Assembly: GCA_004764695.1 (NCBI GenBank) | Contig: SMSO01000031.1 | Coordinates: 6,058,761-6,122,760, forward strand | DNA: 64,000 bases | Reading direction: 5' to 3' | Origin: Schizochytrium sp. TIO01 | Taxonomy: Eukaryota; Protista; Bigyra: Labyrinthulomycetes | Part shown: piece after piece, positions 1-64,000 of the stretch | Position numbering within the stretch: position 1 is the stretch's first letter | Layout of the letters: every line of letters begins with the position of its first letter | Notes under the pieces: model-generated | Told to the model about the DNA's origin: nothing | Database searches by the model: none | Seen by the model: the letters and a program-made list of their open reading frames with translations, nothing else | Program-made: the position numbers and the translations under genes

Positions 1-2517
1 GTCTGCCTCCGCATAGTGGCAGCTCTGCTGAGAGAAGGCGCACTGAGCTTCGCCTCACCACAGGCTGAAATGGAGTCCGTACAACGTGCATTTGATGTCA
101 CATGTGTGTACTTCCCCATCGTTTTTAGACCGCCAGCTAACGATCCGTTCAATATCAAGGCAGAAGACCTCTGGAATGCTCTTCATGCAGTGTTTACGTG
201 TCACTTTGGCATGGCGGAGCACGTGCTAAGTATGCTTATGGATAAACTCAACCTGTCAGCGCCAGATGCAGCGTCGGCAAAGGTAGACTCTCTGCGAACT
301 CTGCGCGTATGCATGGAGGCCTATGGTCCCGCAAATGTTGCGGACTTTCTGCCACCACTGCGAAGGATCCTCGTGCGGCTCGTTGTGGAGGCGGATGAGA
401 CAACTATAGCGGAAGAGGCCGTCAACACTGTAGGATGTATCACCAAAATGGTCTCTAAGCTTGAGGAAACGAGAATTGCATCAGGCGTGACCGAAAAAGA
501 GGAGGGAGCTACCCAAGCAGTTCAAGACAGCCCATGGAAGCTTTTTGTAACACCTACAGTCGAGGAGAGCGCAAATTCTGTAGGTCAAGTTGTAGACTCG
601 ATGAGAGGACGTGCATCGGGAAGTCTCTTGGCTTGTATTGCTCAGTCTAGCGCACTCGGATTGAGGCTGGTGGTGGAGAAGGTCCTGCCGGTCCTGCGGA
701 AGTGGTGTGTACGACCGGACGCGTCCGAGACGCAGCGAGCGGCTGCCTTTGACCTCATTTTACAACTCGTAAGAGGAATCGATAAGGAGGTGGACTACCA
801 GCAGGAGTACAACCCTATGCAACCCGAGAGCATCGAGATGATTTATAACTTGGAGCTCGAGGAGCTTAAACGCATGCGCAGTTCTATGGACGTGGATGAC
901 ATTGATGGACCGAACAGTGCGGAATCTGCCGCAGCTGCGCGCCGACTTGCCGTAAGGACACTCTGCGAACTTATTATTCGGCCACCATCCCCACTGCTCT
1001 CTGCAGAACAGGTGATAGCCGTTTTGGACACATGGACGACGCTCATTGTTGATGCTGGCAAGGCTGACCCAGAGGACCTTGGCAAAACTAGCTTGATTGC
1101 GCTTGTTCTAGCTGGAAATCAGCGCCAAGCTTGTGCTGAGATGATTGCCTCTCGCGTGCTTGGTTCTCTTGAGCAAGCCTCCCGTGTCGACGCATTGGCA
1201 GAGCTGTGTGCCATCCCTCAGGTTTTTGATGCTGCCCTCCCTCGTATGTTACGTTCCTCTGACCGTCCGTTTGCCGAGACGCTCACCGTCGTTGCTGGCA
1301 TTGTGGAGGCTAATAAGTCGTATGAGTCTGGAATGACAAAGTGTTGTCTGCCTTTGGACAGTGACGCCCTCGTACCTATGATTCTTTCTCGCCTGAACAA
1401 TGGAGATGATCTTGGACCAGGTGCTGTGAAGATCCTTCGCACGGTCACTCAAAATGTAGATGCCGATGTACAAGCTCAGCTTGCCGAACACGTGGCTAAG
1501 GCCTTTATTCTCGATGCAAATGCACCGCGCAACTTTACAGCTACTCTCCCTGCGGTGCTCGCTACGATTGGTTCGGTACGCCCGACTGTGGTTCGCACTC
1601 AACTTGATACTAGTATTGTTTCTATCCTCAAATCAGCTGCTGTTCAGGATGAGGGCTTGACCACTGTAGCTGCAAACGCAGCTAGCTTGTGCTTGGCTTC
1701 ATTATTGAACAAGTTTGATGACTCAAAGGATGATATCGTCGCAGCCGTTGCGCAGGACCTCCTTGCCGGCGCGCAAGAAGGCTCGCGTAAGCACCTTGCA
1801 GCTTTGACACCTGTAACCAAGGCGCTGGCTATGCGTGCACACCCGCTCGGTCAGTCTCTCACCGATGGTGTCATGGCAATTCTCTCAAGCACAGCTGAGT
1901 CCAACGAGCTTATCTTGGCGCTTGCCGCAAGACACTTTGGTGATATTATTGCTCCTGATGCAGAGGTACTCAACAAGACAAGTTTTGCCACCGAGCGTCT
2001 CTTTTACCAGCAGCGCTTTTTTGCTAAGAATTTCCCAACTGTACGCGAAAAGGTCATGTCTTCACCCACCGGCTCATCTCGCCATCACTACTTCCTTCTT
2101 GCGGCAGCACGTTTGATCGAGTTTGTTCCCCGTGCTGTTCTTCTTCAGGATGCTGCCTCGATTTTGCCGTTTTTGACACAGGCTCTCCAGGACCCGGGTC
2201 TTGATGTCAAGACTTCTGCCTTGGCCTCCCTCAGCGTTCTGATCGACGACAATGTCCAAGCATCTGAGCCTTTGTTGTCTACAATTATCCCTCTGCTGCT
2301 CGAACTCACAGCCTATCGTCCTGGTCTCCTGGCTCGTAATCGTGCTCGGGCAATTGACACTTTGATGACCTTCACAAACCTTCCGTATAATAAGATCCAT
2401 GCTTACCGTGCGGAGGTATCGAAGACCTTGGCTAACGCATTGGATGATCCCAAGCGAGCTGTACGTAAGCGTGCTGTTGATTGCCGCAATCGCTGGCTTA
2501 TTTTGCAGAACATTTAA
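1..2517 (+). CDS. MMS19: MMS19 nucleotide excision repair / cytosolic Fe-S assembly scaffold (HEAT repeats), 5'-truncated by window edge
   Basis: Frame is open from position 1. N-terminal FDVTCVYFPIVFRPPANDPFNIKAEDL and C-terminal LDDPKRAVRKRAVDCRNRW resemble conserved MMS19 signatures; the body is helical and HEAT-like. Confidence 0.9.
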   Translation, partial: VCLRIVAALLREGALSFASPQAEMESVQRAFDVTCVYFPIVFRPPANDPFNIKAEDLWNALHAVFTCHFGMAEHVLSMLMDKLNLSAPDAASAKVDSLRTLRVCMEAYGPANVADFLPPLRRILVRLVVEADETTIAEEAVNTVGCITKMVSKLEETRIASGVTEKEEGATQAVQDSPWKLFVTPTVEESANSVGQVVDSMRGRASGSLLACIAQSSALGLRLVVEKVLPVLRKWCVRPDASETQRAAAFDLILQLVRGIDKEVDYQQEYNPMQPESIEMIYNLELEELKRMRSSMDVDDIDGPNSAESAAAARRLAVRTLCELIIRPPSPLLSAEQVIAVLDTWTTLIVDAGKADPEDLGKTSLIALVLAGNQRQACAEMIASRVLGSLEQASRVDALAELCAIPQVFDAALPRMLRSSDRPFAETLTVVAGIVEANKSYESGMTKCCLPLDSDALVPMILSRLNNGDDLGPGAVKILRTVTQNVDADVQAQLAEHVAKAFILDANAPRNFTATLPAVLATIGSVRPTVVRTQLDTSIVSILKSAAVQDEGLTTVAANAASLCLASLLNKFDDSKDDIVAAVAQDLLAGAQEGSRKHLAALTPVTKALAMRAHPLGQSLTDGVMAILSSTAESNELILALAARHFGDIIAPDAEVLNKTSFATERLFYQQRFFAKNFPTVREKVMSSPTGSSRHHYFLLAAARLIEFVPRAVLLQDAASILPFLTQALQDPGLDVKTSALASLSVLIDDNVQASEPLLSTIIPLLLELTAYRPGLLARNRARAIDTLMTFTNLPYNKIHAYRAEVSKTLANALDDPKRAVRKRAVDCRNRWLILQNI

Positions 2518-3741
2518 TTTTTTTTTCACTACTACTTAGTCATAAACTATACTTTCTTACTTTACTGACTTACGTACTTCATCTTGCAACACACAACGAC
2601 CCTATTTGCTCGAATGTACGAACAAGACACCACCTGGCCCTTTTTCTTCGAGATCTTTTTGTTAGTGAGATCCTGATTAATAAAGCAATCAGATGTCCGC
2701 ATTATATAGCGTATCATCTGAATTTCTTCTTCTGCCATGCTGCAGCCACATCTCTTACGATGCCACAATTCCCTGCGCAGGAGTTTGGTTTGGGTTCATA
2801 TGCGGTCATAGAGTCTTCTTCGTTCCTGAACTCGCTTCCTACAATCACAGCAACCTTGAAATGAACCCAAGACACTATCGAACTTATCAATCCTCTAAAA
2901 AAGTTTTGAGCAACCAGTTGTACGGATCGAAGAGCAGAACCCACCGTTATCCACCAGACAGGCACTCGGACAATCACAAAGCCACTGTAGCCTTTCCAAA
3001 GTTGCACATAAGCAAACCAAATTATCACCGAATCAAAAGACTCTGTAAGCATGAACATGTCTGGATTCAAGTAGAGTGCTATTAGTGCTACCTATCCTTT
3101 ATTTCCATTCATCCTTATTTTTTTTCAATCTCTTCTTTCCTTCAAGTTATCGATTGTATTTGCAGGTCCGCAAATCCCGAAGCTGCGCGCAAACTCGTGT
3201 CGCAGGGTCGTCGCACGGCCGTGTGCTTGCGCAGTGTAGGGTATCTGCGAGTTCTAGCACAGGTGTGGGCGCCTTGGGGGAGGCTTGACCAATAGAAGCA
3301 ACAACGAGAGGGAGAAGAGGCCCTCGGTGACTAGCATCCAATTCAGTCTCATCACAATCTCATTGACCTCTTTTCGCTTGGCTCGGGAATTCCTGAGAAA
3401 TCAGCGCTACCTCCTTTACGAGCAGCGCCCAACTCTGCGCATTGATTAGCATTGATTGGGTATAGATTCTAATTTAGCGGGCCGGCCGATACGCAGGGTC
3501 TCTGGAAGCGTCATTTATGGTCCTGCGGGAGCACAGTAAAACTAAGGGCACAATTGCTTTGCAAAAAGAGCTGATCGCGGCCAACGTCAGAGAATCTCTT
3601 TTCAGGTTGCTTTTTGAAAATTCTACCTCCTTGTAAACGAACAATAATACTGCCATTCGGTGCAGCTTCAGAAAAGGAAACTCTGCGCGGTGAGGGGATC
3701 TGCTCACATCAACAGAAGACTAGTTCTGCTCATACTCAAAA

Positions 3742-6700
3742 ATGTCGGAGGGCGACTCGCTGTATGCCAGGAAACGTATCAAAATCACTGCAATTGTTCA
3801 TGTAATTGAGGCACGCCATCTTGTGGGTAAAGACAGCAATGGCCTATCCGATCCCTTTGTTCGCGTCACGGTCGCAGGTAAACGACAAGCAACAGAGATT
3901 CGTCGAAACGCAATCAATGCAACATGGGACCAAACCTTTACCTTTCAGGATCTTGATCTTTCGGTAGAAGAGTATGAAGCAGAGCTTATTGTTTTGCAGG
4001 TTTTTGACGCCAATATTATTATGCGCAATGAGCTCATTGGTCAGTTCTCATTTGGGCTTGCTAAAGTACGCAATCAGCCTCTGCCACACCGCCATCAGGT
4101 GTATCGGCGTTGGCTTGTTCTCACTGATCCACGAGATCCTTTAGAAGAACAAGGTTTTCTTCAAGTTACCGTGACTGTCCTCGGGCCTGGCGACGTCCCG
4201 CCAGCTCACTCTCGTCAAGAAGACTATGCAGTTGCAACCACGAGGTCCAATAACCAACAGGAAGAACGCATTCTCCGCAACCCAGACGTTCGTAGGCGAG
4301 GCTATAATTTTAGTGTCAAGGTTTTCCGGGGGGAAGACCTTGCTGTAACAGATACCTGGAATAAAACGAGCGATCCATTCGTAGTAGTGCGTTTCAATGG
4401 TCTCATGGCGCGTACGCCGCACCAAGCGCACACCACTACTCCAAATTGGAACCACTTACTTGTTCTGCCTGTCTTTACACCATGTTTTAGCAATACTATT
4501 GAGATACAACTTTACGATTACGTTCGCGGGCAGCCTGACCGGCTGCTGGCCACACGGCGTCTAAATTTTACTAGCCTGCTTGGCCAATCTTTCCCGCCTT
4601 CCTGGTTCAACTTTTACGGACGGATGGATGAGGAAAGTGACTCTTCGGGGTGGGTTTGTGACGTAGTGCGCTCCCTCAAGCCGGACCAAGACGTAACAAA
4701 CTACATGGGTCGTGTACTAATGAGTATCAACACAGAACTTACAGATCACCCTATTCATATTGACAAACCGTGTCTGCCAATCAAAGGTCCAAAGGAGCAC
4801 CCTTATGTATTATACGTAGATATATACCGTATCGCCGAGCTTGACCTCAGCTTTGGCCGAAAAGTAATGGTTGAATTACAGTTTGGTCCGTTGAAAAGGC
4901 AATCTGATTGGTGTTCGTTTGATCGATCCCCTCAACGACGTGATGTTTTAGATCAAGATGTGTTTGCAGAGCATGGGAAAAGCATTAAGCTCTCGTGTTC
5001 AGGAGAGCAGGCCCATGATAAAGATGATATCCAACGGAGGAAAACAACTATGGCGCAAACGAATGCTCGGAAACTCGTCAGCTCGGACCCTTGTCAGTTC
5101 CGAACCATCGAGGTTTCCTTGCCCTCGCGAGGCCAAGAACCGACGGAGCAAGAATGCTCACAATTCTACGACCTCGTTATCAATATTTATGTCAAGGGTG
5201 TTATTGGTAGTCCACAACGGGTTGGCTTCCTCCGCTTCAAAGCTGTAGACATCATGGGCTATGAAGGTATTCCAGAGTGGTTCCCTGTCCGTGGACTGGC
5301 AAATGGGGCTGGTGCATCTGAAACCCCTGCTCAAATCCTTGCCAGCATCCGCTTTGGGACAAAACTGAATATGCCACTGCGTCAGGCATCAGGGCCTTCA
5401 ATAAAAAATGGTGGACACTATCAGCTTCGAGCACATGTCTACCAAGCACGCGACTTGCGCGCGGCTGATGCACAAGGTTTAGCTAACCCCTTTGTTAAAA
5501 TATCATTGGGTGGGAAAACAGCGCGCCTTGCTTCAACCTCTCGTGAAAACAAACTGAACCAAGTCTGCGAGACCAATCGTCGTATGCAAGCTCAACTAGC
5601 GGCAACGGCAACTCCACAAAACCCAAATCAAGCCCCTGAAGCAGCTTCAGATTCACTCCGTCGGTCAAGTGTCGTGCGAGACTCATTAAATCCTCTGTGG
5701 TATGAAACACTTGTCATTGATGATGTTGTTCTACCTAATCAGCTTTCGCTTGCCCCTGATGTTGATATTCGAGTATTCAGCATGGTGAAAGGCGGTAGCG
5801 ATATTCCGATCGGCCGTGTGAAGTTCCCGTCTTCATTGTGTTCGTTAGACCTGTGGCCTATCACAAAACGACCGCGCTGGTTAAAGCTTGCTCGAAGTGA
5901 CCTCTCGGTGCTTCGCGGTCGAAGTGCAGTAAAAAAGCCCGATAGTGTACTGCAGCTTACTCAGGAAAATCATGGCGAAAACGAGTTTGAGGCGGAGAAT
6001 CTTGCTGGGGATATTCTTATAAAGCTTGAGCTTATTCCAATGCGAAAGCTCAAATCATATCCTATTTGGGCTCACCGCTGGCCTCGCGTAGTGCCTTGTG
6101 TTTTGCATCTTGGAACTGTTGGTTTGCGCCGTCTCGAGGAATTTGGCCTTTTCGGATCAATCGATAAACCCTTTTGCGAAATATCAGTGCAAAGTGTACC
6201 TAACATGCTTGCAGTCAATGTTGTTGCGACTAAAACTGCTGAAGAACATACCCCTGGTGGGCGACTTGGTATGCACGGAGATTACTCACGAAATTCTGTT
6301 TCAATGAACAAAATTCGCGAGCAGTCAACTAAGAATCGACCGGGTCGTCGCCAAGATCCTGCTCCAACTGAATCGCATCGGAATCATCCCTTAAGCGAGC
6401 CTGATTCTATGAGTGACCCAGCCAATACAGATGAGCTTTTGGCGGCTCTCGTTGCTAATATCAAAAACTATGCTTTTGACGAGCTCCCGCTCCGTCCAGG
6501 CAATGGGCTCGAGCCTACAACTGGTGCTCTACAAGGAAAGTGGCTGGATAGAGCTCGGCAGGTCGACCGTTATATGGAAGAGCTACTGCTTTACCTGCGA
6601 CCTAATTCAGTAGCATCCTCTCAGCATCTTTTTCATCCTGCATCGTGCAAACAAGGTATCGCAAGCTGGAGGAATCGCAGAAGGGAGGACATCAGTATGA

Positions 6701-9570
6701 TTTCAAAGCTTTTGGGTCAGGACAGTGATGACGAGCCTGGTGCTGCGGGTGCTGCTATGGCCGCAGAATATCACAGCCGAGGTGACCAATATAGGAACAA
6801 CAATTATCAAAATGATTCTATGGAATTGCGACACGAGGCACGAGGGAACCAAGGCGGCAACAGCGATAATGACAGCAATAATGACAATAATAGCAATGGT
6901 GGAGATCTTGAAGCTGGGGATGATGCTGGTTTCTTTGGTTCTAGAGGTGAAGGAGATGATAGTAAAGACGACGAGGATGCTGATGAGGAGATTTCAGTCA
7001 TTAAGGAACGTCAAAGACGAACATTTTTCGACACAGTTTCCTTGCTTGTGAATATGCCAATTGACCCTTTCTATGCTCCATCGATGACTATTAAAGTTTT
7101 CGACGAGCGAATTGCAGGCAAAGAGCTTATTGCGACCGCGGTGGTGAACATTCGCAACTATGCTGATGACCTGCTGTATTCTGATGCTATGAAAGAGGAT
7201 ACGAAAGAACTTGAGGTGTCCTTTGACATTCCGAGGGTCCATCTTTCAGGTAAAGCTATGAATGATTTCCAACAATGGGTTAAAAATAGCCCGGATATGT
7301 TTGATGAAGTCTATTATAAGAAATCACAGCAAATCGCCAGGGTAGTCGATCCAGACATGAGTGCCCAATACAACGATATGCAAGAGGAGCTGAAGTCCGT
7401 GCGACAAAATTTTATGAGCAAACCTATGAATAGAAGAACTGTTGAATTTTCTCGTAATGGCAGCTTGACAAATTTTGCAGGTTATCCCACTGGAAGTCTC
7501 TATCATGAGCAAGATCTCTATGATAGAGTCTTTGCAGACCCAGCAGAAGGTCATTATGAGCTTCCGCAGCAGCTCACGGAGGAGGTAGATGAAATTAACA
7601 TTGTTTACGAAGACAATTTGCGAGACATTATTGTCACACGTGGAATCCAACTCGAGGAAGACGCGAGCGACCCTTACGCTGGCAATGGTACTTTGACATG
7701 GCCTCAGGAAGATGAAGAGACCCGAGAAGCAAATATGCAAACGCATCTTCTCGAGACTAGTGAGGCCTTACAGCCATTTCCGTTTCATACGGTGCGACTC
7801 TTCCGTGGCTCACAGTTGGAGAGTCTTGATGCAAGAAAGGTGGTTGGATTCTTCAAGGCTAGCGTTCTTGTTCGTCCAGATGTGCCAGAATTTGAGCATG
7901 CATATGTGGTTAAGGAGGACTATAAGGTATATGATCAAACTCCTCGTTCAAATAGCCGAGGCGAGAGTTTGCAGCCTCTTGGAGTTCAGTCTGGCCAAAT
8001 TGTGATTATGGAAGAGGATCTCGATCGAATCTTTGTTGCGGTACGTTTGGTAACTTTTCGACCAGACAAGCCTCTGGAGACAGGAACTTTAAGCTTTCTC
8101 CCGCGAAGGGTGCTAGCACCTCTGCCAGACCCATTTGCTGCTGTTCGTACTTCACGCTTCGACACCTCAACATCCGGGCCAGCTTTGATTGATATTCGCA
8201 TTAAGAATGATGACGATGACAGCAATTTAGTGACAAGTTCAAAGGCAGCCAATACCAGCAATAGTATGACCGATGGTGCGTCAAATAATAAGACATCAGA
8301 TCCTCGTAACAATCGTGCCAACGATAATAGCGGCGACAATAATTACCAAGATGAAAACAACAGTCCAAAAGGTGGAACAGGACCATCCACACTAAAGATC
8401 CGTGGGGGCGCATATGCATCGATCGCCGACACAATGCACCACCCGCAAGATGTCAAAGTGAGGGTCTACATTGTTGCATGTGCAAATCTGCCATCGCAGG
8501 CGTTGTTTTCAAGCTCAAGCGATCCGTATCTGATTGTTCAACTTAATGTCCCACAGTATCTTAAGGACAAATACCCAGGTGCTACATACCATAATGGACG
8601 GGCGGAATACAAGTCAGACACTCTGGATCCTTACTTTGGCGCCTGGGTTGAGCTTGACGCTCGGTTCCCGGATGTGCATGAGGTTGAAATTCAAGTGTGG
8701 AATGCCAACTATCTTAGTGATGATATGATTGGTAAAACGGTAATCGACCTAGAAGACCGCTGGTTCAATCCTGCATGGCATGAACTAAAGTTTCAACGCA
8801 AGCGTCTAAAGGAATTTCGACCTCTACACTCACCTTCTTCAAAGCTCGTGCAGGGTGTTTGTGAATGTTGGATAGAGATGTTCACGCCTGGTGAAGCTGG
8901 CAATACTGCTATTGTGGATATCCGTCAACCCAAAATTGAGCCTTGGGAGCTTCGTCTTGTAATATGGGAAACGCGCCGGGTGCCACTACTTGATGACCAT
9001 ACATATGCTAATTTGTTAGTTACCGGTGAATTGACCTTTACTGATATTGATGGACGGTCGTACCAGAAGGAGTACACAACTGATACGCATACGGGTCTGA
9101 AGGATGGAAAGGGTATATTTAATTACCGCATGTTGTACCCCTTTCAAGCTCCAGCAAAGTTTATGCGGCTGCATCTGAAAGTTTGGGAGCGCTATGGGTT
9201 TTCTTACACAGCTCTCGGAGAAGCTAATCTAGATCTTAGTAGTCTCATGCGCGAGGCTGTACGTACCCAACAGCAGGTGGTTGATCGTCCTCGTAGCTGG
9301 GTGGCGCTTTCACACAGTAACTGGCCCGGAGAGTCCAGAGGTGATCTTGATATCCAAATGAGCCTTGTTCGAGAGAAGTATGCGCTACAGCACCCTGTTG
9401 GAAACGCTCGTGATGCTCCGAATGAAAATCCGTTTCTTCCAGATCCGCCTCGCGAGTCGTTTTTCTCACAGGTTTTTCGTTCGACAGGATATGGTCGCGT
9501 TATTTGCTGTACGATTTGTATACTGCTTATTCTCTTCATCATCTTTTTCGTCGTATTCAGTCCATGGTAA
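3742..9570 (+). CDS. Ferlin-family multi-C2-domain tail-anchored membrane protein (1942 aa)
   Basis: Several C2 domains (DSNGLSDPFVRV, KTSDPFVVV, DAQGLANPFVKI, SSDPYLIV), ferlin C-terminal motifs (IGKTVIDLEDRW, PVGNARDAPNENPFLPDPPR) and a single C-terminal TM helix. Confidence 0.9.
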   Translation: MSEGDSLYARKRIKITAIVHVIEARHLVGKDSNGLSDPFVRVTVAGKRQATEIRRNAINATWDQTFTFQDLDLSVEEYEAELIVLQVFDANIIMRNELIGQFSFGLAKVRNQPLPHRHQVYRRWLVLTDPRDPLEEQGFLQVTVTVLGPGDVPPAHSRQEDYAVATTRSNNQQEERILRNPDVRRRGYNFSVKVFRGEDLAVTDTWNKTSDPFVVVRFNGLMARTPHQAHTTTPNWNHLLVLPVFTPCFSNTIEIQLYDYVRGQPDRLLATRRLNFTSLLGQSFPPSWFNFYGRMDEESDSSGWVCDVVRSLKPDQDVTNYMGRVLMSINTELTDHPIHIDKPCLPIKGPKEHPYVLYVDIYRIAELDLSFGRKVMVELQFGPLKRQSDWCSFDRSPQRRDVLDQDVFAEHGKSIKLSCSGEQAHDKDDIQRRKTTMAQTNARKLVSSDPCQFRTIEVSLPSRGQEPTEQECSQFYDLVINIYVKGVIGSPQRVGFLRFKAVDIMGYEGIPEWFPVRGLANGAGASETPAQILASIRFGTKLNMPLRQASGPSIKNGGHYQLRAHVYQARDLRAADAQGLANPFVKISLGGKTARLASTSRENKLNQVCETNRRMQAQLAATATPQNPNQAPEAASDSLRRSSVVRDSLNPLWYETLVIDDVVLPNQLSLAPDVDIRVFSMVKGGSDIPIGRVKFPSSLCSLDLWPITKRPRWLKLARSDLSVLRGRSAVKKPDSVLQLTQENHGENEFEAENLAGDILIKLELIPMRKLKSYPIWAHRWPRVVPCVLHLGTVGLRRLEEFGLFGSIDKPFCEISVQSVPNMLAVNVVATKTAEEHTPGGRLGMHGDYSRNSVSMNKIREQSTKNRPGRRQDPAPTESHRNHPLSEPDSMSDPANTDELLAALVANIKNYAFDELPLRPGNGLEPTTGALQGKWLDRARQVDRYMEELLLYLRPNSVASSQHLFHPASCKQGIASWRNRRREDISMISKLLGQDSDDEPGAAGAAMAAEYHSRGDQYRNNNYQNDSMELRHEARGNQGGNSDNDSNNDNNSNGGDLEAGDDAGFFGSRGEGDDSKDDEDADEEISVIKERQRRTFFDTVSLLVNMPIDPFYAPSMTIKVFDERIAGKELIATAVVNIRNYADDLLYSDAMKEDTKELEVSFDIPRVHLSGKAMNDFQQWVKNSPDMFDEVYYKKSQQIARVVDPDMSAQYNDMQEELKSVRQNFMSKPMNRRTVEFSRNGSLTNFAGYPTGSLYHEQDLYDRVFADPAEGHYELPQQLTEEVDEINIVYEDNLRDIIVTRGIQLEEDASDPYAGNGTLTWPQEDEETREANMQTHLLETSEALQPFPFHTVRLFRGSQLESLDARKVVGFFKASVLVRPDVPEFEHAYVVKEDYKVYDQTPRSNSRGESLQPLGVQSGQIVIMEEDLDRIFVAVRLVTFRPDKPLETGTLSFLPRRVLAPLPDPFAAVRTSRFDTSTSGPALIDIRIKNDDDDSNLVTSSKAANTSNSMTDGASNNKTSDPRNNRANDNSGDNNYQDENNSPKGGTGPSTLKIRGGAYASIADTMHHPQDVKVRVYIVACANLPSQALFSSSSDPYLIVQLNVPQYLKDKYPGATYHNGRAEYKSDTLDPYFGAWVELDARFPDVHEVEIQVWNANYLSDDMIGKTVIDLEDRWFNPAWHELKFQRKRLKEFRPLHSPSSKLVQGVCECWIEMFTPGEAGNTAIVDIRQPKIEPWELRLVIWETRRVPLLDDHTYANLLVTGELTFTDIDGRSYQKEYTTDTHTGLKDGKGIFNYRMLYPFQAPAKFMRLHLKVWERYGFSYTALGEANLDLSSLMREAVRTQQQVVDRPRSWVALSHSNWPGESRGDLDIQMSLVREKYALQHPVGNARDAPNENPFLPDPPRESFFSQVFRSTGYGRVICCTICILLILFIIFFVVFSPW

Positions 9571-10364
9571 ACTAATGTAAACGTTCACAACTTTATGGAT
9601 CTCGGCGAGTTAGTTGAAACATTTAGAACTTTATGTATTTTACCAACCAAAGTATGTTAAACATTTCTTTAAATGGTTCTTGTTGAATCATAAAACATCT
9701 GTCCATTATATCCTGTATTAATTATCAGCTTTCATGATTGTGTGTGACAGTAGTCTCATCAAGAAAAGGGATACGCCTGAGTAACACAACCTCTAGTCTC
9801 CGTTGCTTATGAAATGTGGTTTTATTTTTCACTAGAGAAACTGATTAATGCCATTTTTTTTACAGGTTCGAACTCCAGACCCGCGTGCCAACAATCTATA
9901 CATAAACGACTTCAATAAGTGCCATCTCTGACTTTTCCTTTTGCGAAGTAGCTTTGTACAACTGTAGAGTACATAACAGGTTATGTGCAAAGCTTCTCCT
10001 TTAAAATGTTTGAGATTGTGCCTATGCGGTTTACTTTTACACTTGCAACTCACGCTAATGTACGAATACACTCCAGTGGTGATGATCAGTGGCACTTTCT
10101 CACTTCGACAACGTGTTTATGGAACATTGTTCCCTCTCTGTTTTTACCCTCTTTCTATCATCTAATGATTTTTTTTTAAATTTAATAGAAAATACAAAAT
10201 CAATGTTTATTCTAGCCGTTATTTAGAACCTACTTTGTAGGAGATATGCCTGGCGTTGTCAAGCCCATCATTAGAGTTAGCGAGACGCCTTTCTACAGAA
10301 TGATGAGTACAGATCAATAATTATATCTCTTGTATTCGGGCGTGTTCGGGCGCAATCGGTCGTT

Positions 10365-11162
10365 ATGGGTGCTTCACTGTCAGCTACTGAGCCAAACAGG
10401 TTAGCAGTAGCAGCGATCTCGCACGTGGTTCACTGTAAGTTCTTGTTGGTATTTAAGAAAGGGTTGTCCTGCGTGCACAAGGTTATTGTAGGCTCCAGGC
10501 AATGGAGCATGGCTTGTGATCAAGACAGACGGCTTGCGGCGAAATTGAAGATCAAATTTAAGCTGAGAATACTGACATGAGATGAGTTGCGTGGGTGGTG
10601 GACGATACGAACGAACATAGTTGACCGAGACGTTTATGTGAAATTCAAGGATGAGGTTTACGGCGCGGCCGATGACTCTGAAGAACAACTTATTACTCTG
10701 AACAAATTCAATGAGGCACTCGCCCTTGTACGCATTCATCCAAAGGATAAAGAGGTTTTTGATCGTTTGTTTGTGCTCTTTGACCGGGCTGGGGATGGTG
10801 TTGTTTGTAGTCGTGAGGTAATTGTTGGATGCTCGATTCTTGTTAAAATGCCCCCACGAAAAAAGCTACAATTTGCTTTCGAACTATATGACGAGCCTGG
10901 CGAGGGCAAGCTCGCAAAGGATGACATAGCGCAAGTTCTGCGATGGTTATCGAAGACAAGTGCTTTTTTTGGAGATAAACAACCTACTGCGGATGCGATG
11001 AACAGTTTAGTGGATCGCGTCTTTAATAAAATTGCAAGCGAGGAGCCAGAGGATACATCCTATGCGATTTACGCTGACCCTATGCTAGATCACCCTGCCT
11101 TTACTGATTACGTAGACCAAGTTGAGGACTCTACACGCTTGCAGAATGAGCCTATCGACTAA
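10365..11162 (+). CDS. Calcineurin-B-like / NCS-type EF-hand calcium sensor, N-myristoylated; two exons (10365-10434, 10621-11162)
   Basis: MGASLS myristoylation motif at ATG 10365. GTAAGT donor at 10435, TACTGAC branch point at ~10570 and AG acceptor at 10620. Splicing gives ...AAISHVVHFDRDVYVKFK... in frame. EF-hand motifs LFDRAGDGVV and KLQFAFELYDEPGEGKL. Confidence 0.85.
10435..10620 (+). other. Spliceosomal GT-AG intron (186 nt, in-frame, contains a TGA at 10578)
   Basis: Consensus GTAAGT donor, TACTGAC branch site and ACATAG acceptor; removal joins the two ORF pieces and removes the in-frame stop. Confidence 0.8.
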
Positions 11163-11613
11163 GGATCCCTTCTTATTTCTGCGAAGTCCAATATATATAT
11201 TCTAGGTGACAGAAAGTAATTTATTAGTATTGGGGTCTTTCATGTTTTCTGTTTCAGGAACTAAAACTCGAAGCAGGTACACCATAAGTTTGCCTTGCTG
11301 GTTCGTGCGAATATCAAACTAGAAATAGTGTTATTAATAAGAGATATAAATGGAGATGATAAAAAGAGATGGAAAGAGACAAAAAGCACAGCACGTAGAA
11401 TGAAGCCTGTAGCTGGCTTTGGCTGCTTCAGATCTTCCCAACCTCACCATCACAAATACTAACAATCATATACAAGTTCCTCATCCCTCCACCCCCTTTC
11501 TTGATTAAGAGACAATGTGACGGTCTGGATACATCAAGGACCAACCATAAATTGTGTCCTCTATCCAACTTTTGAGTATCCGGCTAGACAAAGAAGAGCA
11601 ATAGTAGCATGCA

Positions 11614-14136
11614 TCATACTGCCTCCCCTTGGGCTGGAGGAGCATACTCCTGGGTGCCGAATTCATCGTTCCACTTGATGTAGAATCGCAGATCCTCCTG
11701 AGATACACTTGCTCGAATACTACGGAGAGCCACCCTGAAGTCCTGGAAGCAAATAGGTCTTAACTTACCAGACACAGCATCTGGATCGTCAGCCTGACGA
11801 CGGTGACGCATCTTATCTCGTAATGGACCCATGGAGGCTTCTCGTGCAAGATTGGTCACATCTGCTCCACTGTACCCCTCTGTTTGGGTGCACAATGAGC
11901 TAATTTCCTCTTCCGTAATGCTATGTTCATTTTTGCTGAGAAGTTTACGAAGAAGCGCCAAGCGTGTTACATCATCTGGCAAAGGAATATAGAGGCGCTT
12001 GATAAAACGTCTTCGTGCTGCCTCATCAAGTTCCTGAGGGCGGTTTGTGGCTCCGATGACTAGGACGCGCTCGCCAGAACTTGTAGCGGCACCATCAAGT
12101 TGCACAAGAAATTCAGTTTTGATACGCCGTGATGATTCATTCTCGTCTGCTGTGCGCTGGGTAAGTAACGAGTCAACTTCGTCGATAAATACTACCGAAG
12201 GCTGTTTCACCGCAGCAACACCAAACAGCGCACGAACAGTTTTCTCACCTTCACCAATCCATTTTGATGTCAGAGACGACGCAGAAATGCTAAAGAAGGT
12301 TGCGTTGACCTCATGCGCAATAGCTTTACCAATTAGCGTTTTTCCTGTCCCAGGAGGACCGAAAAGGAGTAGGCCCTTGGGCAGCTGGCGCAAACCAGTG
12401 TAATACTCGGGATTTCGCAACGGCCAGACAACGATTTCCTCAATGTTTTCTTTAGCAAATCGAAGTCCCGCAATGTCATCAAAGGTAACTGGGTCTCCTG
12501 TCTGAAGAACTTCGCTTTCGATACGCTCAATGAGAGCGGGATCTAGTCCTCGTAGGCGCGGCTCATCAAGATATTCTTGTGGCAAACCGCCTTCCTGACC
12601 GTTCGCGGCTCCGTCTCCTCCATTTTGATCATTTGCCTGATCTGCTAGAGCTCGTTTGATTGCTTTGCCCGCATTAAACGTGGGTCCTCCACCACCAGCT
12701 CCTCCCGGTCGCCCTCCAAGTCGACCCCCCGGTGCCCCAGATGCTCCTCCACCTCCTGAAGGTAAACGACGGCCACCTTGCTGACCGGGCCCCGTATTTT
12801 CGTCAACTCTTGCAGGTGGTCTGAACCCCCTGCGTCTTTTCATGGGTTTACCACCATACCCATTCATGCTTGAGTCATCGTCATCGGAGTTAACGCGGCG
12901 TGAAATCTGCGTTGGCGCCCCCGGGCGCTTAAAAGGAACCCCACGTCTTGCATTATTTTGCTGCAGCTTCGACAAGGCAGAGACAAAGCCAGTTTCTGCA
13001 TTCTCATCTTCACCTTGACCAAAATCATCTTCTCCATGTTGATCGTACAGATCGTTTTGGGGCCTTTGCGGGTATGCCTGGTGTGAAGCCCCTGGTGGAG
13101 CACGAGCCCATGCAGCAGGTTGTGGTCTTCTCCCGCCACGACGCGCGCGCCCACAATTTCCTGCATCTCCGTCTCCATCGTCGCCGTTAATACCTCTGCT
13201 TCCAAAGCTGTTACTATTATTGGCATGGTTTCCATGACTCTGGCCGTTATTGAACCCCATCGTAGTAAAACCTGGTCGAGAAGGCGGAGCGGAGAGTCGC
13301 CCTGACCTTGCCGTCGCTCCCAACTCGTCGTTGTCAATACCGGGACGCTGCAACAATTCCGTAAGGGATGTATCACCTATGTCCCTCTTTTGAGGCTGAA
13401 AGGACTGTTGTTGCTGCTGAGCTTTTGCTGCCGCAGTTGCACGCTTAGTTTGTTCCTCAACCTGAGCCTTCTTTACTGCTTCCCTATCCTTACACAGCTC
13501 CAGTAACATATCGTCCAATTTTTTCTCAACATCTTCCCCAAAGCCTACCTGGCTTTCAGTTCTTTCGCCATCATACACCAACATCTCCCTTTCGACGGCG
13601 CTTAACTCCGAAACTTTACAATCCTTCTCCGCAAGCCTCTTTTCTGCGGCTCTGATATTTGCAACATCCATTTTGAGAGCATCTCCATACGCTAGTCTGC
13701 GCTGGGCTTCTGTCACAGCTGCGATAGCCAGCGACGTTTCGAGACCGCCTCTGCCAAGTTCTGTTCGTAATATTGATCCTCGAATGCCGGAGTCTACGCC
13801 AGCATTCCCCCAGCAGTCTGAGAGCACACGTTGCATCCCCGTGGCATTTTGCTCCCATGGCATCGTTGCTTTGTTTCTGTTGTCATCGCGCTCAGAATTT
13901 GAGGTTGACTTGAATTCCACATTTTTGCCGTTTCCTGTTCTAGATGAGGCATCCTCGCACATGTTTGCTGTTCTCTCTGCGCTTGCCGCTACCCTCATCA
14001 TCAGCTCAGCTGCGTCGGCGCCGCGAAGTTGCTTAGCGTTGCCGCCATCGCCATCGCCATCGCCATCGCCGTCAGTGAAAACCTGCCGACCCTGGTCAGC
14101 TTCGAGCCTGCTGCCGGCGTCTTGCTCCAGCCCCAT
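11614..14136 (-). CDS. FIGNL1: Fidgetin-like 1 AAA+ ATPase (first ATG 14136; frame is open to TTG 14238, so the true start is uncertain)
   Basis: AAA domain with GLLLFGPPGTGKTLIGKAIA, ISASSLTSKWIGEGEK, VFIDEVDSLL, GATNRPQELDEAARRR. Also VTFDDIAGL..AKENIEEIVVWP, an FRPP motif and a WNDEFG C-terminus typical of FIGNL1. Confidence 0.88.
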   Translation of the reverse strand: MGLEQDAGSRLEADQGRQVFTDGDGDGDGDGGNAKQLRGADAAELMMRVAASAERTANMCEDASSRTGNGKNVEFKSTSNSERDDNRNKATMPWEQNATGMQRVLSDCWGNAGVDSGIRGSILRTELGRGGLETSLAIAAVTEAQRRLAYGDALKMDVANIRAAEKRLAEKDCKVSELSAVEREMLVYDGERTESQVGFGEDVEKKLDDMLLELCKDREAVKKAQVEEQTKRATAAAKAQQQQQSFQPQKRDIGDTSLTELLQRPGIDNDELGATARSGRLSAPPSRPGFTTMGFNNGQSHGNHANNSNSFGSRGINGDDGDGDAGNCGRARRGGRRPQPAAWARAPPGASHQAYPQRPQNDLYDQHGEDDFGQGEDENAETGFVSALSKLQQNNARRGVPFKRPGAPTQISRRVNSDDDDSSMNGYGGKPMKRRRGFRPPARVDENTGPGQQGGRRLPSGGGGASGAPGGRLGGRPGGAGGGGPTFNAGKAIKRALADQANDQNGGDGAANGQEGGLPQEYLDEPRLRGLDPALIERIESEVLQTGDPVTFDDIAGLRFAKENIEEIVVWPLRNPEYYTGLRQLPKGLLLFGPPGTGKTLIGKAIAHEVNATFFSISASSLTSKWIGEGEKTVRALFGVAAVKQPSVVFIDEVDSLLTQRTADENESSRRIKTEFLVQLDGAATSSGERVLVIGATNRPQELDEAARRRFIKRLYIPLPDDVTRLALLRKLLSKNEHSITEEEISSLCTQTEGYSGADVTNLAREASMGPLRDKMRHRRQADDPDAVSGKLRPICFQDFRVALRSIRASVSQEDLRFYIKWNDEFGTQEYAPPAQGEAV

Positions 14137-14678
14137 GCCGTCGCCGCGGAGTACCGACCCCCGCCGCTCGCGAGCAGCTCGCCGTCGACCAACGCAGTCC
14201 AGGTGCTTCGGTTTGCGGTTCTGCTGTTTTTCAGCCAAAGGAGGTTTTCATGTGACCGCCGTCATTGTAAAAACCATTATAATCGTCACATTCTCATTTA
14301 TCCCTTTAATATTCATGCAGAAATCCCGTTCCGTGGGCATTTGAAGCACCATTCAGGTTTGCACAGAGCCTCAAGTGCACGCGAGGCCTATGGTCTGCTG
14401 CAGGATCCAGCGTCAGGTTGCTTCGAAGCTTTCTCGATCCCTGCGACTTCGCAGTTGCGGATGAACGAGAGTCCCAGTTTCGCATTCGCGACTCTTTGTG
14501 GCGATTTTGATTGATTTTTGAATTCGAATAAATGATGAGAATCGATAATATTTGAAAAGCTTTCTGTTTTGGTCGTTATGTAATTTGTATAAGTTTAGTA
14601 GTGGGTGCTATGGTTTAGGTTAGGAGGTCGTCTTCTCGATAGAACAGTTTTGCCAATCCTATATCTCATTCAAATTCT

Positions 14679-14706
14679 AATTCGAATTCGAATTCGAATT
14701 CGAATT
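14679..14706. repeat. Self-complementary (AATTCG)n hexamer repeat, 28-bp perfect palindrome
   Basis: AATTCGAATTCGAATTCGAATTCGAATT read directly. Confidence 0.85.
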
Positions 14707-15182
14707 TCTGCTATTCAATTCTGTTTCTTCAGGCCTGGAGGAACCGATGCGCTTGAGCAGACACGAAAGCGGACACTGGCGCAACGGCACCAAGACAGGA
14801 GCTGGGGCTGCGACCCTCGCTCACAGCAACTCCGCAGACGCGTTCATTCCTCGTACCTTGAACTTGATGGTGTTCGGATTTTGAAGAATCTCTTCGAGGC
14901 GGGTTTGATAGTACCTCTGGAGGTACATGGTGTCTTAGGTTTAAGAGCGAGAGGACCTTGCTGGGTCCTCGAGATGGAGAACTCCGTCATTGACGAGGCT
15001 AGGTCCCTGAAGTTCCCGCAGATACTTAGCGCTCCACTCCGACGGTTAACTTTGTAGTCCTCTCGTCCTAGACTTTGTTTCTTAGTAGTACCAATTTTTA
15101 AGTCGCCAAAAGGAGACTCTCAACCCAAAACCCTTACTGTGTATGTGCGTGGAGTTGCCTTTCGAAAGGCTCTGCCTCCATC

Positions 15183-16502
15183 ATGAGCTCCTCTTCCCCG
15201 CCTTCTCCTTCCCTTGTCGAGCTGGATATTGCTGTTCTCGCTTCTGCTATTGAATCCCTTTCGTCCTCATCGCCCTCCGCTGATTTGTCCAAGGACGCCT
15301 TGGCGGCTCTGGACGCCATAGAAAGCGCATTCGGCCCCGACGGTCTGGGCGCTGTGGCAGTGCGTGGCGTCCCCGGCTTTCCCTCTGCGAGACGGCGTCT
15401 ACTTCCTCTGGCTCGGCAATTGGCTGCTCTCCCTAGTGCCGAACTCGCGGCGCTTGAGGTACCTGAGAGGCACTATCAGTTTGGATGGTCTCATGGTAAG
15501 GAAACCCTCGAAGACGGCAGCGCCGATCTACGCAAGGGCTCCTTCTACGCGAATCCTTTTGGGAGTAACTCTTTGTTTACTAGACATAAAAGTCTGGCTA
15601 GTCATAGTGGAGGCATTGGCAAGACTGATCAGGAATGTGATCAAAACAACGCTAAAGAACTCCACAACAAAGATCTCGGTCTTGACCAAGGTTGTCACAC
15701 TAGCCAAAACATTAAGCCTGACAATATGGAAGGCCTAGACGCGGATGCCCACTTGTCGGCTGCGCACAATGTGTGGCCAGAGAATTCTTTGCCAGAGCTG
15801 AGGGATGCTGTGGAGACTGTGAGCGAGATGATGCGTGAAACGGCGGCGCTGTTGGCAAGAGTTTGCGATGCGCATTTACTGAGACATGGTGTGGCGAATA
15901 GCAAACCACTAGCAAGAGTCACGTCTAGCCCGACAGCAGCCAAGGGAAGGCTTCTCTACTATTTTCCCTCGAAAGAGGCTTCCAACAAGGAGAGTACGGA
16001 GCTCCATCGGCAGCAGGAGAATTGGTGCGGATGGCACCGCGACCATGGTTCCATCACATGTTTAACAAAAGCCATGTACTTCGATGAGACAAATGATCTG
16101 GATAGCAGGACAGAGGTTGCCAATGTACAGGATCATCTCCGAATTCGCACACGCTCTGGTCTAGAGGTATCAGTGCAGATTCCCGAGGACTGTATTGCTT
16201 TTCAAATCGGTCAGGCTGCTCAAGTAGAAAGCGGATGCTGGCTCATGGCTACTCCTCATGCAGTCTCCATGACACCGCAACCACACCTATCCCGTTGTAC
16301 ATACGCGCTCTTCCTACAGCCTTCAGGGAGCGATGTTCTGCAATTTCCCACCTCTAGAGCACCAGGTGTGCCGATGCCGCCGCAATATCAAGATTGCATG
16401 ACCTTTGGGGCATTTACACAGGCTACACTTAATATGATTTACCGTCATGAGGATGATACCCAAAAAGCCAAAGTCACGGGTGCTAAAAACGCAAAGCTTT
16501 AG
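15183..16502 (+). CDS. 2-oxoglutarate/Fe(II)-dependent dioxygenase (DIOX/IPNS-like small-molecule type)
   Basis: HxD...H...RxT motifs (GWHRDHGSIT, ATPHAV, SRCTYALF) and conserved N-terminal AFGPDGLG..VRGVP, FGWSHGKE, KGSFYANP. Confidence 0.85.
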   Translation: MSSSSPPSPSLVELDIAVLASAIESLSSSSPSADLSKDALAALDAIESAFGPDGLGAVAVRGVPGFPSARRRLLPLARQLAALPSAELAALEVPERHYQFGWSHGKETLEDGSADLRKGSFYANPFGSNSLFTRHKSLASHSGGIGKTDQECDQNNAKELHNKDLGLDQGCHTSQNIKPDNMEGLDADAHLSAAHNVWPENSLPELRDAVETVSEMMRETAALLARVCDAHLLRHGVANSKPLARVTSSPTAAKGRLLYYFPSKEASNKESTELHRQQENWCGWHRDHGSITCLTKAMYFDETNDLDSRTEVANVQDHLRIRTRSGLEVSVQIPEDCIAFQIGQAAQVESGCWLMATPHAVSMTPQPHLSRCTYALFLQPSGSDVLQFPTSRAPGVPMPPQYQDCMTFGAFTQATLNMIYRHEDDTQKAKVTGAKNAKL

Positions 16503-16904
16503 GGTGAAATGGCGTATTGCACTTGGTGGCCTTTCTGCCAAAGCATCTCGTCCCCCAGTCGTTCGGGAGAACGAGCATCTATTACTAGCCAACAAATTCT
16601 CAAGACCAGACTTGCAACCAGGTAATATAATTTTGTTCTATTCGTTTTATTTTAAATGTTTTTTTCAAAGATCTGTCATCCACATTTAGCAAGAACTACC
16701 CGTTATTTAAGATTTGATATTCATCAAAATGAGTACATCAAATTAAAGCATTAGATGATATGTTAGGTACCTGGGTCTGGGCAAGCTTCGAAGTAGTTTT
16801 TTCTGCACTTTCCCTCGCTCTTTTAGTAACGCGTTTCATTCGTTTGGTTCCGTCAGCATTGTAAAGAATATAAAAATATAGAGAATAAAATTTATGGAAT
16901 CGGT

Positions 16905-18722
16905 TTAAAGTTTTGATGCCTTTCTCAGAGAATAGAGAGAAATGACTTCAGTAGAACGCAAGTCATGTAAAGTCAACTCACGGCCCTCTGTGTGTAGTTT
17001 AGGGTTCTTGACAGGAGCATCAATCTTCTCCACGACCTCCAAGTTGTGCTTTTCAAAGAGTTCTGAAAGATAATTTCCTGAACGCAGTGAAATTTTCTCA
17101 GCAAGATCAGACATGAACAGGTAGATCCGACCAGTATCTGGCTTGATCTGGGAAGCCGCAGCCTTCAGAAAGCGAGGTAAGAATTGTCCATTTTCATCAT
17201 AAATTGCAGAGCTCAAAACGGAGCCTGCTCGACCAGGAATCCAAGGAGGATTACATATGATTGCTTCGACGTCCCCCTTTACATCAGGCGGCAAAAGTGG
17301 AGCGTGAATTAGTTGAGCGCGATCCGCTAGGCCAAGGGCCGCCAATGTATCATGAGTATTTTTGACAGCACGTGGGTTCGTATCTGTGCCAATGATTTTC
17401 GATACCCCGCATTTTGATAGTAACATTGCAGTGAGAACGCCTGTTCCTGTGCCAACCTCAATGACCTGGCTGAGACCCTTCGGGAATTTGATTTCTTTCA
17501 AAAGAGGTACGTACTCCTGGCGAGTTGGAGGGAATACACTGTACTCTGGGTAAATGCGAAAGTCGTTCTTCCCCAGGGCGGGAACCTCGATACCCGTCTT
17601 ATTCCAATGCATACCACTTTGCATACCGATGAACTCAGGAAAGGGTATAAGAAACTGGCGATTGGCAAACTCGTCTCCAAGTGCGTATTTTAACACGTCC
17701 TGGCTATCTTTCGGAGGGTTTTTCGCACGAAGTTCAAAATTGGGACCTACCTCAAGCATCAATAGAGACGTCCGCGCAGTCAATTCAGCTCGCTTGCGCC
17801 GAAGGGAGTTAAACGTGTCCAAAGGAGTATCATAGCGCATGCGTTTTTCGAAGCGATTGTTGAACTCTTTCGATACCCCTGTTAAGAGAAGTCGACCCTG
17901 CTGAAAGTCTCCACGCCATATCGCTCCGCGCGATTCGCTGAACTGAGCGACAATTGCGTTCTTACGAGTCATCTCGTAAAGTGTTGAGACTTCTTTTGGA
18001 GGGCGGAAACGCAATTTGGATGAAACTACCTCCATTGTTGCGCTGTCCTCTCCTGCCTTTGTCGTCTCAAAGATAGTAAAGATACCTTCCAAAGAGAGCT
18101 GGCCTTTGGCTTTCTTGGGCCTTTTACTTTGGGGCCTGGGTTGGCCCTTTTCATTGTTAAGAGATGTTGCCTCGACTGGAGGCCTCAATAGCTCTACGGG
18201 AGAATCCTCGTCAGAAACCTTTGAATTTGTAGCCTGCTTTACGCCGTCCTCATCCTCACGAATGTTGTTGCCATTCTTGCTTGTAGTTTCCATAGAGTCT
18301 CTGATGGAACTGTCTTTTTGATTGACAAATTTGGAGGAATTACTTTGTTCTACTTCATTGCTTTCGAGGTTAGCTTCTCTGGACGTATTCTTGGCAAGTG
18401 CTCCATGAGGAGCAACAAGAGGCATGTGGTTATTCTCGTGCAAGTCATTTAAGTCCCTTCCCTCGACTAATGCGTTAACGTTTTGAGAAGTAGCACTTGA
18501 TACAGAGACGCTGGGTGTCTCTGGGAAGCTTGGAGCTCCGGCGGTGTTGCCAGGGGTATTGGCATCAGCAGCTGTACTAGCTTTGGCTGCGGCAGAGGTG
18601 GATGGTGAGGTTGCCTCTTTAGAGAACGCTCTCCACCTCTGCTGACCCCCATAACGAGAACTGGGTTGTAAAATCTCACATCCGCTCCATTGAATGCGAG
18701 CAAGCACCCAGGAGCGACGCAT
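16905..18722 (-). CDS. Class I SAM-dependent methyltransferase (methyltransferase-small / HemK-RsmC-like, NPPW), probable mitochondrial presequence
   Basis: VIEVGTGTGVL motif I, IIGTDTNPRAV and IICNPPWIP. Arg/Ser-rich, acid-poor N-terminus followed by a low-complexity linker. Confidence 0.82.
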   Translation of the reverse strand: MRRSWVLARIQWSGCEILQPSSRYGGQQRWRAFSKEATSPSTSAAAKASTAADANTPGNTAGAPSFPETPSVSVSSATSQNVNALVEGRDLNDLHENNHMPLVAPHGALAKNTSREANLESNEVEQSNSSKFVNQKDSSIRDSMETTSKNGNNIREDEDGVKQATNSKVSDEDSPVELLRPPVEATSLNNEKGQPRPQSKRPKKAKGQLSLEGIFTIFETTKAGEDSATMEVVSSKLRFRPPKEVSTLYEMTRKNAIVAQFSESRGAIWRGDFQQGRLLLTGVSKEFNNRFEKRMRYDTPLDTFNSLRRKRAELTARTSLLMLEVGPNFELRAKNPPKDSQDVLKYALGDEFANRQFLIPFPEFIGMQSGMHWNKTGIEVPALGKNDFRIYPEYSVFPPTRQEYVPLLKEIKFPKGLSQVIEVGTGTGVLTAMLLSKCGVSKIIGTDTNPRAVKNTHDTLAALGLADRAQLIHAPLLPPDVKGDVEAIICNPPWIPGRAGSVLSSAIYDENGQFLPRFLKAAASQIKPDTGRIYLFMSDLAEKISLRSGNYLSELFEKHNLEVVEKIDAPVKNPKLHTEGRELTLHDLRSTEVISLYSLRKASKL

Positions 18723-19528
18723 GTTTGGATCTTCTTAGCAGACTAGCCAACGTTGTATTGAAGAGTACTGCTGCTTTTTCAGGTTTGCCAGCACCAGCGA
18801 ATTTTTGAGTCTTTTGATTGCTAGGGTGGTGTTAATAGTGACCATATAGTTAAAACTGTAGAAGTACAGCGTAGACAGCTACCACTAGATAGTTGAACCA
18901 AGTACTATTGCAACGAAGCATTCGAAAGTTGAGCACATTGGGGTTTTGAACTACGAGTTCAAATGTAATGTTTTCTTCTTGGCCCTGGATTTGATAGTTT
19001 TCAGTATGTTTGATATTTTTTTCCTTGCCAATTCAAGTTATTACAAAGAAGTGTCAAATGATAGTTGAGGTTTTAAGAGTTTTGTCGTTCTTGCTGGAGA
19101 CTACAGCTTCGTGAACAAACATAAAGCTAGCATTTTACGCATGGTGTTACCAAAAAAAAAAGTCACCCAAAAATATGAAAAGGTGTATCTGCCAAGTCAA
19201 AGTAGAGTACGGTTCACTATTCTGATGCCTAGACTTATGACATCGCCACTCTAGATGTCCACAAGAACGCTGTGAACTCAAATATACAGCTTTGACATTG
19301 AAGTCTATTTATTTTATAATTTGAGGGAAATTGCAAAGATGTATTACTCTATTTTAAAAAAAAGAAGATATCTTTGAAGTTTTGGTATCAATGGGGATAT
19401 TAAATTCAGAAAGAACCGACAATGGGGCTAGTTGGCTTTGGGATTTTTATTGAGCAGGTGCTTTCAGGTCACAGTCTAAAACTTTTTGTACACATCTTCA
19501 GACTCACATTTGAGTAAGACTCGGACAT

Positions 19529-21529
19529 TTACATGCAAACAGTAATGTCTGCAGTGCTATCGTAAATATCAAACGAGAAAGGAAGCTGGCACGCATCAGG
19601 AAGATCCGAAGAAGAGATAAGTTCTTCGGTATCATCAGAGTCGATATAGTAAACGCTAATGCCATCGTCTTCAGCGCGAACCAAGAATTGAGGCACCTCA
19701 TTAGCGCTGCCAATTTTAGATTTTTTGCTGGGTGAGAAGGACCCGGAGGATTTATAAAACTTTGTTTTTCCAGACATTGCCTTTTGAAGAGCAAAACGGA
19801 AGCTGCACTCCCAGTTGTTGATCTTGTTAGGGTCAGTGGGGGACTTTCTGTTGTCACCTGACCATTCGCCAAAGAACATCTGAAATGCCATGCCACCTGT
19901 AATGAGTGCCTGATCACCGTCCTCAGAGAGGGTAAATGCCTCCTGGGCCTCTGAGGCAGCAGATAATGTCGTGCACTCTGTAAGACTCTTGCTGACCTTA
20001 GAACGTCTGGTTGGATATGCCGTCGGAGACTTTGTCGTTGGGTACGGTGTGGGCATAGGCGTTGGCTTAGCTGTGGGCGCCTCAGAAGGGATTGACGTAG
20101 GCTTGGGTGTAGGTTCGCCGGTTGTAGGCTTGGGCGTGGGCTGTGCGGTGGTGGGTTCAGCCGTGGGCTGAGCGGTGGTGGGCTTAGCCGTGGGCTGTGC
20201 GGTGGTGGGCTTAGCCGTGGGCTTGGAGGTAGGCTCATCGGTTGTTGAATCGCCATCATCAAAGAGAGCAGATGGCACCTGCGGCAGTACATTTCCTGTT
20301 CCAGCGTAGTCGTCAGGGATCACCATTTCATCATAGATCGCATCATTGAACATCCCAGCAATAGCAGCGCATTTGTTCATTGAGTTCTTTTCGAGATACA
20401 TTGCAAGAATAGCCGACACAAGAGGAGCTGCGTAGGAAGTTCCGGACTTGTTGGTAGATACTGCCGAAGTTGAGTTCGTATTCGGGCAGACGACTGTTCC
20501 AGCCGCAAGGACATCTACAGAGCTACCCCAGTTGCTGTAAAGAGCCATCTCGGTTGCACTCCAAGGTTTAAGAGCACCAACAACGACCGGGCCACAGTTC
20601 TTTGCATTGCCACCTAGGCTTTGAGGGGAGTATAAAGAGGCGTCTTTCTTATAGTTGCCTGCCGCGATTACAATAATCAAGCCTGCTTCATCAGCATCAG
20701 TAAATGCCTGATTCATGGCTGTGCCTACACTTGAAACAGAAAGGTTAATGACTGCAGTCTCATCTACAGTAGTTCCACCAGATGGACTTTGCTGCTGCAC
20801 AATCCACGAGAGACCACCAATGATATCTGCAGAGCTACCACTACCGAGCCCATTCATTGCACGCACAGGAATGATGCTCGCATCCGAAGCGAGGCCATAC
20901 AAGGCACCAGCAGCTGCACCAGCAACACAGGTGCCATGACCATATGAATCGAGGTAAGGAGGGACATCTGGATTCGAGATGACGTTACCATCATCATCCT
21001 TGAACGAACCATAATTAACAGCGGAAAATCCTTCCAAAACACGATCTTCAAATTCCTCATGAGCGGCATACACACCAGTATCGATGACGTAAATCTTGAC
21101 ACCTGAGCCAGTATGCGAAGGCTTGTAAACACCTGATCCGGAAATCTGATCGTGCTCCTGCTGCATCTGAGTCGGGAGTGTTTGTGTTAGCTCGAAGACT
21201 TCGTCATAGACGACCGACGAGACACACGAATGATTTCCAAGCTTGTTCTTCACATATTCTCCGCCTTCAACAATGATATAGCACGACTTGCCGATCGGTG
21301 CTGAGCGTGCACCATTTCCTACCGAGCTTACCGACATAGCAAGCTCGATCTCTTCAAGACGGTACTTATCTGCAAGTCTTTTTATTCTTGTGCATGAGCA
21401 GGTTTCACTGCGAACAATCAACTTGTTGGTATCTTGCATGATCGTCATATCAGCAGAAGCACCGGTAGCACAGCTCATTAAAAACAGCACTACTGAACAA
21501 ATTGCCAAGGAGACATTATGGCGCACCAT
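19529..21529 (-). CDS. Secreted subtilisin-like (S8, proteinase K type) serine protease with Pro/Thr linker and C-terminal domain
   Basis: Signal peptide and prodomain. Catalytic triad YVIDTG, GHGTCVAG, SGTSYAAP and oxyanion AAGN. Confidence 0.92.
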   Translation of the reverse strand: MVRHNVSLAICSVVLFLMSCATGASADMTIMQDTNKLIVRSETCSCTRIKRLADKYRLEEIELAMSVSSVGNGARSAPIGKSCYIIVEGGEYVKNKLGNHSCVSSVVYDEVFELTQTLPTQMQQEHDQISGSGVYKPSHTGSGVKIYVIDTGVYAAHEEFEDRVLEGFSAVNYGSFKDDDGNVISNPDVPPYLDSYGHGTCVAGAAAGALYGLASDASIIPVRAMNGLGSGSSADIIGGLSWIVQQQSPSGGTTVDETAVINLSVSSVGTAMNQAFTDADEAGLIIVIAAGNYKKDASLYSPQSLGGNAKNCGPVVVGALKPWSATEMALYSNWGSSVDVLAAGTVVCPNTNSTSAVSTNKSGTSYAAPLVSAILAMYLEKNSMNKCAAIAGMFNDAIYDEMVIPDDYAGTGNVLPQVPSALFDDGDSTTDEPTSKPTAKPTTAQPTAKPTTAQPTAEPTTAQPTPKPTTGEPTPKPTSIPSEAPTAKPTPMPTPYPTTKSPTAYPTRRSKVSKSLTECTTLSAASEAQEAFTLSEDGDQALITGGMAFQMFFGEWSGDNRKSPTDPNKINNWECSFRFALQKAMSGKTKFYKSSGSFSPSKKSKIGSANEVPQFLVRAEDDGISVYYIDSDDTEELISSSDLPDACQLPFSFDIYDSTADITVCM
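20030..20245 (-). repeat. Coding tandem repeat PTA(K/E)PTTAQ, Pro/Thr-rich linker of the subtilisin
   Basis: Repeated 27-bp unit GCCGTGGGCTG(T/A)GCGGTGGTGGG on the + strand, translating PTAKPTTAQ. Confidence 0.85.
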
Positions 21530-24500
21530 GTTTGCTCATGTATTAGCAATTGAGAGATAAAGGGGTTGTCTGGTAAATATTGCTTAACTACGTTGAAGAC
21601 TCTTCTTATGATTTGATCTTCAATTCACTTCCCTTTGTCGCAAGCTTTTGCTTGCAAAGGGATTAGGGATTTGCTTTCGCCAAAGTCAGACCAAAAGAGA
21701 CTTCATATATCGAAAGGCAAGCTGATCAATCCTCAAACTACAGCCCTAGAGGGTGTGAGTAAACCAGAAAGAGCACCTCACATCATCTGGTCTTTTGGAG
21801 GAAGAATGCACTTTCTCCTTTTAAAAAGTTTTTTTTTTAAAGTTTTTTTTTCTTGCAAATTCTTTGCTCTCGAAACCTTTTTCTTTGATGTTCTATTTTT
21901 ATGATTCCTGGCAGTCGGTGGAGGTACAAAGCGACTCGCTCACTTCTGAAATAGCCATCGCCTACTCCAAAGGCTCCTCTAAAGGCCCAGGCTTCAGCCT
22001 TTACTCCTCCAGTCCCCATAAGGATATTGCCAATCGGCGCCCGCTCGTTCGTTCATCCGTGTATCGGAGTCAAACGTTGGTCAAACAAGGACCCCCTTTG
22101 TGCATTCCAGAGCAGAAACCAGGTTCGCTAACTTTCATAAAATTTAATTTGCAAAATTGCTCTCTAAGCGAAAATATCCTCTCTCTACAGGCCCGGGCCT
22201 CCTCCCGCTCGCGCCAGTGACGGCGTTGACGACCCGGAGGCCCCGCCCTCTTGCTCCTCGCTCTTCCAATCGTTCTTCACGACTTTCTCAGCGCAAAGCT
22301 TTTCATACCTTCGTCATTTTCGCTCTCGGGACAGATAATGCCCGTCCTCATGCACATTTTCCAATCCATACGCCTATGAAAACCAACCCATCTTGAATGG
22401 GGACCAGGCCAGCGCCGGCCAATTGTAGACGTCGGCTGTCCTGGCCTGCTGATCAAAGTCTGGCTCAACGACCACGCGCCCGCCTCGCGATAAGCTGATC
22501 CAATGGATTTCCACGTTGTGAGCCAAAAAAATCTGTAGGTATCTGTGTTTCCATTCGCCGGCCACGCAAAACGAACCTCCATCTTTGGAAAGTGCGATGG
22601 CCCGAACTAAAAATGTTTATGTCATGATCTATAAATTTTAAAAATTGTTTTTAACTCTAAAAGAAATTATCAAGCAAACAAAAAATGAAGAAACAGACAA
22701 CAACCAAAAACGAAGAATAGAAAAGAACGCCCTTCTCCTGAAAACCTGAAAACTTCCTTCTTTCGCTTCACGCTGATGCAACGATAGGCCTACTTCCTAG
22801 TCCCATGCCCGAACGATGAAAGACCCTTTCGAGAGCTTTGCCAGCCGGAGACAAGTCTTCGCGCAGAGGGGACACCTTCGCACGCTTCCCCTCCGCAGGT
22901 CGTTTTCGCACCTCTTACTTTGAATGGACTTCTCTTTTCATTCTTCTTATCATTTTTCTTTGCCCGTAACTATAAAATGGGAACCCGGAGGCTGTGTTTT
23001 GCGTTGTATTAGTTTGCATCACACAAGCACTCCGAAAGTAAGCTCTTCAAAAGGAGGCATTTGCAGAAGGCACTCAAAAGCGAGAGCAGCGCGTTACAGC
23101 TCGCATGTGTCAAAGTTGGGCAACGTATGATCGTACATGGCATGTCCATGGCCAAGATGGCATTTGCTTAACCCGAAGGCCAGCTATCGATTGGCCTCGA
23201 AGACGTTTCAGAAGAGTTCGTCGCCGAGATGCTCAATCTGAGCCCGGCACATCTCTCACAGAAATGGTCACATGCTTGCCTGGTTGACGCGATTTAAGAA
23301 AGCATTCCCGCGCTCTTGCTCTCGGCCGGCTGTCTGTTAATGGCGTGGAATACACTGCAAACTCGTGGCAGCCTGGTTGTTGTTAGCGTAGATATCCAAC
23401 CTCGGATTTAGTGCTGCATCTTGCTTCAGAATTTAGCCAACGCAACGTGGCTTCTCCTGGCCAGATCCTCCAACAGATTCAAGAACCTGAGTGGATACCC
23501 GTAAATTTGTAAGAAGATTAGCTGTGTGTTTAAGTGGGCCGTGGTACATCAACTTTAGCCATTCGAACAACGTCTCAACGACCAAGTAAGCCTCCAAAAG
23601 TATAGTCATAAAGAGCTCCTTGAACACAGTGGTGGAGGTCCGCGCGAGAGCTCTCCACCTCGATGTCGAGATCCTATTTTTTATTAACAATAAACATACT
23701 TTTAGAAAAAAAAATGAAAAAAATATATATAAATTAAACTAACATTTTAAAAGTTATAACTGATTTGTTTTTTTTTTAAGATTAGGAAACTTGCCGGTTG
23801 TTCCAATTTTACTTTCTCTGTCCACAATAAGAATCAGTGGCGTTTAACAGGTGGCGTAGAGTATAACCAAAAGACGCCCAGCGGGAGCGAGCTGTAGAAC
23901 ATCTGCAAGAGTGAATGAAGGTTTGAATCTTAGTTTCTTTTATTAGCAAACTGGCCTTGAAGAATGCACCAAGATAGGTATTATAATGATAAGAATAATT
24001 GAAAACTTGCTGAAAACATTAATCAAGGTCTTTGGGGAAAGGGTCGAGGCAGCAAGCAGTTGGAAATGTACACGGTACTCAAATATCCAGGTAGCTCTCC
24101 CTGGTTCAAGTTATTTTTTATGGTTGCCTGTTCCGGTAGACCATAGTACGTGTAAATAAATGTCCTTTCTCAAACCTAAACCTGTCATCAGAATGCCAAC
24201 CTGAGGGGTTTATAAGCTTCAAAAATATACCAAACGGACTACGGACTACGGACTGGGCCAAGAAAAATGTTCAATGATCAGAGCTCCTCTGCGAATATAT
24301 GAATTTGAGCGGGCTGAAAATTTTACTCATTTCGTACATTTTGCAGCGTCACGAAAACAAAATACGAACCTAGTCACCTAGCTTGAACATAAACCATTCA
24401 CGTTTGCTACCGTTGATTTGGCGTCTGCGGTTCTGACGTTAGAAAATTAATTGCGGGGTTCATGCTCGCTGCATTTCATGTCCAATTCTATCACTGAGAA

Positions 24501-27500
24501 TAACCCAATAGATCCAAAGAATTCCAGATGCGAGCATGGCAAATGCAAAGGAGATGTCATAATCTTCAATGAAGTTTTACATTTTTAAAACGCTTTCGTA
24601 TAACAGCACAGGGCATTTCTCAAAATTGTGTCTCGCGACCCTTGTACGCACAAACTTTGCTCAACGCCAAGGTCCAAAGGGCTAAGAGACCCCATTTAAG
24701 CTATCTCGACCTCCGGCGTCGTGTGATACGTGCTGCTATTTAGCTATAATGTAATGTCCGACAAGGGTAGGTGCATTTGGCCGGAAAAGAGTGACTCTCA
24801 GCACTTTTTTTCTTTAAATTAAGAGAAACTTTATGCCAATCTTTTCTTCCTTCTTCCTTTTTTCTTCTCTCGGTAGTACTTAGATACCTCTACGCACTAT
24901 TCTTAGGTACGGGTGAACAAATGAAACACCAAATCATGGCCTCCCTACGAATACGCTCTGCCTTTCGTATCTCGATAGAAGAGGATGTTTCCTTGAGGCC
25001 TCTATGATTGATCTATAAAATCTCTTCAGGCCCTCCTGAACACTGCCGTCTTTTGATTGAATAATCAGTGGGGATAATCTGCACGATGCTGCCTCGTGAG
25101 GGTTCGAAAGAATAACCGGACAACCGCAGAACGACCTACTGCAAATAGCTCTCTCGAAGCAGTGGAGTTATAACAGATCACTTCTAAGACAACATAATTG
25201 CAGCTGGAGCATGACATATACACCGAAGCTAAGAGTCCAAACCACTGAGCATGCCTGCCAGGCTTGCTTGCTTGCTCGCTCGCTCGCGCGCTGGCCAGGT
25301 TGCCTGCCTCTCGATTAGCGCATACTTCCTTCCTCGACTTGGCCAAACTAATTTAACCCAGAAACCGCGTTGAACCAAAAGAGTTTTCCTCATCGCAGGC
25401 AGCCGAATCTCCAGCTCTCAACGCAACGACAAGGAGTATGTTTCGTGCAGTCTCTCCGCTCGCCGCTCCATGCAGTCTCATATCCCGCAAACTCCTTCTC
25501 CCAAGTGATATGGCGCGGGAATTCCGCGCCACTGCGTGTACCCACGGTTCTTTTAGAACCTAGGCAAGCAAGCAAGCAAGTAAGAAAGCAAGCAAGCAAC
25601 GCAACAAAAACCAGTGCAGGTGCTCCAGCTACAGAGCGAACGAGCAAGCTCCATGCTCTGCCTGAACCAAGTCCACTCCAGTGTCAAGTCGTAAGAACCC
25701 TCAGAGGCCCTGCCTGCCTGCGTGCGGAATTACAGCCAACGACCAACTGCAGCAAGAGAGGGAAATGCGATGAAGGTCATTCTGCCTGGAGGGAACTTTT
25801 TACCATATCAAGCGCACTTCTTTAGCGGCACTTGCAAAGCCAGGACTGCGAATGCCTTTGGAGAGACGAGTGAGAGATGTAGAATGAAGACCAGAAATCT
25901 GCCTCAAACCGCCGTCAGAGCCAAGAGAACTAACTCGCTTGCCTCCGTGACATGCTGCAATTGCACAGCGGAACTAGCTTTCGCTCGCATACCACTGCAG
26001 CCGTATGATAGAACCGAGCACGTTTTCTATTGCAGAATGGCAAGATCGCGAGGTTGGAACCCTGCGCAAGTGACAAAAGATTGATCTATTCGCACGTGCT
26101 GTTTCATCTTAAAAAACCTATTCCCCCCTTTTTTCTACCATGAAAAGGCACCTACCCTACCTACCTAAAAGGGTAAAGAAACATGTTTGTTTAAAGGCCT
26201 ATAAATAGTAAATAAAAAGAAGTAAAAATAAAAGTGAAAATTCCTAGTCCGACTTGGACAGTTAACGGATACCTGTCATCCTGCAAGCTCTCTATGGAGG
26301 ACTTCAATGATGTTGCAACAGCAAATGATGCGCAGGAATTCTGCTAATTTTAGTACTCGGCGCAAATTCTGCATCAAACATCAGCGTGCGCAACGATGAT
26401 GGCATATGAATTCGTATGACTGATGTAATGCTGGTTGCGTCCGTGGTTTGGGGAAACATAAGTTTTCCTCACGTCTAGCGACCCACCCTTTGATTTTGAG
26501 ATGTTGCCATGCTCTCTACGAAGGAGACACCTCTAACAAAGGGGGAGAGAATTCTGGGAAGCAGGGATTGACTTTTGGTGGCTTAATTCTTTCACGTGCC
26601 AGGCGCCATGGAAACTACCTAGTACCAAACAGAGAGAAAGCATTAGCTTTGTTTACTTATTCCACCCTTTCTACTCTTGGTAGGTGGTACCTTCCTAGGG
26701 TAGGGTAGTTCATTGTAAACAAAATATTATAGAGATTCGGGCGCGGAAGCGGCCCTGCGCACAAACAGAAGTTGCATCTATATTCTTTTCTTCAGTCTGA
26801 CAGTTTCTTATGTTTGGTAGCTGAAGGGAGTACATCCTTGTCATCTTATTGCGTAACCTAAACATGACTGTAGAGGCAGGTGTCATCATCAAAGATTATA
26901 ATGATATGTATTTCCTCCTTTTTATATAATTCTTCCTGGCACGTAAAGTTTAACCTGCAAAACTTGCATTCCTATGGTGACAAAGTGGGGCCGTTAAGGC
27001 CCAATCGCGGGTTAAAAATCGACCCGCGACTCAAAGACAATTCGTAGTTCATACTATTGCATAGGTAGCGCTAAAGTATGCTTCTGACAGCCTGGATATC
27101 ACGATCAGCTACATGTTTGCAATTTTGGAGACATTAGAAAACCTGGGATGTTGGGATGTTCCGAGATTGTCGTGGACGCTCATTTATTTCATGATTTTCA
27201 AGTCCGAATAACCAGTTTACACCACTGGCAGGAGAAAAGCTCGGCTTTGTGAATGAGCGGTTGGCGGAATTCAATAACAAATCATTCGAGCTGTCTTGAG
27301 TTTGATCCGTTTTGTTAACTTGTTGATGCCAATTCCAAAGAGGAATCAATCAGGAAGATACTATACCGAAATAGCAAATGCACGTTAATGTTTAGGTTAT
27401 GAATATCGGAGATGCATGTGATGATGTTTCAGTGGGCCAGTGGTACACGGTATCCTATAGCATTTCCCTTCTTTGTACTTTTAGGTCGGTTTCAGATTGA

Positions 27501-29183
27501 TTATTCGTACGATGACTGAGTGACTCGTGCTTCAATTAGACAAATAGATCATTCTGTGGTTAAAACATTTGAATATTCAAATGCTGTTAGTATAACCTAA
27601 ACTGAAATGCATGCTCAGCGGAGAAGATGATGTGAGTGTATTACCGTATATTGATTACCTTCTTGGAACTTAGCATTCTCTAGAGTTTTGATCTTGAAAG
27701 GGCAGAATGAACTTTGCACTCGTGCTGTGACTTTGGAATGCTCTCTAGAGAACGTTTACACACCTTTGGGTTTTAAACCTAGGCACTCTCCGAGCTCACC
27801 TCGAAACTTGTTTTGTTATTATTATTATTATCATTATTAAATTAAAGAATAGCCTCCCAACAAATCCTAACTAGCAAGATTACATCTAGAAAAGAACATT
27901 TCCAATGACATATTTCTGGGCCTGATGCTAATGTACAAGGCGTAGAGACCAACGCCAGACTCGTCTGTGCGATAAGATTGAGAAAGTGGAGCAAGTCGCT
28001 ACTAGCCAAATCTTCAGAAACTGTCAACTATAATCTAGCTTAATGAACACATTTCTACGTACACAATAGAATAAACCAGGAAGCCTACAATCGCTCTTGT
28101 TAGGGATGTTTGTGAGAAAAGAAGAAATTAAACATGAAATAGTGGATTATGATGCATGTTATGGGCTTGTTGTTTATTGATTCCAGGGAAGGTTACTTAA
28201 CATTGCATTAAAGTTCTAAGAAATGTAGGTATTGGCGGATTAGTAGCAAGGTTCCTAACTTGACTGTATCTTGTAAATTCAATCGCTTGAGACATATAAA
28301 CATAAGAAACAAAATATTCTACTGTACCTCTGAAAACGTTAGAACTTTTAAACCTCCAAATGGTAGTGACCATTCCATATAAATGATTAACTATAATTAT
28401 TTAGGTCCTTTTTTTTAAGATTCTTAGGTATAAGCAAATGAAAGGGCTAAGCTCCAAACACTACACGTGAATCAAATCCAGACGCCTCTGCCGTCTACAA
28501 AGAGATCGATAGAGGGTTCATTACAAAAGGCCTGGCTTGCGCGCCCTACCGGACTACCGAGAGTCACCGCAATCTTCCACTTTAGCTCTGCGAAAACTAC
28601 GATGTTATCGTTTTGCCTAAATCTGAAACCTACATTGAAACAAACTAATGGTATTGCTTGAATATTCGTTTTTCTTTCTCTTTTTATTTTTTCAATTTTG
28701 AAAAAACAATTAAAAAATTCTATTGTTATTGTTGTATTGTGTTGTGCCAGAAAAGCTCTGGTTCTAATACATGTCCGCTACTTCACTTGGTCCAAAGCAA
28801 TGCATCACCTCCCAAAATTATTCTTTCGACAGAGATCTAGGTGCTATGCTGAATTTGATCCTGTCTCTCTAGTTGGTTGGAGTTATTCTCAGAACTTTCT
28901 TCCTCCTTGGTTTCGCAGCGACTTGTACTATCTTGTACTGAGAGACTTTCTGTGGATATTGACTGAAAGAGTACCTTTGAAATTTTCACCACAGGCTGAG
29001 ACGGTGTCGCGAGACCAGCTGCTATCATCTGATCCCAATTTTTAGACCTGAGAAGATTTGATTCCAGCTATGGAAAAAACAGAGAAGACTTCGATAGCCG
29101 CGTGTCAGCAGAAGGGCATTTCACTTGTGGCATTGTGGTATGAAAGATATCTGGCATCACCTTTTGCAAAAACTTTGTTATTT

Positions 29184-32100
29184 TCAAGTATTGCCTTTAC
29201 TCAGATTTTGCGAAGATCGAGAGGATCTTCTAGTATTATTCTTAGTGGAACTGTTGCTGGAGGAAGCACGGGGTCGTTTTCCACTCGGGATGTCAGCAAT
29301 AGAAGACGGTCGTTGACCATCAGTAGCATTCGCATTGTTATTCCCAGATCTTCGTCTTTTTCCAAGGGAACCATCGCGGGGATCCTCAAGATGTGAAGGG
29401 CTAGAGAACTTACGAGGGCGCTTTCCTTGCTGACTATGTGACGGAGGAGACAGTTCTGAAGTGTTGCTAATCGCTCCTTCTTCTCTTTCTGTTCTCCTCT
29501 TTGCAGAGTCATCAGATATCATGCTTGCTTCCTCGTCTGAGTTCTCGGACTGAGAAGACCCTTCAACAATTTCCATGCTGCTACTTCCTTTACGTAAACA
29601 TAAAATGTAATCATCGAATTCATCCTTCATTTGAAGATGAAGAATTTCATTCTCTCGATGCGAAAGTTCAGCCTCTGCAGATCCCTCATCCTTTAGCTGT
29701 TTAAGCCATGTAATTGATCCTTCGTCCTTCTTTCGCACAATTATTCCTAGCAATGCATTCGGGATCACCACAGGAAGATGAAACGACAAATCATTGAGAT
29801 AGGGATAGTCGCTTATGATGCTCTCCCTTGGAGAAACTTCAACCATGCACAACGCAAGTACTTTCTTTTCTGTTTCACTGTTAGGAATTGATCTCAGTAA
29901 GCGCGCCTTCAAGTCGTTGGCCCAAAGCTCGGTACTTGCGTCATAAACCGAAGGAATTCTATTGGACATAATTTCCATAAATGAGAGTCTGTATTCCTTC
30001 AAACAAGAGAATTCATCGAGAGAATTATTGATGGCCAGATACCAATCCAATAGGTTTTGTGCATTTGAATCATCCTCTGGTAGAGACCTGCATTTGAGAT
30101 TTGTTTTGCAATGATACAGGTGGTTGACCTTCAAACAAACGAGCCCTTCCTCGTCTAAAAGATGATTAAACTCGACATCTTCCCAGAACGTCTTGCAAGG
30201 GTAGAATATCTCTCTTCGCACTGTCTCCTCGACGTTTAGAAAAACAAATGAGTAAACTGAGTACGTCACCTGGAAAGGCTTCAAAGGGTCATTAAGAGAT
30301 CCGTGAGGGTCTCGCCGAATACCAATCAGACCATACTTATTGGCTCCGCCGGTCACCTCATCTCTATTTTCAGCTAGATTTCTTTCGCTCACACGAGGTG
30401 GTGGTTCCAACCGTAACAGAGATTCTGGGGTTTTCATCTGTTTGTATTCACCCTTCGGTATCGGCTCAGCTTTATGATCATTAAGAACAATCTTCTCAAT
30501 CTTGTTCATGACTGAATCAAAAGAACACGCCTCCATACCTTCTCGATTTTCGTTTTTATCTGATTGATCTTCGAGATTTTGTTGTTGAAAACAAAGATTG
30601 ACGTTGTCATCCAGAAGCCATACCCACTTCAGACCTAGAGCGGAAGACAAAAGCTGAATGAATAAACGCGCATACCCAATCCCTCCCCCCTTTGCTGACA
30701 CCGTGTCTCCGGGTTGGTATTTAGAATCCATTCTATCAGGCATCCCGATAATGACATATGCAGAGCCAAAGATGTCTCTGTAATTGTCAAATTGTTCTCC
30801 GGACCTGACTACCAGACATACTACTGTTTTCAAGCCATCTGCTTCAGGCAAGGCACCTCGATAGTCTAAAAGTGCTGTTCCTGCCCGGTTGTAAGATGGA
30901 ACAAAAACCCACCGATGCGTTTGTGCACCATCCTGGAGATGTAAACTATTGTCGTGACTTAAGCGAATCGGATTAAACGATGATCTGTCGTCGTATGATA
31001 TCCCGTGAAAGCCATCTATTGGGATTGACAAAGCAGGAATGTTTGGGAGAACATGAGCCGTGCCTTCAACTGACACTGAGACATTCTCGTACAGCGAAGA
31101 GCCTTTGTTGTAGGCTTGATTAAAAGAATTGGTCACTGGGCGAGCAGCGAATTCAGTGTAGGCATTATCCGAGACTACCTCTACCTCAACTGGCTGGCTG
31201 TTCGTATCAACAGAACTTAATTGCTTGTGTCTTGGTGCACCTGCATAGTCCATCTTTGCACTGGTTACACAGTCCCAGAGAGACGCTTGCACATGCGCTT
31301 GAGCTTTACGAAGAATCTTTATAGGATCTAGGCAGTTCTCTTTCATGTTCATCTTCGCTATTGATTCATTTGCAAAATTGACAAAATCTTCGTTCTCGGA
31401 ATCTGATGTCCAGCTCTCGAATGCAGATTTAACAGCTGGATCTTTTGTAAATCTGCCGTCATAATTGATACACTTTTGCAAAGTAGTGCTGTCCAGCACA
31501 GAAGGCGGATCAAGCTTGACTGGGCAGTCCTCATTACGGCAAGCAGCTTCGAGTGCCTCAACTTTTTTTATACCGATTTTAGTCTGGATAGCTTCGCCAG
31601 ATTCCTCACGCAAGTATTTCAGATATGTGTCAAGCCAACTTTTTGCTTTTTGTGAAGAACTAACAAGAAGCATGAGTGTTCGCTGCTGCATCGCATTGCG
31701 ATGGTACTGTCCTTTGGCAGGGTGATTATAGAAGTTGCGTAGTGGACTTTGAATTGAAACTGTAAGGTCTTTCCAGTACGGAAAAATGCAATGCTGCGAT
31801 CTTACAAGAGGGAGGGCCTCCGGAACAACCGGCTCTTCAAAGTTAATTGCATTCTTGAGCAGACGAATGAAATGCAGATATGTTCCTGTTTTACCCTGCT
31901 GGCACTGAGCCATCAGAAGCAAGCGTTTGGGATCTTCGTCTTTGCCAGGCGTGCGCCCGACATCGTAATGTGGATCTCTGGCTGTCGCCTCTGGTTTTGG
32001 AACTAAAGTTTTCCGATACGACTCGATGCTATGCAAAGGATTGGTCACCGACAGCTTACCTTTGATATATTCACATTTAAAGCCTTGAAGTTGACCTTTC

Positions 32101-35100
32101 CTCTGCACGTACTTATCAACATCACCTGGAATGCATTGATCAATACGGTTTCCACCCCAACAATGCTCATACTTGTTCTCAATGGCTTGTGCAATCTGGG
32201 TTTTGAAGCGTTCAGGGCTCATTAGTACAGTCGGCAACACATGAACGTACATACGAACCTTCCAAGTTCCTCGCAGAGGCAGGTTCCCTGATGACTCTCT
32301 CTGACGAAGCTCCTGGGAAAAACGATCTTCTAGCTGCCGTTGTGAATCCGCATGAAAGCAGACATTATTTCCAGGATCAGATACAGCTACACTTCCACAG
32401 TCTATGAAGAATCTTTGTAACCAGATACCGATCTCCTCAATCTCAATCTTCACGTCATTCTCGTTCTCAATGACACCGTTACCGTTAACGCGAACTTCAA
32501 TATCACGAAAACCATCTTCATCTTTTCGCAAAGCTGGATAGCGACAGACACGACCAAACTCCTGGACAAATGTCGAATACGTTTTAGAAGATCGCAAACG
32601 CAAGTCAAGAAAACGCAACGAATGAGGGAATGTGTCCCCCATTCGTCCCTTTTCACACAAAATAACGATGGTGGGGAGATTCTCGAGGTCTTCATACTTT
32701 GCAGCTGCTTCCTTTTGTTTCGGGGCTCTCCCGCTACGAGTCTTATGCGAAGTTAGATTTTGCTCTGACGCCGCTCCCTGGTGCTTTTTAACACGCTCCC
32801 TTATTCCTTCGCGAGGACTGGAGCTGGCGGCTTGTTCAAATGGGTGCCGTAAATCGCGTTCCAGAGTCCATGTTTCTACTTGCTTATGTAAGCTTGTACC
32901 ACTACGGGTTCTGCCACGACCAGATTTCTGTTTGGATTCATGCCCACCAATATCTCCTACAACGCTTAAAACACCACCTTTGTTTATATCATCACTTGTG
33001 AGTTTAAGTCGTTTCAGAGCACTACGAAGGCCATCTTGGACCGACAAGTTCTCATCTGACTCGTAAACACGGATAACAGCCATACGCCCCGTGCGATACT
33101 TTGGGTGGATGTCTAAAAGGTCGTATACAAGACGATCAGTCTCATTATACCATTCTTCAGATGTGTTATCCTGCTCAGAACTTAGGTCTTCATTATGACG
33201 TTTGAGCTTTGACCAAATGATGTATTTCCATACAGCTCTCCATACGTGTTCTGAAAAGTTCCAATTGTCTAATTCAGCATCCTCTAATTCACTCTGATCT
33301 GTTTCGTTTATCATTTTTTCCAAGTTGTGCCTTTCGTCTGAAGAAAGGACCTCCTGAAACATTGATCTCTCCATTTCCTTTTGACCTTCAGATTCATTAG
33401 AGTCGGCAGCTGGACGTATAAGAGCAAAAAGTTCGCCCAAAGCTGTTCGACGAAGTGCATTTAGTAAAACGTCCATGACATGTTGTACGTCAGCCATCCC
33501 GGTTGCTGCTCTAAATTTAGTCACTGTCTCATCGGGCTGATCAAACCCCAGGATCTCGGCAAAACCAAGCATCTGCGCAAACTCCCTTAACTTAGATTCA
33601 TCTCTCACGCATGTTAAGTTGTCTTTTTTTGGAAGAAAAATGTCCTCCGCAGTCTCCATGGCCTTTGTGTCGAATAAATGTTCCCGGTCCACGCGATATA
33701 TAGCCAAGAACGTTAGAGACAAGATATAGTCTGTCATGAGAATATGACCATTATAAAGTGGCACATTCTTTGCGATGCTTTTGCTTGTTTTACGCGCTCT
33801 GCCAAGGCGTTTACCAAAGTTCGCATCTGTCTCACATATAGAAAGGAAGGTTTGGAAAGTGTTGTCACTGAGCACCTTTTGTCGCCTCCTTGGTAGGCAA
33901 TCTACATCGACAAAGAGACCTTTTCTCTTTCTTTCCTCTCCATCCATATCACATAGAATGGGCATCCCACTGGCCATGACATCGAGATATTTTTTATTTC
34001 TATGTCTCGGTGCTCTAATTTTTTTGTCAAAGTCATCTTTGGAAAACCCCAGCCAGGTAAGAATACCCGTGTCTGGATCAAAGTTAGAATCATCAAATTC
34101 TAAGAGACGGAATGGGTATCTCACTTTCAATTTCGTCTCGCCATTTCCAACAACTTCTACAGAAAACGTCATTGCACCAGAATTTTTAGTTCTGGGGGGA
34201 AGGTGCGCAAATTTATCTGACTTCGCCAGGGTTTCGTCAACAAGACTATGGAGAACTCTTACGTATGATCCGTAATCATGCATAGGAAAACGAAAGGTGC
34301 GATTATCATGGCCATGAACCGGAATCTCGCCACTGCTTGAAGGGGCCCTCGCACCGGCTATCAGATTGAAGCGTAGGTTGCTAACCTTTGCAGGAATAGC
34401 CCATGTTGCTGTCTCCACATAGTAGTCCATACTTCGATATAGAGAGGTCGCATTATACCAAGTAACAACGTTATTTTTGGGAATACGGGTGCATGAAGTT
34501 AAAGCATTCTGGGGTGTTGCAGAGACGAGTAGACGCAGGACACATGCACCTTTCACTTTCTTGATCTCCTTGTTTTCTGTGTTTTCCGTCTTTTCCGTGT
34601 TCTCTGTGGCTTCCTTAATTTTCTCATTCAAGAGTTGGTGATGTGCACCATTCAGTCCTGGCCCATGGTGACATTCATCTGCAACGATCAAAATCAGGTT
34701 TCGCTCATTCTCAGCCAAAGCCTGTAGCTGCTTCAACTGTTCGTTGACTGCGGGTTTCGGTTCCATTGTGTATTTCATGACATGTCCATCTGTCAGCATT
34801 GCAGCTTCAACTCGTTCTTTTGTTTGCTGTAAAAGTGAGTTGAAGTTTGGCACGAGAATGACAAAATGCACACGGTCAAACATTGTAGCCAACTTAGAGG
34901 GACTTTTGGAGCCAGTTAGAACCTCACAGGCTTTCTCAAAAAGCTTTTCGGCGACTTCGCGCTGTTCTGGATGAGCGAGGCCTTGGCTACCCTCTTCTCG
35001 TTCAGGGATTTCGTTGTCCTGCTCACTTTGAGCATACTCTGATGGCAGTGTAATTTCGACGGCAGGAATACTTTCACCGGACTGGTCAGGTTTCGTCACC

Positions 35101-36425
35101 TTAATGGTCATGTTTTTTAAAACATCATCTTTCGATCCTTCTATAAGGAACTTGAGATCCTGCACAAGACTATCCCGCGCAGTTTTACTTAGTGATGATA
35201 GATCCTCCTTGCTGATCGGTTTTGGGTCCTTTTTGTTGAATGAAGACATCTCAGAATCAGCAAATGTTTCGCCTTTGCTCCGCGGACCCTCCAGAATCAG
35301 TTTGAGGAAATCGGCGTTTTTGCTATACTTCGCGGCGAGATGAAGCTTTAAGATCCCCTTGTATTCCACGTCGCTTGACCCTTCTGCGTTGCGACCACCA
35401 AGTTCTACCGTGAATGGAATGTCGCATAGGCGCACTGCTTCATCTTCATCTTCATCCTTCGGATCTTCCTCAACATCTGATTCTTCATCTTGTTCTTCTT
35501 GTAGTTTTTTGATATGAAGAATTTTTCTGATTAATTTGGTATCAGTAGGAGAAGGGAATATCGCAATGCAATTATAAGATACATTTTTTGCGGAATCAGA
35601 TTCCGCTGTGTCAGCGGTTGAGCACGATACGAGCTCTGTTTTATTCGCGTTTTCTGATTTCTTTAAAAATTCATGCACATCAATACATTTCAGGTCTGGT
35701 TTTCGCATGCCTTGGAGTGTTTCGTGCATGCTTCGTACAGTAGCACAATTTGCATTGGAGAAAACCTTCCTAGCTGACTCAAGAGCCTTGAAAACACCAA
35801 GATGGTCACCATGAACGTTTAAATTTGTTGTTTCCCCTTTGGCATGATCATTTAAATTTGTTGTTTTCTCTTCGGCAAAATCCTTAATCATCTGACTTTT
35901 ACCGTAATATTTGTCACTGATAGTCACAGCCATTACGAGAGCAAAGATCTCAGCACGATAAACTTCTTCTTCTTCTTTTCCCGGTCGCGGGTCGACTTTT
36001 AGTTTGAGAGTTCCACGCAATGCGTTATCTTTAAGAAGACCAGAAGTCCCTTTGAGCCAGCAACACTTCAGGAGCTCTATCAAAGGCAGCAACTCAATTT
36101 GTTTTTTCTCTTGCATTTCCAGCAAGCATTTTGGCCAGTCTGGTTGTACTACACCACTTGCATCTATCTTTTCGCTCAACTCTTCAAGAGCACCATTCAT
36201 CACAAGCACGAGAGGAAGCTTATCGCTTGGCTCAATGTCTGATTTCTCATCCTTTTCCTCCTCATCGTGCTTCCCATCCTGTTCCTCCTCGTCTAACTTA
36301 GGGACTTCCTTTTCGTCCTCATCACCATCTATAACGATTACATTTACACGGCTCTGCTTCGCTTCGCTGCTTGCGCTAGCTCTCTTTTTCGAGCTGCTGC
36401 CCTTTGCAGCCTTCCCCCGATCCAT
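29184..36425 (-). CDS. GREB1-like protein copy A: circularly permuted SF2 helicase + TAGT/base-J-glucosyltransferase-type GT (2413 aa)
   Basis: Motif order ILVPNFNSLLQQT (Ia), IVADECHHG (II), LLVSATP (III), LCEKGRMGDTFPHSLRFLDLR (V), QEFGRVCRY (VI), then LLLMAQCQQGKTGTYL (Walker A). C-terminal FVPSYNRA, GGIGYARLFIQ, WVWLLDDNV, FVFLNV, WEDVEFN match the GREB1 C-terminal/JGT pattern as I recall it. Confidence 0.8.
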   Translation of the reverse strand: MDRGKAAKGSSSKKRASASSEAKQSRVNVIVIDGDEDEKEVPKLDEEEQDGKHDEEEKDEKSDIEPSDKLPLVLVMNGALEELSEKIDASGVVQPDWPKCLLEMQEKKQIELLPLIELLKCCWLKGTSGLLKDNALRGTLKLKVDPRPGKEEEEVYRAEIFALVMAVTISDKYYGKSQMIKDFAEEKTTNLNDHAKGETTNLNVHGDHLGVFKALESARKVFSNANCATVRSMHETLQGMRKPDLKCIDVHEFLKKSENANKTELVSCSTADTAESDSAKNVSYNCIAIFPSPTDTKLIRKILHIKKLQEEQDEESDVEEDPKDEDEDEAVRLCDIPFTVELGGRNAEGSSDVEYKGILKLHLAAKYSKNADFLKLILEGPRSKGETFADSEMSSFNKKDPKPISKEDLSSLSKTARDSLVQDLKFLIEGSKDDVLKNMTIKVTKPDQSGESIPAVEITLPSEYAQSEQDNEIPEREEGSQGLAHPEQREVAEKLFEKACEVLTGSKSPSKLATMFDRVHFVILVPNFNSLLQQTKERVEAAMLTDGHVMKYTMEPKPAVNEQLKQLQALAENERNLILIVADECHHGPGLNGAHHQLLNEKIKEATENTEKTENTENKEIKKVKGACVLRLLVSATPQNALTSCTRIPKNNVVTWYNATSLYRSMDYYVETATWAIPAKVSNLRFNLIAGARAPSSSGEIPVHGHDNRTFRFPMHDYGSYVRVLHSLVDETLAKSDKFAHLPPRTKNSGAMTFSVEVVGNGETKLKVRYPFRLLEFDDSNFDPDTGILTWLGFSKDDFDKKIRAPRHRNKKYLDVMASGMPILCDMDGEERKRKGLFVDVDCLPRRRQKVLSDNTFQTFLSICETDANFGKRLGRARKTSKSIAKNVPLYNGHILMTDYILSLTFLAIYRVDREHLFDTKAMETAEDIFLPKKDNLTCVRDESKLREFAQMLGFAEILGFDQPDETVTKFRAATGMADVQHVMDVLLNALRRTALGELFALIRPAADSNESEGQKEMERSMFQEVLSSDERHNLEKMINETDQSELEDAELDNWNFSEHVWRAVWKYIIWSKLKRHNEDLSSEQDNTSEEWYNETDRLVYDLLDIHPKYRTGRMAVIRVYESDENLSVQDGLRSALKRLKLTSDDINKGGVLSVVGDIGGHESKQKSGRGRTRSGTSLHKQVETWTLERDLRHPFEQAASSSPREGIRERVKKHQGAASEQNLTSHKTRSGRAPKQKEAAAKYEDLENLPTIVILCEKGRMGDTFPHSLRFLDLRLRSSKTYSTFVQEFGRVCRYPALRKDEDGFRDIEVRVNGNGVIENENDVKIEIEEIGIWLQRFFIDCGSVAVSDPGNNVCFHADSQRQLEDRFSQELRQRESSGNLPLRGTWKVRMYVHVLPTVLMSPERFKTQIAQAIENKYEHCWGGNRIDQCIPGDVDKYVQRKGQLQGFKCEYIKGKLSVTNPLHSIESYRKTLVPKPEATARDPHYDVGRTPGKDEDPKRLLLMAQCQQGKTGTYLHFIRLLKNAINFEEPVVPEALPLVRSQHCIFPYWKDLTVSIQSPLRNFYNHPAKGQYHRNAMQQRTLMLLVSSSQKAKSWLDTYLKYLREESGEAIQTKIGIKKVEALEAACRNEDCPVKLDPPSVLDSTTLQKCINYDGRFTKDPAVKSAFESWTSDSENEDFVNFANESIAKMNMKENCLDPIKILRKAQAHVQASLWDCVTSAKMDYAGAPRHKQLSSVDTNSQPVEVEVVSDNAYTEFAARPVTNSFNQAYNKGSSLYENVSVSVEGTAHVLPNIPALSIPIDGFHGISYDDRSSFNPIRLSHDNSLHLQDGAQTHRWVFVPSYNRAGTALLDYRGALPEADGLKTVVCLVVRSGEQFDNYRDIFGSAYVIIGMPDRMDSKYQPGDTVSAKGGGIGYARLFIQLLSSALGLKWVWLLDDNVNLCFQQQNLEDQSDKNENREGMEACSFDSVMNKIEKIVLNDHKAEPIPKGEYKQMKTPESLLRLEPPPRVSERNLAENRDEVTGGANKYGLIGIRRDPHGSLNDPLKPFQVTYSVYSFVFLNVEETVRREIFYPCKTFWEDVEFNHLLDEEGLVCLKVNHLYHCKTNLKCRSLPEDDSNAQNLLDWYLAINNSLDEFSCLKEYRLSFMEIMSNRIPSVYDASTELWANDLKARLLRSIPNSETEKKVLALCMVEVSPRESIISDYPYLNDLSFHLPVVIPNALLGIIVRKKDEGSITWLKQLKDEGSAEAELSHRENEILHLQMKDEFDDYILCLRKGSSSMEIVEGSSQSENSDEEASMISDDSAKRRTEREEGAISNTSELSPPSHSQQGKRPRKFSSPSHLEDPRDGSLGKRRRSGNNNANATDGQRPSSIADIPSGKRPRASSSNSSTKNNTRRSSRSSQNLSKGNT
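32953..34448 (-). repeat. Near-identical gap-free ~1.5-kb block shared in inverted orientation with 49329-50824
   Basis: Coordinate sum is constant (83777) at both ends checked. Alternative-frame ORFs 33775-34275 vs 49502-50002 and 33902-34096 vs 49681-49875 translate identically. Confidence 0.9.
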
Positions 36426-36514
36426 GCTTGTCTACGCGCACGCACTAGCTCGTCGCTCCGCAGACCGGCCTCGCCTACAGACAGCCGTATCGCTCTATTC
36501 CAGTTTTGCATTCA
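36426..36514 (-). promoter_or_regulatory. Conserved proximal upstream/5'UTR element shared by all three GREB1-like copies
   Basis: GAATGCAAAACTG(G/A)AATAGAG...GAGG(C/T)C(G/A)GTCT(G/A)CGGAGCGAC...ATG precedes copy A (minus strand), copy B (38239-38325) and copy C (47943-48026). Confidence 0.6.
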
Positions 36515-37460
36515 TTCGCGCTCATTGTATCATCTCAATCTGTTTCTATCGCATTCCTCATTATATCACTATCAATAAAATAGAACTAAAATAGAACTAA
36601 AATAGAAATAGACAGAAATAGACAGAAATAGCACACACACATACACACACCTTCCTCGCCACGTTTCTTCAACCCATCAATACCCAAGCCAGGGCCGACC
36701 AAGCCTCGCCTCCTGCTACCCTCAGCCGATGACCGGAGGCTGTCAGAAGAGCCATTCTCTGGCCACTTGCCCTCTCTCACGCATGGCCCTGAGCCGTTTT
36801 GCCGGACTTCAGCAGCACATGCGCTCAATCAATCTTGGTTGACTGAGAAGCGAAAGATTTTCCAGTTTCCGCGCTCCTACCCTCTCCTAACAGAGCCCTA
36901 CACCCTCGCTCGCTAGCTGGATGGTTAGATAGACGTACGCCTATCTCACAGTAGGCGGTGGCTACCGATATCTAGGCAGCGGTATCTGAAGTGTGCATCA
37001 AAGGGGAACTAGATTAGATTCTGAGAGCGCCTTGATTGATGAATGAATAAGGCCATGCTCGCAGCTGAGCAGGGAATGGCAGCGGGGCCTCGGACTCTGA
37101 GGCTGTTGGGTAGAAACTGGACAGCATGGGGGTCCTAGGAGCAGGCGACAGCGGTATCAAACTCAGCGTCGCAGCTATGATGGGAGATCAGTCCTTCCGT
37201 TTCGGATAGATCATGTTCTGCTTCATTTTTGACCGACCCGCCAGCCGGCTATTTTTTTTAATTTGTTTATTGTTTTTTTTTTTTATTTTTTTTTTTCATG
37301 AATCTTTAAATTAAAATAAAATAGTTGGAACGGTTCTTCAGAGACAGAGAGTAGATGTGCATGTCATACAACTGGGAAGGTAGAGATATGTAATAGCCTC
37401 CTATGATATATGATGACGGCGTAGGGCATATATATTTTTAGTTAGCTACTACCATGAATC

Positions 37461-37465
<5 letters not shown>

Positions 37466-37492
<27 letters not shown>
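37466..37492 (+). repeat. Poly-T tract (27 nt)
   Basis: Read directly. Confidence 0.9.
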
Positions 37493-37759
37493 CTCTCGTT
37501 GTCTCCTTAAAAATATATATGTATTTTAAAAAAATAGTAACAAATTTGTTTTTAACGAAAGTAGTATCGGCCTACATTTCTTTAATATATCGGTTTCTAC
37601 ATACTTTAATTAATAAACACTTTTTTTTAACTTTTTTTAATTAAAATTAAAATAGTATGTATAGGTCTGCACGGCTTATTGTTCTTTGAACATTTATGTT
37701 CCTTAGTATGTACTTCAGAGAACACCATTCCTTTTCTAGGGAATGAATAAAATCTGCAT

Positions 37760-38322
37760 ATTATCTTTAGATCAAGTGGAATCTTGGCAACGCATGAAGC
37801 TACTTAGAAGCAGGCTCAGTCTCAAAATCTTTAAGAGTGTTATAACGATGGAGCTTCTGGCAAACCACATAATTCGTATCGCTGCCTCCATTACGGGCGC
37901 TCTCAGAAAGAATAGAACTGACTAAGCACCACACTCGTAGAGAAGGAAGTAATCCCGCTTCCAATTTTCTCTCCGTTGGCGGTCAGCCAAGATTGACAGA
38001 GATATTTGCTTAAGAAACAAAAGATCTGTTACAACGTTTCAACAGAGATACGTTAGGACAAACAAACAATGAGTCGTTCTTCCTAAGACCTCTGATTTTT
38101 AGCTGACAAGAGACGAAGAGGTTCTTAGCTTGATTGATGCGTTGATTAGATAAAGTTCATAATTTTTGTAATGCCTTTATATGACACCATAGGAGTAGCT
38201 TAAGATCATTCTGATCGAAGCAAGAACATGTCGATCGTGAATGCAAAACTGAAATAGAGTAATAAATTTGTCTGACGGCGAGGTCGGTCTACGGAGCGAC
38301 ACACAACTGCGTGCAGACAACC
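37760..38322 (+). repeat. Duplicated upstream region of copy B (homologous to 47484-48023)
   Basis: Colinear shared words, e.g. CTTCCAATTTTCTCTCC(G/A)TTGGCGGTCAGCCAAGATTGACAGAGATATT, TAGCTGACAAGAG, GATTGATGCG and GAATGCAAAACTGAAATAGAG. Confidence 0.85.
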
Positions 38323-41300
38323 ATGCTTGCGAAAAAGTATGCAAAGGGCACTGGCACGCGAAAGCGCCCTAGTGCAGCGAGCGGAGCGAAGCCGAACGAT
38401 TCGTCCGATCTACCAGGTGATGGCCACCAAACTCAAAAGAAATCAAGAACCACAAAGAAACCAACACCTCAACAGAAATCAAGAACCACAAAGAAACCAA
38501 CACCTCAACAGAAATCAAGAACCACAAAGAAACCAACACCTCAACAGAAATCAAGAACTCCAGAGAAACCAACAACTCCAGAGAAGCCAGCAACTCCAGA
38601 GAAACCAACAACTCCAGAGAAGCCAGCAACTCCAGAGAAACCAACAACTCCAGAGAAACCAACAACTCCAGAGAAACCAGCAACTCCAGAGAAACCAACA
38701 ACTCCAGAGAAACCAACAACTCCAGAGAAACCAACAACTTCAGAGATACCAACAACTCTAGAGAACCCAACAACTCCAGAGATATCAACAACTCCAGAGA
38801 ATCCAACTGAGGTTCCGAATAAGACAAGCGATAAACCTCCTCTGGTGCTGGTGCTGAATGGTGCTCTTGACGAGTTGAGCGAAAATACAGAAAATGGTGA
38901 TGAGGCACAACCAGACTGGCCACAGGCACTGCTGGAAATGCAAAGGAACAAAGAAATTGAGCTCCTGCCTTTGACAAAACTTCTTAATCATTGTTGGCTC
39001 GAAGGGGAGGTTCCCAACCTTTCGAACGAACGGGCACTGCGCGGGACCCTTAGATTCCGTTTCAACCCAGGCACAACAGAGGCAATGGATGTTTTTCGTG
39101 CTGAGATTTTTGCTTTGGTGATGTTGAAAACGACCCACGAATTTTGTTACTCAAATAAGTTTCAGTTTCTCAAAATATCCGAGCGAGATCAAACGCCATG
39201 CTTAAATGTTGATGAAGATCACGTTGGCATTTTGAGGGCTCTTGAGTCGAAGAGCAAGAACGCTTTTAAAAAGTTTGAAAAACCAGTTCGAAGCATGTAC
39301 AATCTCATTCAGCAATTGCGAAGAGACCATCTTCGTAAACCATTTGAAGTTGAAGAGCTCAAGAAGCTCCTCGAAGATTGTAAGCACGACAATAAAACAC
39401 AGTTCTTATCGTGCCAAACGGATGATAGTTTTGATGTTGACTCTACCACAAGCATTTCCAATAATTGCATCATGATATTCCCCTCTCCAAATGATACAGC
39501 AACTATCAGAAGGATTATTGAAGAAAATGAGAAAGACGACGAAGAGGCTGAAGAATCAGATACTGACTCAGATGGAGATTCTGAGACAATTCACCTCTGT
39601 GATATTCCTTTGACCGTAGAGTTTTCTGACAACAACACAAATAGTTCAAGTGATTTAAAGAACGCAGGGGTGTTGAAGTTGCACCTCGCAACAAAGCATA
39701 TGAATGACTGCAATTTCCTTAAGCAAATTCTGCAAGGTCCATGCAATCGGAACGAGTTTGACGATGCTGAGTTATCAGCATTTAGCGAGGATTGTCTCAA
39801 CTCATTCGACAAAAAGAGTCTCTCAGAGCTCAGCAGGGCTGCACAAAATACTCTATTACAAGAGCTAAGATTCCATATTATCAATCCTATCCCTAGAAAT
39901 CCGTCAGGACAAAATCAAGGAGACCAATTTCAAAAGCTAGAATCTATCAGAAAGAATATAGAGGAAGAAATTCTGAAGGAAGTGAAAATTGTTGTTTCTG
40001 CAGCGAAGGAAGGCCACGACCTTCCTACCGTCAAAATAACACTGCCAACAAGGTATGCTCAAAGTGAGCAGGACAACGAAGTTCCAGAGCGAGAGGAGGG
40101 TAGCCAAGGCCTCGCTCATCCAGAACAGCGCGAAGTCGCCGAACAGCTTTTCGAGAAAGCATGTGAAGTTCTAACTGGCTCCAAAACGTCCTCTAAGTTG
40201 GCTACAATGTTTGACCGTGTGCATTTTGTCATTCTCGTGCCAAACTTCAACTCACTTTTACAGCAAACAAAAGAACGCGTCGAAGCTGCAATGCTGACAA
40301 ATGGACATGTCATGAAATACACAATGGAACCGAAAACTGCAGTCGATCAACAGCTGAAACACCTAAAGTCTTTGGCTGAGAATGAGCGAAACCTGATTTT
40401 GATCGTTGCAGATGAGTGTCACCATGGGCCAGGAGTGAGTGGTGCACATCACCAACTATTGAATGAAAAGTTGAATGGAGAAAACGTCCTGCGTCTGCTC
40501 GTCTCCGCAACACCCCAGAATGCTTTAACTTCATGCACCCGTATTCCTGAAAATAACGTTGTTCCTTGGTATAAGGCGACCTCTCTGTATCGAAGTATGG
40601 ACTACTATGTGGAGACAGCAACATGGGCTATTCCTGCAAAGGTTAGCAACCTACGCTTCAAAGTGTATGACAATGCGAGGGCCCCTTCAAGCAGTGGCGA
40701 GGTTCCGGTTCATGGACATGCTGATCGTACCTTCCGTTTTCCTATGCATGATTACGGATCATACGTAAGAGTTCTCAATAGTCTTGCTGACGAAACTCTG
40801 AAGAAGTCAGATGAATTTGCGCACCTTCCCCGCAGATCCAAAAATTCTGGTGCAATGACGTTTTCTGTGCAAATTGTTGGAAGTGGTGACACGAAATTGA
40901 AAGTGAGATACCCATTCCGTCTTTTAGAATTTGATGAATCTAACTTTGATCTAAACACGGGTATTCTTAACCGGCTGGGGTTTGACGCTGCTGACTTTCC
41001 ACGAATCAGTGAAGCAACAGAACATGGAAATAAAAAATTTATCGATGTCACGGCCAGAAGGACGCCCAATCTATGTGACATGGATGGAGAGAAAGGAAAG
41101 AAAGAGGGTGGCTTACTCGATGTCACGGCCAGTGGGACGCCCAATCTATGTGACATGGATGGAGAGAAAGGAAAGAAAGAGGGTGGCTTAGTCGATGTCA
41201 CGGCCAGTGGGACGCCCAATCTATGTGACATGGATGGAGAGAAAGGAAAGAAAGAGGGTGGCTTAGTCGATGTCACGGCCAGTGGGACGCCCAATCCATG

Positions 41301-44300
41301 TGACATGGATGGAAAGAAAGGAAAGAAAGGAAAGAAAGAGGGTGGCTTACTCGATGTAGATTGCCTACCAAGGAGACGACAAAAGGTGCTCTGTGACAAC
41401 GCTTTCCAAACATTCCTTTCCATATGTGAGACAAATGCGAACTTTGGAAAACGCCTTTCTAAGGAGCGTAAAGCAACAAAATTCATCGCAAAGAATGTGC
41501 CACTTTATAATGGTCATATTCTCATGACAGACTATATCTTGTCTCTAACGTTCTTGGCTATATATCGCGTGGACCGGGAACATTTATTCGACACAAAGGC
41601 CATGGAGACTGCGGAGGACATTTTTCTTCCAATAGACAATTACTCAACATGCGTGAGAGATGAGTCCAAACTGAAGGAGTTTGCACAGATGCTTGGTTTT
41701 GCCGAGATCCTGGGGTTTGATCAGCCCAATGAGAAAGTGACAGAATTTAAAACAGCAACCGGGATGGCTAACGTACAACATGTCATGGACGTTCTGCTAA
41801 ATGCACTTTGTCATACAGCGTGGGGGGAACTTATTGGTTTTAGAGCAGCGGGTGGGAGTGAAGATGACGATTCGAGTGAAATCGACGATTCTATTGAAGC
41901 TGATAACGATTCAGACGAGGTGTTTGACTTAAATACGTCGGATTTCAAGAAAACCCTTTCTTCAGACGAGATAGAGATTTTAAAAAAGATGAGAAAGAAG
42001 CGTAAATTTTCTTCAAAGAAGGTAGAATTCAAAACCGAAGGCATTCGACCAGATGCACGGAGAATTTTGTGGAAGTATATCATTTGGTCAAAGCTCAAGC
42101 GTCACGAAGAAGATCTAAGTCATGAACAGGATAACACATCCGAAGCATGGTATAATGAGACTGATCGTCTTGTATACGACCTTTTAAACATCGACCCGAA
42201 ATATCGCACGGGGCGTATGGCTGTAATCCGTGTTTACGAGTCAGATGAGAACTTGTCGGTCCAAGATGGCCTTCGTAGTGCTCTGAAACGACTTAAACTC
42301 ACAAGTGATGACAAGGGTGGTGTTTTGAGCGTTGTAGGAGATATTGGTGGGCATGAATCCAAACAGAAATCTGGTCGTGGCAGAACCCGTAGTGGTACAA
42401 GTTTACATAACCAAGTTGAGCCATGGACTTTGGAACGTGATCTGCGCCACCCTTTTGAACAAGAAAGCTCCCCCGAAACTCGGGAAACGATATTGGATCG
42501 AGTAGCAAAGCACCAGGGAATGGGTTCAGAGCAAGACACGCGTCGTCATACAAAAGCAAAACAAAAAGAGGCAGCAGCAAAGTATGAGGATCTTGAAAAT
42601 CTGCCTACAATTGTTATTTTATGTGAAAAAGGGCGAATGGGAGACACATTCCCTCATTCATTGCGCTTTCTTGACTTGCGTTTGCGATCATCTAAAACGT
42701 ATTCGACATTTGTCCAGGAGTTTGGTCGTGTCTGTCGCTATCCAGCGTTGCGAAAAGATGAAGATGGTTTTCGTGATATTCGCGTTGACGACAATGGAGT
42801 TATTGAAAACGAGGATGCCGTGACGACGGAAACTCGTCGTTGGCTGCAAACATTCTTCATAAACTGTGGAAGTGTAGCTGTATCTGATCCTGGGAATAAT
42901 GTCTGTTTCCATGCAGATTCGCAGCAACAGCTAGAAGATCGGTTTTTCCAGGAGCTTCATAAGCGAAAGTCAGGAGGGGTCCTACCTCTGCGAGGAACTT
43001 GGAAGATTCGTATGTACGTTCATGTGTTGCCAACGGTTTTGATGAGCACTGAACGATTTCAAACCCAGATTGCAAAAGCCATTGAGAACAAGTATGAGCA
43101 TTGTTGGGGTGAAAACCGTATTGATCAATGCATTCCAGGTGATGTTGATAAGTACGTGCAGAGGAAAGGTGAACTTCAAGGCTTTAAATGTGAATATATC
43201 GAAGGTAAGCTGTCGGTGACCAATCCTTTGCATAGTATCGAGTCGTACCGGAAAATGTTAATTCCGAAAGCTACAGCGAGAGATCCTCACTATGACGACG
43301 GGCGCACACCTGGCAAAGACGAGGACTCCAAACGCTTGCTTCTGATGGCTCAGTGCCAACAGGGTAAAACAGGAACATATCTGCATTTTGTTCGTCTGCT
43401 CAAGAATGCAATCAAATTTGAAGAGCCGGTTGTTCCAGAGGCCCTCCCTCTTGCCAGATCGCAGCAGTGCATTTTTCCGTACTGGGAGAACCTCACAATT
43501 TCGAATCAGATACCTCTTTACAATTTATACAATCATCCTGCAAAAGGACAGTACCATCGCAAAGCGATGGAACAGCGAACACTTATGCTTCTTGTTGGCG
43601 CTGCGCAAAACCCAACAAACTGGCTTCAGACGTACCTGCAATACTTGTGCAGGGAATCTGGCGAAGCTATCCAGACAAAAATTGGAATAGAAAAAGTTAT
43701 GGCACTCGGAGACGCTTGCCGTAATAAGGGCTGCCCAGTTAAGCTTGAGCCTCCTTCTGTGATAGATCAGCTTACTTTGCAAAAGTGTATCAATTATGAC
43801 GGCAGATTTACAAAAGATCCAGCTGTTAAATCTGCATTCGAGAGCTGGACTTTGGAGAACGATAACACAGACTTTGTCAATTTTGCAAAGGAATCAATTG
43901 CGAATATAAACATGAAAGACAAGTGTCAAGATTCTATGAAAATTCTTCGTAAAGCTCAAGCGCATCTACAAAAGTCTCTCTGGGGCTCCCGTACCATGAC
44001 AAAGATGGACCGTGCAGGTGCACCAAGACACAATCAATTAAGTTCTGCTGATACGAACAGCCAGCCAGTTGAGAAAGTCTCGAAAGAATCCTACACTGAA
44101 TTCGCTGCTCGGCCAGTGACCAATTCTTTCAATCAAGCCTACAACAAAGGCTCTTCGCTGTATGAGAATCTCTCAGTGTCAGATGAAGACTCTGCTCATG
44201 TTCTCCTGAACATTCCTGCTTTGTCAATCCCAATAGACGGTTTTCACAGAATATCTACTGACGACAGATCATCGTTCAGTCCGATTCGCATAAGTCACGG

Positions 44301-45858
44301 GAATAGTTTACATCTCCGGGATGATGCACGAACGCATCGGTGGGTTTTTGTTCCGTCATACAACCGGGCAAGAGCAGCACTTTTAGACTATCGAGGTGCC
44401 TTGCCTGAAGCAGATGGCTTGAAAACAGTAGTATGTCTGGTAGTCAGGTCCGGAAAACAATTTGACAATTACAGAGACATGTTTGGCTCTGCATATGTCA
44501 TTATCGGGATGCCTACTGAGATGCCTTCTAAATACCAACCCGGAGACACGGTGTCAGCAAAGGGGGGAGGTATTGGGTATGCGCGTTTATTCATTCAGCT
44601 TTTGTCTTCCGCTCTAGGTCTGAAGTGGGTATGGCTTCTGGATGACAACGTCAATCTTTGTTTTCAACAACAAAATCTCGAAGATCAATCAAATAAAGAC
44701 AAAACTCGAGAAGGTATGCAGGCGTGCTCTTTTGATTCAGTCATGAACAAGATTGAGGAGGTTGTTCTCGAGGATCATAAAGCCAGACCGATACCGAAGG
44801 GTGATTACAAACAGATGGAAAACCCGGAATCATTATTACGTTCAGAACAACAACAACCTTGTGCGAGCGAAACAAAACCAGCTAAAGTTAGAGATGAGAT
44901 GACTGGTGGAGCCAACAAGTATGGTATGATTGGCATTCGGCGAGACCCGTATGGATCTCTTTGTGAACCTTTAAAGCCTTTCCAGGTGACGTACTCAGTT
45001 TACTCATTTGTTTTTCTAAACGTCGAGGAGACAGTGCGAAGAGAGATATTCTACCCTTGCAAGACGTTCTGGGAAGATGTCGAGTTTAATCATCTTCTAG
45101 ACGAGGAAGGGCTAGTTTGTTTGAAGGTGAACCACCTATATCATTGCAAAACAAATCTTAAACGCAGGTGTCTACTAGAAGATGATTCAATTGCAAAAGA
45201 AATAGAGGATTGGTATCTGTCCATTGACTTCGATGAATTCTCCTTTTTAAGGAACTACGAAGTCTCCATTTTGGAAATCATGTCCAATAGGTTTCCTTTG
45301 GCTTATAACGCAAGTACCGAGCTTTGGGCCAACGCCTTGAAGCAGCGCTTACTGGAGTTTACTCCCGACGGTGAAGCAAGAAGGGAAGTACTTAAGCTGT
45401 GTATGCTGGAAATCTCTACTAGCCGTGATAATTCCTGGGTCAATGAATTGTCTCTTCACCTTCCTTCTGAAATGCCCACAAAAGATTCTTCTTGGTTACT
45501 TGGGTTACTTGTGCGAAAGGGAGACGCCGAATATACCATTTTTGACAACCTTATTAAAACGGTTGCTGTAGGTATCAAACTCAAGTACCGAGACCCCGGA
45601 AGTTTTTGTCTTGAAAAGATTTGGGAGAATCGAGATTTCTTTCTGTTTACGATTAAGAAAAGGCATTCTGATGATATGGACATTGAGGAACGTTGTTCCC
45701 AATCTGAGAATCTGCCTGGGAAGGGAAGCACAAACTCTGGCGGTTCTCCACAGAAGGAGATACAAGGACAGGAACGAAAGCGTGTAGCTAGCGAGGCCTT
45801 GGTATATGATTTGACTCAAGACGAATCAGAAAACAAGAAACTGAAGAGTACGTCTTAA
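38323..45858 (+). CDS. GREB1-like protein copy B: circularly permuted SF2 helicase + TAGT-type glycosyltransferase (~2511 aa)
   Basis: Same motif order as copy A: DECH 40411, SATP 40504, QEFGRVCRY 42715, AQCQQGKT ~43348, TAGT ~44341-45160. ATG 38323 chosen because its context (CAGACAACCATG) aligns with copy A (TAGACAAGCATG). Confidence 0.8.
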   Translation: MLAKKYAKGTGTRKRPSAASGAKPNDSSDLPGDGHQTQKKSRTTKKPTPQQKSRTTKKPTPQQKSRTTKKPTPQQKSRTPEKPTTPEKPATPEKPTTPEKPATPEKPTTPEKPTTPEKPATPEKPTTPEKPTTPEKPTTSEIPTTLENPTTPEISTTPENPTEVPNKTSDKPPLVLVLNGALDELSENTENGDEAQPDWPQALLEMQRNKEIELLPLTKLLNHCWLEGEVPNLSNERALRGTLRFRFNPGTTEAMDVFRAEIFALVMLKTTHEFCYSNKFQFLKISERDQTPCLNVDEDHVGILRALESKSKNAFKKFEKPVRSMYNLIQQLRRDHLRKPFEVEELKKLLEDCKHDNKTQFLSCQTDDSFDVDSTTSISNNCIMIFPSPNDTATIRRIIEENEKDDEEAEESDTDSDGDSETIHLCDIPLTVEFSDNNTNSSSDLKNAGVLKLHLATKHMNDCNFLKQILQGPCNRNEFDDAELSAFSEDCLNSFDKKSLSELSRAAQNTLLQELRFHIINPIPRNPSGQNQGDQFQKLESIRKNIEEEILKEVKIVVSAAKEGHDLPTVKITLPTRYAQSEQDNEVPEREEGSQGLAHPEQREVAEQLFEKACEVLTGSKTSSKLATMFDRVHFVILVPNFNSLLQQTKERVEAAMLTNGHVMKYTMEPKTAVDQQLKHLKSLAENERNLILIVADECHHGPGVSGAHHQLLNEKLNGENVLRLLVSATPQNALTSCTRIPENNVVPWYKATSLYRSMDYYVETATWAIPAKVSNLRFKVYDNARAPSSSGEVPVHGHADRTFRFPMHDYGSYVRVLNSLADETLKKSDEFAHLPRRSKNSGAMTFSVQIVGSGDTKLKVRYPFRLLEFDESNFDLNTGILNRLGFDAADFPRISEATEHGNKKFIDVTARRTPNLCDMDGEKGKKEGGLLDVTASGTPNLCDMDGEKGKKEGGLVDVTASGTPNLCDMDGEKGKKEGGLVDVTASGTPNPCDMDGKKGKKGKKEGGLLDVDCLPRRRQKVLCDNAFQTFLSICETNANFGKRLSKERKATKFIAKNVPLYNGHILMTDYILSLTFLAIYRVDREHLFDTKAMETAEDIFLPIDNYSTCVRDESKLKEFAQMLGFAEILGFDQPNEKVTEFKTATGMANVQHVMDVLLNALCHTAWGELIGFRAAGGSEDDDSSEIDDSIEADNDSDEVFDLNTSDFKKTLSSDEIEILKKMRKKRKFSSKKVEFKTEGIRPDARRILWKYIIWSKLKRHEEDLSHEQDNTSEAWYNETDRLVYDLLNIDPKYRTGRMAVIRVYESDENLSVQDGLRSALKRLKLTSDDKGGVLSVVGDIGGHESKQKSGRGRTRSGTSLHNQVEPWTLERDLRHPFEQESSPETRETILDRVAKHQGMGSEQDTRRHTKAKQKEAAAKYEDLENLPTIVILCEKGRMGDTFPHSLRFLDLRLRSSKTYSTFVQEFGRVCRYPALRKDEDGFRDIRVDDNGVIENEDAVTTETRRWLQTFFINCGSVAVSDPGNNVCFHADSQQQLEDRFFQELHKRKSGGVLPLRGTWKIRMYVHVLPTVLMSTERFQTQIAKAIENKYEHCWGENRIDQCIPGDVDKYVQRKGELQGFKCEYIEGKLSVTNPLHSIESYRKMLIPKATARDPHYDDGRTPGKDEDSKRLLLMAQCQQGKTGTYLHFVRLLKNAIKFEEPVVPEALPLARSQQCIFPYWENLTISNQIPLYNLYNHPAKGQYHRKAMEQRTLMLLVGAAQNPTNWLQTYLQYLCRESGEAIQTKIGIEKVMALGDACRNKGCPVKLEPPSVIDQLTLQKCINYDGRFTKDPAVKSAFESWTLENDNTDFVNFAKESIANINMKDKCQDSMKILRKAQAHLQKSLWGSRTMTKMDRAGAPRHNQLSSADTNSQPVEKVSKESYTEFAARPVTNSFNQAYNKGSSLYENLSVSDEDSAHVLLNIPALSIPIDGFHRISTDDRSSFSPIRISHGNSLHLRDDARTHRWVFVPSYNRARAALLDYRGALPEADGLKTVVCLVVRSGKQFDNYRDMFGSAYVIIGMPTEMPSKYQPGDTVSAKGGGIGYARLFIQLLSSALGLKWVWLLDDNVNLCFQQQNLEDQSNKDKTREGMQACSFDSVMNKIEEVVLEDHKARPIPKGDYKQMENPESLLRSEQQQPCASETKPAKVRDEMTGGANKYGMIGIRRDPYGSLCEPLKPFQVTYSVYSFVFLNVEETVRREIFYPCKTFWEDVEFNHLLDEEGLVCLKVNHLYHCKTNLKRRCLLEDDSIAKEIEDWYLSIDFDEFSFLRNYEVSILEIMSNRFPLAYNASTELWANALKQRLLEFTPDGEARREVLKLCMLEISTSRDNSWVNELSLHLPSEMPTKDSSWLLGLLVRKGDAEYTIFDNLIKTVAVGIKLKYRDPGSFCLEKIWENRDFFLFTIKKRHSDDMDIEERCSQSENLPGKGSTNSGGSPQKEIQGQERKRVASEALVYDLTQDESENKKLKSTS
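38435..38810 (+). repeat. Coding minisatellite: 36-bp (QKSRTTKKPTPQ) units followed by ~14 18-bp (TPEKPT/A) units
   Basis: CAACAGAAATCAAGAACCACAAAGAAACCAACACCT repeated, then ACTCCAGAGAA(A/G)CCA(A/G)CA repeated. Confidence 0.92.
41044..41358 (+). repeat. Coding tandem repeat, four 75-bp units (DVTASGTPNLCDMDGEKGKKEGGL[L/V])
   Basis: GATGTCACGGCCAG recurs at 41044, 41119, 41194 and 41269; the last unit carries a 9-bp extra. Confidence 0.92.
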
Positions 45859-46307
45859 AACGCATAAATTCGAAGAATAAGAAAGCTAAGAAGCCTCCCA
45901 CTACCAAAGTTTCCTCATCATTCAAAAAAAGAACTAAGGGCAAACCCTCAAAGCATCAATGTAGTTAGCTGCAAAAGACGATATGTGAATAGCTTTTCAT
46001 TCTTAATTCAGTAAGAAAAACTTCTTGCTTATGTTCGGCGCCGAAGCCTTGGAGGAGCTCTTCGATTACCAGGTCTACAGAAAAAGAAAGAAAATTGTAT
46101 TCACAGAACTCGTGATAAGATTTCCGAAGATTTTTAGTCTCTCGCTAGACATACACCACAAGGAAAGAAAGGAGAAGAAAGATCCTGAAAGTACCTTCGC
46201 ACACACTGAAATTATATCTTACGGAACAACTATCTAGAATTCAATCAATAATTGGTATTCTGGTCTAACTGTTGGAATTTAAGGCCCTTATTTTTTAATT
46301 ATTATAT

Positions 46308-46311
<4 letters not shown>

Positions 46312-46357
<46 letters not shown>
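46312..46357 (+). repeat. Poly-A tract (46 nt)
   Basis: Read directly, ~450 nt after the copy B stop codon. Confidence 0.9.
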
Positions 46358-46359
<2 letters not shown>

Positions 46360-47133
46360 TAATTGGGTGGGAAGTGCGCCTTTTTCTTCTTGGTTTTTAG
46401 CATTGTATCTCGCATGAAGAAGTTCGGGTGATATTTGTTCTTTCCTAAATTTTAATTGAACTTATATTTTGAAATAGTAAGTTATCATATCATATCTAGA
46501 GGTTTTGAGAGGAAAATAGATTTTTTGAAGTACGGGTTATTCGTTGCAGAATACTGTGAACAGCTTTGGTAGTAAGAAGGTTGCTCCCCTGCAAAACTTT
46601 GTACTTTCGATTTGGAATCATATAAGTCGCCCACGAAAGACGGATAAATCAGGTTAAATTTGCCATGATTGATTGACAGAGTGACTTGTCCAAGAGTTGA
46701 TATATGCGTTTTTTTCATACTTGCAGTTGATCATAGTAGTAGGTATTTCGTAAATTTTACTCTCAAAGATAAAATTAAAAATGCAGATAATCGCAACTCA
46801 TGGATTGTTAGATGATTGCTCCGTACGAAGCCCTCGGAGACCAGCAATGGAGCGTACTTCAGATATCTGTTGAGATTTGATCCACCCATGAGTTAAGCTA
46901 AGGCCCTCTTCTGTTCTTGTCAGTTTATGATTGGAGGTTGCCAGGAGAGCGGCTAGCTGGTTACTCTCTCTTACCCAGGACCACTAAGAAGCTGTTTGCA
47001 TGGATCTTCCGTTTCAACAACAAATGCGCTCAATCAATTTTGGTTGACTGAGAAACGAGAAGATTTCGAGTATCTGTACTCCTAGCATCTACGCCACTAG
47101 CTGTATAGATAGCTATCTAGATAGCTAGATAGC

Positions 47134-47459
<326 letters not shown>

Positions 47460-47483
47460 CGCATCAGATTGCCCTTTCAAGAT

Positions 47484-48023
47484 CTATCATCTCTAGAAAA
47501 AGCGGAATATGGCAAGGCAGGGAGCTATGTAAGGCAACCTCAGTCTCGAAATTCTTAGGAGTGTTCTAAGTGGAAAGCCTCTTCTGAACTTTAAAATTCG
47601 TCCATCACAGGCGCTCTCAAGAAAAAAAAATAGAATCGACTAAGTACCGCACCATCAGACTAAGTAGAAGTCTGCTTCCAATTTTCTCTCCATTGGCGGT
47701 CAGCCAAGATTGACAGAGATATTCGCTGAAGAAGCAGGAGATCTATTGCAACGTTACAATGGCGATGCGTGAGCTAATTGTCGTTCCTCTTATGGCTTCC
47801 AATCCTTAGCTGACAAGAGTAGAAGGGGCCCTCAGCTCGATTGATGCGCTGATCAGATGTGGGTAATAATGTTTGTATTGCCTTTATATAACCAAAGAAG
47901 TAGTTTAAACCATTATATTCGAAACAAGAGCATGCCGATCATGAATGCAAAACTGAAATAGAGGAATAAGGTTCTGAGGGTGAGGTCAGTCTGCGGAGCG
48001 ACGCGCAACTACGTGTATTCAAG
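47484..48023 (+). repeat. Duplicated upstream region of copy C (homologous to 37760-38322)
   Basis: Colinear similarity with the copy B upstream region. Confidence 0.85.
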
Positions 48024-51000
48024 ATGTCTAAGAAGGTTGTTGTGGAGGGCGGCAGCCCGGCACAGTCCGCTAGTCCAGGGAACGAACCGGAGCAGTGCGA
48101 TGTGATCATCTTAGAAAGTGATGACGATGAAGACGATCAATCGGGGCTGGGGTCAGGACCTGATGAAGTATCGCGAGCGTCATCACGAAGTGAGTCAGGA
48201 GAGCCACCTGGTGTACGGGATGAATCGCCTTTTGACATCCTTCTCGAGAAAGAACAAGCTATCCAGCAAGCTGTCGGGTCATCCGAGGATGACCCGAAGG
48301 TTGAAGATGAAGCAGTGGTTTTGGACACCCTTCGTGAGAAAGAACAAGCTATCCAGCAAGCTGCCGGGTCATCCGAGAATGACCCAAAGGTTGAAGATGA
48401 AGCAGTGCGTTTATGCAACATTCCGTTCACCGTAGAGCTTGCTAATGGCAATGCAAATGGCTCAGGCAATATAGAGTACAAAGGGGTGATAAAGCTGCAC
48501 CTCGCAACGAAGTATAGCCGCAACGCTGGTTTCCTTGAACTGATTTTGAAGGGCCCGCGCACCAAAGGTAAAGCTTTTACTGATTCTGACATGTCTTCAT
48601 TTAACAAGGACGATCCAAATCCAATTAGCAAGGAAGAACTAGCATCAATCAGTAAGGCTGCGCGGAATAGTCTTCAACATAAGCTCGAGTTCCTTCCGCT
48701 ACGATTGAAAGACAATCCATTTGAAAACATGTTTATTGAGATAGTAAAATTTAAGTCGCAAAAGAAGAATGTTCCATGGGTCAAGATAACACTACCTATG
48801 GATTCTGCTCTAATGCCGGAGCGAAGCATCGGCCCAGAGCGAGAAGAGAGGAGACAAGGCCTCGCTCATCCAGAACAGCGCGAAGTCGCCGAAGAGCTTT
48901 TCGAGATAGCATGTCAAGCTCTGACTGGCTCCAAAAGTCCCTCTAAATTGGTCACAATGTTTGACCGTGTGCATTTTGTCATTCTCGTGCCAAACTTCAA
49001 CTCACTTTTACAGCAAACAAAAGAACGAGTTGAAGCTGCAATGCTGACAGATGGACATGTCATGAAGTACACAATGGAATCGAAAACTGCAATCAATCAA
49101 CAGTTGAAGCAGCTACAGGTCTTGGCTGAGAATGAGCGAAACCTGATTTTGATCGTTGCAGATGAATGTCACCATGGGCCAGGCCGGGGTGGAGCACATC
49201 ACCAACTATTGAATGAAAAATTGAATGGGAAAAACATCCTGCGTCTACTCGTCTCTGCAACACCCCAAAACACTTTAACTTCATGTACTCGTATCCCTGA
49301 AAATAACATTGTTACCTGGTATAAGGCAACCTCTCTGTATCGAAGTATGGACTACTATGTGGAGACAGCAACATGGGCTATTCCTGCAAAAGTTCGCAAC
49401 CTACGCTTCAATCTGATAGCCGGTGCGAGGGCCCCTTCAAGCAGTGGCGAGATTCCGGTTCATGGCCATGATAATCGCACCTTTCGTTTTCCTATGCATG
49501 ATTACGGATCATACGTAAGAGTTCTCCATAGTCTTGTTGACGAAACCCTGGCGAAGTCAGATAAATTTGCGCACCTTCCCCCCAGAACTAAAAATTCTGG
49601 TGCAATGACGTTTTCTGTAGAAGTTGTTGGAAATGGCGAGACGAAATTGAAAGTGAGATACCCATTCCGTCTCTTAGAATTTGATGATTCTAACTTTGAT
49701 CCAGACACGGGTATTCTTACCTGGCTGGGGTTTTCCAAAGATGACTTTGACAAAAAAATTAGAGCACCGAGACATAGAAATAAAAAATATCTCGATGTCA
49801 TGGCCAGTGGGATGCCCATTCTATGTGATATGGATGGAGAGGAAAGAAAGAGAAAAGGTCTCTTTGTCGATGTAGATTGCCTACCAAGGAGGCGACAAAA
49901 GGTGCTCAGTGACAACACTTTCCAAACCTTCCTTTCTATATGTGAGACAGATGCGAACTTTGGTAAACGCCTTGGCAGAGCGCGTAAAACAAGCAAAAGC
50001 ATCGCAAAGAATGTGCCACTTTATAATGGTCATATTCTCATGACAGACTATATCTTGTCTCTAACGTTCTTGGCTATATATCGCGTGGACCGGGAACATT
50101 TATTCGACACAAAGGCCATGGAGACTGCGGAGGACATTTTTCTTCCAAAAAAAGACAACTTAACATGCGTGAGAGATGAATCTAAGTTAAGGGAGTTTGC
50201 GCAGATGCTTGGTTTTGCCGAGATCCTGGGGTTTGATCAGCCCGATGAGACAGTGACTAAATTTAGAGCAGCAACCGGGATGGCTGACGTACAACATGTC
50301 ATGGACGTTTTACTAAATGCACTTCGTCGAACAGCTTTGGGCGAACTTTTTGCTCTTATACGTCCAGCTGCCGACTCTAATGAATCTGAAGGTCAAAAGG
50401 AAATGGAGAGATCAATGTTTCAGGAGGTCCTTTCTTCAGACGAAAGGCACAACTTGGAAAAAATGATAAACGAAACAGATCAGAGTGAATTAGAGGATGC
50501 TGAATTAGACAATTGGAACTTTTCAGAACACGTATGGAGAGCTGTATGGAAATACATCATTTGGTCAAAGCTCAAACGTCATAATGAAGACCTAAATTCT
50601 GAGCAGGATAACACATCTGAAGAATGGTATAATGAGACTGATCGTCTTGTATACGACCTTTTAGACATCCACCCAAAGTATCGCACGGGGCGTATGGCTG
50701 TTATCCGTGTTTACGAGTCAGATGAGAACTTGTCGGTCCAAGATGGCCTTCGTAGTGCTCTGAAACGACTTAAACTCACAAGTGATGATATAAACAAGGG
50801 TGGTGTTTTGAGCGTTGTAGGAGACGGGTATGAGTTTCATTGGAGATCGACGCAATCTTCCAAATTACTCTTTCAGTTAGAAAATTCAACCCTGAAACTT
50901 AAACAGTTGGAGAGATGGACTCTAACGCGTGATTTGCGGAACCCGTTCGAACAAGCTGCCGACCCTAATGCTCACAAAGGGGTACTAGAGCGAGTGCGAA

Positions 51001-53774
51001 GACGCCAAGAAATGAGTTCAGAGCAAGATGCATTTGATTTGATGAAACTAGAACAAAGGGACGCCTGGGCGAAGTATGAAGACCTTGAGAACCTTCCTAC
51101 AATTCTTATCTTGTGTGAAAAAGGTAGAATGGGAGATACATTCCCTCATTCGTTGCGCTTCCTTGACCTGCGTCTGCGGTCCTCTAAATCGTATTCGAAT
51201 TTTCTGCAGGAGTTCGGTCGTGTCTGTCGCTATCCAGCTTTGCGAAAAGATAAAGATGGTTTTCGTGATATTGAAGTTCGCGTTGACGATAGTGGGGACA
51301 TTGAGAACGAACATTTCATTAAGATGGAAATTCAGAACATTTGCATCTGGTTGCAAAGATTCTTCATAGACTGTGGAAGTGTAGCTGTATCTGATCCTGG
51401 AAATAATGTCTGCTTTCATGCGGATTCACAACGGCAGCTAGAAGATCGTTTTTCCCAGGAGCTTCGTCAGAGAGAGTCATCAGGGAACCTGCCTCTGCGA
51501 GGAACTTGGAAGGTTCGTATGTACGTTCATGTGTTGCCGACTGTACTAATGAGCCCTGAACGCTTCAAAACCCAGATTGCACAAGCTATTGAGAGCAAGT
51601 ATGAGCATTGTTGGGGTGAACACCGTATTGATCAATGCATTCCAGGTGATGTTGATAAGTACGTGCAGAGGAAAGGTGAACTTCAAGGCTTTATACGTGG
51701 ATATTCCGAAGGTAAGCTGATGGTGACCAATCCTTTGCATAGTATCGAGTCATATCAGAGAACGTTAGTCCCAAAACCGGAAGCGACAGCGAGAGATCCC
51801 CATTACGATGTCGGACGCACACCTGATGATGAGAAAGACTCAAAACGCTTGCTTCTCATGGCCCAGTCGCAACAAGGCAAAACAGGAGCATATCTACATT
51901 TTGTTCGTCTGCTCAAGGATTCAATCGAATTTGAAGAACCGGTGGTTCCAGAGGCCCTCCCTCTTGCCAGGTCGCAGCAATGCATTTTTCCTTACTGGAA
52001 GGACCTCACCACTTCAATTCAGAGACCTCTTCGCTACTTCTATAATCACCCTGCCAAAGGACAGTATCATTTCAACGCGATGCAACAGCGAACACTCATG
52101 CTTCTTGCTGGTGCTGAGCAAAACCCAACAAACTGGCTTCAGACGTATTTGCAATACTTACGCGGGGAATCTGGCGAAGCTATCCGGACAAAAATTGGAA
52201 TAGAAAAAGTTAAGGCACTCGGAGACGCTTGCCGTAATAAGGGCTGCCCAGTTAAGCTTGAGCCTCCTTTTGTGATAGATCAGCTTACTTTGCAAAAGTG
52301 TATCAATTATGACGGCAGATTTACAAAAGATCCAGCTGTTAAATCTGCATTCGAGAGCTGGACTTTGGAGAACGATAACACAGACTTTGTCGATTTTGCA
52401 AAGGAATCAATTGCGAATATGAACATGAAAGACAAGTGTCAAGATCCTATGAAAATCCTTCATAAAACTCAAATGCATGTACAAAAGTCTCTCTGGGGCT
52501 CCCGTACCATGACAAAGATGGACCGTGCAGGTGCACCAAGACACACGCAATCAAGTTCTGTTGATACGAACAGCCAGCCAGTTGAGAAAGTCTCGAAAGA
52601 ATCCTACACTGAATTCGCTGCTCGGCCAGTGACCAATGCTTTCAATCAAGCCTACAACAAAGGCTCTTCGCTCTATGAGAATGTCTCAGTGTCAGGTGAA
52701 GACTCTGCTCATGTTCTCCTGAACATTCCTGCTTTGTCAATCCCAATAGACGGTTTTCACGGAATATCTACTGACGACAGATTATCGTTCAGTCCAATTC
52801 GCTTAAGTCACAGTAGTTTACATCTCCGGGATGGTGCACGAACGCATCGGTGGGTTTTTGTTCCGTCTTACAACCGGGCAGCAACAGCGCTTTTAGACTA
52901 TCGAGGTGCCTTGCCTGAAGCAGATGGCTTGAAAACAGTAGTATGTCTGGTAGTCAGGTCTGGAGAACAATTTGACAATTACAGAGACATCTTTGGCTCT
53001 GCATATGTCATTATCGGGATGCCTACTGAGATGCCTTCTAAATACCAACCCGGAGACACGGTGTCAGCAACGGGGGGAGGGATTGGGTATGCGCGTTTGT
53101 TCATTCAGCTTTTGTCTTCCGCTCTAGGTCTGAAGTGGGTATGGCTTCTGGATGACAACGTCAATCTTTGTTTTCAACAACAAATTGTCGAAGATCGATC
53201 AAATAAAGACGAAAGGCAAGAAGGTATGCAGGCGTGTTCTTTTGATGCAGTCATGAACAAGATTGAGAAGATTGTTCTTGATGATCATAAAGCCGAGCCG
53301 AAACCGAAGGGTGAATACGAACAGATGAAAAACCCAGAATCGCTGTTACGGTTGGAACCACCACCTCGTGTGAGCGAAAGAAAACTAGCTAGAAATAGAG
53401 ATGATTTGACTGGCGGAGCCAACAAGTATGGTCTGATTGGCATTCGGCGAGACCCGTGTGGATCTCTTAATGACCCTTCGAAGCCTTTCCAGGTGACGTA
53501 CTCAGTTTACTCATTTGTTTTTCTAAACGTCGAGGAGACAGTGAGAAGAGAGATATTCTACCCTTGCAAGACATTCTGGGAAGATGTTGAGTTTAATCAT
53601 CTTTTAGATGAGGGAGGGCTCGTTTGTTTGAAGGTGAACTATCTATATCATTGCAAAACAAATCTCAATCGTCGATTTCGGTCCATCGACGCTTCGGAAT
53701 TCATCAGTAAGCCAAGACGAAAACGTTCTCATGCTCCCTTGAGCGAACCTCCTACTAAAAGGAAACAGTATTAG
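48024..53774 (+). CDS. GREB1-like protein copy C: permuted SF2 helicase + TAGT-type glycosyltransferase, shortened at both ends (1916 aa)
   Basis: DECH 49161, SATP, QEFGRVCRY, AQSQQGKTGAY ~51860, TAGT ~52851-53670; ORF is uninterrupted. Confidence 0.8.
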   Translation: MSKKVVVEGGSPAQSASPGNEPEQCDVIILESDDDEDDQSGLGSGPDEVSRASSRSESGEPPGVRDESPFDILLEKEQAIQQAVGSSEDDPKVEDEAVVLDTLREKEQAIQQAAGSSENDPKVEDEAVRLCNIPFTVELANGNANGSGNIEYKGVIKLHLATKYSRNAGFLELILKGPRTKGKAFTDSDMSSFNKDDPNPISKEELASISKAARNSLQHKLEFLPLRLKDNPFENMFIEIVKFKSQKKNVPWVKITLPMDSALMPERSIGPEREERRQGLAHPEQREVAEELFEIACQALTGSKSPSKLVTMFDRVHFVILVPNFNSLLQQTKERVEAAMLTDGHVMKYTMESKTAINQQLKQLQVLAENERNLILIVADECHHGPGRGGAHHQLLNEKLNGKNILRLLVSATPQNTLTSCTRIPENNIVTWYKATSLYRSMDYYVETATWAIPAKVRNLRFNLIAGARAPSSSGEIPVHGHDNRTFRFPMHDYGSYVRVLHSLVDETLAKSDKFAHLPPRTKNSGAMTFSVEVVGNGETKLKVRYPFRLLEFDDSNFDPDTGILTWLGFSKDDFDKKIRAPRHRNKKYLDVMASGMPILCDMDGEERKRKGLFVDVDCLPRRRQKVLSDNTFQTFLSICETDANFGKRLGRARKTSKSIAKNVPLYNGHILMTDYILSLTFLAIYRVDREHLFDTKAMETAEDIFLPKKDNLTCVRDESKLREFAQMLGFAEILGFDQPDETVTKFRAATGMADVQHVMDVLLNALRRTALGELFALIRPAADSNESEGQKEMERSMFQEVLSSDERHNLEKMINETDQSELEDAELDNWNFSEHVWRAVWKYIIWSKLKRHNEDLNSEQDNTSEEWYNETDRLVYDLLDIHPKYRTGRMAVIRVYESDENLSVQDGLRSALKRLKLTSDDINKGGVLSVVGDGYEFHWRSTQSSKLLFQLENSTLKLKQLERWTLTRDLRNPFEQAADPNAHKGVLERVRRRQEMSSEQDAFDLMKLEQRDAWAKYEDLENLPTILILCEKGRMGDTFPHSLRFLDLRLRSSKSYSNFLQEFGRVCRYPALRKDKDGFRDIEVRVDDSGDIENEHFIKMEIQNICIWLQRFFIDCGSVAVSDPGNNVCFHADSQRQLEDRFSQELRQRESSGNLPLRGTWKVRMYVHVLPTVLMSPERFKTQIAQAIESKYEHCWGEHRIDQCIPGDVDKYVQRKGELQGFIRGYSEGKLMVTNPLHSIESYQRTLVPKPEATARDPHYDVGRTPDDEKDSKRLLLMAQSQQGKTGAYLHFVRLLKDSIEFEEPVVPEALPLARSQQCIFPYWKDLTTSIQRPLRYFYNHPAKGQYHFNAMQQRTLMLLAGAEQNPTNWLQTYLQYLRGESGEAIRTKIGIEKVKALGDACRNKGCPVKLEPPFVIDQLTLQKCINYDGRFTKDPAVKSAFESWTLENDNTDFVDFAKESIANMNMKDKCQDPMKILHKTQMHVQKSLWGSRTMTKMDRAGAPRHTQSSSVDTNSQPVEKVSKESYTEFAARPVTNAFNQAYNKGSSLYENVSVSGEDSAHVLLNIPALSIPIDGFHGISTDDRLSFSPIRLSHSSLHLRDGARTHRWVFVPSYNRAATALLDYRGALPEADGLKTVVCLVVRSGEQFDNYRDIFGSAYVIIGMPTEMPSKYQPGDTVSATGGGIGYARLFIQLLSSALGLKWVWLLDDNVNLCFQQQIVEDRSNKDERQEGMQACSFDAVMNKIEKIVLDDHKAEPKPKGEYEQMKNPESLLRLEPPPRVSERKLARNRDDLTGGANKYGLIGIRRDPCGSLNDPSKPFQVTYSVYSFVFLNVEETVRREIFYPCKTFWEDVEFNHLLDEGGLVCLKVNYLYHCKTNLNRRFRSIDASEFISKPRRKRSHAPLSEPPTKRKQY
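48239..48407 (+). repeat. Coding 90-bp tandem duplication (EKEQAIQQA.GSSE.DPKVEDEAV x2)
   Basis: GAGAAAGAACAAGCTATCCAGCAAGCTG at 48246 and 48336. Confidence 0.9.
49329..50824 (+). repeat. Near-identical ~1.5-kb block, inverted partner of 32953-34448
   Basis: Reverse-complement identity checked at several points; few substitutions (e.g. EDLSSEQD vs EDLNSEQD). Confidence 0.9.
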
Positions 53775-55468
53775 ATTTTTTCCCCTTTCTCGGCATGTTC
53801 TCACTATATTGCCGCCCTCAGGTTCTCTACGAACAGGAACGAAGTATCTGATGCCTAGGAGTAGTGAACCGTTGCATTGGAGCGCTTCAAGAAGCAGACA
53901 TGTTGTAGGCCTTGAATCCAACCATGTTACCGTTTGTAGCCCGGTATAACACAACTATCAAACTATCAAACTATCAAAATAAAGAACTAAGAATTACGAT
54001 TTGAACGTAAAAATGCATTCAGAATTTAATATGCGATTATCTCGATTTATGAAGGGTCAAGTACTGTGGGGAGCTGTCAGTTATGTTGACAAATTTAGTT
54101 GGGCCGGGGTTTACTATGATCAAAACGATATCGGCAATAGGTTTCCGCTGATGTCTTCTACTACTCTTCAATCAGCTTGGATTCTATTTTCGTTTTCTCG
54201 CGACCTAGGATATTCAAGAAGACCCAAGTCTGAGGTATCTTCACCAGAAGTGTCATTCAAAGCTCAGGGTTAAAGTACAAAGTGATCCTGACTCGAAGGA
54301 TGATAATAGCAATATGCTGCATATAAGTGAACGAGATCAACAGGGAAGCCTCTGTAAGCAAACAAATACGCAATGTTTAGACGCTATTGGGAAACATTGA
54401 AGCCTCGTTTCCTTCTCAATAAGAATTATTATGGCTGTTTTGAAAACATGATGTATAATTAAAAAAGACGCTTTCTGATTTTTAAGGACCCGAAGGATTG
54501 AAGCCCATACACCAAAACAGGAACACCATCAACGTCTTTCGTGACAACGCAGCCAATCGCAAGTTGGTCACAATAAACCCATTTTTTATATTTTTCAGAG
54601 AACACATCATATAGAACGATATTTATACATCCAGCATGAGTTCTTTAGAAGCACCATATCACAGCTGCATTTATGTACAAAGTCAATCTGAAGGATCGCG
54701 AGACATAGCCTCTAGGTAGTGAGAGTAATTTAGAGAAACAGTTTGCATTTCTTCAAAGGTCAGAATTCATCATCTTCAAGTCAACGCGAGTTTGCCCAGT
54801 CGCGGTGTGCACGCGCCGTTCTTCTGCCTCCGACATCCACAATCACTTACTTTCTCTCAACTGTTGAGCGATGGTGCCGTACTTTCCTTCCTTCACAGCA
54901 CGTGTAGGTACGATCTCCCGAGTCACAGATCGGCAAGAACTTGCTCACCCAGGGTCCTCCGTGAAGACCCCAAGCGGGCTCGACAGCAGAACACGGCCGC
55001 CCCCGCAACACAGTGCGATGGTTGCGTTGAACCGCCGTGGCACGACGCGTGGCCTCGCAAAGGCTGCAAGTAAACGGGGTTTCAAGAGTGGGCTTCGCCG
55101 TCATCATCACCATCATCGCGACCCTTTTCTGCGTGCAACCCTTTAAGAGTAATTGCATTCAGGTGTGATCGCTTACCGGACACAATGCAAACCTGTTTTA
55201 AAGAACGTTAAATTACCCTGGGCTTGGTATTGCGATGCCACAATATCTGTTCCCATTCGTCACAAAAAAGGATCATGAATTCTGAAGAACTGTAAGTAAG
55301 TACCGCTGCATCAAAGCAACCATATCCTGTTGGCTGTGTGTGCGACCTCGTCTTTGCTACCCTCGTGGAGCTCTCCTCTGTAATGTTCCCAGCTTTGGGC
55401 GGCTTCCTCTGCAGACATTTGGTTGTTGCCTCGTCCTGTCTGCAGTTTCGACCATCATGACGATCGTA

Positions 55469-55469
55469 A

Positions 55470-55553
<84 letters not shown>

Positions 55554-55555
55554 AA
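55469..55555 (+). repeat. (AAAG)n microsatellite, ~21 units
   Basis: Read directly. Confidence 0.95.
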
Positions 55556-56387
55556 AAGACTGAAGAGAAGTCCTACCCAGATGCTACTAAGAGTCAATAA
55601 GGTCTTCCTAGGCAGCGATTCAATTACTGATTAGAAACATGAATTAAATAATCCAAAGATTCTCTCATAAGAAGTTTGTTCATGGTTTTCAAGGCAGCGA
55701 GGCTTTAAGTCATCAAGTCTGAACCTTACGCAGTTGAAGGATGGCGGAGAAGGTCGTGTGTTTCACTTGCGGTCAGGTACACACGAGCGTGGGCGGACTT
55801 CGTTTTCTGCATCACATTTATCTCAAAACTTTGCGTACGCATTGATTGTATCTTTCAAGTTCTCTTTATTTATTTATTTATTTGATTTGTTTATTTGTTT
55901 GTTTGTTTATTTATCTATAAATAAATAATTAAAAGGCATTTTTTAATATTGGTTCTATACAAAGAGTAGGAAGAAAAAAAACAAAAACTTTGAAAAAGTG
56001 ACTAGTACCTACCTAACGGTGCATAAGACACAATGATGATGATAAGGAGAAGGATATAATAAGTTTGTGATTCTTTTCTCTTTCTTTTTTCTTTGTGAAT
56101 TCGAGTTTTGGCCGGCGCAGATCTTTAACTCTTCACGTCTTCAATCGAAGCGCTGCAGAGGGCGCGTTGCGAAGGCAGACCTGCAAGCACTGTGGTTCGT
56201 GGGATCTCCTGCGAGACCAACTCAAGCCTCGGCAACCCTAGTCGCCTAGGTCTGGGACCTTGCCGACTCATTGCGGTGAATTCTTCGATCCTCGAACTGG
56301 AAACTACGCACCTAATTAGTATATAGAGAGAGGGATCGAATAGACGTTTGGGATTCCTGCTCCAGTTGGATCTACGAGCGTGCCAAG

Positions 56388-57881
56388 ATGATGCTAAGGA
56401 CCCTGATTCGGGCATCTCAGGAGAGGTCTGCTGCAAACGGGCAGATACGAGCTTTGAGCGCGGCGATTGTGAATGATGCAAAGTTAGCGGATGTCGAGCG
56501 CAAGATTAAAGAGAGCAACATCGATACCATTGTGGTCGGTTTCACAGACCCGTACGGCCGGCTCATGGGCAAGCGATACAACAGCTCTGATTTTGTTGCA
56601 AACGTCATGCGAAGTGGAGCTCACTCGTGCAAGTATCTTTTTTGTGTTGATGTACCCATGAACCCTCTACCAGGGTTCAAGTATGCCAACTGGGAGGCTG
56701 GATTCGGCGACTGTCACTTGGTTCCGGATCTTGACTCCCTTACCCCATGCGCATGGAACCCAGGAACAGCAATCGTGCAGTGCGACGTTTACGACGTAGA
56801 CTCTCATGAGTTGGTTCCTATCGCCCCACGCTCGATTCTTCGAAACCAGCTCCGACGCTTAGAAAATCTGAACTACAATGAAGACAAGCAGGAGTCACAG
56901 CAAATCAGTGTGATCAATGCAGCCTCGGAGCTTGAACACTATCTCTTCGATGACACTTATCGCGAGGCGCACGATAAGGGCTATAGTAACTTAAAGCCTG
57001 CTGGCTACTACAGTGAGGACTACCACATTCTTCAAGGATTTCGAACAGAACCCTTTCATCGCGAAGTGCGCTTACAACTTGAAAAGTCAGGAGTTCCCGT
57101 CGAGAACTCAAAAGGCGAGACTGGAATCGGCCAGCACGAAGTGAATGTGCGCTATGATGAGATGCTTCGCATGGCAGATCGGCACATGATTTTCAAACAA
57201 GCTATGAAGGAAATTGCCGAGCAGCAAGGCCGCAGTGTAACATTTATGGCCAAGCCATTTGCTGATGATGCTGGGAGTTCCTGTCATATTCACTGTTCAA
57301 TCTTCAACAACGTTGGAAAGAACCTGTTCAAGGGAACTGAAACCCTGGATTCTATCAAGGGATGTAGCCCCCTTTTTAAGAGTTTCCTTGCTGGATGGAT
57401 TCAGCATACGCCTGAGCTCTTTGCCTTTTATGCCCCAACCATCAACAGTTACAAGCGCTTCCGTGCGGGTTCGTGGGCTCCTACTGCAACTGCTTGGGGA
57501 AAGGACAACCGGACAGCTGGGTTTCGTGTGGTAGGAAGCGGTCAGGCCCTTCGTATTGAGTGTCGTTTACCTGGTGCTGACGTAAATCCGTATTTGGCAT
57601 TTGCAGCAGCTATCGCATCTGGTCTTGATGGCGTTGAGCGCGGTCTTCAACCACCTCCTATTCTTGAGGGCGATGGTTATAAAGCAGCCGCTGCACAAAC
57701 TCAACCGGTGCCCATCAGTCTTGGAGATGCCTCTCAGGCGCTTAGAGCAAGCGACTTTGTTCGAGAGGTTTTTGGAGAGGAGGTGCAAGAACACTATGCT
57801 CACTTCTACCACCTTGAACAACAAGCGTTTGACTTAGCTGTCACCGATTGGGAGCGTAAGCGCTATTTCGAGCAAATTTAG
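56388..57881 (+). CDS. Glutamine synthetase-like gamma-glutamyl-amine ligase (bacterial GlnA4/PuuA type), probable mitochondrial presequence
   Basis: IDTIVVGFTDPYGRLMGKR, WEAGFGD, ASELEHYLF, SKGETGIGQHEV, TFMAKP..GSSCHIHCS, INSYKRF, WGKDNRT, RIECRLPGADVNPYL and VTDWERKRYFE. Confidence 0.88.
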   Translation: MMLRTLIRASQERSAANGQIRALSAAIVNDAKLADVERKIKESNIDTIVVGFTDPYGRLMGKRYNSSDFVANVMRSGAHSCKYLFCVDVPMNPLPGFKYANWEAGFGDCHLVPDLDSLTPCAWNPGTAIVQCDVYDVDSHELVPIAPRSILRNQLRRLENLNYNEDKQESQQISVINAASELEHYLFDDTYREAHDKGYSNLKPAGYYSEDYHILQGFRTEPFHREVRLQLEKSGVPVENSKGETGIGQHEVNVRYDEMLRMADRHMIFKQAMKEIAEQQGRSVTFMAKPFADDAGSSCHIHCSIFNNVGKNLFKGTETLDSIKGCSPLFKSFLAGWIQHTPELFAFYAPTINSYKRFRAGSWAPTATAWGKDNRTAGFRVVGSGQALRIECRLPGADVNPYLAFAAAIASGLDGVERGLQPPPILEGDGYKAAAAQTQPVPISLGDASQALRASDFVREVFGEEVQEHYAHFYHLEQQAFDLAVTDWERKRYFEQI

Positions 57882-58473
57882 GCTGTTAGATTGCCATTAC
57901 AAAATGCTAGCAAGCTTGTCTTCGAAAGTGAAGGAATAGGTAGTACTTTATTGCAAGATTTCTCTCTACCGATGAATACAAGTGTGTAGTTATCTAAACG
58001 TCTGTAAAGGAGACATAACTGCTAATGTATCTAAACTTGTTCTTTTTATCTTCTGTTTTTAATTGCTTGCCGGATTGTTGCTTAGGGCTGTAAATCGTAT
58101 GTCTTGCTGCACAATGTAGGATGAATCTTTACTCATGTTGCAAATCTGGCTCGTTGAAAACGCAAGGACCAGGTCTATTTTAGGTCATCATAAAACCCTG
58201 CGAGTTTCCGAGGAGATCTTTTGAGCACTTGTGATCTGCAAAGGCTTTGAGAATTTACCAGAGTTTCTATATTGCTTGGGAGGTGAACCGTCCGTGGATT
58301 CTACAGAAGATGAATGATAACTTTCTAAGCACACAGTTTATTGAACACATGGGTACAAGAAAAGGCCATATACCTAATGCCTTTTCTGTCTCAATGTATC
58401 AACAATTGCCGCCATCAAATGATATCTGCATATAGAATATATGTATGTGCAGTTCTCATGTGATGAAGTGGTC

Positions 58474-60459
58474 TTATGCAGTGCGTGTTGCGTTATCTTT
58501 TGATCCCTTTTGAGGTGTGGAAGCATCTGTAATCTCTGATGCGTTCGAGTTCGGTGAAGGTTGTGTATTCGAACGCCCATGCCCAGGCAGTGGAACATTC
58601 CCAGTTGACTCCTGGTACGCTGCTGGAAGTGAGGCTTTGTGAACTTGGTTCAGGCATGATGCTCGCTGCTCTTTGAGCTGCTCTAGATCTGCCTGAAGCT
58701 CGACAATGCGTTGGAAGACACGGGTTCGCTCTTTGCCAGATTTGAACCAAAGAGTGTATTTTTCCACAACTGGAACACCACCAGTCCCTGAAGTGTGCGT
58801 CTGAGATGTCACTGCGGCAGACGAAGAGCGCTTATGGATATTACTGGTAGTAGAGTTGTTGACACTGCTACTATGAGAAGGAGACCTTGGTGGCATTGTG
58901 AGGGGTGCGACTCTCTCGGTCGTACCTACCGAAGTACCACCATCTTGACCTGTTGGATCCAAAGAGCGGGCTGAAGATGAGGAGAATGAATCACTCGAAC
59001 GTATCGAAGAAATTGAAGTTCGGTCATGGCCAGATGGAGCCCCAGCGTTATTTGCAGTGGATGCAGGGGCACTAGCCCGTCCCGGGGAATTGTTTATAGT
59101 ACTCGAATTACTGCTGCTAGCCTTGTTGTTCTTCAACTTCTTCTCGGGTTTCTCTTTCTCATTTGAAATGATTCGAATCCTGACTATGTCGAGCGGAAGC
59201 CGCTTTTGGGCAGCGCTAAAGCTCTCGTGCTCTGTAGATTCGCTAGTATGAGCTCCATCAAGACCTTCCGGCCCTCCATTTCCATTAGAATGAGATGGTG
59301 GAATTGTAATCAAGATGTTCTCTAGCTCCAACCAGAATCGAAATTCAAGTTTTTCGTTTCCAATTGATTTCGCGATAAGCAGTGCATCTGTAAAGAGGAA
59401 GAATTCACGGGGCTTCTTCTTATGGGGTGCGTGTCGCATTTCTTTCGTTGGCTTTGCACCTGGGGCCTGGAAAGAATAATGAAGCTTACACTGGAAGTCT
59501 AACTCAAATCGACGACCAGGAGCAACAACTTCTAGGGACGGGTCATACTTGTCAAGACCTTCTAGCTGATTTGCAATTTCAAAGCTTCTCATAGCATTTG
59601 CTGCTTCTCGTCCAGTCTGGTTGACCTGATCGGCAATACGCGCAACAGCTTGTGCAGCCGCTTTGAGCTTCACATGCATAGGGTGACTTTCATCAGTACA
59701 TTCTAAAAGGCCTCGGAAAAACAATGGGTACTTGCAAATACGTTGCACTGGTTTGATAAGAAAATCGCCCAAGTCGAGCCCCTTGAGATCCTCCGAGCGG
59801 CATGCAACCTCAAGAAATTTGCGAAACATGGGATTCTGGATGCGGCACTCCTCCATGACATCAATACTTTTTTCATAGTTGTTGGCATAGACTGAATAGA
59901 AAGCTTTAAAGACAGGAAGCATATTTGTGAATGCCTCTGCAAATGCGGTTGCAAGATCATTATCGTCTTTTTTCTCAGCCCTTTGATCTCCTTCAGCATC
60001 AGCAATACCCAAATTGTTTTCAATGATTCGCAAAAGTTCAAGGTTTACCTCAAAGAGCTGTGCAATATTGCCGAAAATGTCAGCCATTTCTTTTTTGTTA
60101 ATGAAAACTGGGGCGGGGTAGTTCTCAAGGGCGACTTGCAACGGAAGCATGAAGCGTGAGACTACAAGGTGCAGAGAGTCCACATACTCGCGCTCCGTCT
60201 TGAGCATCTCCATGAAAAGTGGGCGCTGTTTCGAATAGCTGCGCCTCATTCGATTGAAAGATGACATTTTCATGCTAGCTTTACTTTGACTCATTTCTCG
60301 TCGAGCCTTAAGTTCAAGGAGCTTTTTCTGGCGAAGCTGGCGCCCGAGTTCGCAAGCACCAAAGGCAGCATGATTCATGCCTACCCTCTGCTGCGCTGGA
60401 TTCCCCGGTACTGCAGCCGCAGTAGCACCAGTGCCAGTCACAGGCATTGCTGTAGCCAT
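58474..60459 (-). CDS. Rho guanine nucleotide exchange factor (DH + PH)
   Basis: DH motifs EMLKTEREYVDSL, IFGNIAQL and FLIKPVQRICKYPL. PH-like REFFLFTDALLIAK and YTLWFKSGKERTRVFQRI. Confidence 0.9.
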   Translation of the reverse strand: MATAMPVTGTGATAAAVPGNPAQQRVGMNHAAFGACELGRQLRQKKLLELKARREMSQSKASMKMSSFNRMRRSYSKQRPLFMEMLKTEREYVDSLHLVVSRFMLPLQVALENYPAPVFINKKEMADIFGNIAQLFEVNLELLRIIENNLGIADAEGDQRAEKKDDNDLATAFAEAFTNMLPVFKAFYSVYANNYEKSIDVMEECRIQNPMFRKFLEVACRSEDLKGLDLGDFLIKPVQRICKYPLFFRGLLECTDESHPMHVKLKAAAQAVARIADQVNQTGREAANAMRSFEIANQLEGLDKYDPSLEVVAPGRRFELDFQCKLHYSFQAPGAKPTKEMRHAPHKKKPREFFLFTDALLIAKSIGNEKLEFRFWLELENILITIPPSHSNGNGGPEGLDGAHTSESTEHESFSAAQKRLPLDIVRIRIISNEKEKPEKKLKNNKASSSNSSTINNSPGRASAPASTANNAGAPSGHDRTSISSIRSSDSFSSSSARSLDPTGQDGGTSVGTTERVAPLTMPPRSPSHSSSVNNSTTSNIHKRSSSAAVTSQTHTSGTGGVPVVEKYTLWFKSGKERTRVFQRIVELQADLEQLKEQRASCLNQVHKASLPAAYQESTGNVPLPGHGRSNTQPSPNSNASEITDASTPQKGSKDNATRTA

Positions 60460-62574
60460 ATTTGCGTTTGCTTATCGCTTGCCAGAAGGAGTTTGAACTT
60501 TTCCTTTCTAAAGCAATACGAAATAGTCAATTTAGATGATAATCGTCACGGAACCTTCAAAGTTTACACAGCAGCGCCTTCAAATAAAAACAAGTTCACT
60601 GCAAGGAAGTCAGTCACCGTAGAGCTTTGACCGTATCCTTGCACGCCTAAACTACACCGAATGGCTAGTCGTATATATTTAATCTTGCTAGTCACGCCCA
60701 GATTGATACACAGTCTAAAACGAAGCAGTAAACCAACACCCACGTGATGTGAGCTTCTGAACGGTCGGCAAAAATACAAGAAGGGAGAAACTCAGCCTAG
60801 AGTTTGGGGTTTCCTGCAAAGTCCTTTTCTTCACAAACGGCTTTGCAGAATTTTGCACTAGCAATCTAATTTGTTCGTATATTCACAATTAGCCAAATGA
60901 TCAAGCTGTAGAGAGTTTGTTTTGTTTATTATGCGAGTCCCTTTGTCACACGTACGGGCGGTGCTAGTTGCCTAGCTTTGACACTCTCCTTTCTACAAGT
61001 TCGGCCTGCTCCGCAAATCAGGCCTGCAAGCAAGCAGGTTTGCGCCAGGAACCAAACCTCCGCTTTCTATGTTGATCTTTTGTGTTTGCTGCGCAGCCCG
61101 CGGGCGCACCAAGTCTTGGGACACTGCAAAGTCACGGTAGCTCTTAATAACGTAAATGGCTGCCTTTGTCACGCCATGGCTAACGCAAGCGAGTTGTTGC
61201 AGGTGGTGCAACTATGACAGTGCTAGTTACATACTGCTCATGATAGAAAGAATGAGTCCCACTCCGGTCGGTCAGTTTTGTACTCTTGTCCCAAATAACC
61301 GGATGAATAATAAAAGGTGTGTACTCAACACTAACAATTGAAATTAGTAGGACTGTTACAGCTACCATGGCGAGAATAGGTCTGCCTTTTTGCCTTTGAT
61401 GTCTTAAGGTGGTGATGAAAGCACAAGCTAAATTCAACCTTGCTAGAAAAGCAAAGCATGCACGCATTGATAGCTTCGCCGTTATAGTCATGGTGACGCA
61501 ATTGCCGAGAAAACGAAGTAGCAAAGTCTATTAATTGAGGAAGAATTCGATTATTGCATTTGTAAGAAAAAGCGAAGTCACTTATGTTGAGATGGGTAAA
61601 CGACATGAATGGCGAACTTGGAGGCGGCTGCTGGTGAAGCACCTTACTCCATGGGTAATGAGTCCATGGACAGTGACTCCACACGTAGTGACTACTATGC
61701 GAAGCTCCAACCCATTGATACAACTTGAATTCTCTCTGGCTTGGATGATGAGCAGCTTTTCCAGAAGATGAGAGAGCTGACATTTTCAAGGTGATGTGTG
61801 CAACTGATTTTTGGCAAATGCTGCTTTCAACTTGAAGATGTAGATGTTACCTTTTAACCATCGCAAAGTATCTCTAGTCAGACTCATAAAATTGTTAGCC
61901 CTCCCATGGGCAGCTTGGAAATATCTAGCAAATAATTCGAAGCAAGCAAAGCATGAAATGGGAGCTGTGGCATGTAACAATATCTAACCAAAATTGTGCT
62001 TTGGCTAGACTTTCATCAGACAAAAGAAGATGGATCCATGATCACATTGTCATTACAACGTGGAGGCGGTCCTTTCCTTTAAAAAGAAAAGTACCATTGC
62101 CATTGAGGAGTTTATTTGGGAAAGAGTGTTAAACTTAGCAGAATATATAAAAAAAATAACAAAAACTCTTCACTCTCTTATCTCTTTGTTTTTCAATTGT
62201 ATAAAGAAGAATTTCAACTGTTTCCTTGAAAGAGAGATTTGAACCAGAGAGTCTGCACTAGGGCCTTCAAGTTCCGGGAAGCAGGAATTTGGACACTACA
62301 ATGATATAAGTATGACATCAATTCATTCTTTAATATACATGACTCTAAATACGATTGCACGCCCAAGGGAAAAAGAGAATTCTTGAATAAGAATTCAACT
62401 TCTGTTTTTCACTCTTTGCCAAAATCTAGTTTGTTGTGACGTCTGGTGGCCATATAATTCCAATGTTAACCTTTACCAAACAAACTAGCAAAGTTAATAT
62501 GTCTCAGTTTCACTCTTAGCGAAAGTCCTTACAACAAAGGTAAAAATCACACGAAATAAGACCTAATGAACTCA

Positions 62575-64000
62575 TTATTCAAGTGCTGAAGCGATGTTTC
62601 CGTAGAACTTTTGTAGGCTTGGATTCTTTAAGGAGGTCCGCATCTTCTCGTCGTCGCCGTCTATGTTATTTTTACCAGTACGCTGTCTAGGAACTGAGCT
62701 CTTGTTCCCTGGTTTACCACCTGAAACATATGAATGCTGAGTAGTAAGTCGTTGCAGAGTGTATTGGTGAGTTCGTTCAAAATAATTAATCCATCGATTT
62801 GCATAACTTAAGGAAAGTCGTGCGAGGCGACGGGCATTCTGTGATGAGACACAGGCTTCTGCAGGTCGACGCAATAATAACTGTTCAACAGCAATATTGT
62901 GGTAGCACACAGCTACCATACATATTTTTTGTGCACTCGTGCCGCCAACTTGCAAGCGTTCGTCATCCACCATATCGAGAATTTGGGCTAAGCATTTGAT
63001 AGACTCTTCATGCTTGCTCATCAACGATAAAATTGCACCACAGTGCAAATGGCATTTGGCAACATGCTCCCATTGTTGCAAGCGGTGATGAGCACGCATA
63101 GCCTTCTGTACGTAAAGGGATGCTGCATTTGTCTTCTTCCGTTTGTAATAGTAGTATCCCAGGCCATCCATTGTGAACGCTCGCAGTTGGATTCGAATTG
63201 CACCAACAAATGCTGTGCCACCATCCAATGCAGAAGTGCTATCTAGAAGCTCTTCTGCTTGTTTGAACACCTGAAGTGCACCTCCAAAACGCCCAAGATC
63301 AGAAAGCTTAGATCCAAATATATTGCAGCATGCAACAAGTTGCCTCCACATCATACGCTCAACGAGACCTCCCCCATGCTCATCGTCATCCTGAAGAAGG
63401 CTAGGGTCCAAAGTAGCGTAATCAATCATATAGGCATCTTGAGTGCCTTGCATCTCCGAAAATTCTGAAGGTTGATTTATTGAAGGCTTTAGATCGCAAG
63501 TATGCAAATCTGCAGGCTCCTTTTCTTTTTGTGATGTGTCACTTAAAGCTAGCTGTTGTGTTGCTTCGCGTCGTCGTTGAGCACGTTCATGAACTGCTTC
63601 TCGTGTGAACTCTCGAAGTGCATCTAGAGCTCGATCGATATAATCCTCATATTTCGCTTTTTTCTCAAGCTCTCGAAGTTCACGGCATAAACGGTGTGTG
63701 CAACGGCTTGGATCAATGTTGCTAAGTCTGTGAACATCCATGCGAAGGCTGCGATTAGATATTGCGCACCAAACAGCCCTAAGACGCCCCGACCCGTAAA
63801 ACCAAATTGGTTTAGGTTGTTTGAGTTCTTTGGCCGCCACGCTTGATGTAGCACGACTTGGAGAACTTCGCTGACGAGGAGCTGACGAAAGGCTTGGAAG
63901 AGATACATTAGAGGAGAGGTGATTGTTCTTAGGGGTTGAAAGGTTCGAAGCGAAAAATTGCCGATTTCCACCTCGGGTTTTCTTGGAGGATGGTGTTCCT
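62575..64000 (-). CDS. TPR-like helical repeat protein, 5'-truncated by window edge
   Basis: The frame stays open from 63840 to the window end. TPR-like helices AFTMDGLGYYYYKR, AKCHLHCGAILSLM and AVCYHNIAVEQL. Confidence 0.7.
   Translation of the reverse strand, partial: GTPSSKKTRGGNRQFFASNLSTPKNNHLSSNVSLPSLSSAPRQRSSPSRATSSVAAKELKQPKPIWFYGSGRLRAVWCAISNRSLRMDVHRLSNIDPSRCTHRLCRELRELEKKAKYEDYIDRALDALREFTREAVHERAQRRREATQQLALSDTSQKEKEPADLHTCDLKPSINQPSEFSEMQGTQDAYMIDYATLDPSLLQDDDEHGGGLVERMMWRQLVACCNIFGSKLSDLGRFGGALQVFKQAEELLDSTSALDGGTAFVGAIRIQLRAFTMDGLGYYYYKRKKTNAASLYVQKAMRAHHRLQQWEHVAKCHLHCGAILSLMSKHEESIKCLAQILDMVDDERLQVGGTSAQKICMVAVCYHNIAVEQLLLRRPAEACVSSQNARRLARLSLSYANRWINYFERTHQYTLQRLTTQHSYVSGGKPGNKSSVPRQRTGKNNIDGDDEKMRTSLKNPSLQKFYGNIASALE

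Follow-up and report, generated by a model that had tools for sequence, protein, structure and literature searches.

Three GREB1-family paralogs were found in tandem in the genome of Schizochytrium sp. TIO01 (Labyrinthulomycetes), a marine thraustochytrid resembling Aurantiochytrium, each gene joining in one polypeptide a circularly permuted SF2 (cpSF2) helicase to a following TET-associated glycosyltransferase (TAGT) domain. The genes, here designated G1, G2 and G3, occupied positions 29184-53774 of the window (the 64,000-nucleotide stretch of contig SMSO01000031.1 that was analyzed, and to which coordinates refer unless another contig is named) with three intact, unbroken ORFs of 2413, 2515 and 1916 codons in the ORF listing. 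Considered together with one unlinked gene for a remotely TET/JBP-like dioxygenase, the array may be part of a two-step system for the glycosylation of nucleic acid; this reading is plausible but unproven, and we give it a probability of about 0.4.

G1 (29184-36425, minus strand, 2413 aa) was assigned as GREB1-like by Pfam (PF20692, E 3.4e-92; PF20691, E 3.2e-13) and was organized from N- to C-terminus as an N-terminal domain, the cpSF2 helicase, a conserved middle region, the TAGT domain and a variable C-terminal extension of 300 aa with KRPRK/KRRR-type basic motifs. G2 (38311-45858, plus strand), transcribed divergently from G1, was 2515 aa when counted from a GTG, with the first ATG at 38323 as the likely start; it included a repeat tail of TPEKP type (38430-38807; 18 nt x 21) and, within its helicase insert, a 25-aa repeat in 3.8 copies (41042-41329). 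G3 (48024-53774, plus strand, 1916 aa), assigned as GREB1-like by ORF and Pfam as was G2, was devoid of the N-terminal domain and the 300-aa C-terminal extension found in G1 and G2 only, and ended in a basic tail (PRRKRS...TKRKQY). In the N-terminal domain, the first 470 residues matched no Pfam family at E values up to 1, and an Atlas search with the N-terminal 420 residues of G1 returned no match. The ORFs, with 1,900-2,500 codons free of stops in DNA of 44% G+C, far exceed what chance would give. The initial annotation had placed three intronless paralogs across ~25 kb, and the ORFs fell exactly where it had put them; the four motifs that it listed (FVPSYNRA, GGIGYARLFIQ, WVWLLDDNV and WEDVEFN) were each present in all three translations, and the intronless structure agreed with the unbroken frames and with collinear contigs from probable RNA runs over 34501-36490 and 38265-40125.

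A search for further copies had been proposed at the time of that annotation; run in six frames over the entire 64-Mb genome, it returned G1-G3 only for either domain (cpSF2-GREB1 or TAGT), and no pseudogene fragments or remnants of additional copies were detected elsewhere in the window. Several strains, as well as a sister genus, also had the array genes, with between-strain indels that kept the reading frame. An origin of the array as a mobile element or integrated virus was considered and rejected based on this distribution, on the ordinary housekeeping genes that neighbor the array and on the lack of transposase, integrase or terminal repeats.

The divergent intergenic region between G1 and G2 (36426-38310) is presumed to be a bidirectional promoter. 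Its G2-proximal 550 nt (37759-38308) shared 73% identity with the G3 5' flank (47485-48010). Contigs from three probable RNA runs ended at 36489-36494, ~65-70 nt upstream of the G1 ATG, one contig of the probable RNA run X2 began at 38265 near the start of G2, and the intergenic region was almost devoid of contigs in these runs. G1 and G2 are probably transcribed, as judged from contigs whose coverage was examined over 34501-36490 and 38265-40125; the RNA nature of the runs is itself a guess, which counts against the pathway proposed below.

The helicase module of each gene was detected by Pfam cpSF2-GREB1 (PF20692) with E values of 3e-92, 7e-94 and 1e-87 in G1, G2 and G3, respectively, over model positions 3-711 of 716. 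In G1 the module was located by genome search with PF20692 to 31830-34976 (minus strand), where motif II (DECH, 34668-34679), motif III (SAT, 34506-34523), a motif V-like EKGRMGDTFP (32625-32654), motif VI (QEFGRVCRY, 32538-32564) and the Walker A motif (QQGKTG, 31884-31907) were all on the minus strand, with Walker A last in order owing to the permutation. The corresponding plus-strand modules were at 40114-43431 in G2 (DECH 40411-40422, SAT 40504-40521, motif VI 42715-42741, GKT 43351-43374) and at 48864-51920 in G3 (DECH 49161-49172, SAT 49254-49271, motif VI 51207-51233, GKT 51864-51887). Circular permutation was seen in all three, with the Walker A strand placed after motifs II-VI and DECH ~900 residues ahead of GKT. 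Motifs I (QQGKTG), II, III and VI were present in G1-G3, and the helicase motifs were kept across 30 family members (the three genes and 27 relatives), including protist, coral and annelid proteins. The intact ATPase motifs suggest that the helicase motor of each gene is apparently working. The GREB1 architecture of a permuted SF2 helicase followed by TAGT, as first annotated, was recovered by Pfam in all three genes.

The TAGT domain (PF20691) scored 50.5, 51.2 and 53.2 bits in G1, G2 and G3 compared to a cut-off of 27.5. It was mapped to 30096-30914 in G1 (minus strand; PSYNR 30885-30905, GGIGYAR 30666-30686, LLDDNV 30600-30617, FWEDVEF 30168-30188), 44338-45156 in G2 (plus strand; DDN 44635-44652, WED 45067-45087) and 52848-53666 in G3 (plus strand; DDN 53145-53162, WED 53574-53594). 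An AlphaFold model of the G1 domain (pTM 0.74) included a disordered insert after the DDN motif, of ~35 residues as modeled and up to ~90 aa in sequence. When this model was compared by Foldseek to the PDB, the top matches were all GT-A enzymes (ColGalT1, GnT-I, B3GNT2 and TarP/TarS) at 1e-5; comparison to BFVD returned phage 'TET-Associated Glycosyltransferase' and beta-glucosyl-HMC-alpha-glucosyltransferase at E values of 1e-10 to 1e-8. By sequence the domain matched PHROG 842 (E 1.5e-10), which shares its name with the structural neighbors, and had no match in the PDB. The GYAR, LDDN and WEDV motifs were conserved in every family member aligned, and the second half of the domain (WEDxEF) was aligned across the family. 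The active-site pattern of DNA-acting phage GT-A enzymes and JGT, R...DDD...EDY/F (bioRxiv 10.1101/2023.12.21.572611), was recognized with N in place of the third D and V, I or L in place of Y/F, as in all GREB1-like sequences seen. The C-terminal domain is thus predicted by the model to fold as GT-A, and both its sequence and its modeled structure place it closest to the phage TET-associated and glucosyl-HMC glucosyltransferases. A failure to match GT-A/TAGT had been named beforehand as grounds for giving up the annotation; the domain was matched by Pfam, by AlphaFold/Foldseek and by PHROG. No feature of the sequence ties the enzymes to DNA, RNA is a common substrate of SF2 modules, and GT-A relatives such as TarP use non-nucleic-acid acceptors, all of which would suit an RNA helicase joined to a TAGT domain that glycosylates a modified RNA base, a small molecule or a lipid. 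By contrast, no characterized TAGT member acts on RNA and the best matches were DNA-base glycosyltransferases; we regard RNA or another such acceptor as very unlikely.

Comparison of the three genes revealed a tract of 1,200 nt that was 100% identical between G1 (33182-34381) and G3 (49396-50595, inverted), with zero differences over ~400 codons, within a stretch of 1,588 nt at 98.9% identity (32953-34540 compared to 49237-50824). Divergence was, by contrast, very high in the internal inserts and at both ends of the proteins, in the N-terminal regions and the C-terminal tails (dS saturated, dN 0.4-0.8). Whole-gene dN/dS was ~0.45-0.49, with no signature of positive selection. These sequence comparisons show the copies to be a gene-conversion mosaic, in which the catalytic cores have been homogenized by concerted evolution. 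The description of the array as diversifying therefore stood for the termini and inserts but not for the catalytic cores, nor for the genes as a whole. In a FastTree phylogeny of 13 sequences, the three copies of this genome and the three of Hondaea each grouped by species, which is consistent with either independent duplication or concerted evolution.

These features bear on two further explanations. The proteins might survey invading DNA or RNA, such as hydroxymethylated giant-virus DNA, with the helicase scanning and the TAGT domain glycosylating the target to mark or disable it while the host genome stays unmodified. Such a role would be in keeping with a copy number that is local and lineage-specific, with termini that vary and with gene conversion and inserted repeats. 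It would also agree with relatives elsewhere that have expanded and carry immunity-type domains (a caspase in Guillardia; ankyrin and OTU domains in corals) and with giant viruses that encode TET and TAGT pairs, which makes hydroxymethylated viral DNA plausible. Set against this are the dN/dS values, a PADLOC search that returned no meaningful defense-family match and a copy number of only three, and we consider surveillance distinctly unlikely. That the proteins are non-enzymatic scaffolds, or a decaying array with domains kept for binding only, is highly improbable: G3 has lost both terminal regions and inactivity is reported for the helicase of vertebrate GREB1 (PMC7968844), but the catalytic motifs of both domains were intact in 3/3 copies, the frames were open over 1,900-2,500 codons, the strain indels were in frame and dN/dS was below 0.5.

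A candidate source of hydroxymethyl bases was found on contig C6 (235075-236085), where a single-copy gene encodes a putative Fe(II)/2OG dioxygenase of 336 aa with an HxD...H...R triad, a confident DSBH model and orthologs in Hondaea and Mucochytrium. No gene of the genome passed the Pfam Tet_JBP cut-off, the C6 ORF scoring 15.6 bits compared to the required 34.9; one member of its family scored 41.1 bits. The family was assigned by profile comparisons, in which it matched bona fide Tet_JBP genes that adjoin viral TAGT genes (hhalign 93.5%, E 2.3e-7), compared to 0.4% for P4H and AlkB control profiles. Its match to the dioxygenase portion of a family of TAGT-dioxygenase fusions reached hhalign 99.7% (E 2.9e-26). 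TAGT was present in 18/18 members of this fusion family, and ten of the fused ORFs were on IMG/VR and GVMAG (giant-virus) contigs. By structure comparison TET, AlkB and PHD were indistinguishable, all at Z ~12.5, and the protein had no PDB match by sequence search and no PHROGs match. Its gene neighbors (CBS, Sel1 and cytochrome b561) were uninformative, and its location on a different contig leaves the domain-fusion argument as the sole tie to the array. We infer from the profiles that the C6 protein is remotely but specifically TET/JBP-like. The lack of any TET/JBP partner had been named in advance as evidence against the initial annotation; instead, one divergent, TET/JBP-like dioxygenase was found, from a family fused to TAGT in giant viruses.

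In the pathway that we propose, the GREB1-like proteins would act in the nucleus, where the helicase module would bind nucleic acid, track along it using ATP and place TAGT at 5-hydroxymethyl-pyrimidines (hmU and/or hmC), and the TAGT domain would then move a sugar from a UDP-sugar onto the hydroxymethyl base. The base would be supplied by the single, unlinked, divergent dioxygenase on C6, in parallel to kinetoplastid base J (JBP then JGT) or to the hypermodification by TET and TAGT seen in phages and giant viruses. The target may be own or foreign DNA, or RNA. In favor of this pathway are the GREB1 family domains with intact helicase and TAGT motifs, a fold and sequence nearest to DNA-base enzymes, the finding that these are the only GREB1-like copies in the genome, the TAGT-fusion link and TET/JBP affinity of a single-copy dioxygenase and, weakly, NLS-like basic motifs in each of the three proteins. 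Against it are the weak Tet_JBP score of the dioxygenase, its structural inseparability from AlkB/PHD and its place on another contig, and that no modified base is known in the lineage: our literature search returned no report of modified bases in thraustochytrids and none joining GREB1 with thraustochytrid names.

The pathway is also opposed by the sole biochemically studied member of the family, human GREB1, which O-GlcNAcylates a protein, ER-alpha (PMC7968844). This only bench result for the family suggests that the proteins could be O-glycosyltransferases that modify Ser/Thr of chromatin- or nucleic-acid-bound proteins with GlcNAc or a different sugar, with the helicase binding nucleic acid or remodeling the target complex. 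The ankyrin, OTU or caspase domains of coral and cryptophyte (Guillardia) relatives, being of protein-interaction or protease type, similarly suggest signaling at the protein level. By contrast, DNA bases are the substrate of the TAGT domain's nearest relatives in both sequence and fold, the genome has a member of a TAGT-linked dioxygenase family and the ATPase motifs are intact compared to a vertebrate helicase described as inactive (PMC7968844, PMC6163654). The genome furthermore encodes at least four GT41 OGT-like genes, so a GREB1-like protein is not needed as an O-GlcNAc transferase. On balance, protein glycosylation appears somewhat unlikely but is a serious competing explanation. Within the preferred reading of nucleic-acid glycosylation, a narrower proposal is that the nuclear DNA of Labyrinthulomycetes themselves contains a glycosylated hydroxymethyl-pyrimidine, made by the dioxygenase and the ATP-driven, helicase-coupled TAGT. 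Such an epigenetic mark would be base-J-like yet lie outside Euglenozoa, and it would suggest helicase-guided DNA glycosylation as the ancestral function of GREB1, later lost or repurposed in vertebrates. We consider this proposal unlikely.

GREB1 is a much-studied cancer gene, and the original biochemical role of its family is unsettled. A culturable microbe with ATPase and glycosyltransferase sites intact by motif, no more than three copies, confined to a 25-kb block, and one candidate partner of TET/JBP-like type is a simple place for a test, and Aurantiochytrium is genetically tractable. If DNA glycosylation is true, glycosylated DNA bases extend beyond kinetoplastids and viruses; if it is false, protein glycosylation is favored as the general role of the family. 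The tie of a large uncharacterized 2OG-dioxygenase family to TAGT in giant viruses is in addition a lead for viral DNA hypermodification.

Among known systems, the closest relatives were three proteins of Hondaea fermentalgiana (GBG30758.1, GBG34091.1 and GBG34092.1), with 41-44% identity and the same architecture. Hondaea likewise has three genes, two with consecutive accessions on one contig and probably adjacent, and differs in that the GBG34092.1 gene model is without a TAGT domain. The initial annotation overstated the novelty of the system, as NCBI already lists these orthologs under the name 'GREB1-like protein' and DNA glycosylation by GREB1-type proteins was proposed earlier, an idea credited in PMC7968844 and PMC6163654 to a computational analysis of 2013. 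Vertebrate GREB1 and GREB1L similarly carry cpSF2 helicase (PF20692) and then C-terminal TAGT GT-A (PF20691) in one polypeptide. By contrast to the vertebrate helicase, described as inactive in the same two papers, GKT, DECH, SAT and QxxGRxxR are intact here, and the protist genes lack introns, stand as a tandem set of three and, for G1 and G2, are extended by 300 aa at the C-terminus. An N-terminal Zn-binding domain is described for animal GREB1 (PMC7968844); the N-terminal 470 residues of the protist proteins are without detectable similarity (Pfam, Atlas) and are missing from G3.

Kinetoplastid base J offers the same two-step logic from unlinked genes, a TET/JBP-family dioxygenase followed by a TAGT-family GT-A enzyme. 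JBP2 couples the base-J pathway to an SF2 (SNF2) ATPase; here, by contrast, the ATPase is joined to the glycosyltransferase and not to the hydroxylase. The C6 dioxygenase is likewise unlike JBP in being small (336 aa), without a visible J-DNA-binding domain and only remotely TET/JBP-like. The TET(5mYOX)-TAGT modules of phages and giant viruses have the TAGT nearest to ours in fold and sequence, and in the giant-virus fusions the oxygenase half is a homolog of the protist dioxygenase. The viral genes, however, are adjacent or fused, short and without a helicase, whereas those of the protist are unlinked, cellular and helicase-fused.

The array at 29184-53774 was found to consist of three giant stop-free frames: G1 on the minus strand (29184-36425, 2413 aa), and G2 (38311-45858, 2515 aa from a GTG, with the first ATG at 38323) and G3 (48024-53774, 1916 aa) on the plus strand. 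These ORF positions confirmed the three genes of the initial annotation, and the four motifs quoted there (FVPSYNRA, GGIGYARLFIQ, WVWLLDDNV and WEDVEFN) were recovered in all three translations. The GREB1-type architecture proposed for the genes was likewise borne out, as each protein matched both the Pfam domain of the circularly permuted SF2 helicase, cpSF2-GREB1 (PF20692; E-values of 3e-92, 7e-94 and 1e-87 for G1, G2 and G3, respectively), and that of the TET-associated glycosyltransferase, TAGT (PF20691; 50.5-53.2 bits versus a cut-off of 27.5). By six-frame search of the 64 Mb assembly (37 contigs), G1-G3 were the only genes detected for either domain. No pseudogene fragments of the array genes were found in the window, nor were a transposase, integrase or terminal repeats found to frame the array, the G+C content of which is similar to that of the surrounding DNA. 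Its neighbours are ordinary eukaryotic genes for MMS19, a ferlin-like C2 protein, a Vps4/katanin-type AAA ATPase, a methyltransferase, a subtilase, glutamine synthetase and a RhoGEF. The ferlin-like gene is intronless (3742-9570) and specifies 1942 aa with multiple C2 domains. The adjoining 21530-29183 (about 7.6 kb) contains no ORF of at least 200 aa on either strand and may hold spliced or short genes. Long microsatellites occupy A+T-rich spacers: (ATAG)x89 at 47105-47459, A46 at 46312-46357 and (AAAG)x22 at 55469-55555.

Overall identity among G1-G3 was 70-80% and formed a mosaic along their length. A tract of 1,200 nt is identical between G1 (33182-34381) and G3 (49396-50595), genes that are inverted and 15 kb apart, and is nested in 1,588 nt at 98.9% identity. 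The nearest pair is G1/G2 in some other segments and G2/G3 in others, and synonymous sites are saturated in the N-terminal regions, one acidic insert and the tails. Judged from sequence, the catalytic parts are maintained and homogenised (whole-gene dN/dS of 0.45-0.49), not diversifying; the initial description of the set as diversifying held for the termini, the inserts and the coding tandem repeats. These repeats comprise 21 copies of an 18-nt unit encoding TPEKP(T/A) at the G2 N-terminus (38430-38807), 3.8 copies of a 75-nt, 25-aa unit within the G2 helicase insert (41042-41329) and two copies of a 90-nt unit in G3 (48230-48412). The 5' flanks of G2 and G3 are 73% identical over about 550 nt; therefore, the promoter was part of the duplication. 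By FastTree analysis, G1-G3 formed one clade and three Hondaea genes another, which indicates independent duplication or concerted evolution.

Transcription was assessed with contig sets of two runs from the same strain (21-23 Mb) and one run from another strain, the RNA type of which is an automated guess. In all three probable RNA runs, contigs were placed over coding sequence of both G1 and G2, and between-strain indels were in frame. Contigs of G1 ended at 36489-36494 in each of these runs, leaving about 65-70 nt of upstream sequence before the ATG, and one G2 contig started at 38265, 58 nt ahead of the ATG at 38323. The 1.8 kb intergenic region was nearly contig-free. This pattern suggests that G1 and G2 are transcribed from one divergent promoter.

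The helicase motifs DECH (motif II) and SAT (motif III), together with the motif V-like EKGRMGDTFP, motif VI QExGRxCRY and Walker A QxGKTG, are kept in 30 aligned family members and are all present in G1-G3. The Walker A loop sits about 900 residues C-terminal to motif II because the helicase is circularly permuted. That proteins with this set of motifs serve as an inactive scaffold is hardly credible. Within the TAGT domain, PS[YH]xR, GG[IV]GYxR, [IL]DDN and WED[VIL] were conserved in the family alignment, and the domain of G1, when modelled with AlphaFold, adopted a GT-A fold (pTM 0.74). Neighbours of this model in the PDB were ColGalT1, GnT-I, B3GNT2 and TarP/TarS (E about 1e-5). The best predicted viral structures were phage "TET-Associated Glycosyltransferase" proteins and a beta-glucosyl-HMC-alpha-glucosyltransferase (E 1e-10 to 1e-8), and the G1 domain matched PHROG 842 (TET-Associated Glycosyltransferase, E 1.5e-10). 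The C-terminal domain is therefore TAGT/GT-A-like, as had been proposed. The family's only bench data, for human GREB1, concern protein O-glycosylation and favour the same activity for the array; the DNA-enzyme affinities of its TAGT domain and the OGTs that the genome already has (four or more OGT-like genes of GT41) speak against it, and it is considered somewhat less likely than action on DNA bases. That the proteins act on RNA or on a different acceptor appears quite improbable. Outside these domains, the N-terminal 470 residues common to G1 and G2 only had no relatives detectable by Pfam or homology search, and no family was assigned to the 300 aa between helicase and TAGT or to the C-terminal extensions of these two proteins. 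Short basic NLS-like motifs in each of the three proteins hint weakly at a nuclear location.

A TET/JBP partner was sought across the genome. No gene scored above the Pfam cut-off for Tet_JBP; the sole weak candidate (15.6 bits), a dioxygenase on another contig, matched no other Pfam family. This single-copy gene (G000:C6:234904-236085; extracted locus L001:802-1983) has a likely start at L005:76, giving 336 aa with an HxD...H...R triad, long basic tails and a confidently modelled double-stranded beta-helix; orthologues occur in Hondaea (76% identity) and Mucochytrium quahogii. Structure comparison did not separate TET, AlkB and PHD (all Z about 12.5), in contrast to sequence profiles, which had discriminating power. 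By homology search, a 417-aa metagenomic protein was found to fuse a full TAGT domain to a dioxygenase domain of this type. The fusion family has more than 30 clusters, with TAGT in 18 of 18 tested and Tet_JBP (E<=1e-3) in 8 of 18, and its members lie on IMG/VR contigs, several from giant-virus MAGs (loci L006-L015, e.g., L015:8001-9275; 416-452 aa). Such a fusion is probably a one-protein hydroxylate-then-glycosylate DNA modifier. In preprint 10.1101/2023.12.21.572611, the one checked for these fusions, the words 'fusion' and 'fused' are absent.

A profile built solely from protist-type dioxygenases matched the oxygenase half of the fusion family (hhalign 99.7%, E 2.9e-26) and an alignment of nine ORFs from giant-virus TAGT loci (93.5%, E 2.3e-7), compared to 0.4% each for the P4H-type and AlkB-type dioxygenases of the protist genome studied here. 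The profile also picked ORFs adjoining stand-alone TAGT genes at giant-virus loci; seven of eight scanned (seven adjacent and one fusion) were bona fide Tet_JBP (75-96 bits). On giant-virus MAG contigs (L016-L052), stand-alone TAGT genes lie beside a Tet_JBP gene, often convergent and 50-60 nt apart (e.g., L023:8001-8768 with 8824-9825). The wider dioxygenase family, large, uncharacterised and remotely TET/JBP-like (4,030 representatives, E<=1e-3), includes fusions to an FkbM methyltransferase, a P-loop nucleotide kinase and a GT25-like domain, and one member exceeds the Tet_JBP cut-off (41.1 bits). Based on the profile matches and TAGT fusions, we conclude that the genome encodes a putative TET/JBP-like dioxygenase that is divergent, belongs to a clade in which coupling to TAGT recurs, and may pair with the array; the objection that a TET/JBP partner is missing is thus removed. 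Two small C5-cytosine methyltransferase homologues were also detected (G000:C13:2183160-2184488, 442 aa, and G000:C6:55768-57249, 494 aa; 115 and 102 bits for PF00145, respectively); each may be either a DNMT2-like tRNA enzyme or a DNA enzyme.

Taken together, the best-supported reading, to which we assign a probability of about 0.4, is a base-J-like two-step pathway with a motor fused to the transferase. The dioxygenase would make hydroxymethyl-pyrimidines, and the G1-G3 proteins, nuclear and ATP-dependent, would track along nucleic acid and add a sugar to these bases through their TAGT domains. Domain identities, intact motifs, fold and the TAGT link of the dioxygenase family are established and transcription is probable; we infer the substrate, sugar, location, ATPase-transfer coupling and dioxygenase pairing.

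The nearest relatives are three Hondaea fermentalgiana entries (41-44% identity), two of which bear successive accession numbers, share a contig and are therefore probably adjacent genes. Farther relatives with both domains were found in Guillardia, the corals Stylophora and Montipora, the annelid Owenia and metagenomes. Two Guillardia theta proteins of about 3,000 aa (EKX34931.1, P0005, and EKX34922.1, P0239) are encoded on the same contig, are more than 90% identical and carry a caspase p20 domain, and the coral proteins, present in many copies, carry ankyrin or OTU domains. Outside vertebrates, the GREB1 family has the look of a set that was expanded lineage by lineage and fused to effectors. 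Defence, in which the array would act on foreign nucleic acid, is regarded as improbable.

No paper combining GREB1 with thraustochytrid names was found in the literature collection searched. As the Hondaea orthologues are named GREB1-like in NCBI, G1-G3 join a known family; for its architecture and predicted DNA-glycosylation link, PMC7968844 and PMC6163654 cite an analysis from 2013. New here are the mosaic that gene conversion has left in the array, the candidate TET/JBP-like partner found via the giant-virus TAGT-dioxygenase fusion, and the evidence that the ATPase motifs are intact in GREB1 relatives outside vertebrates. In contrast to G1-G3, which keep these motifs, the helicase of vertebrate GREB1 lacks catalytic activity according to PMC7968844 and PMC6163654, a comparison in which the vertebrate side is known by description.
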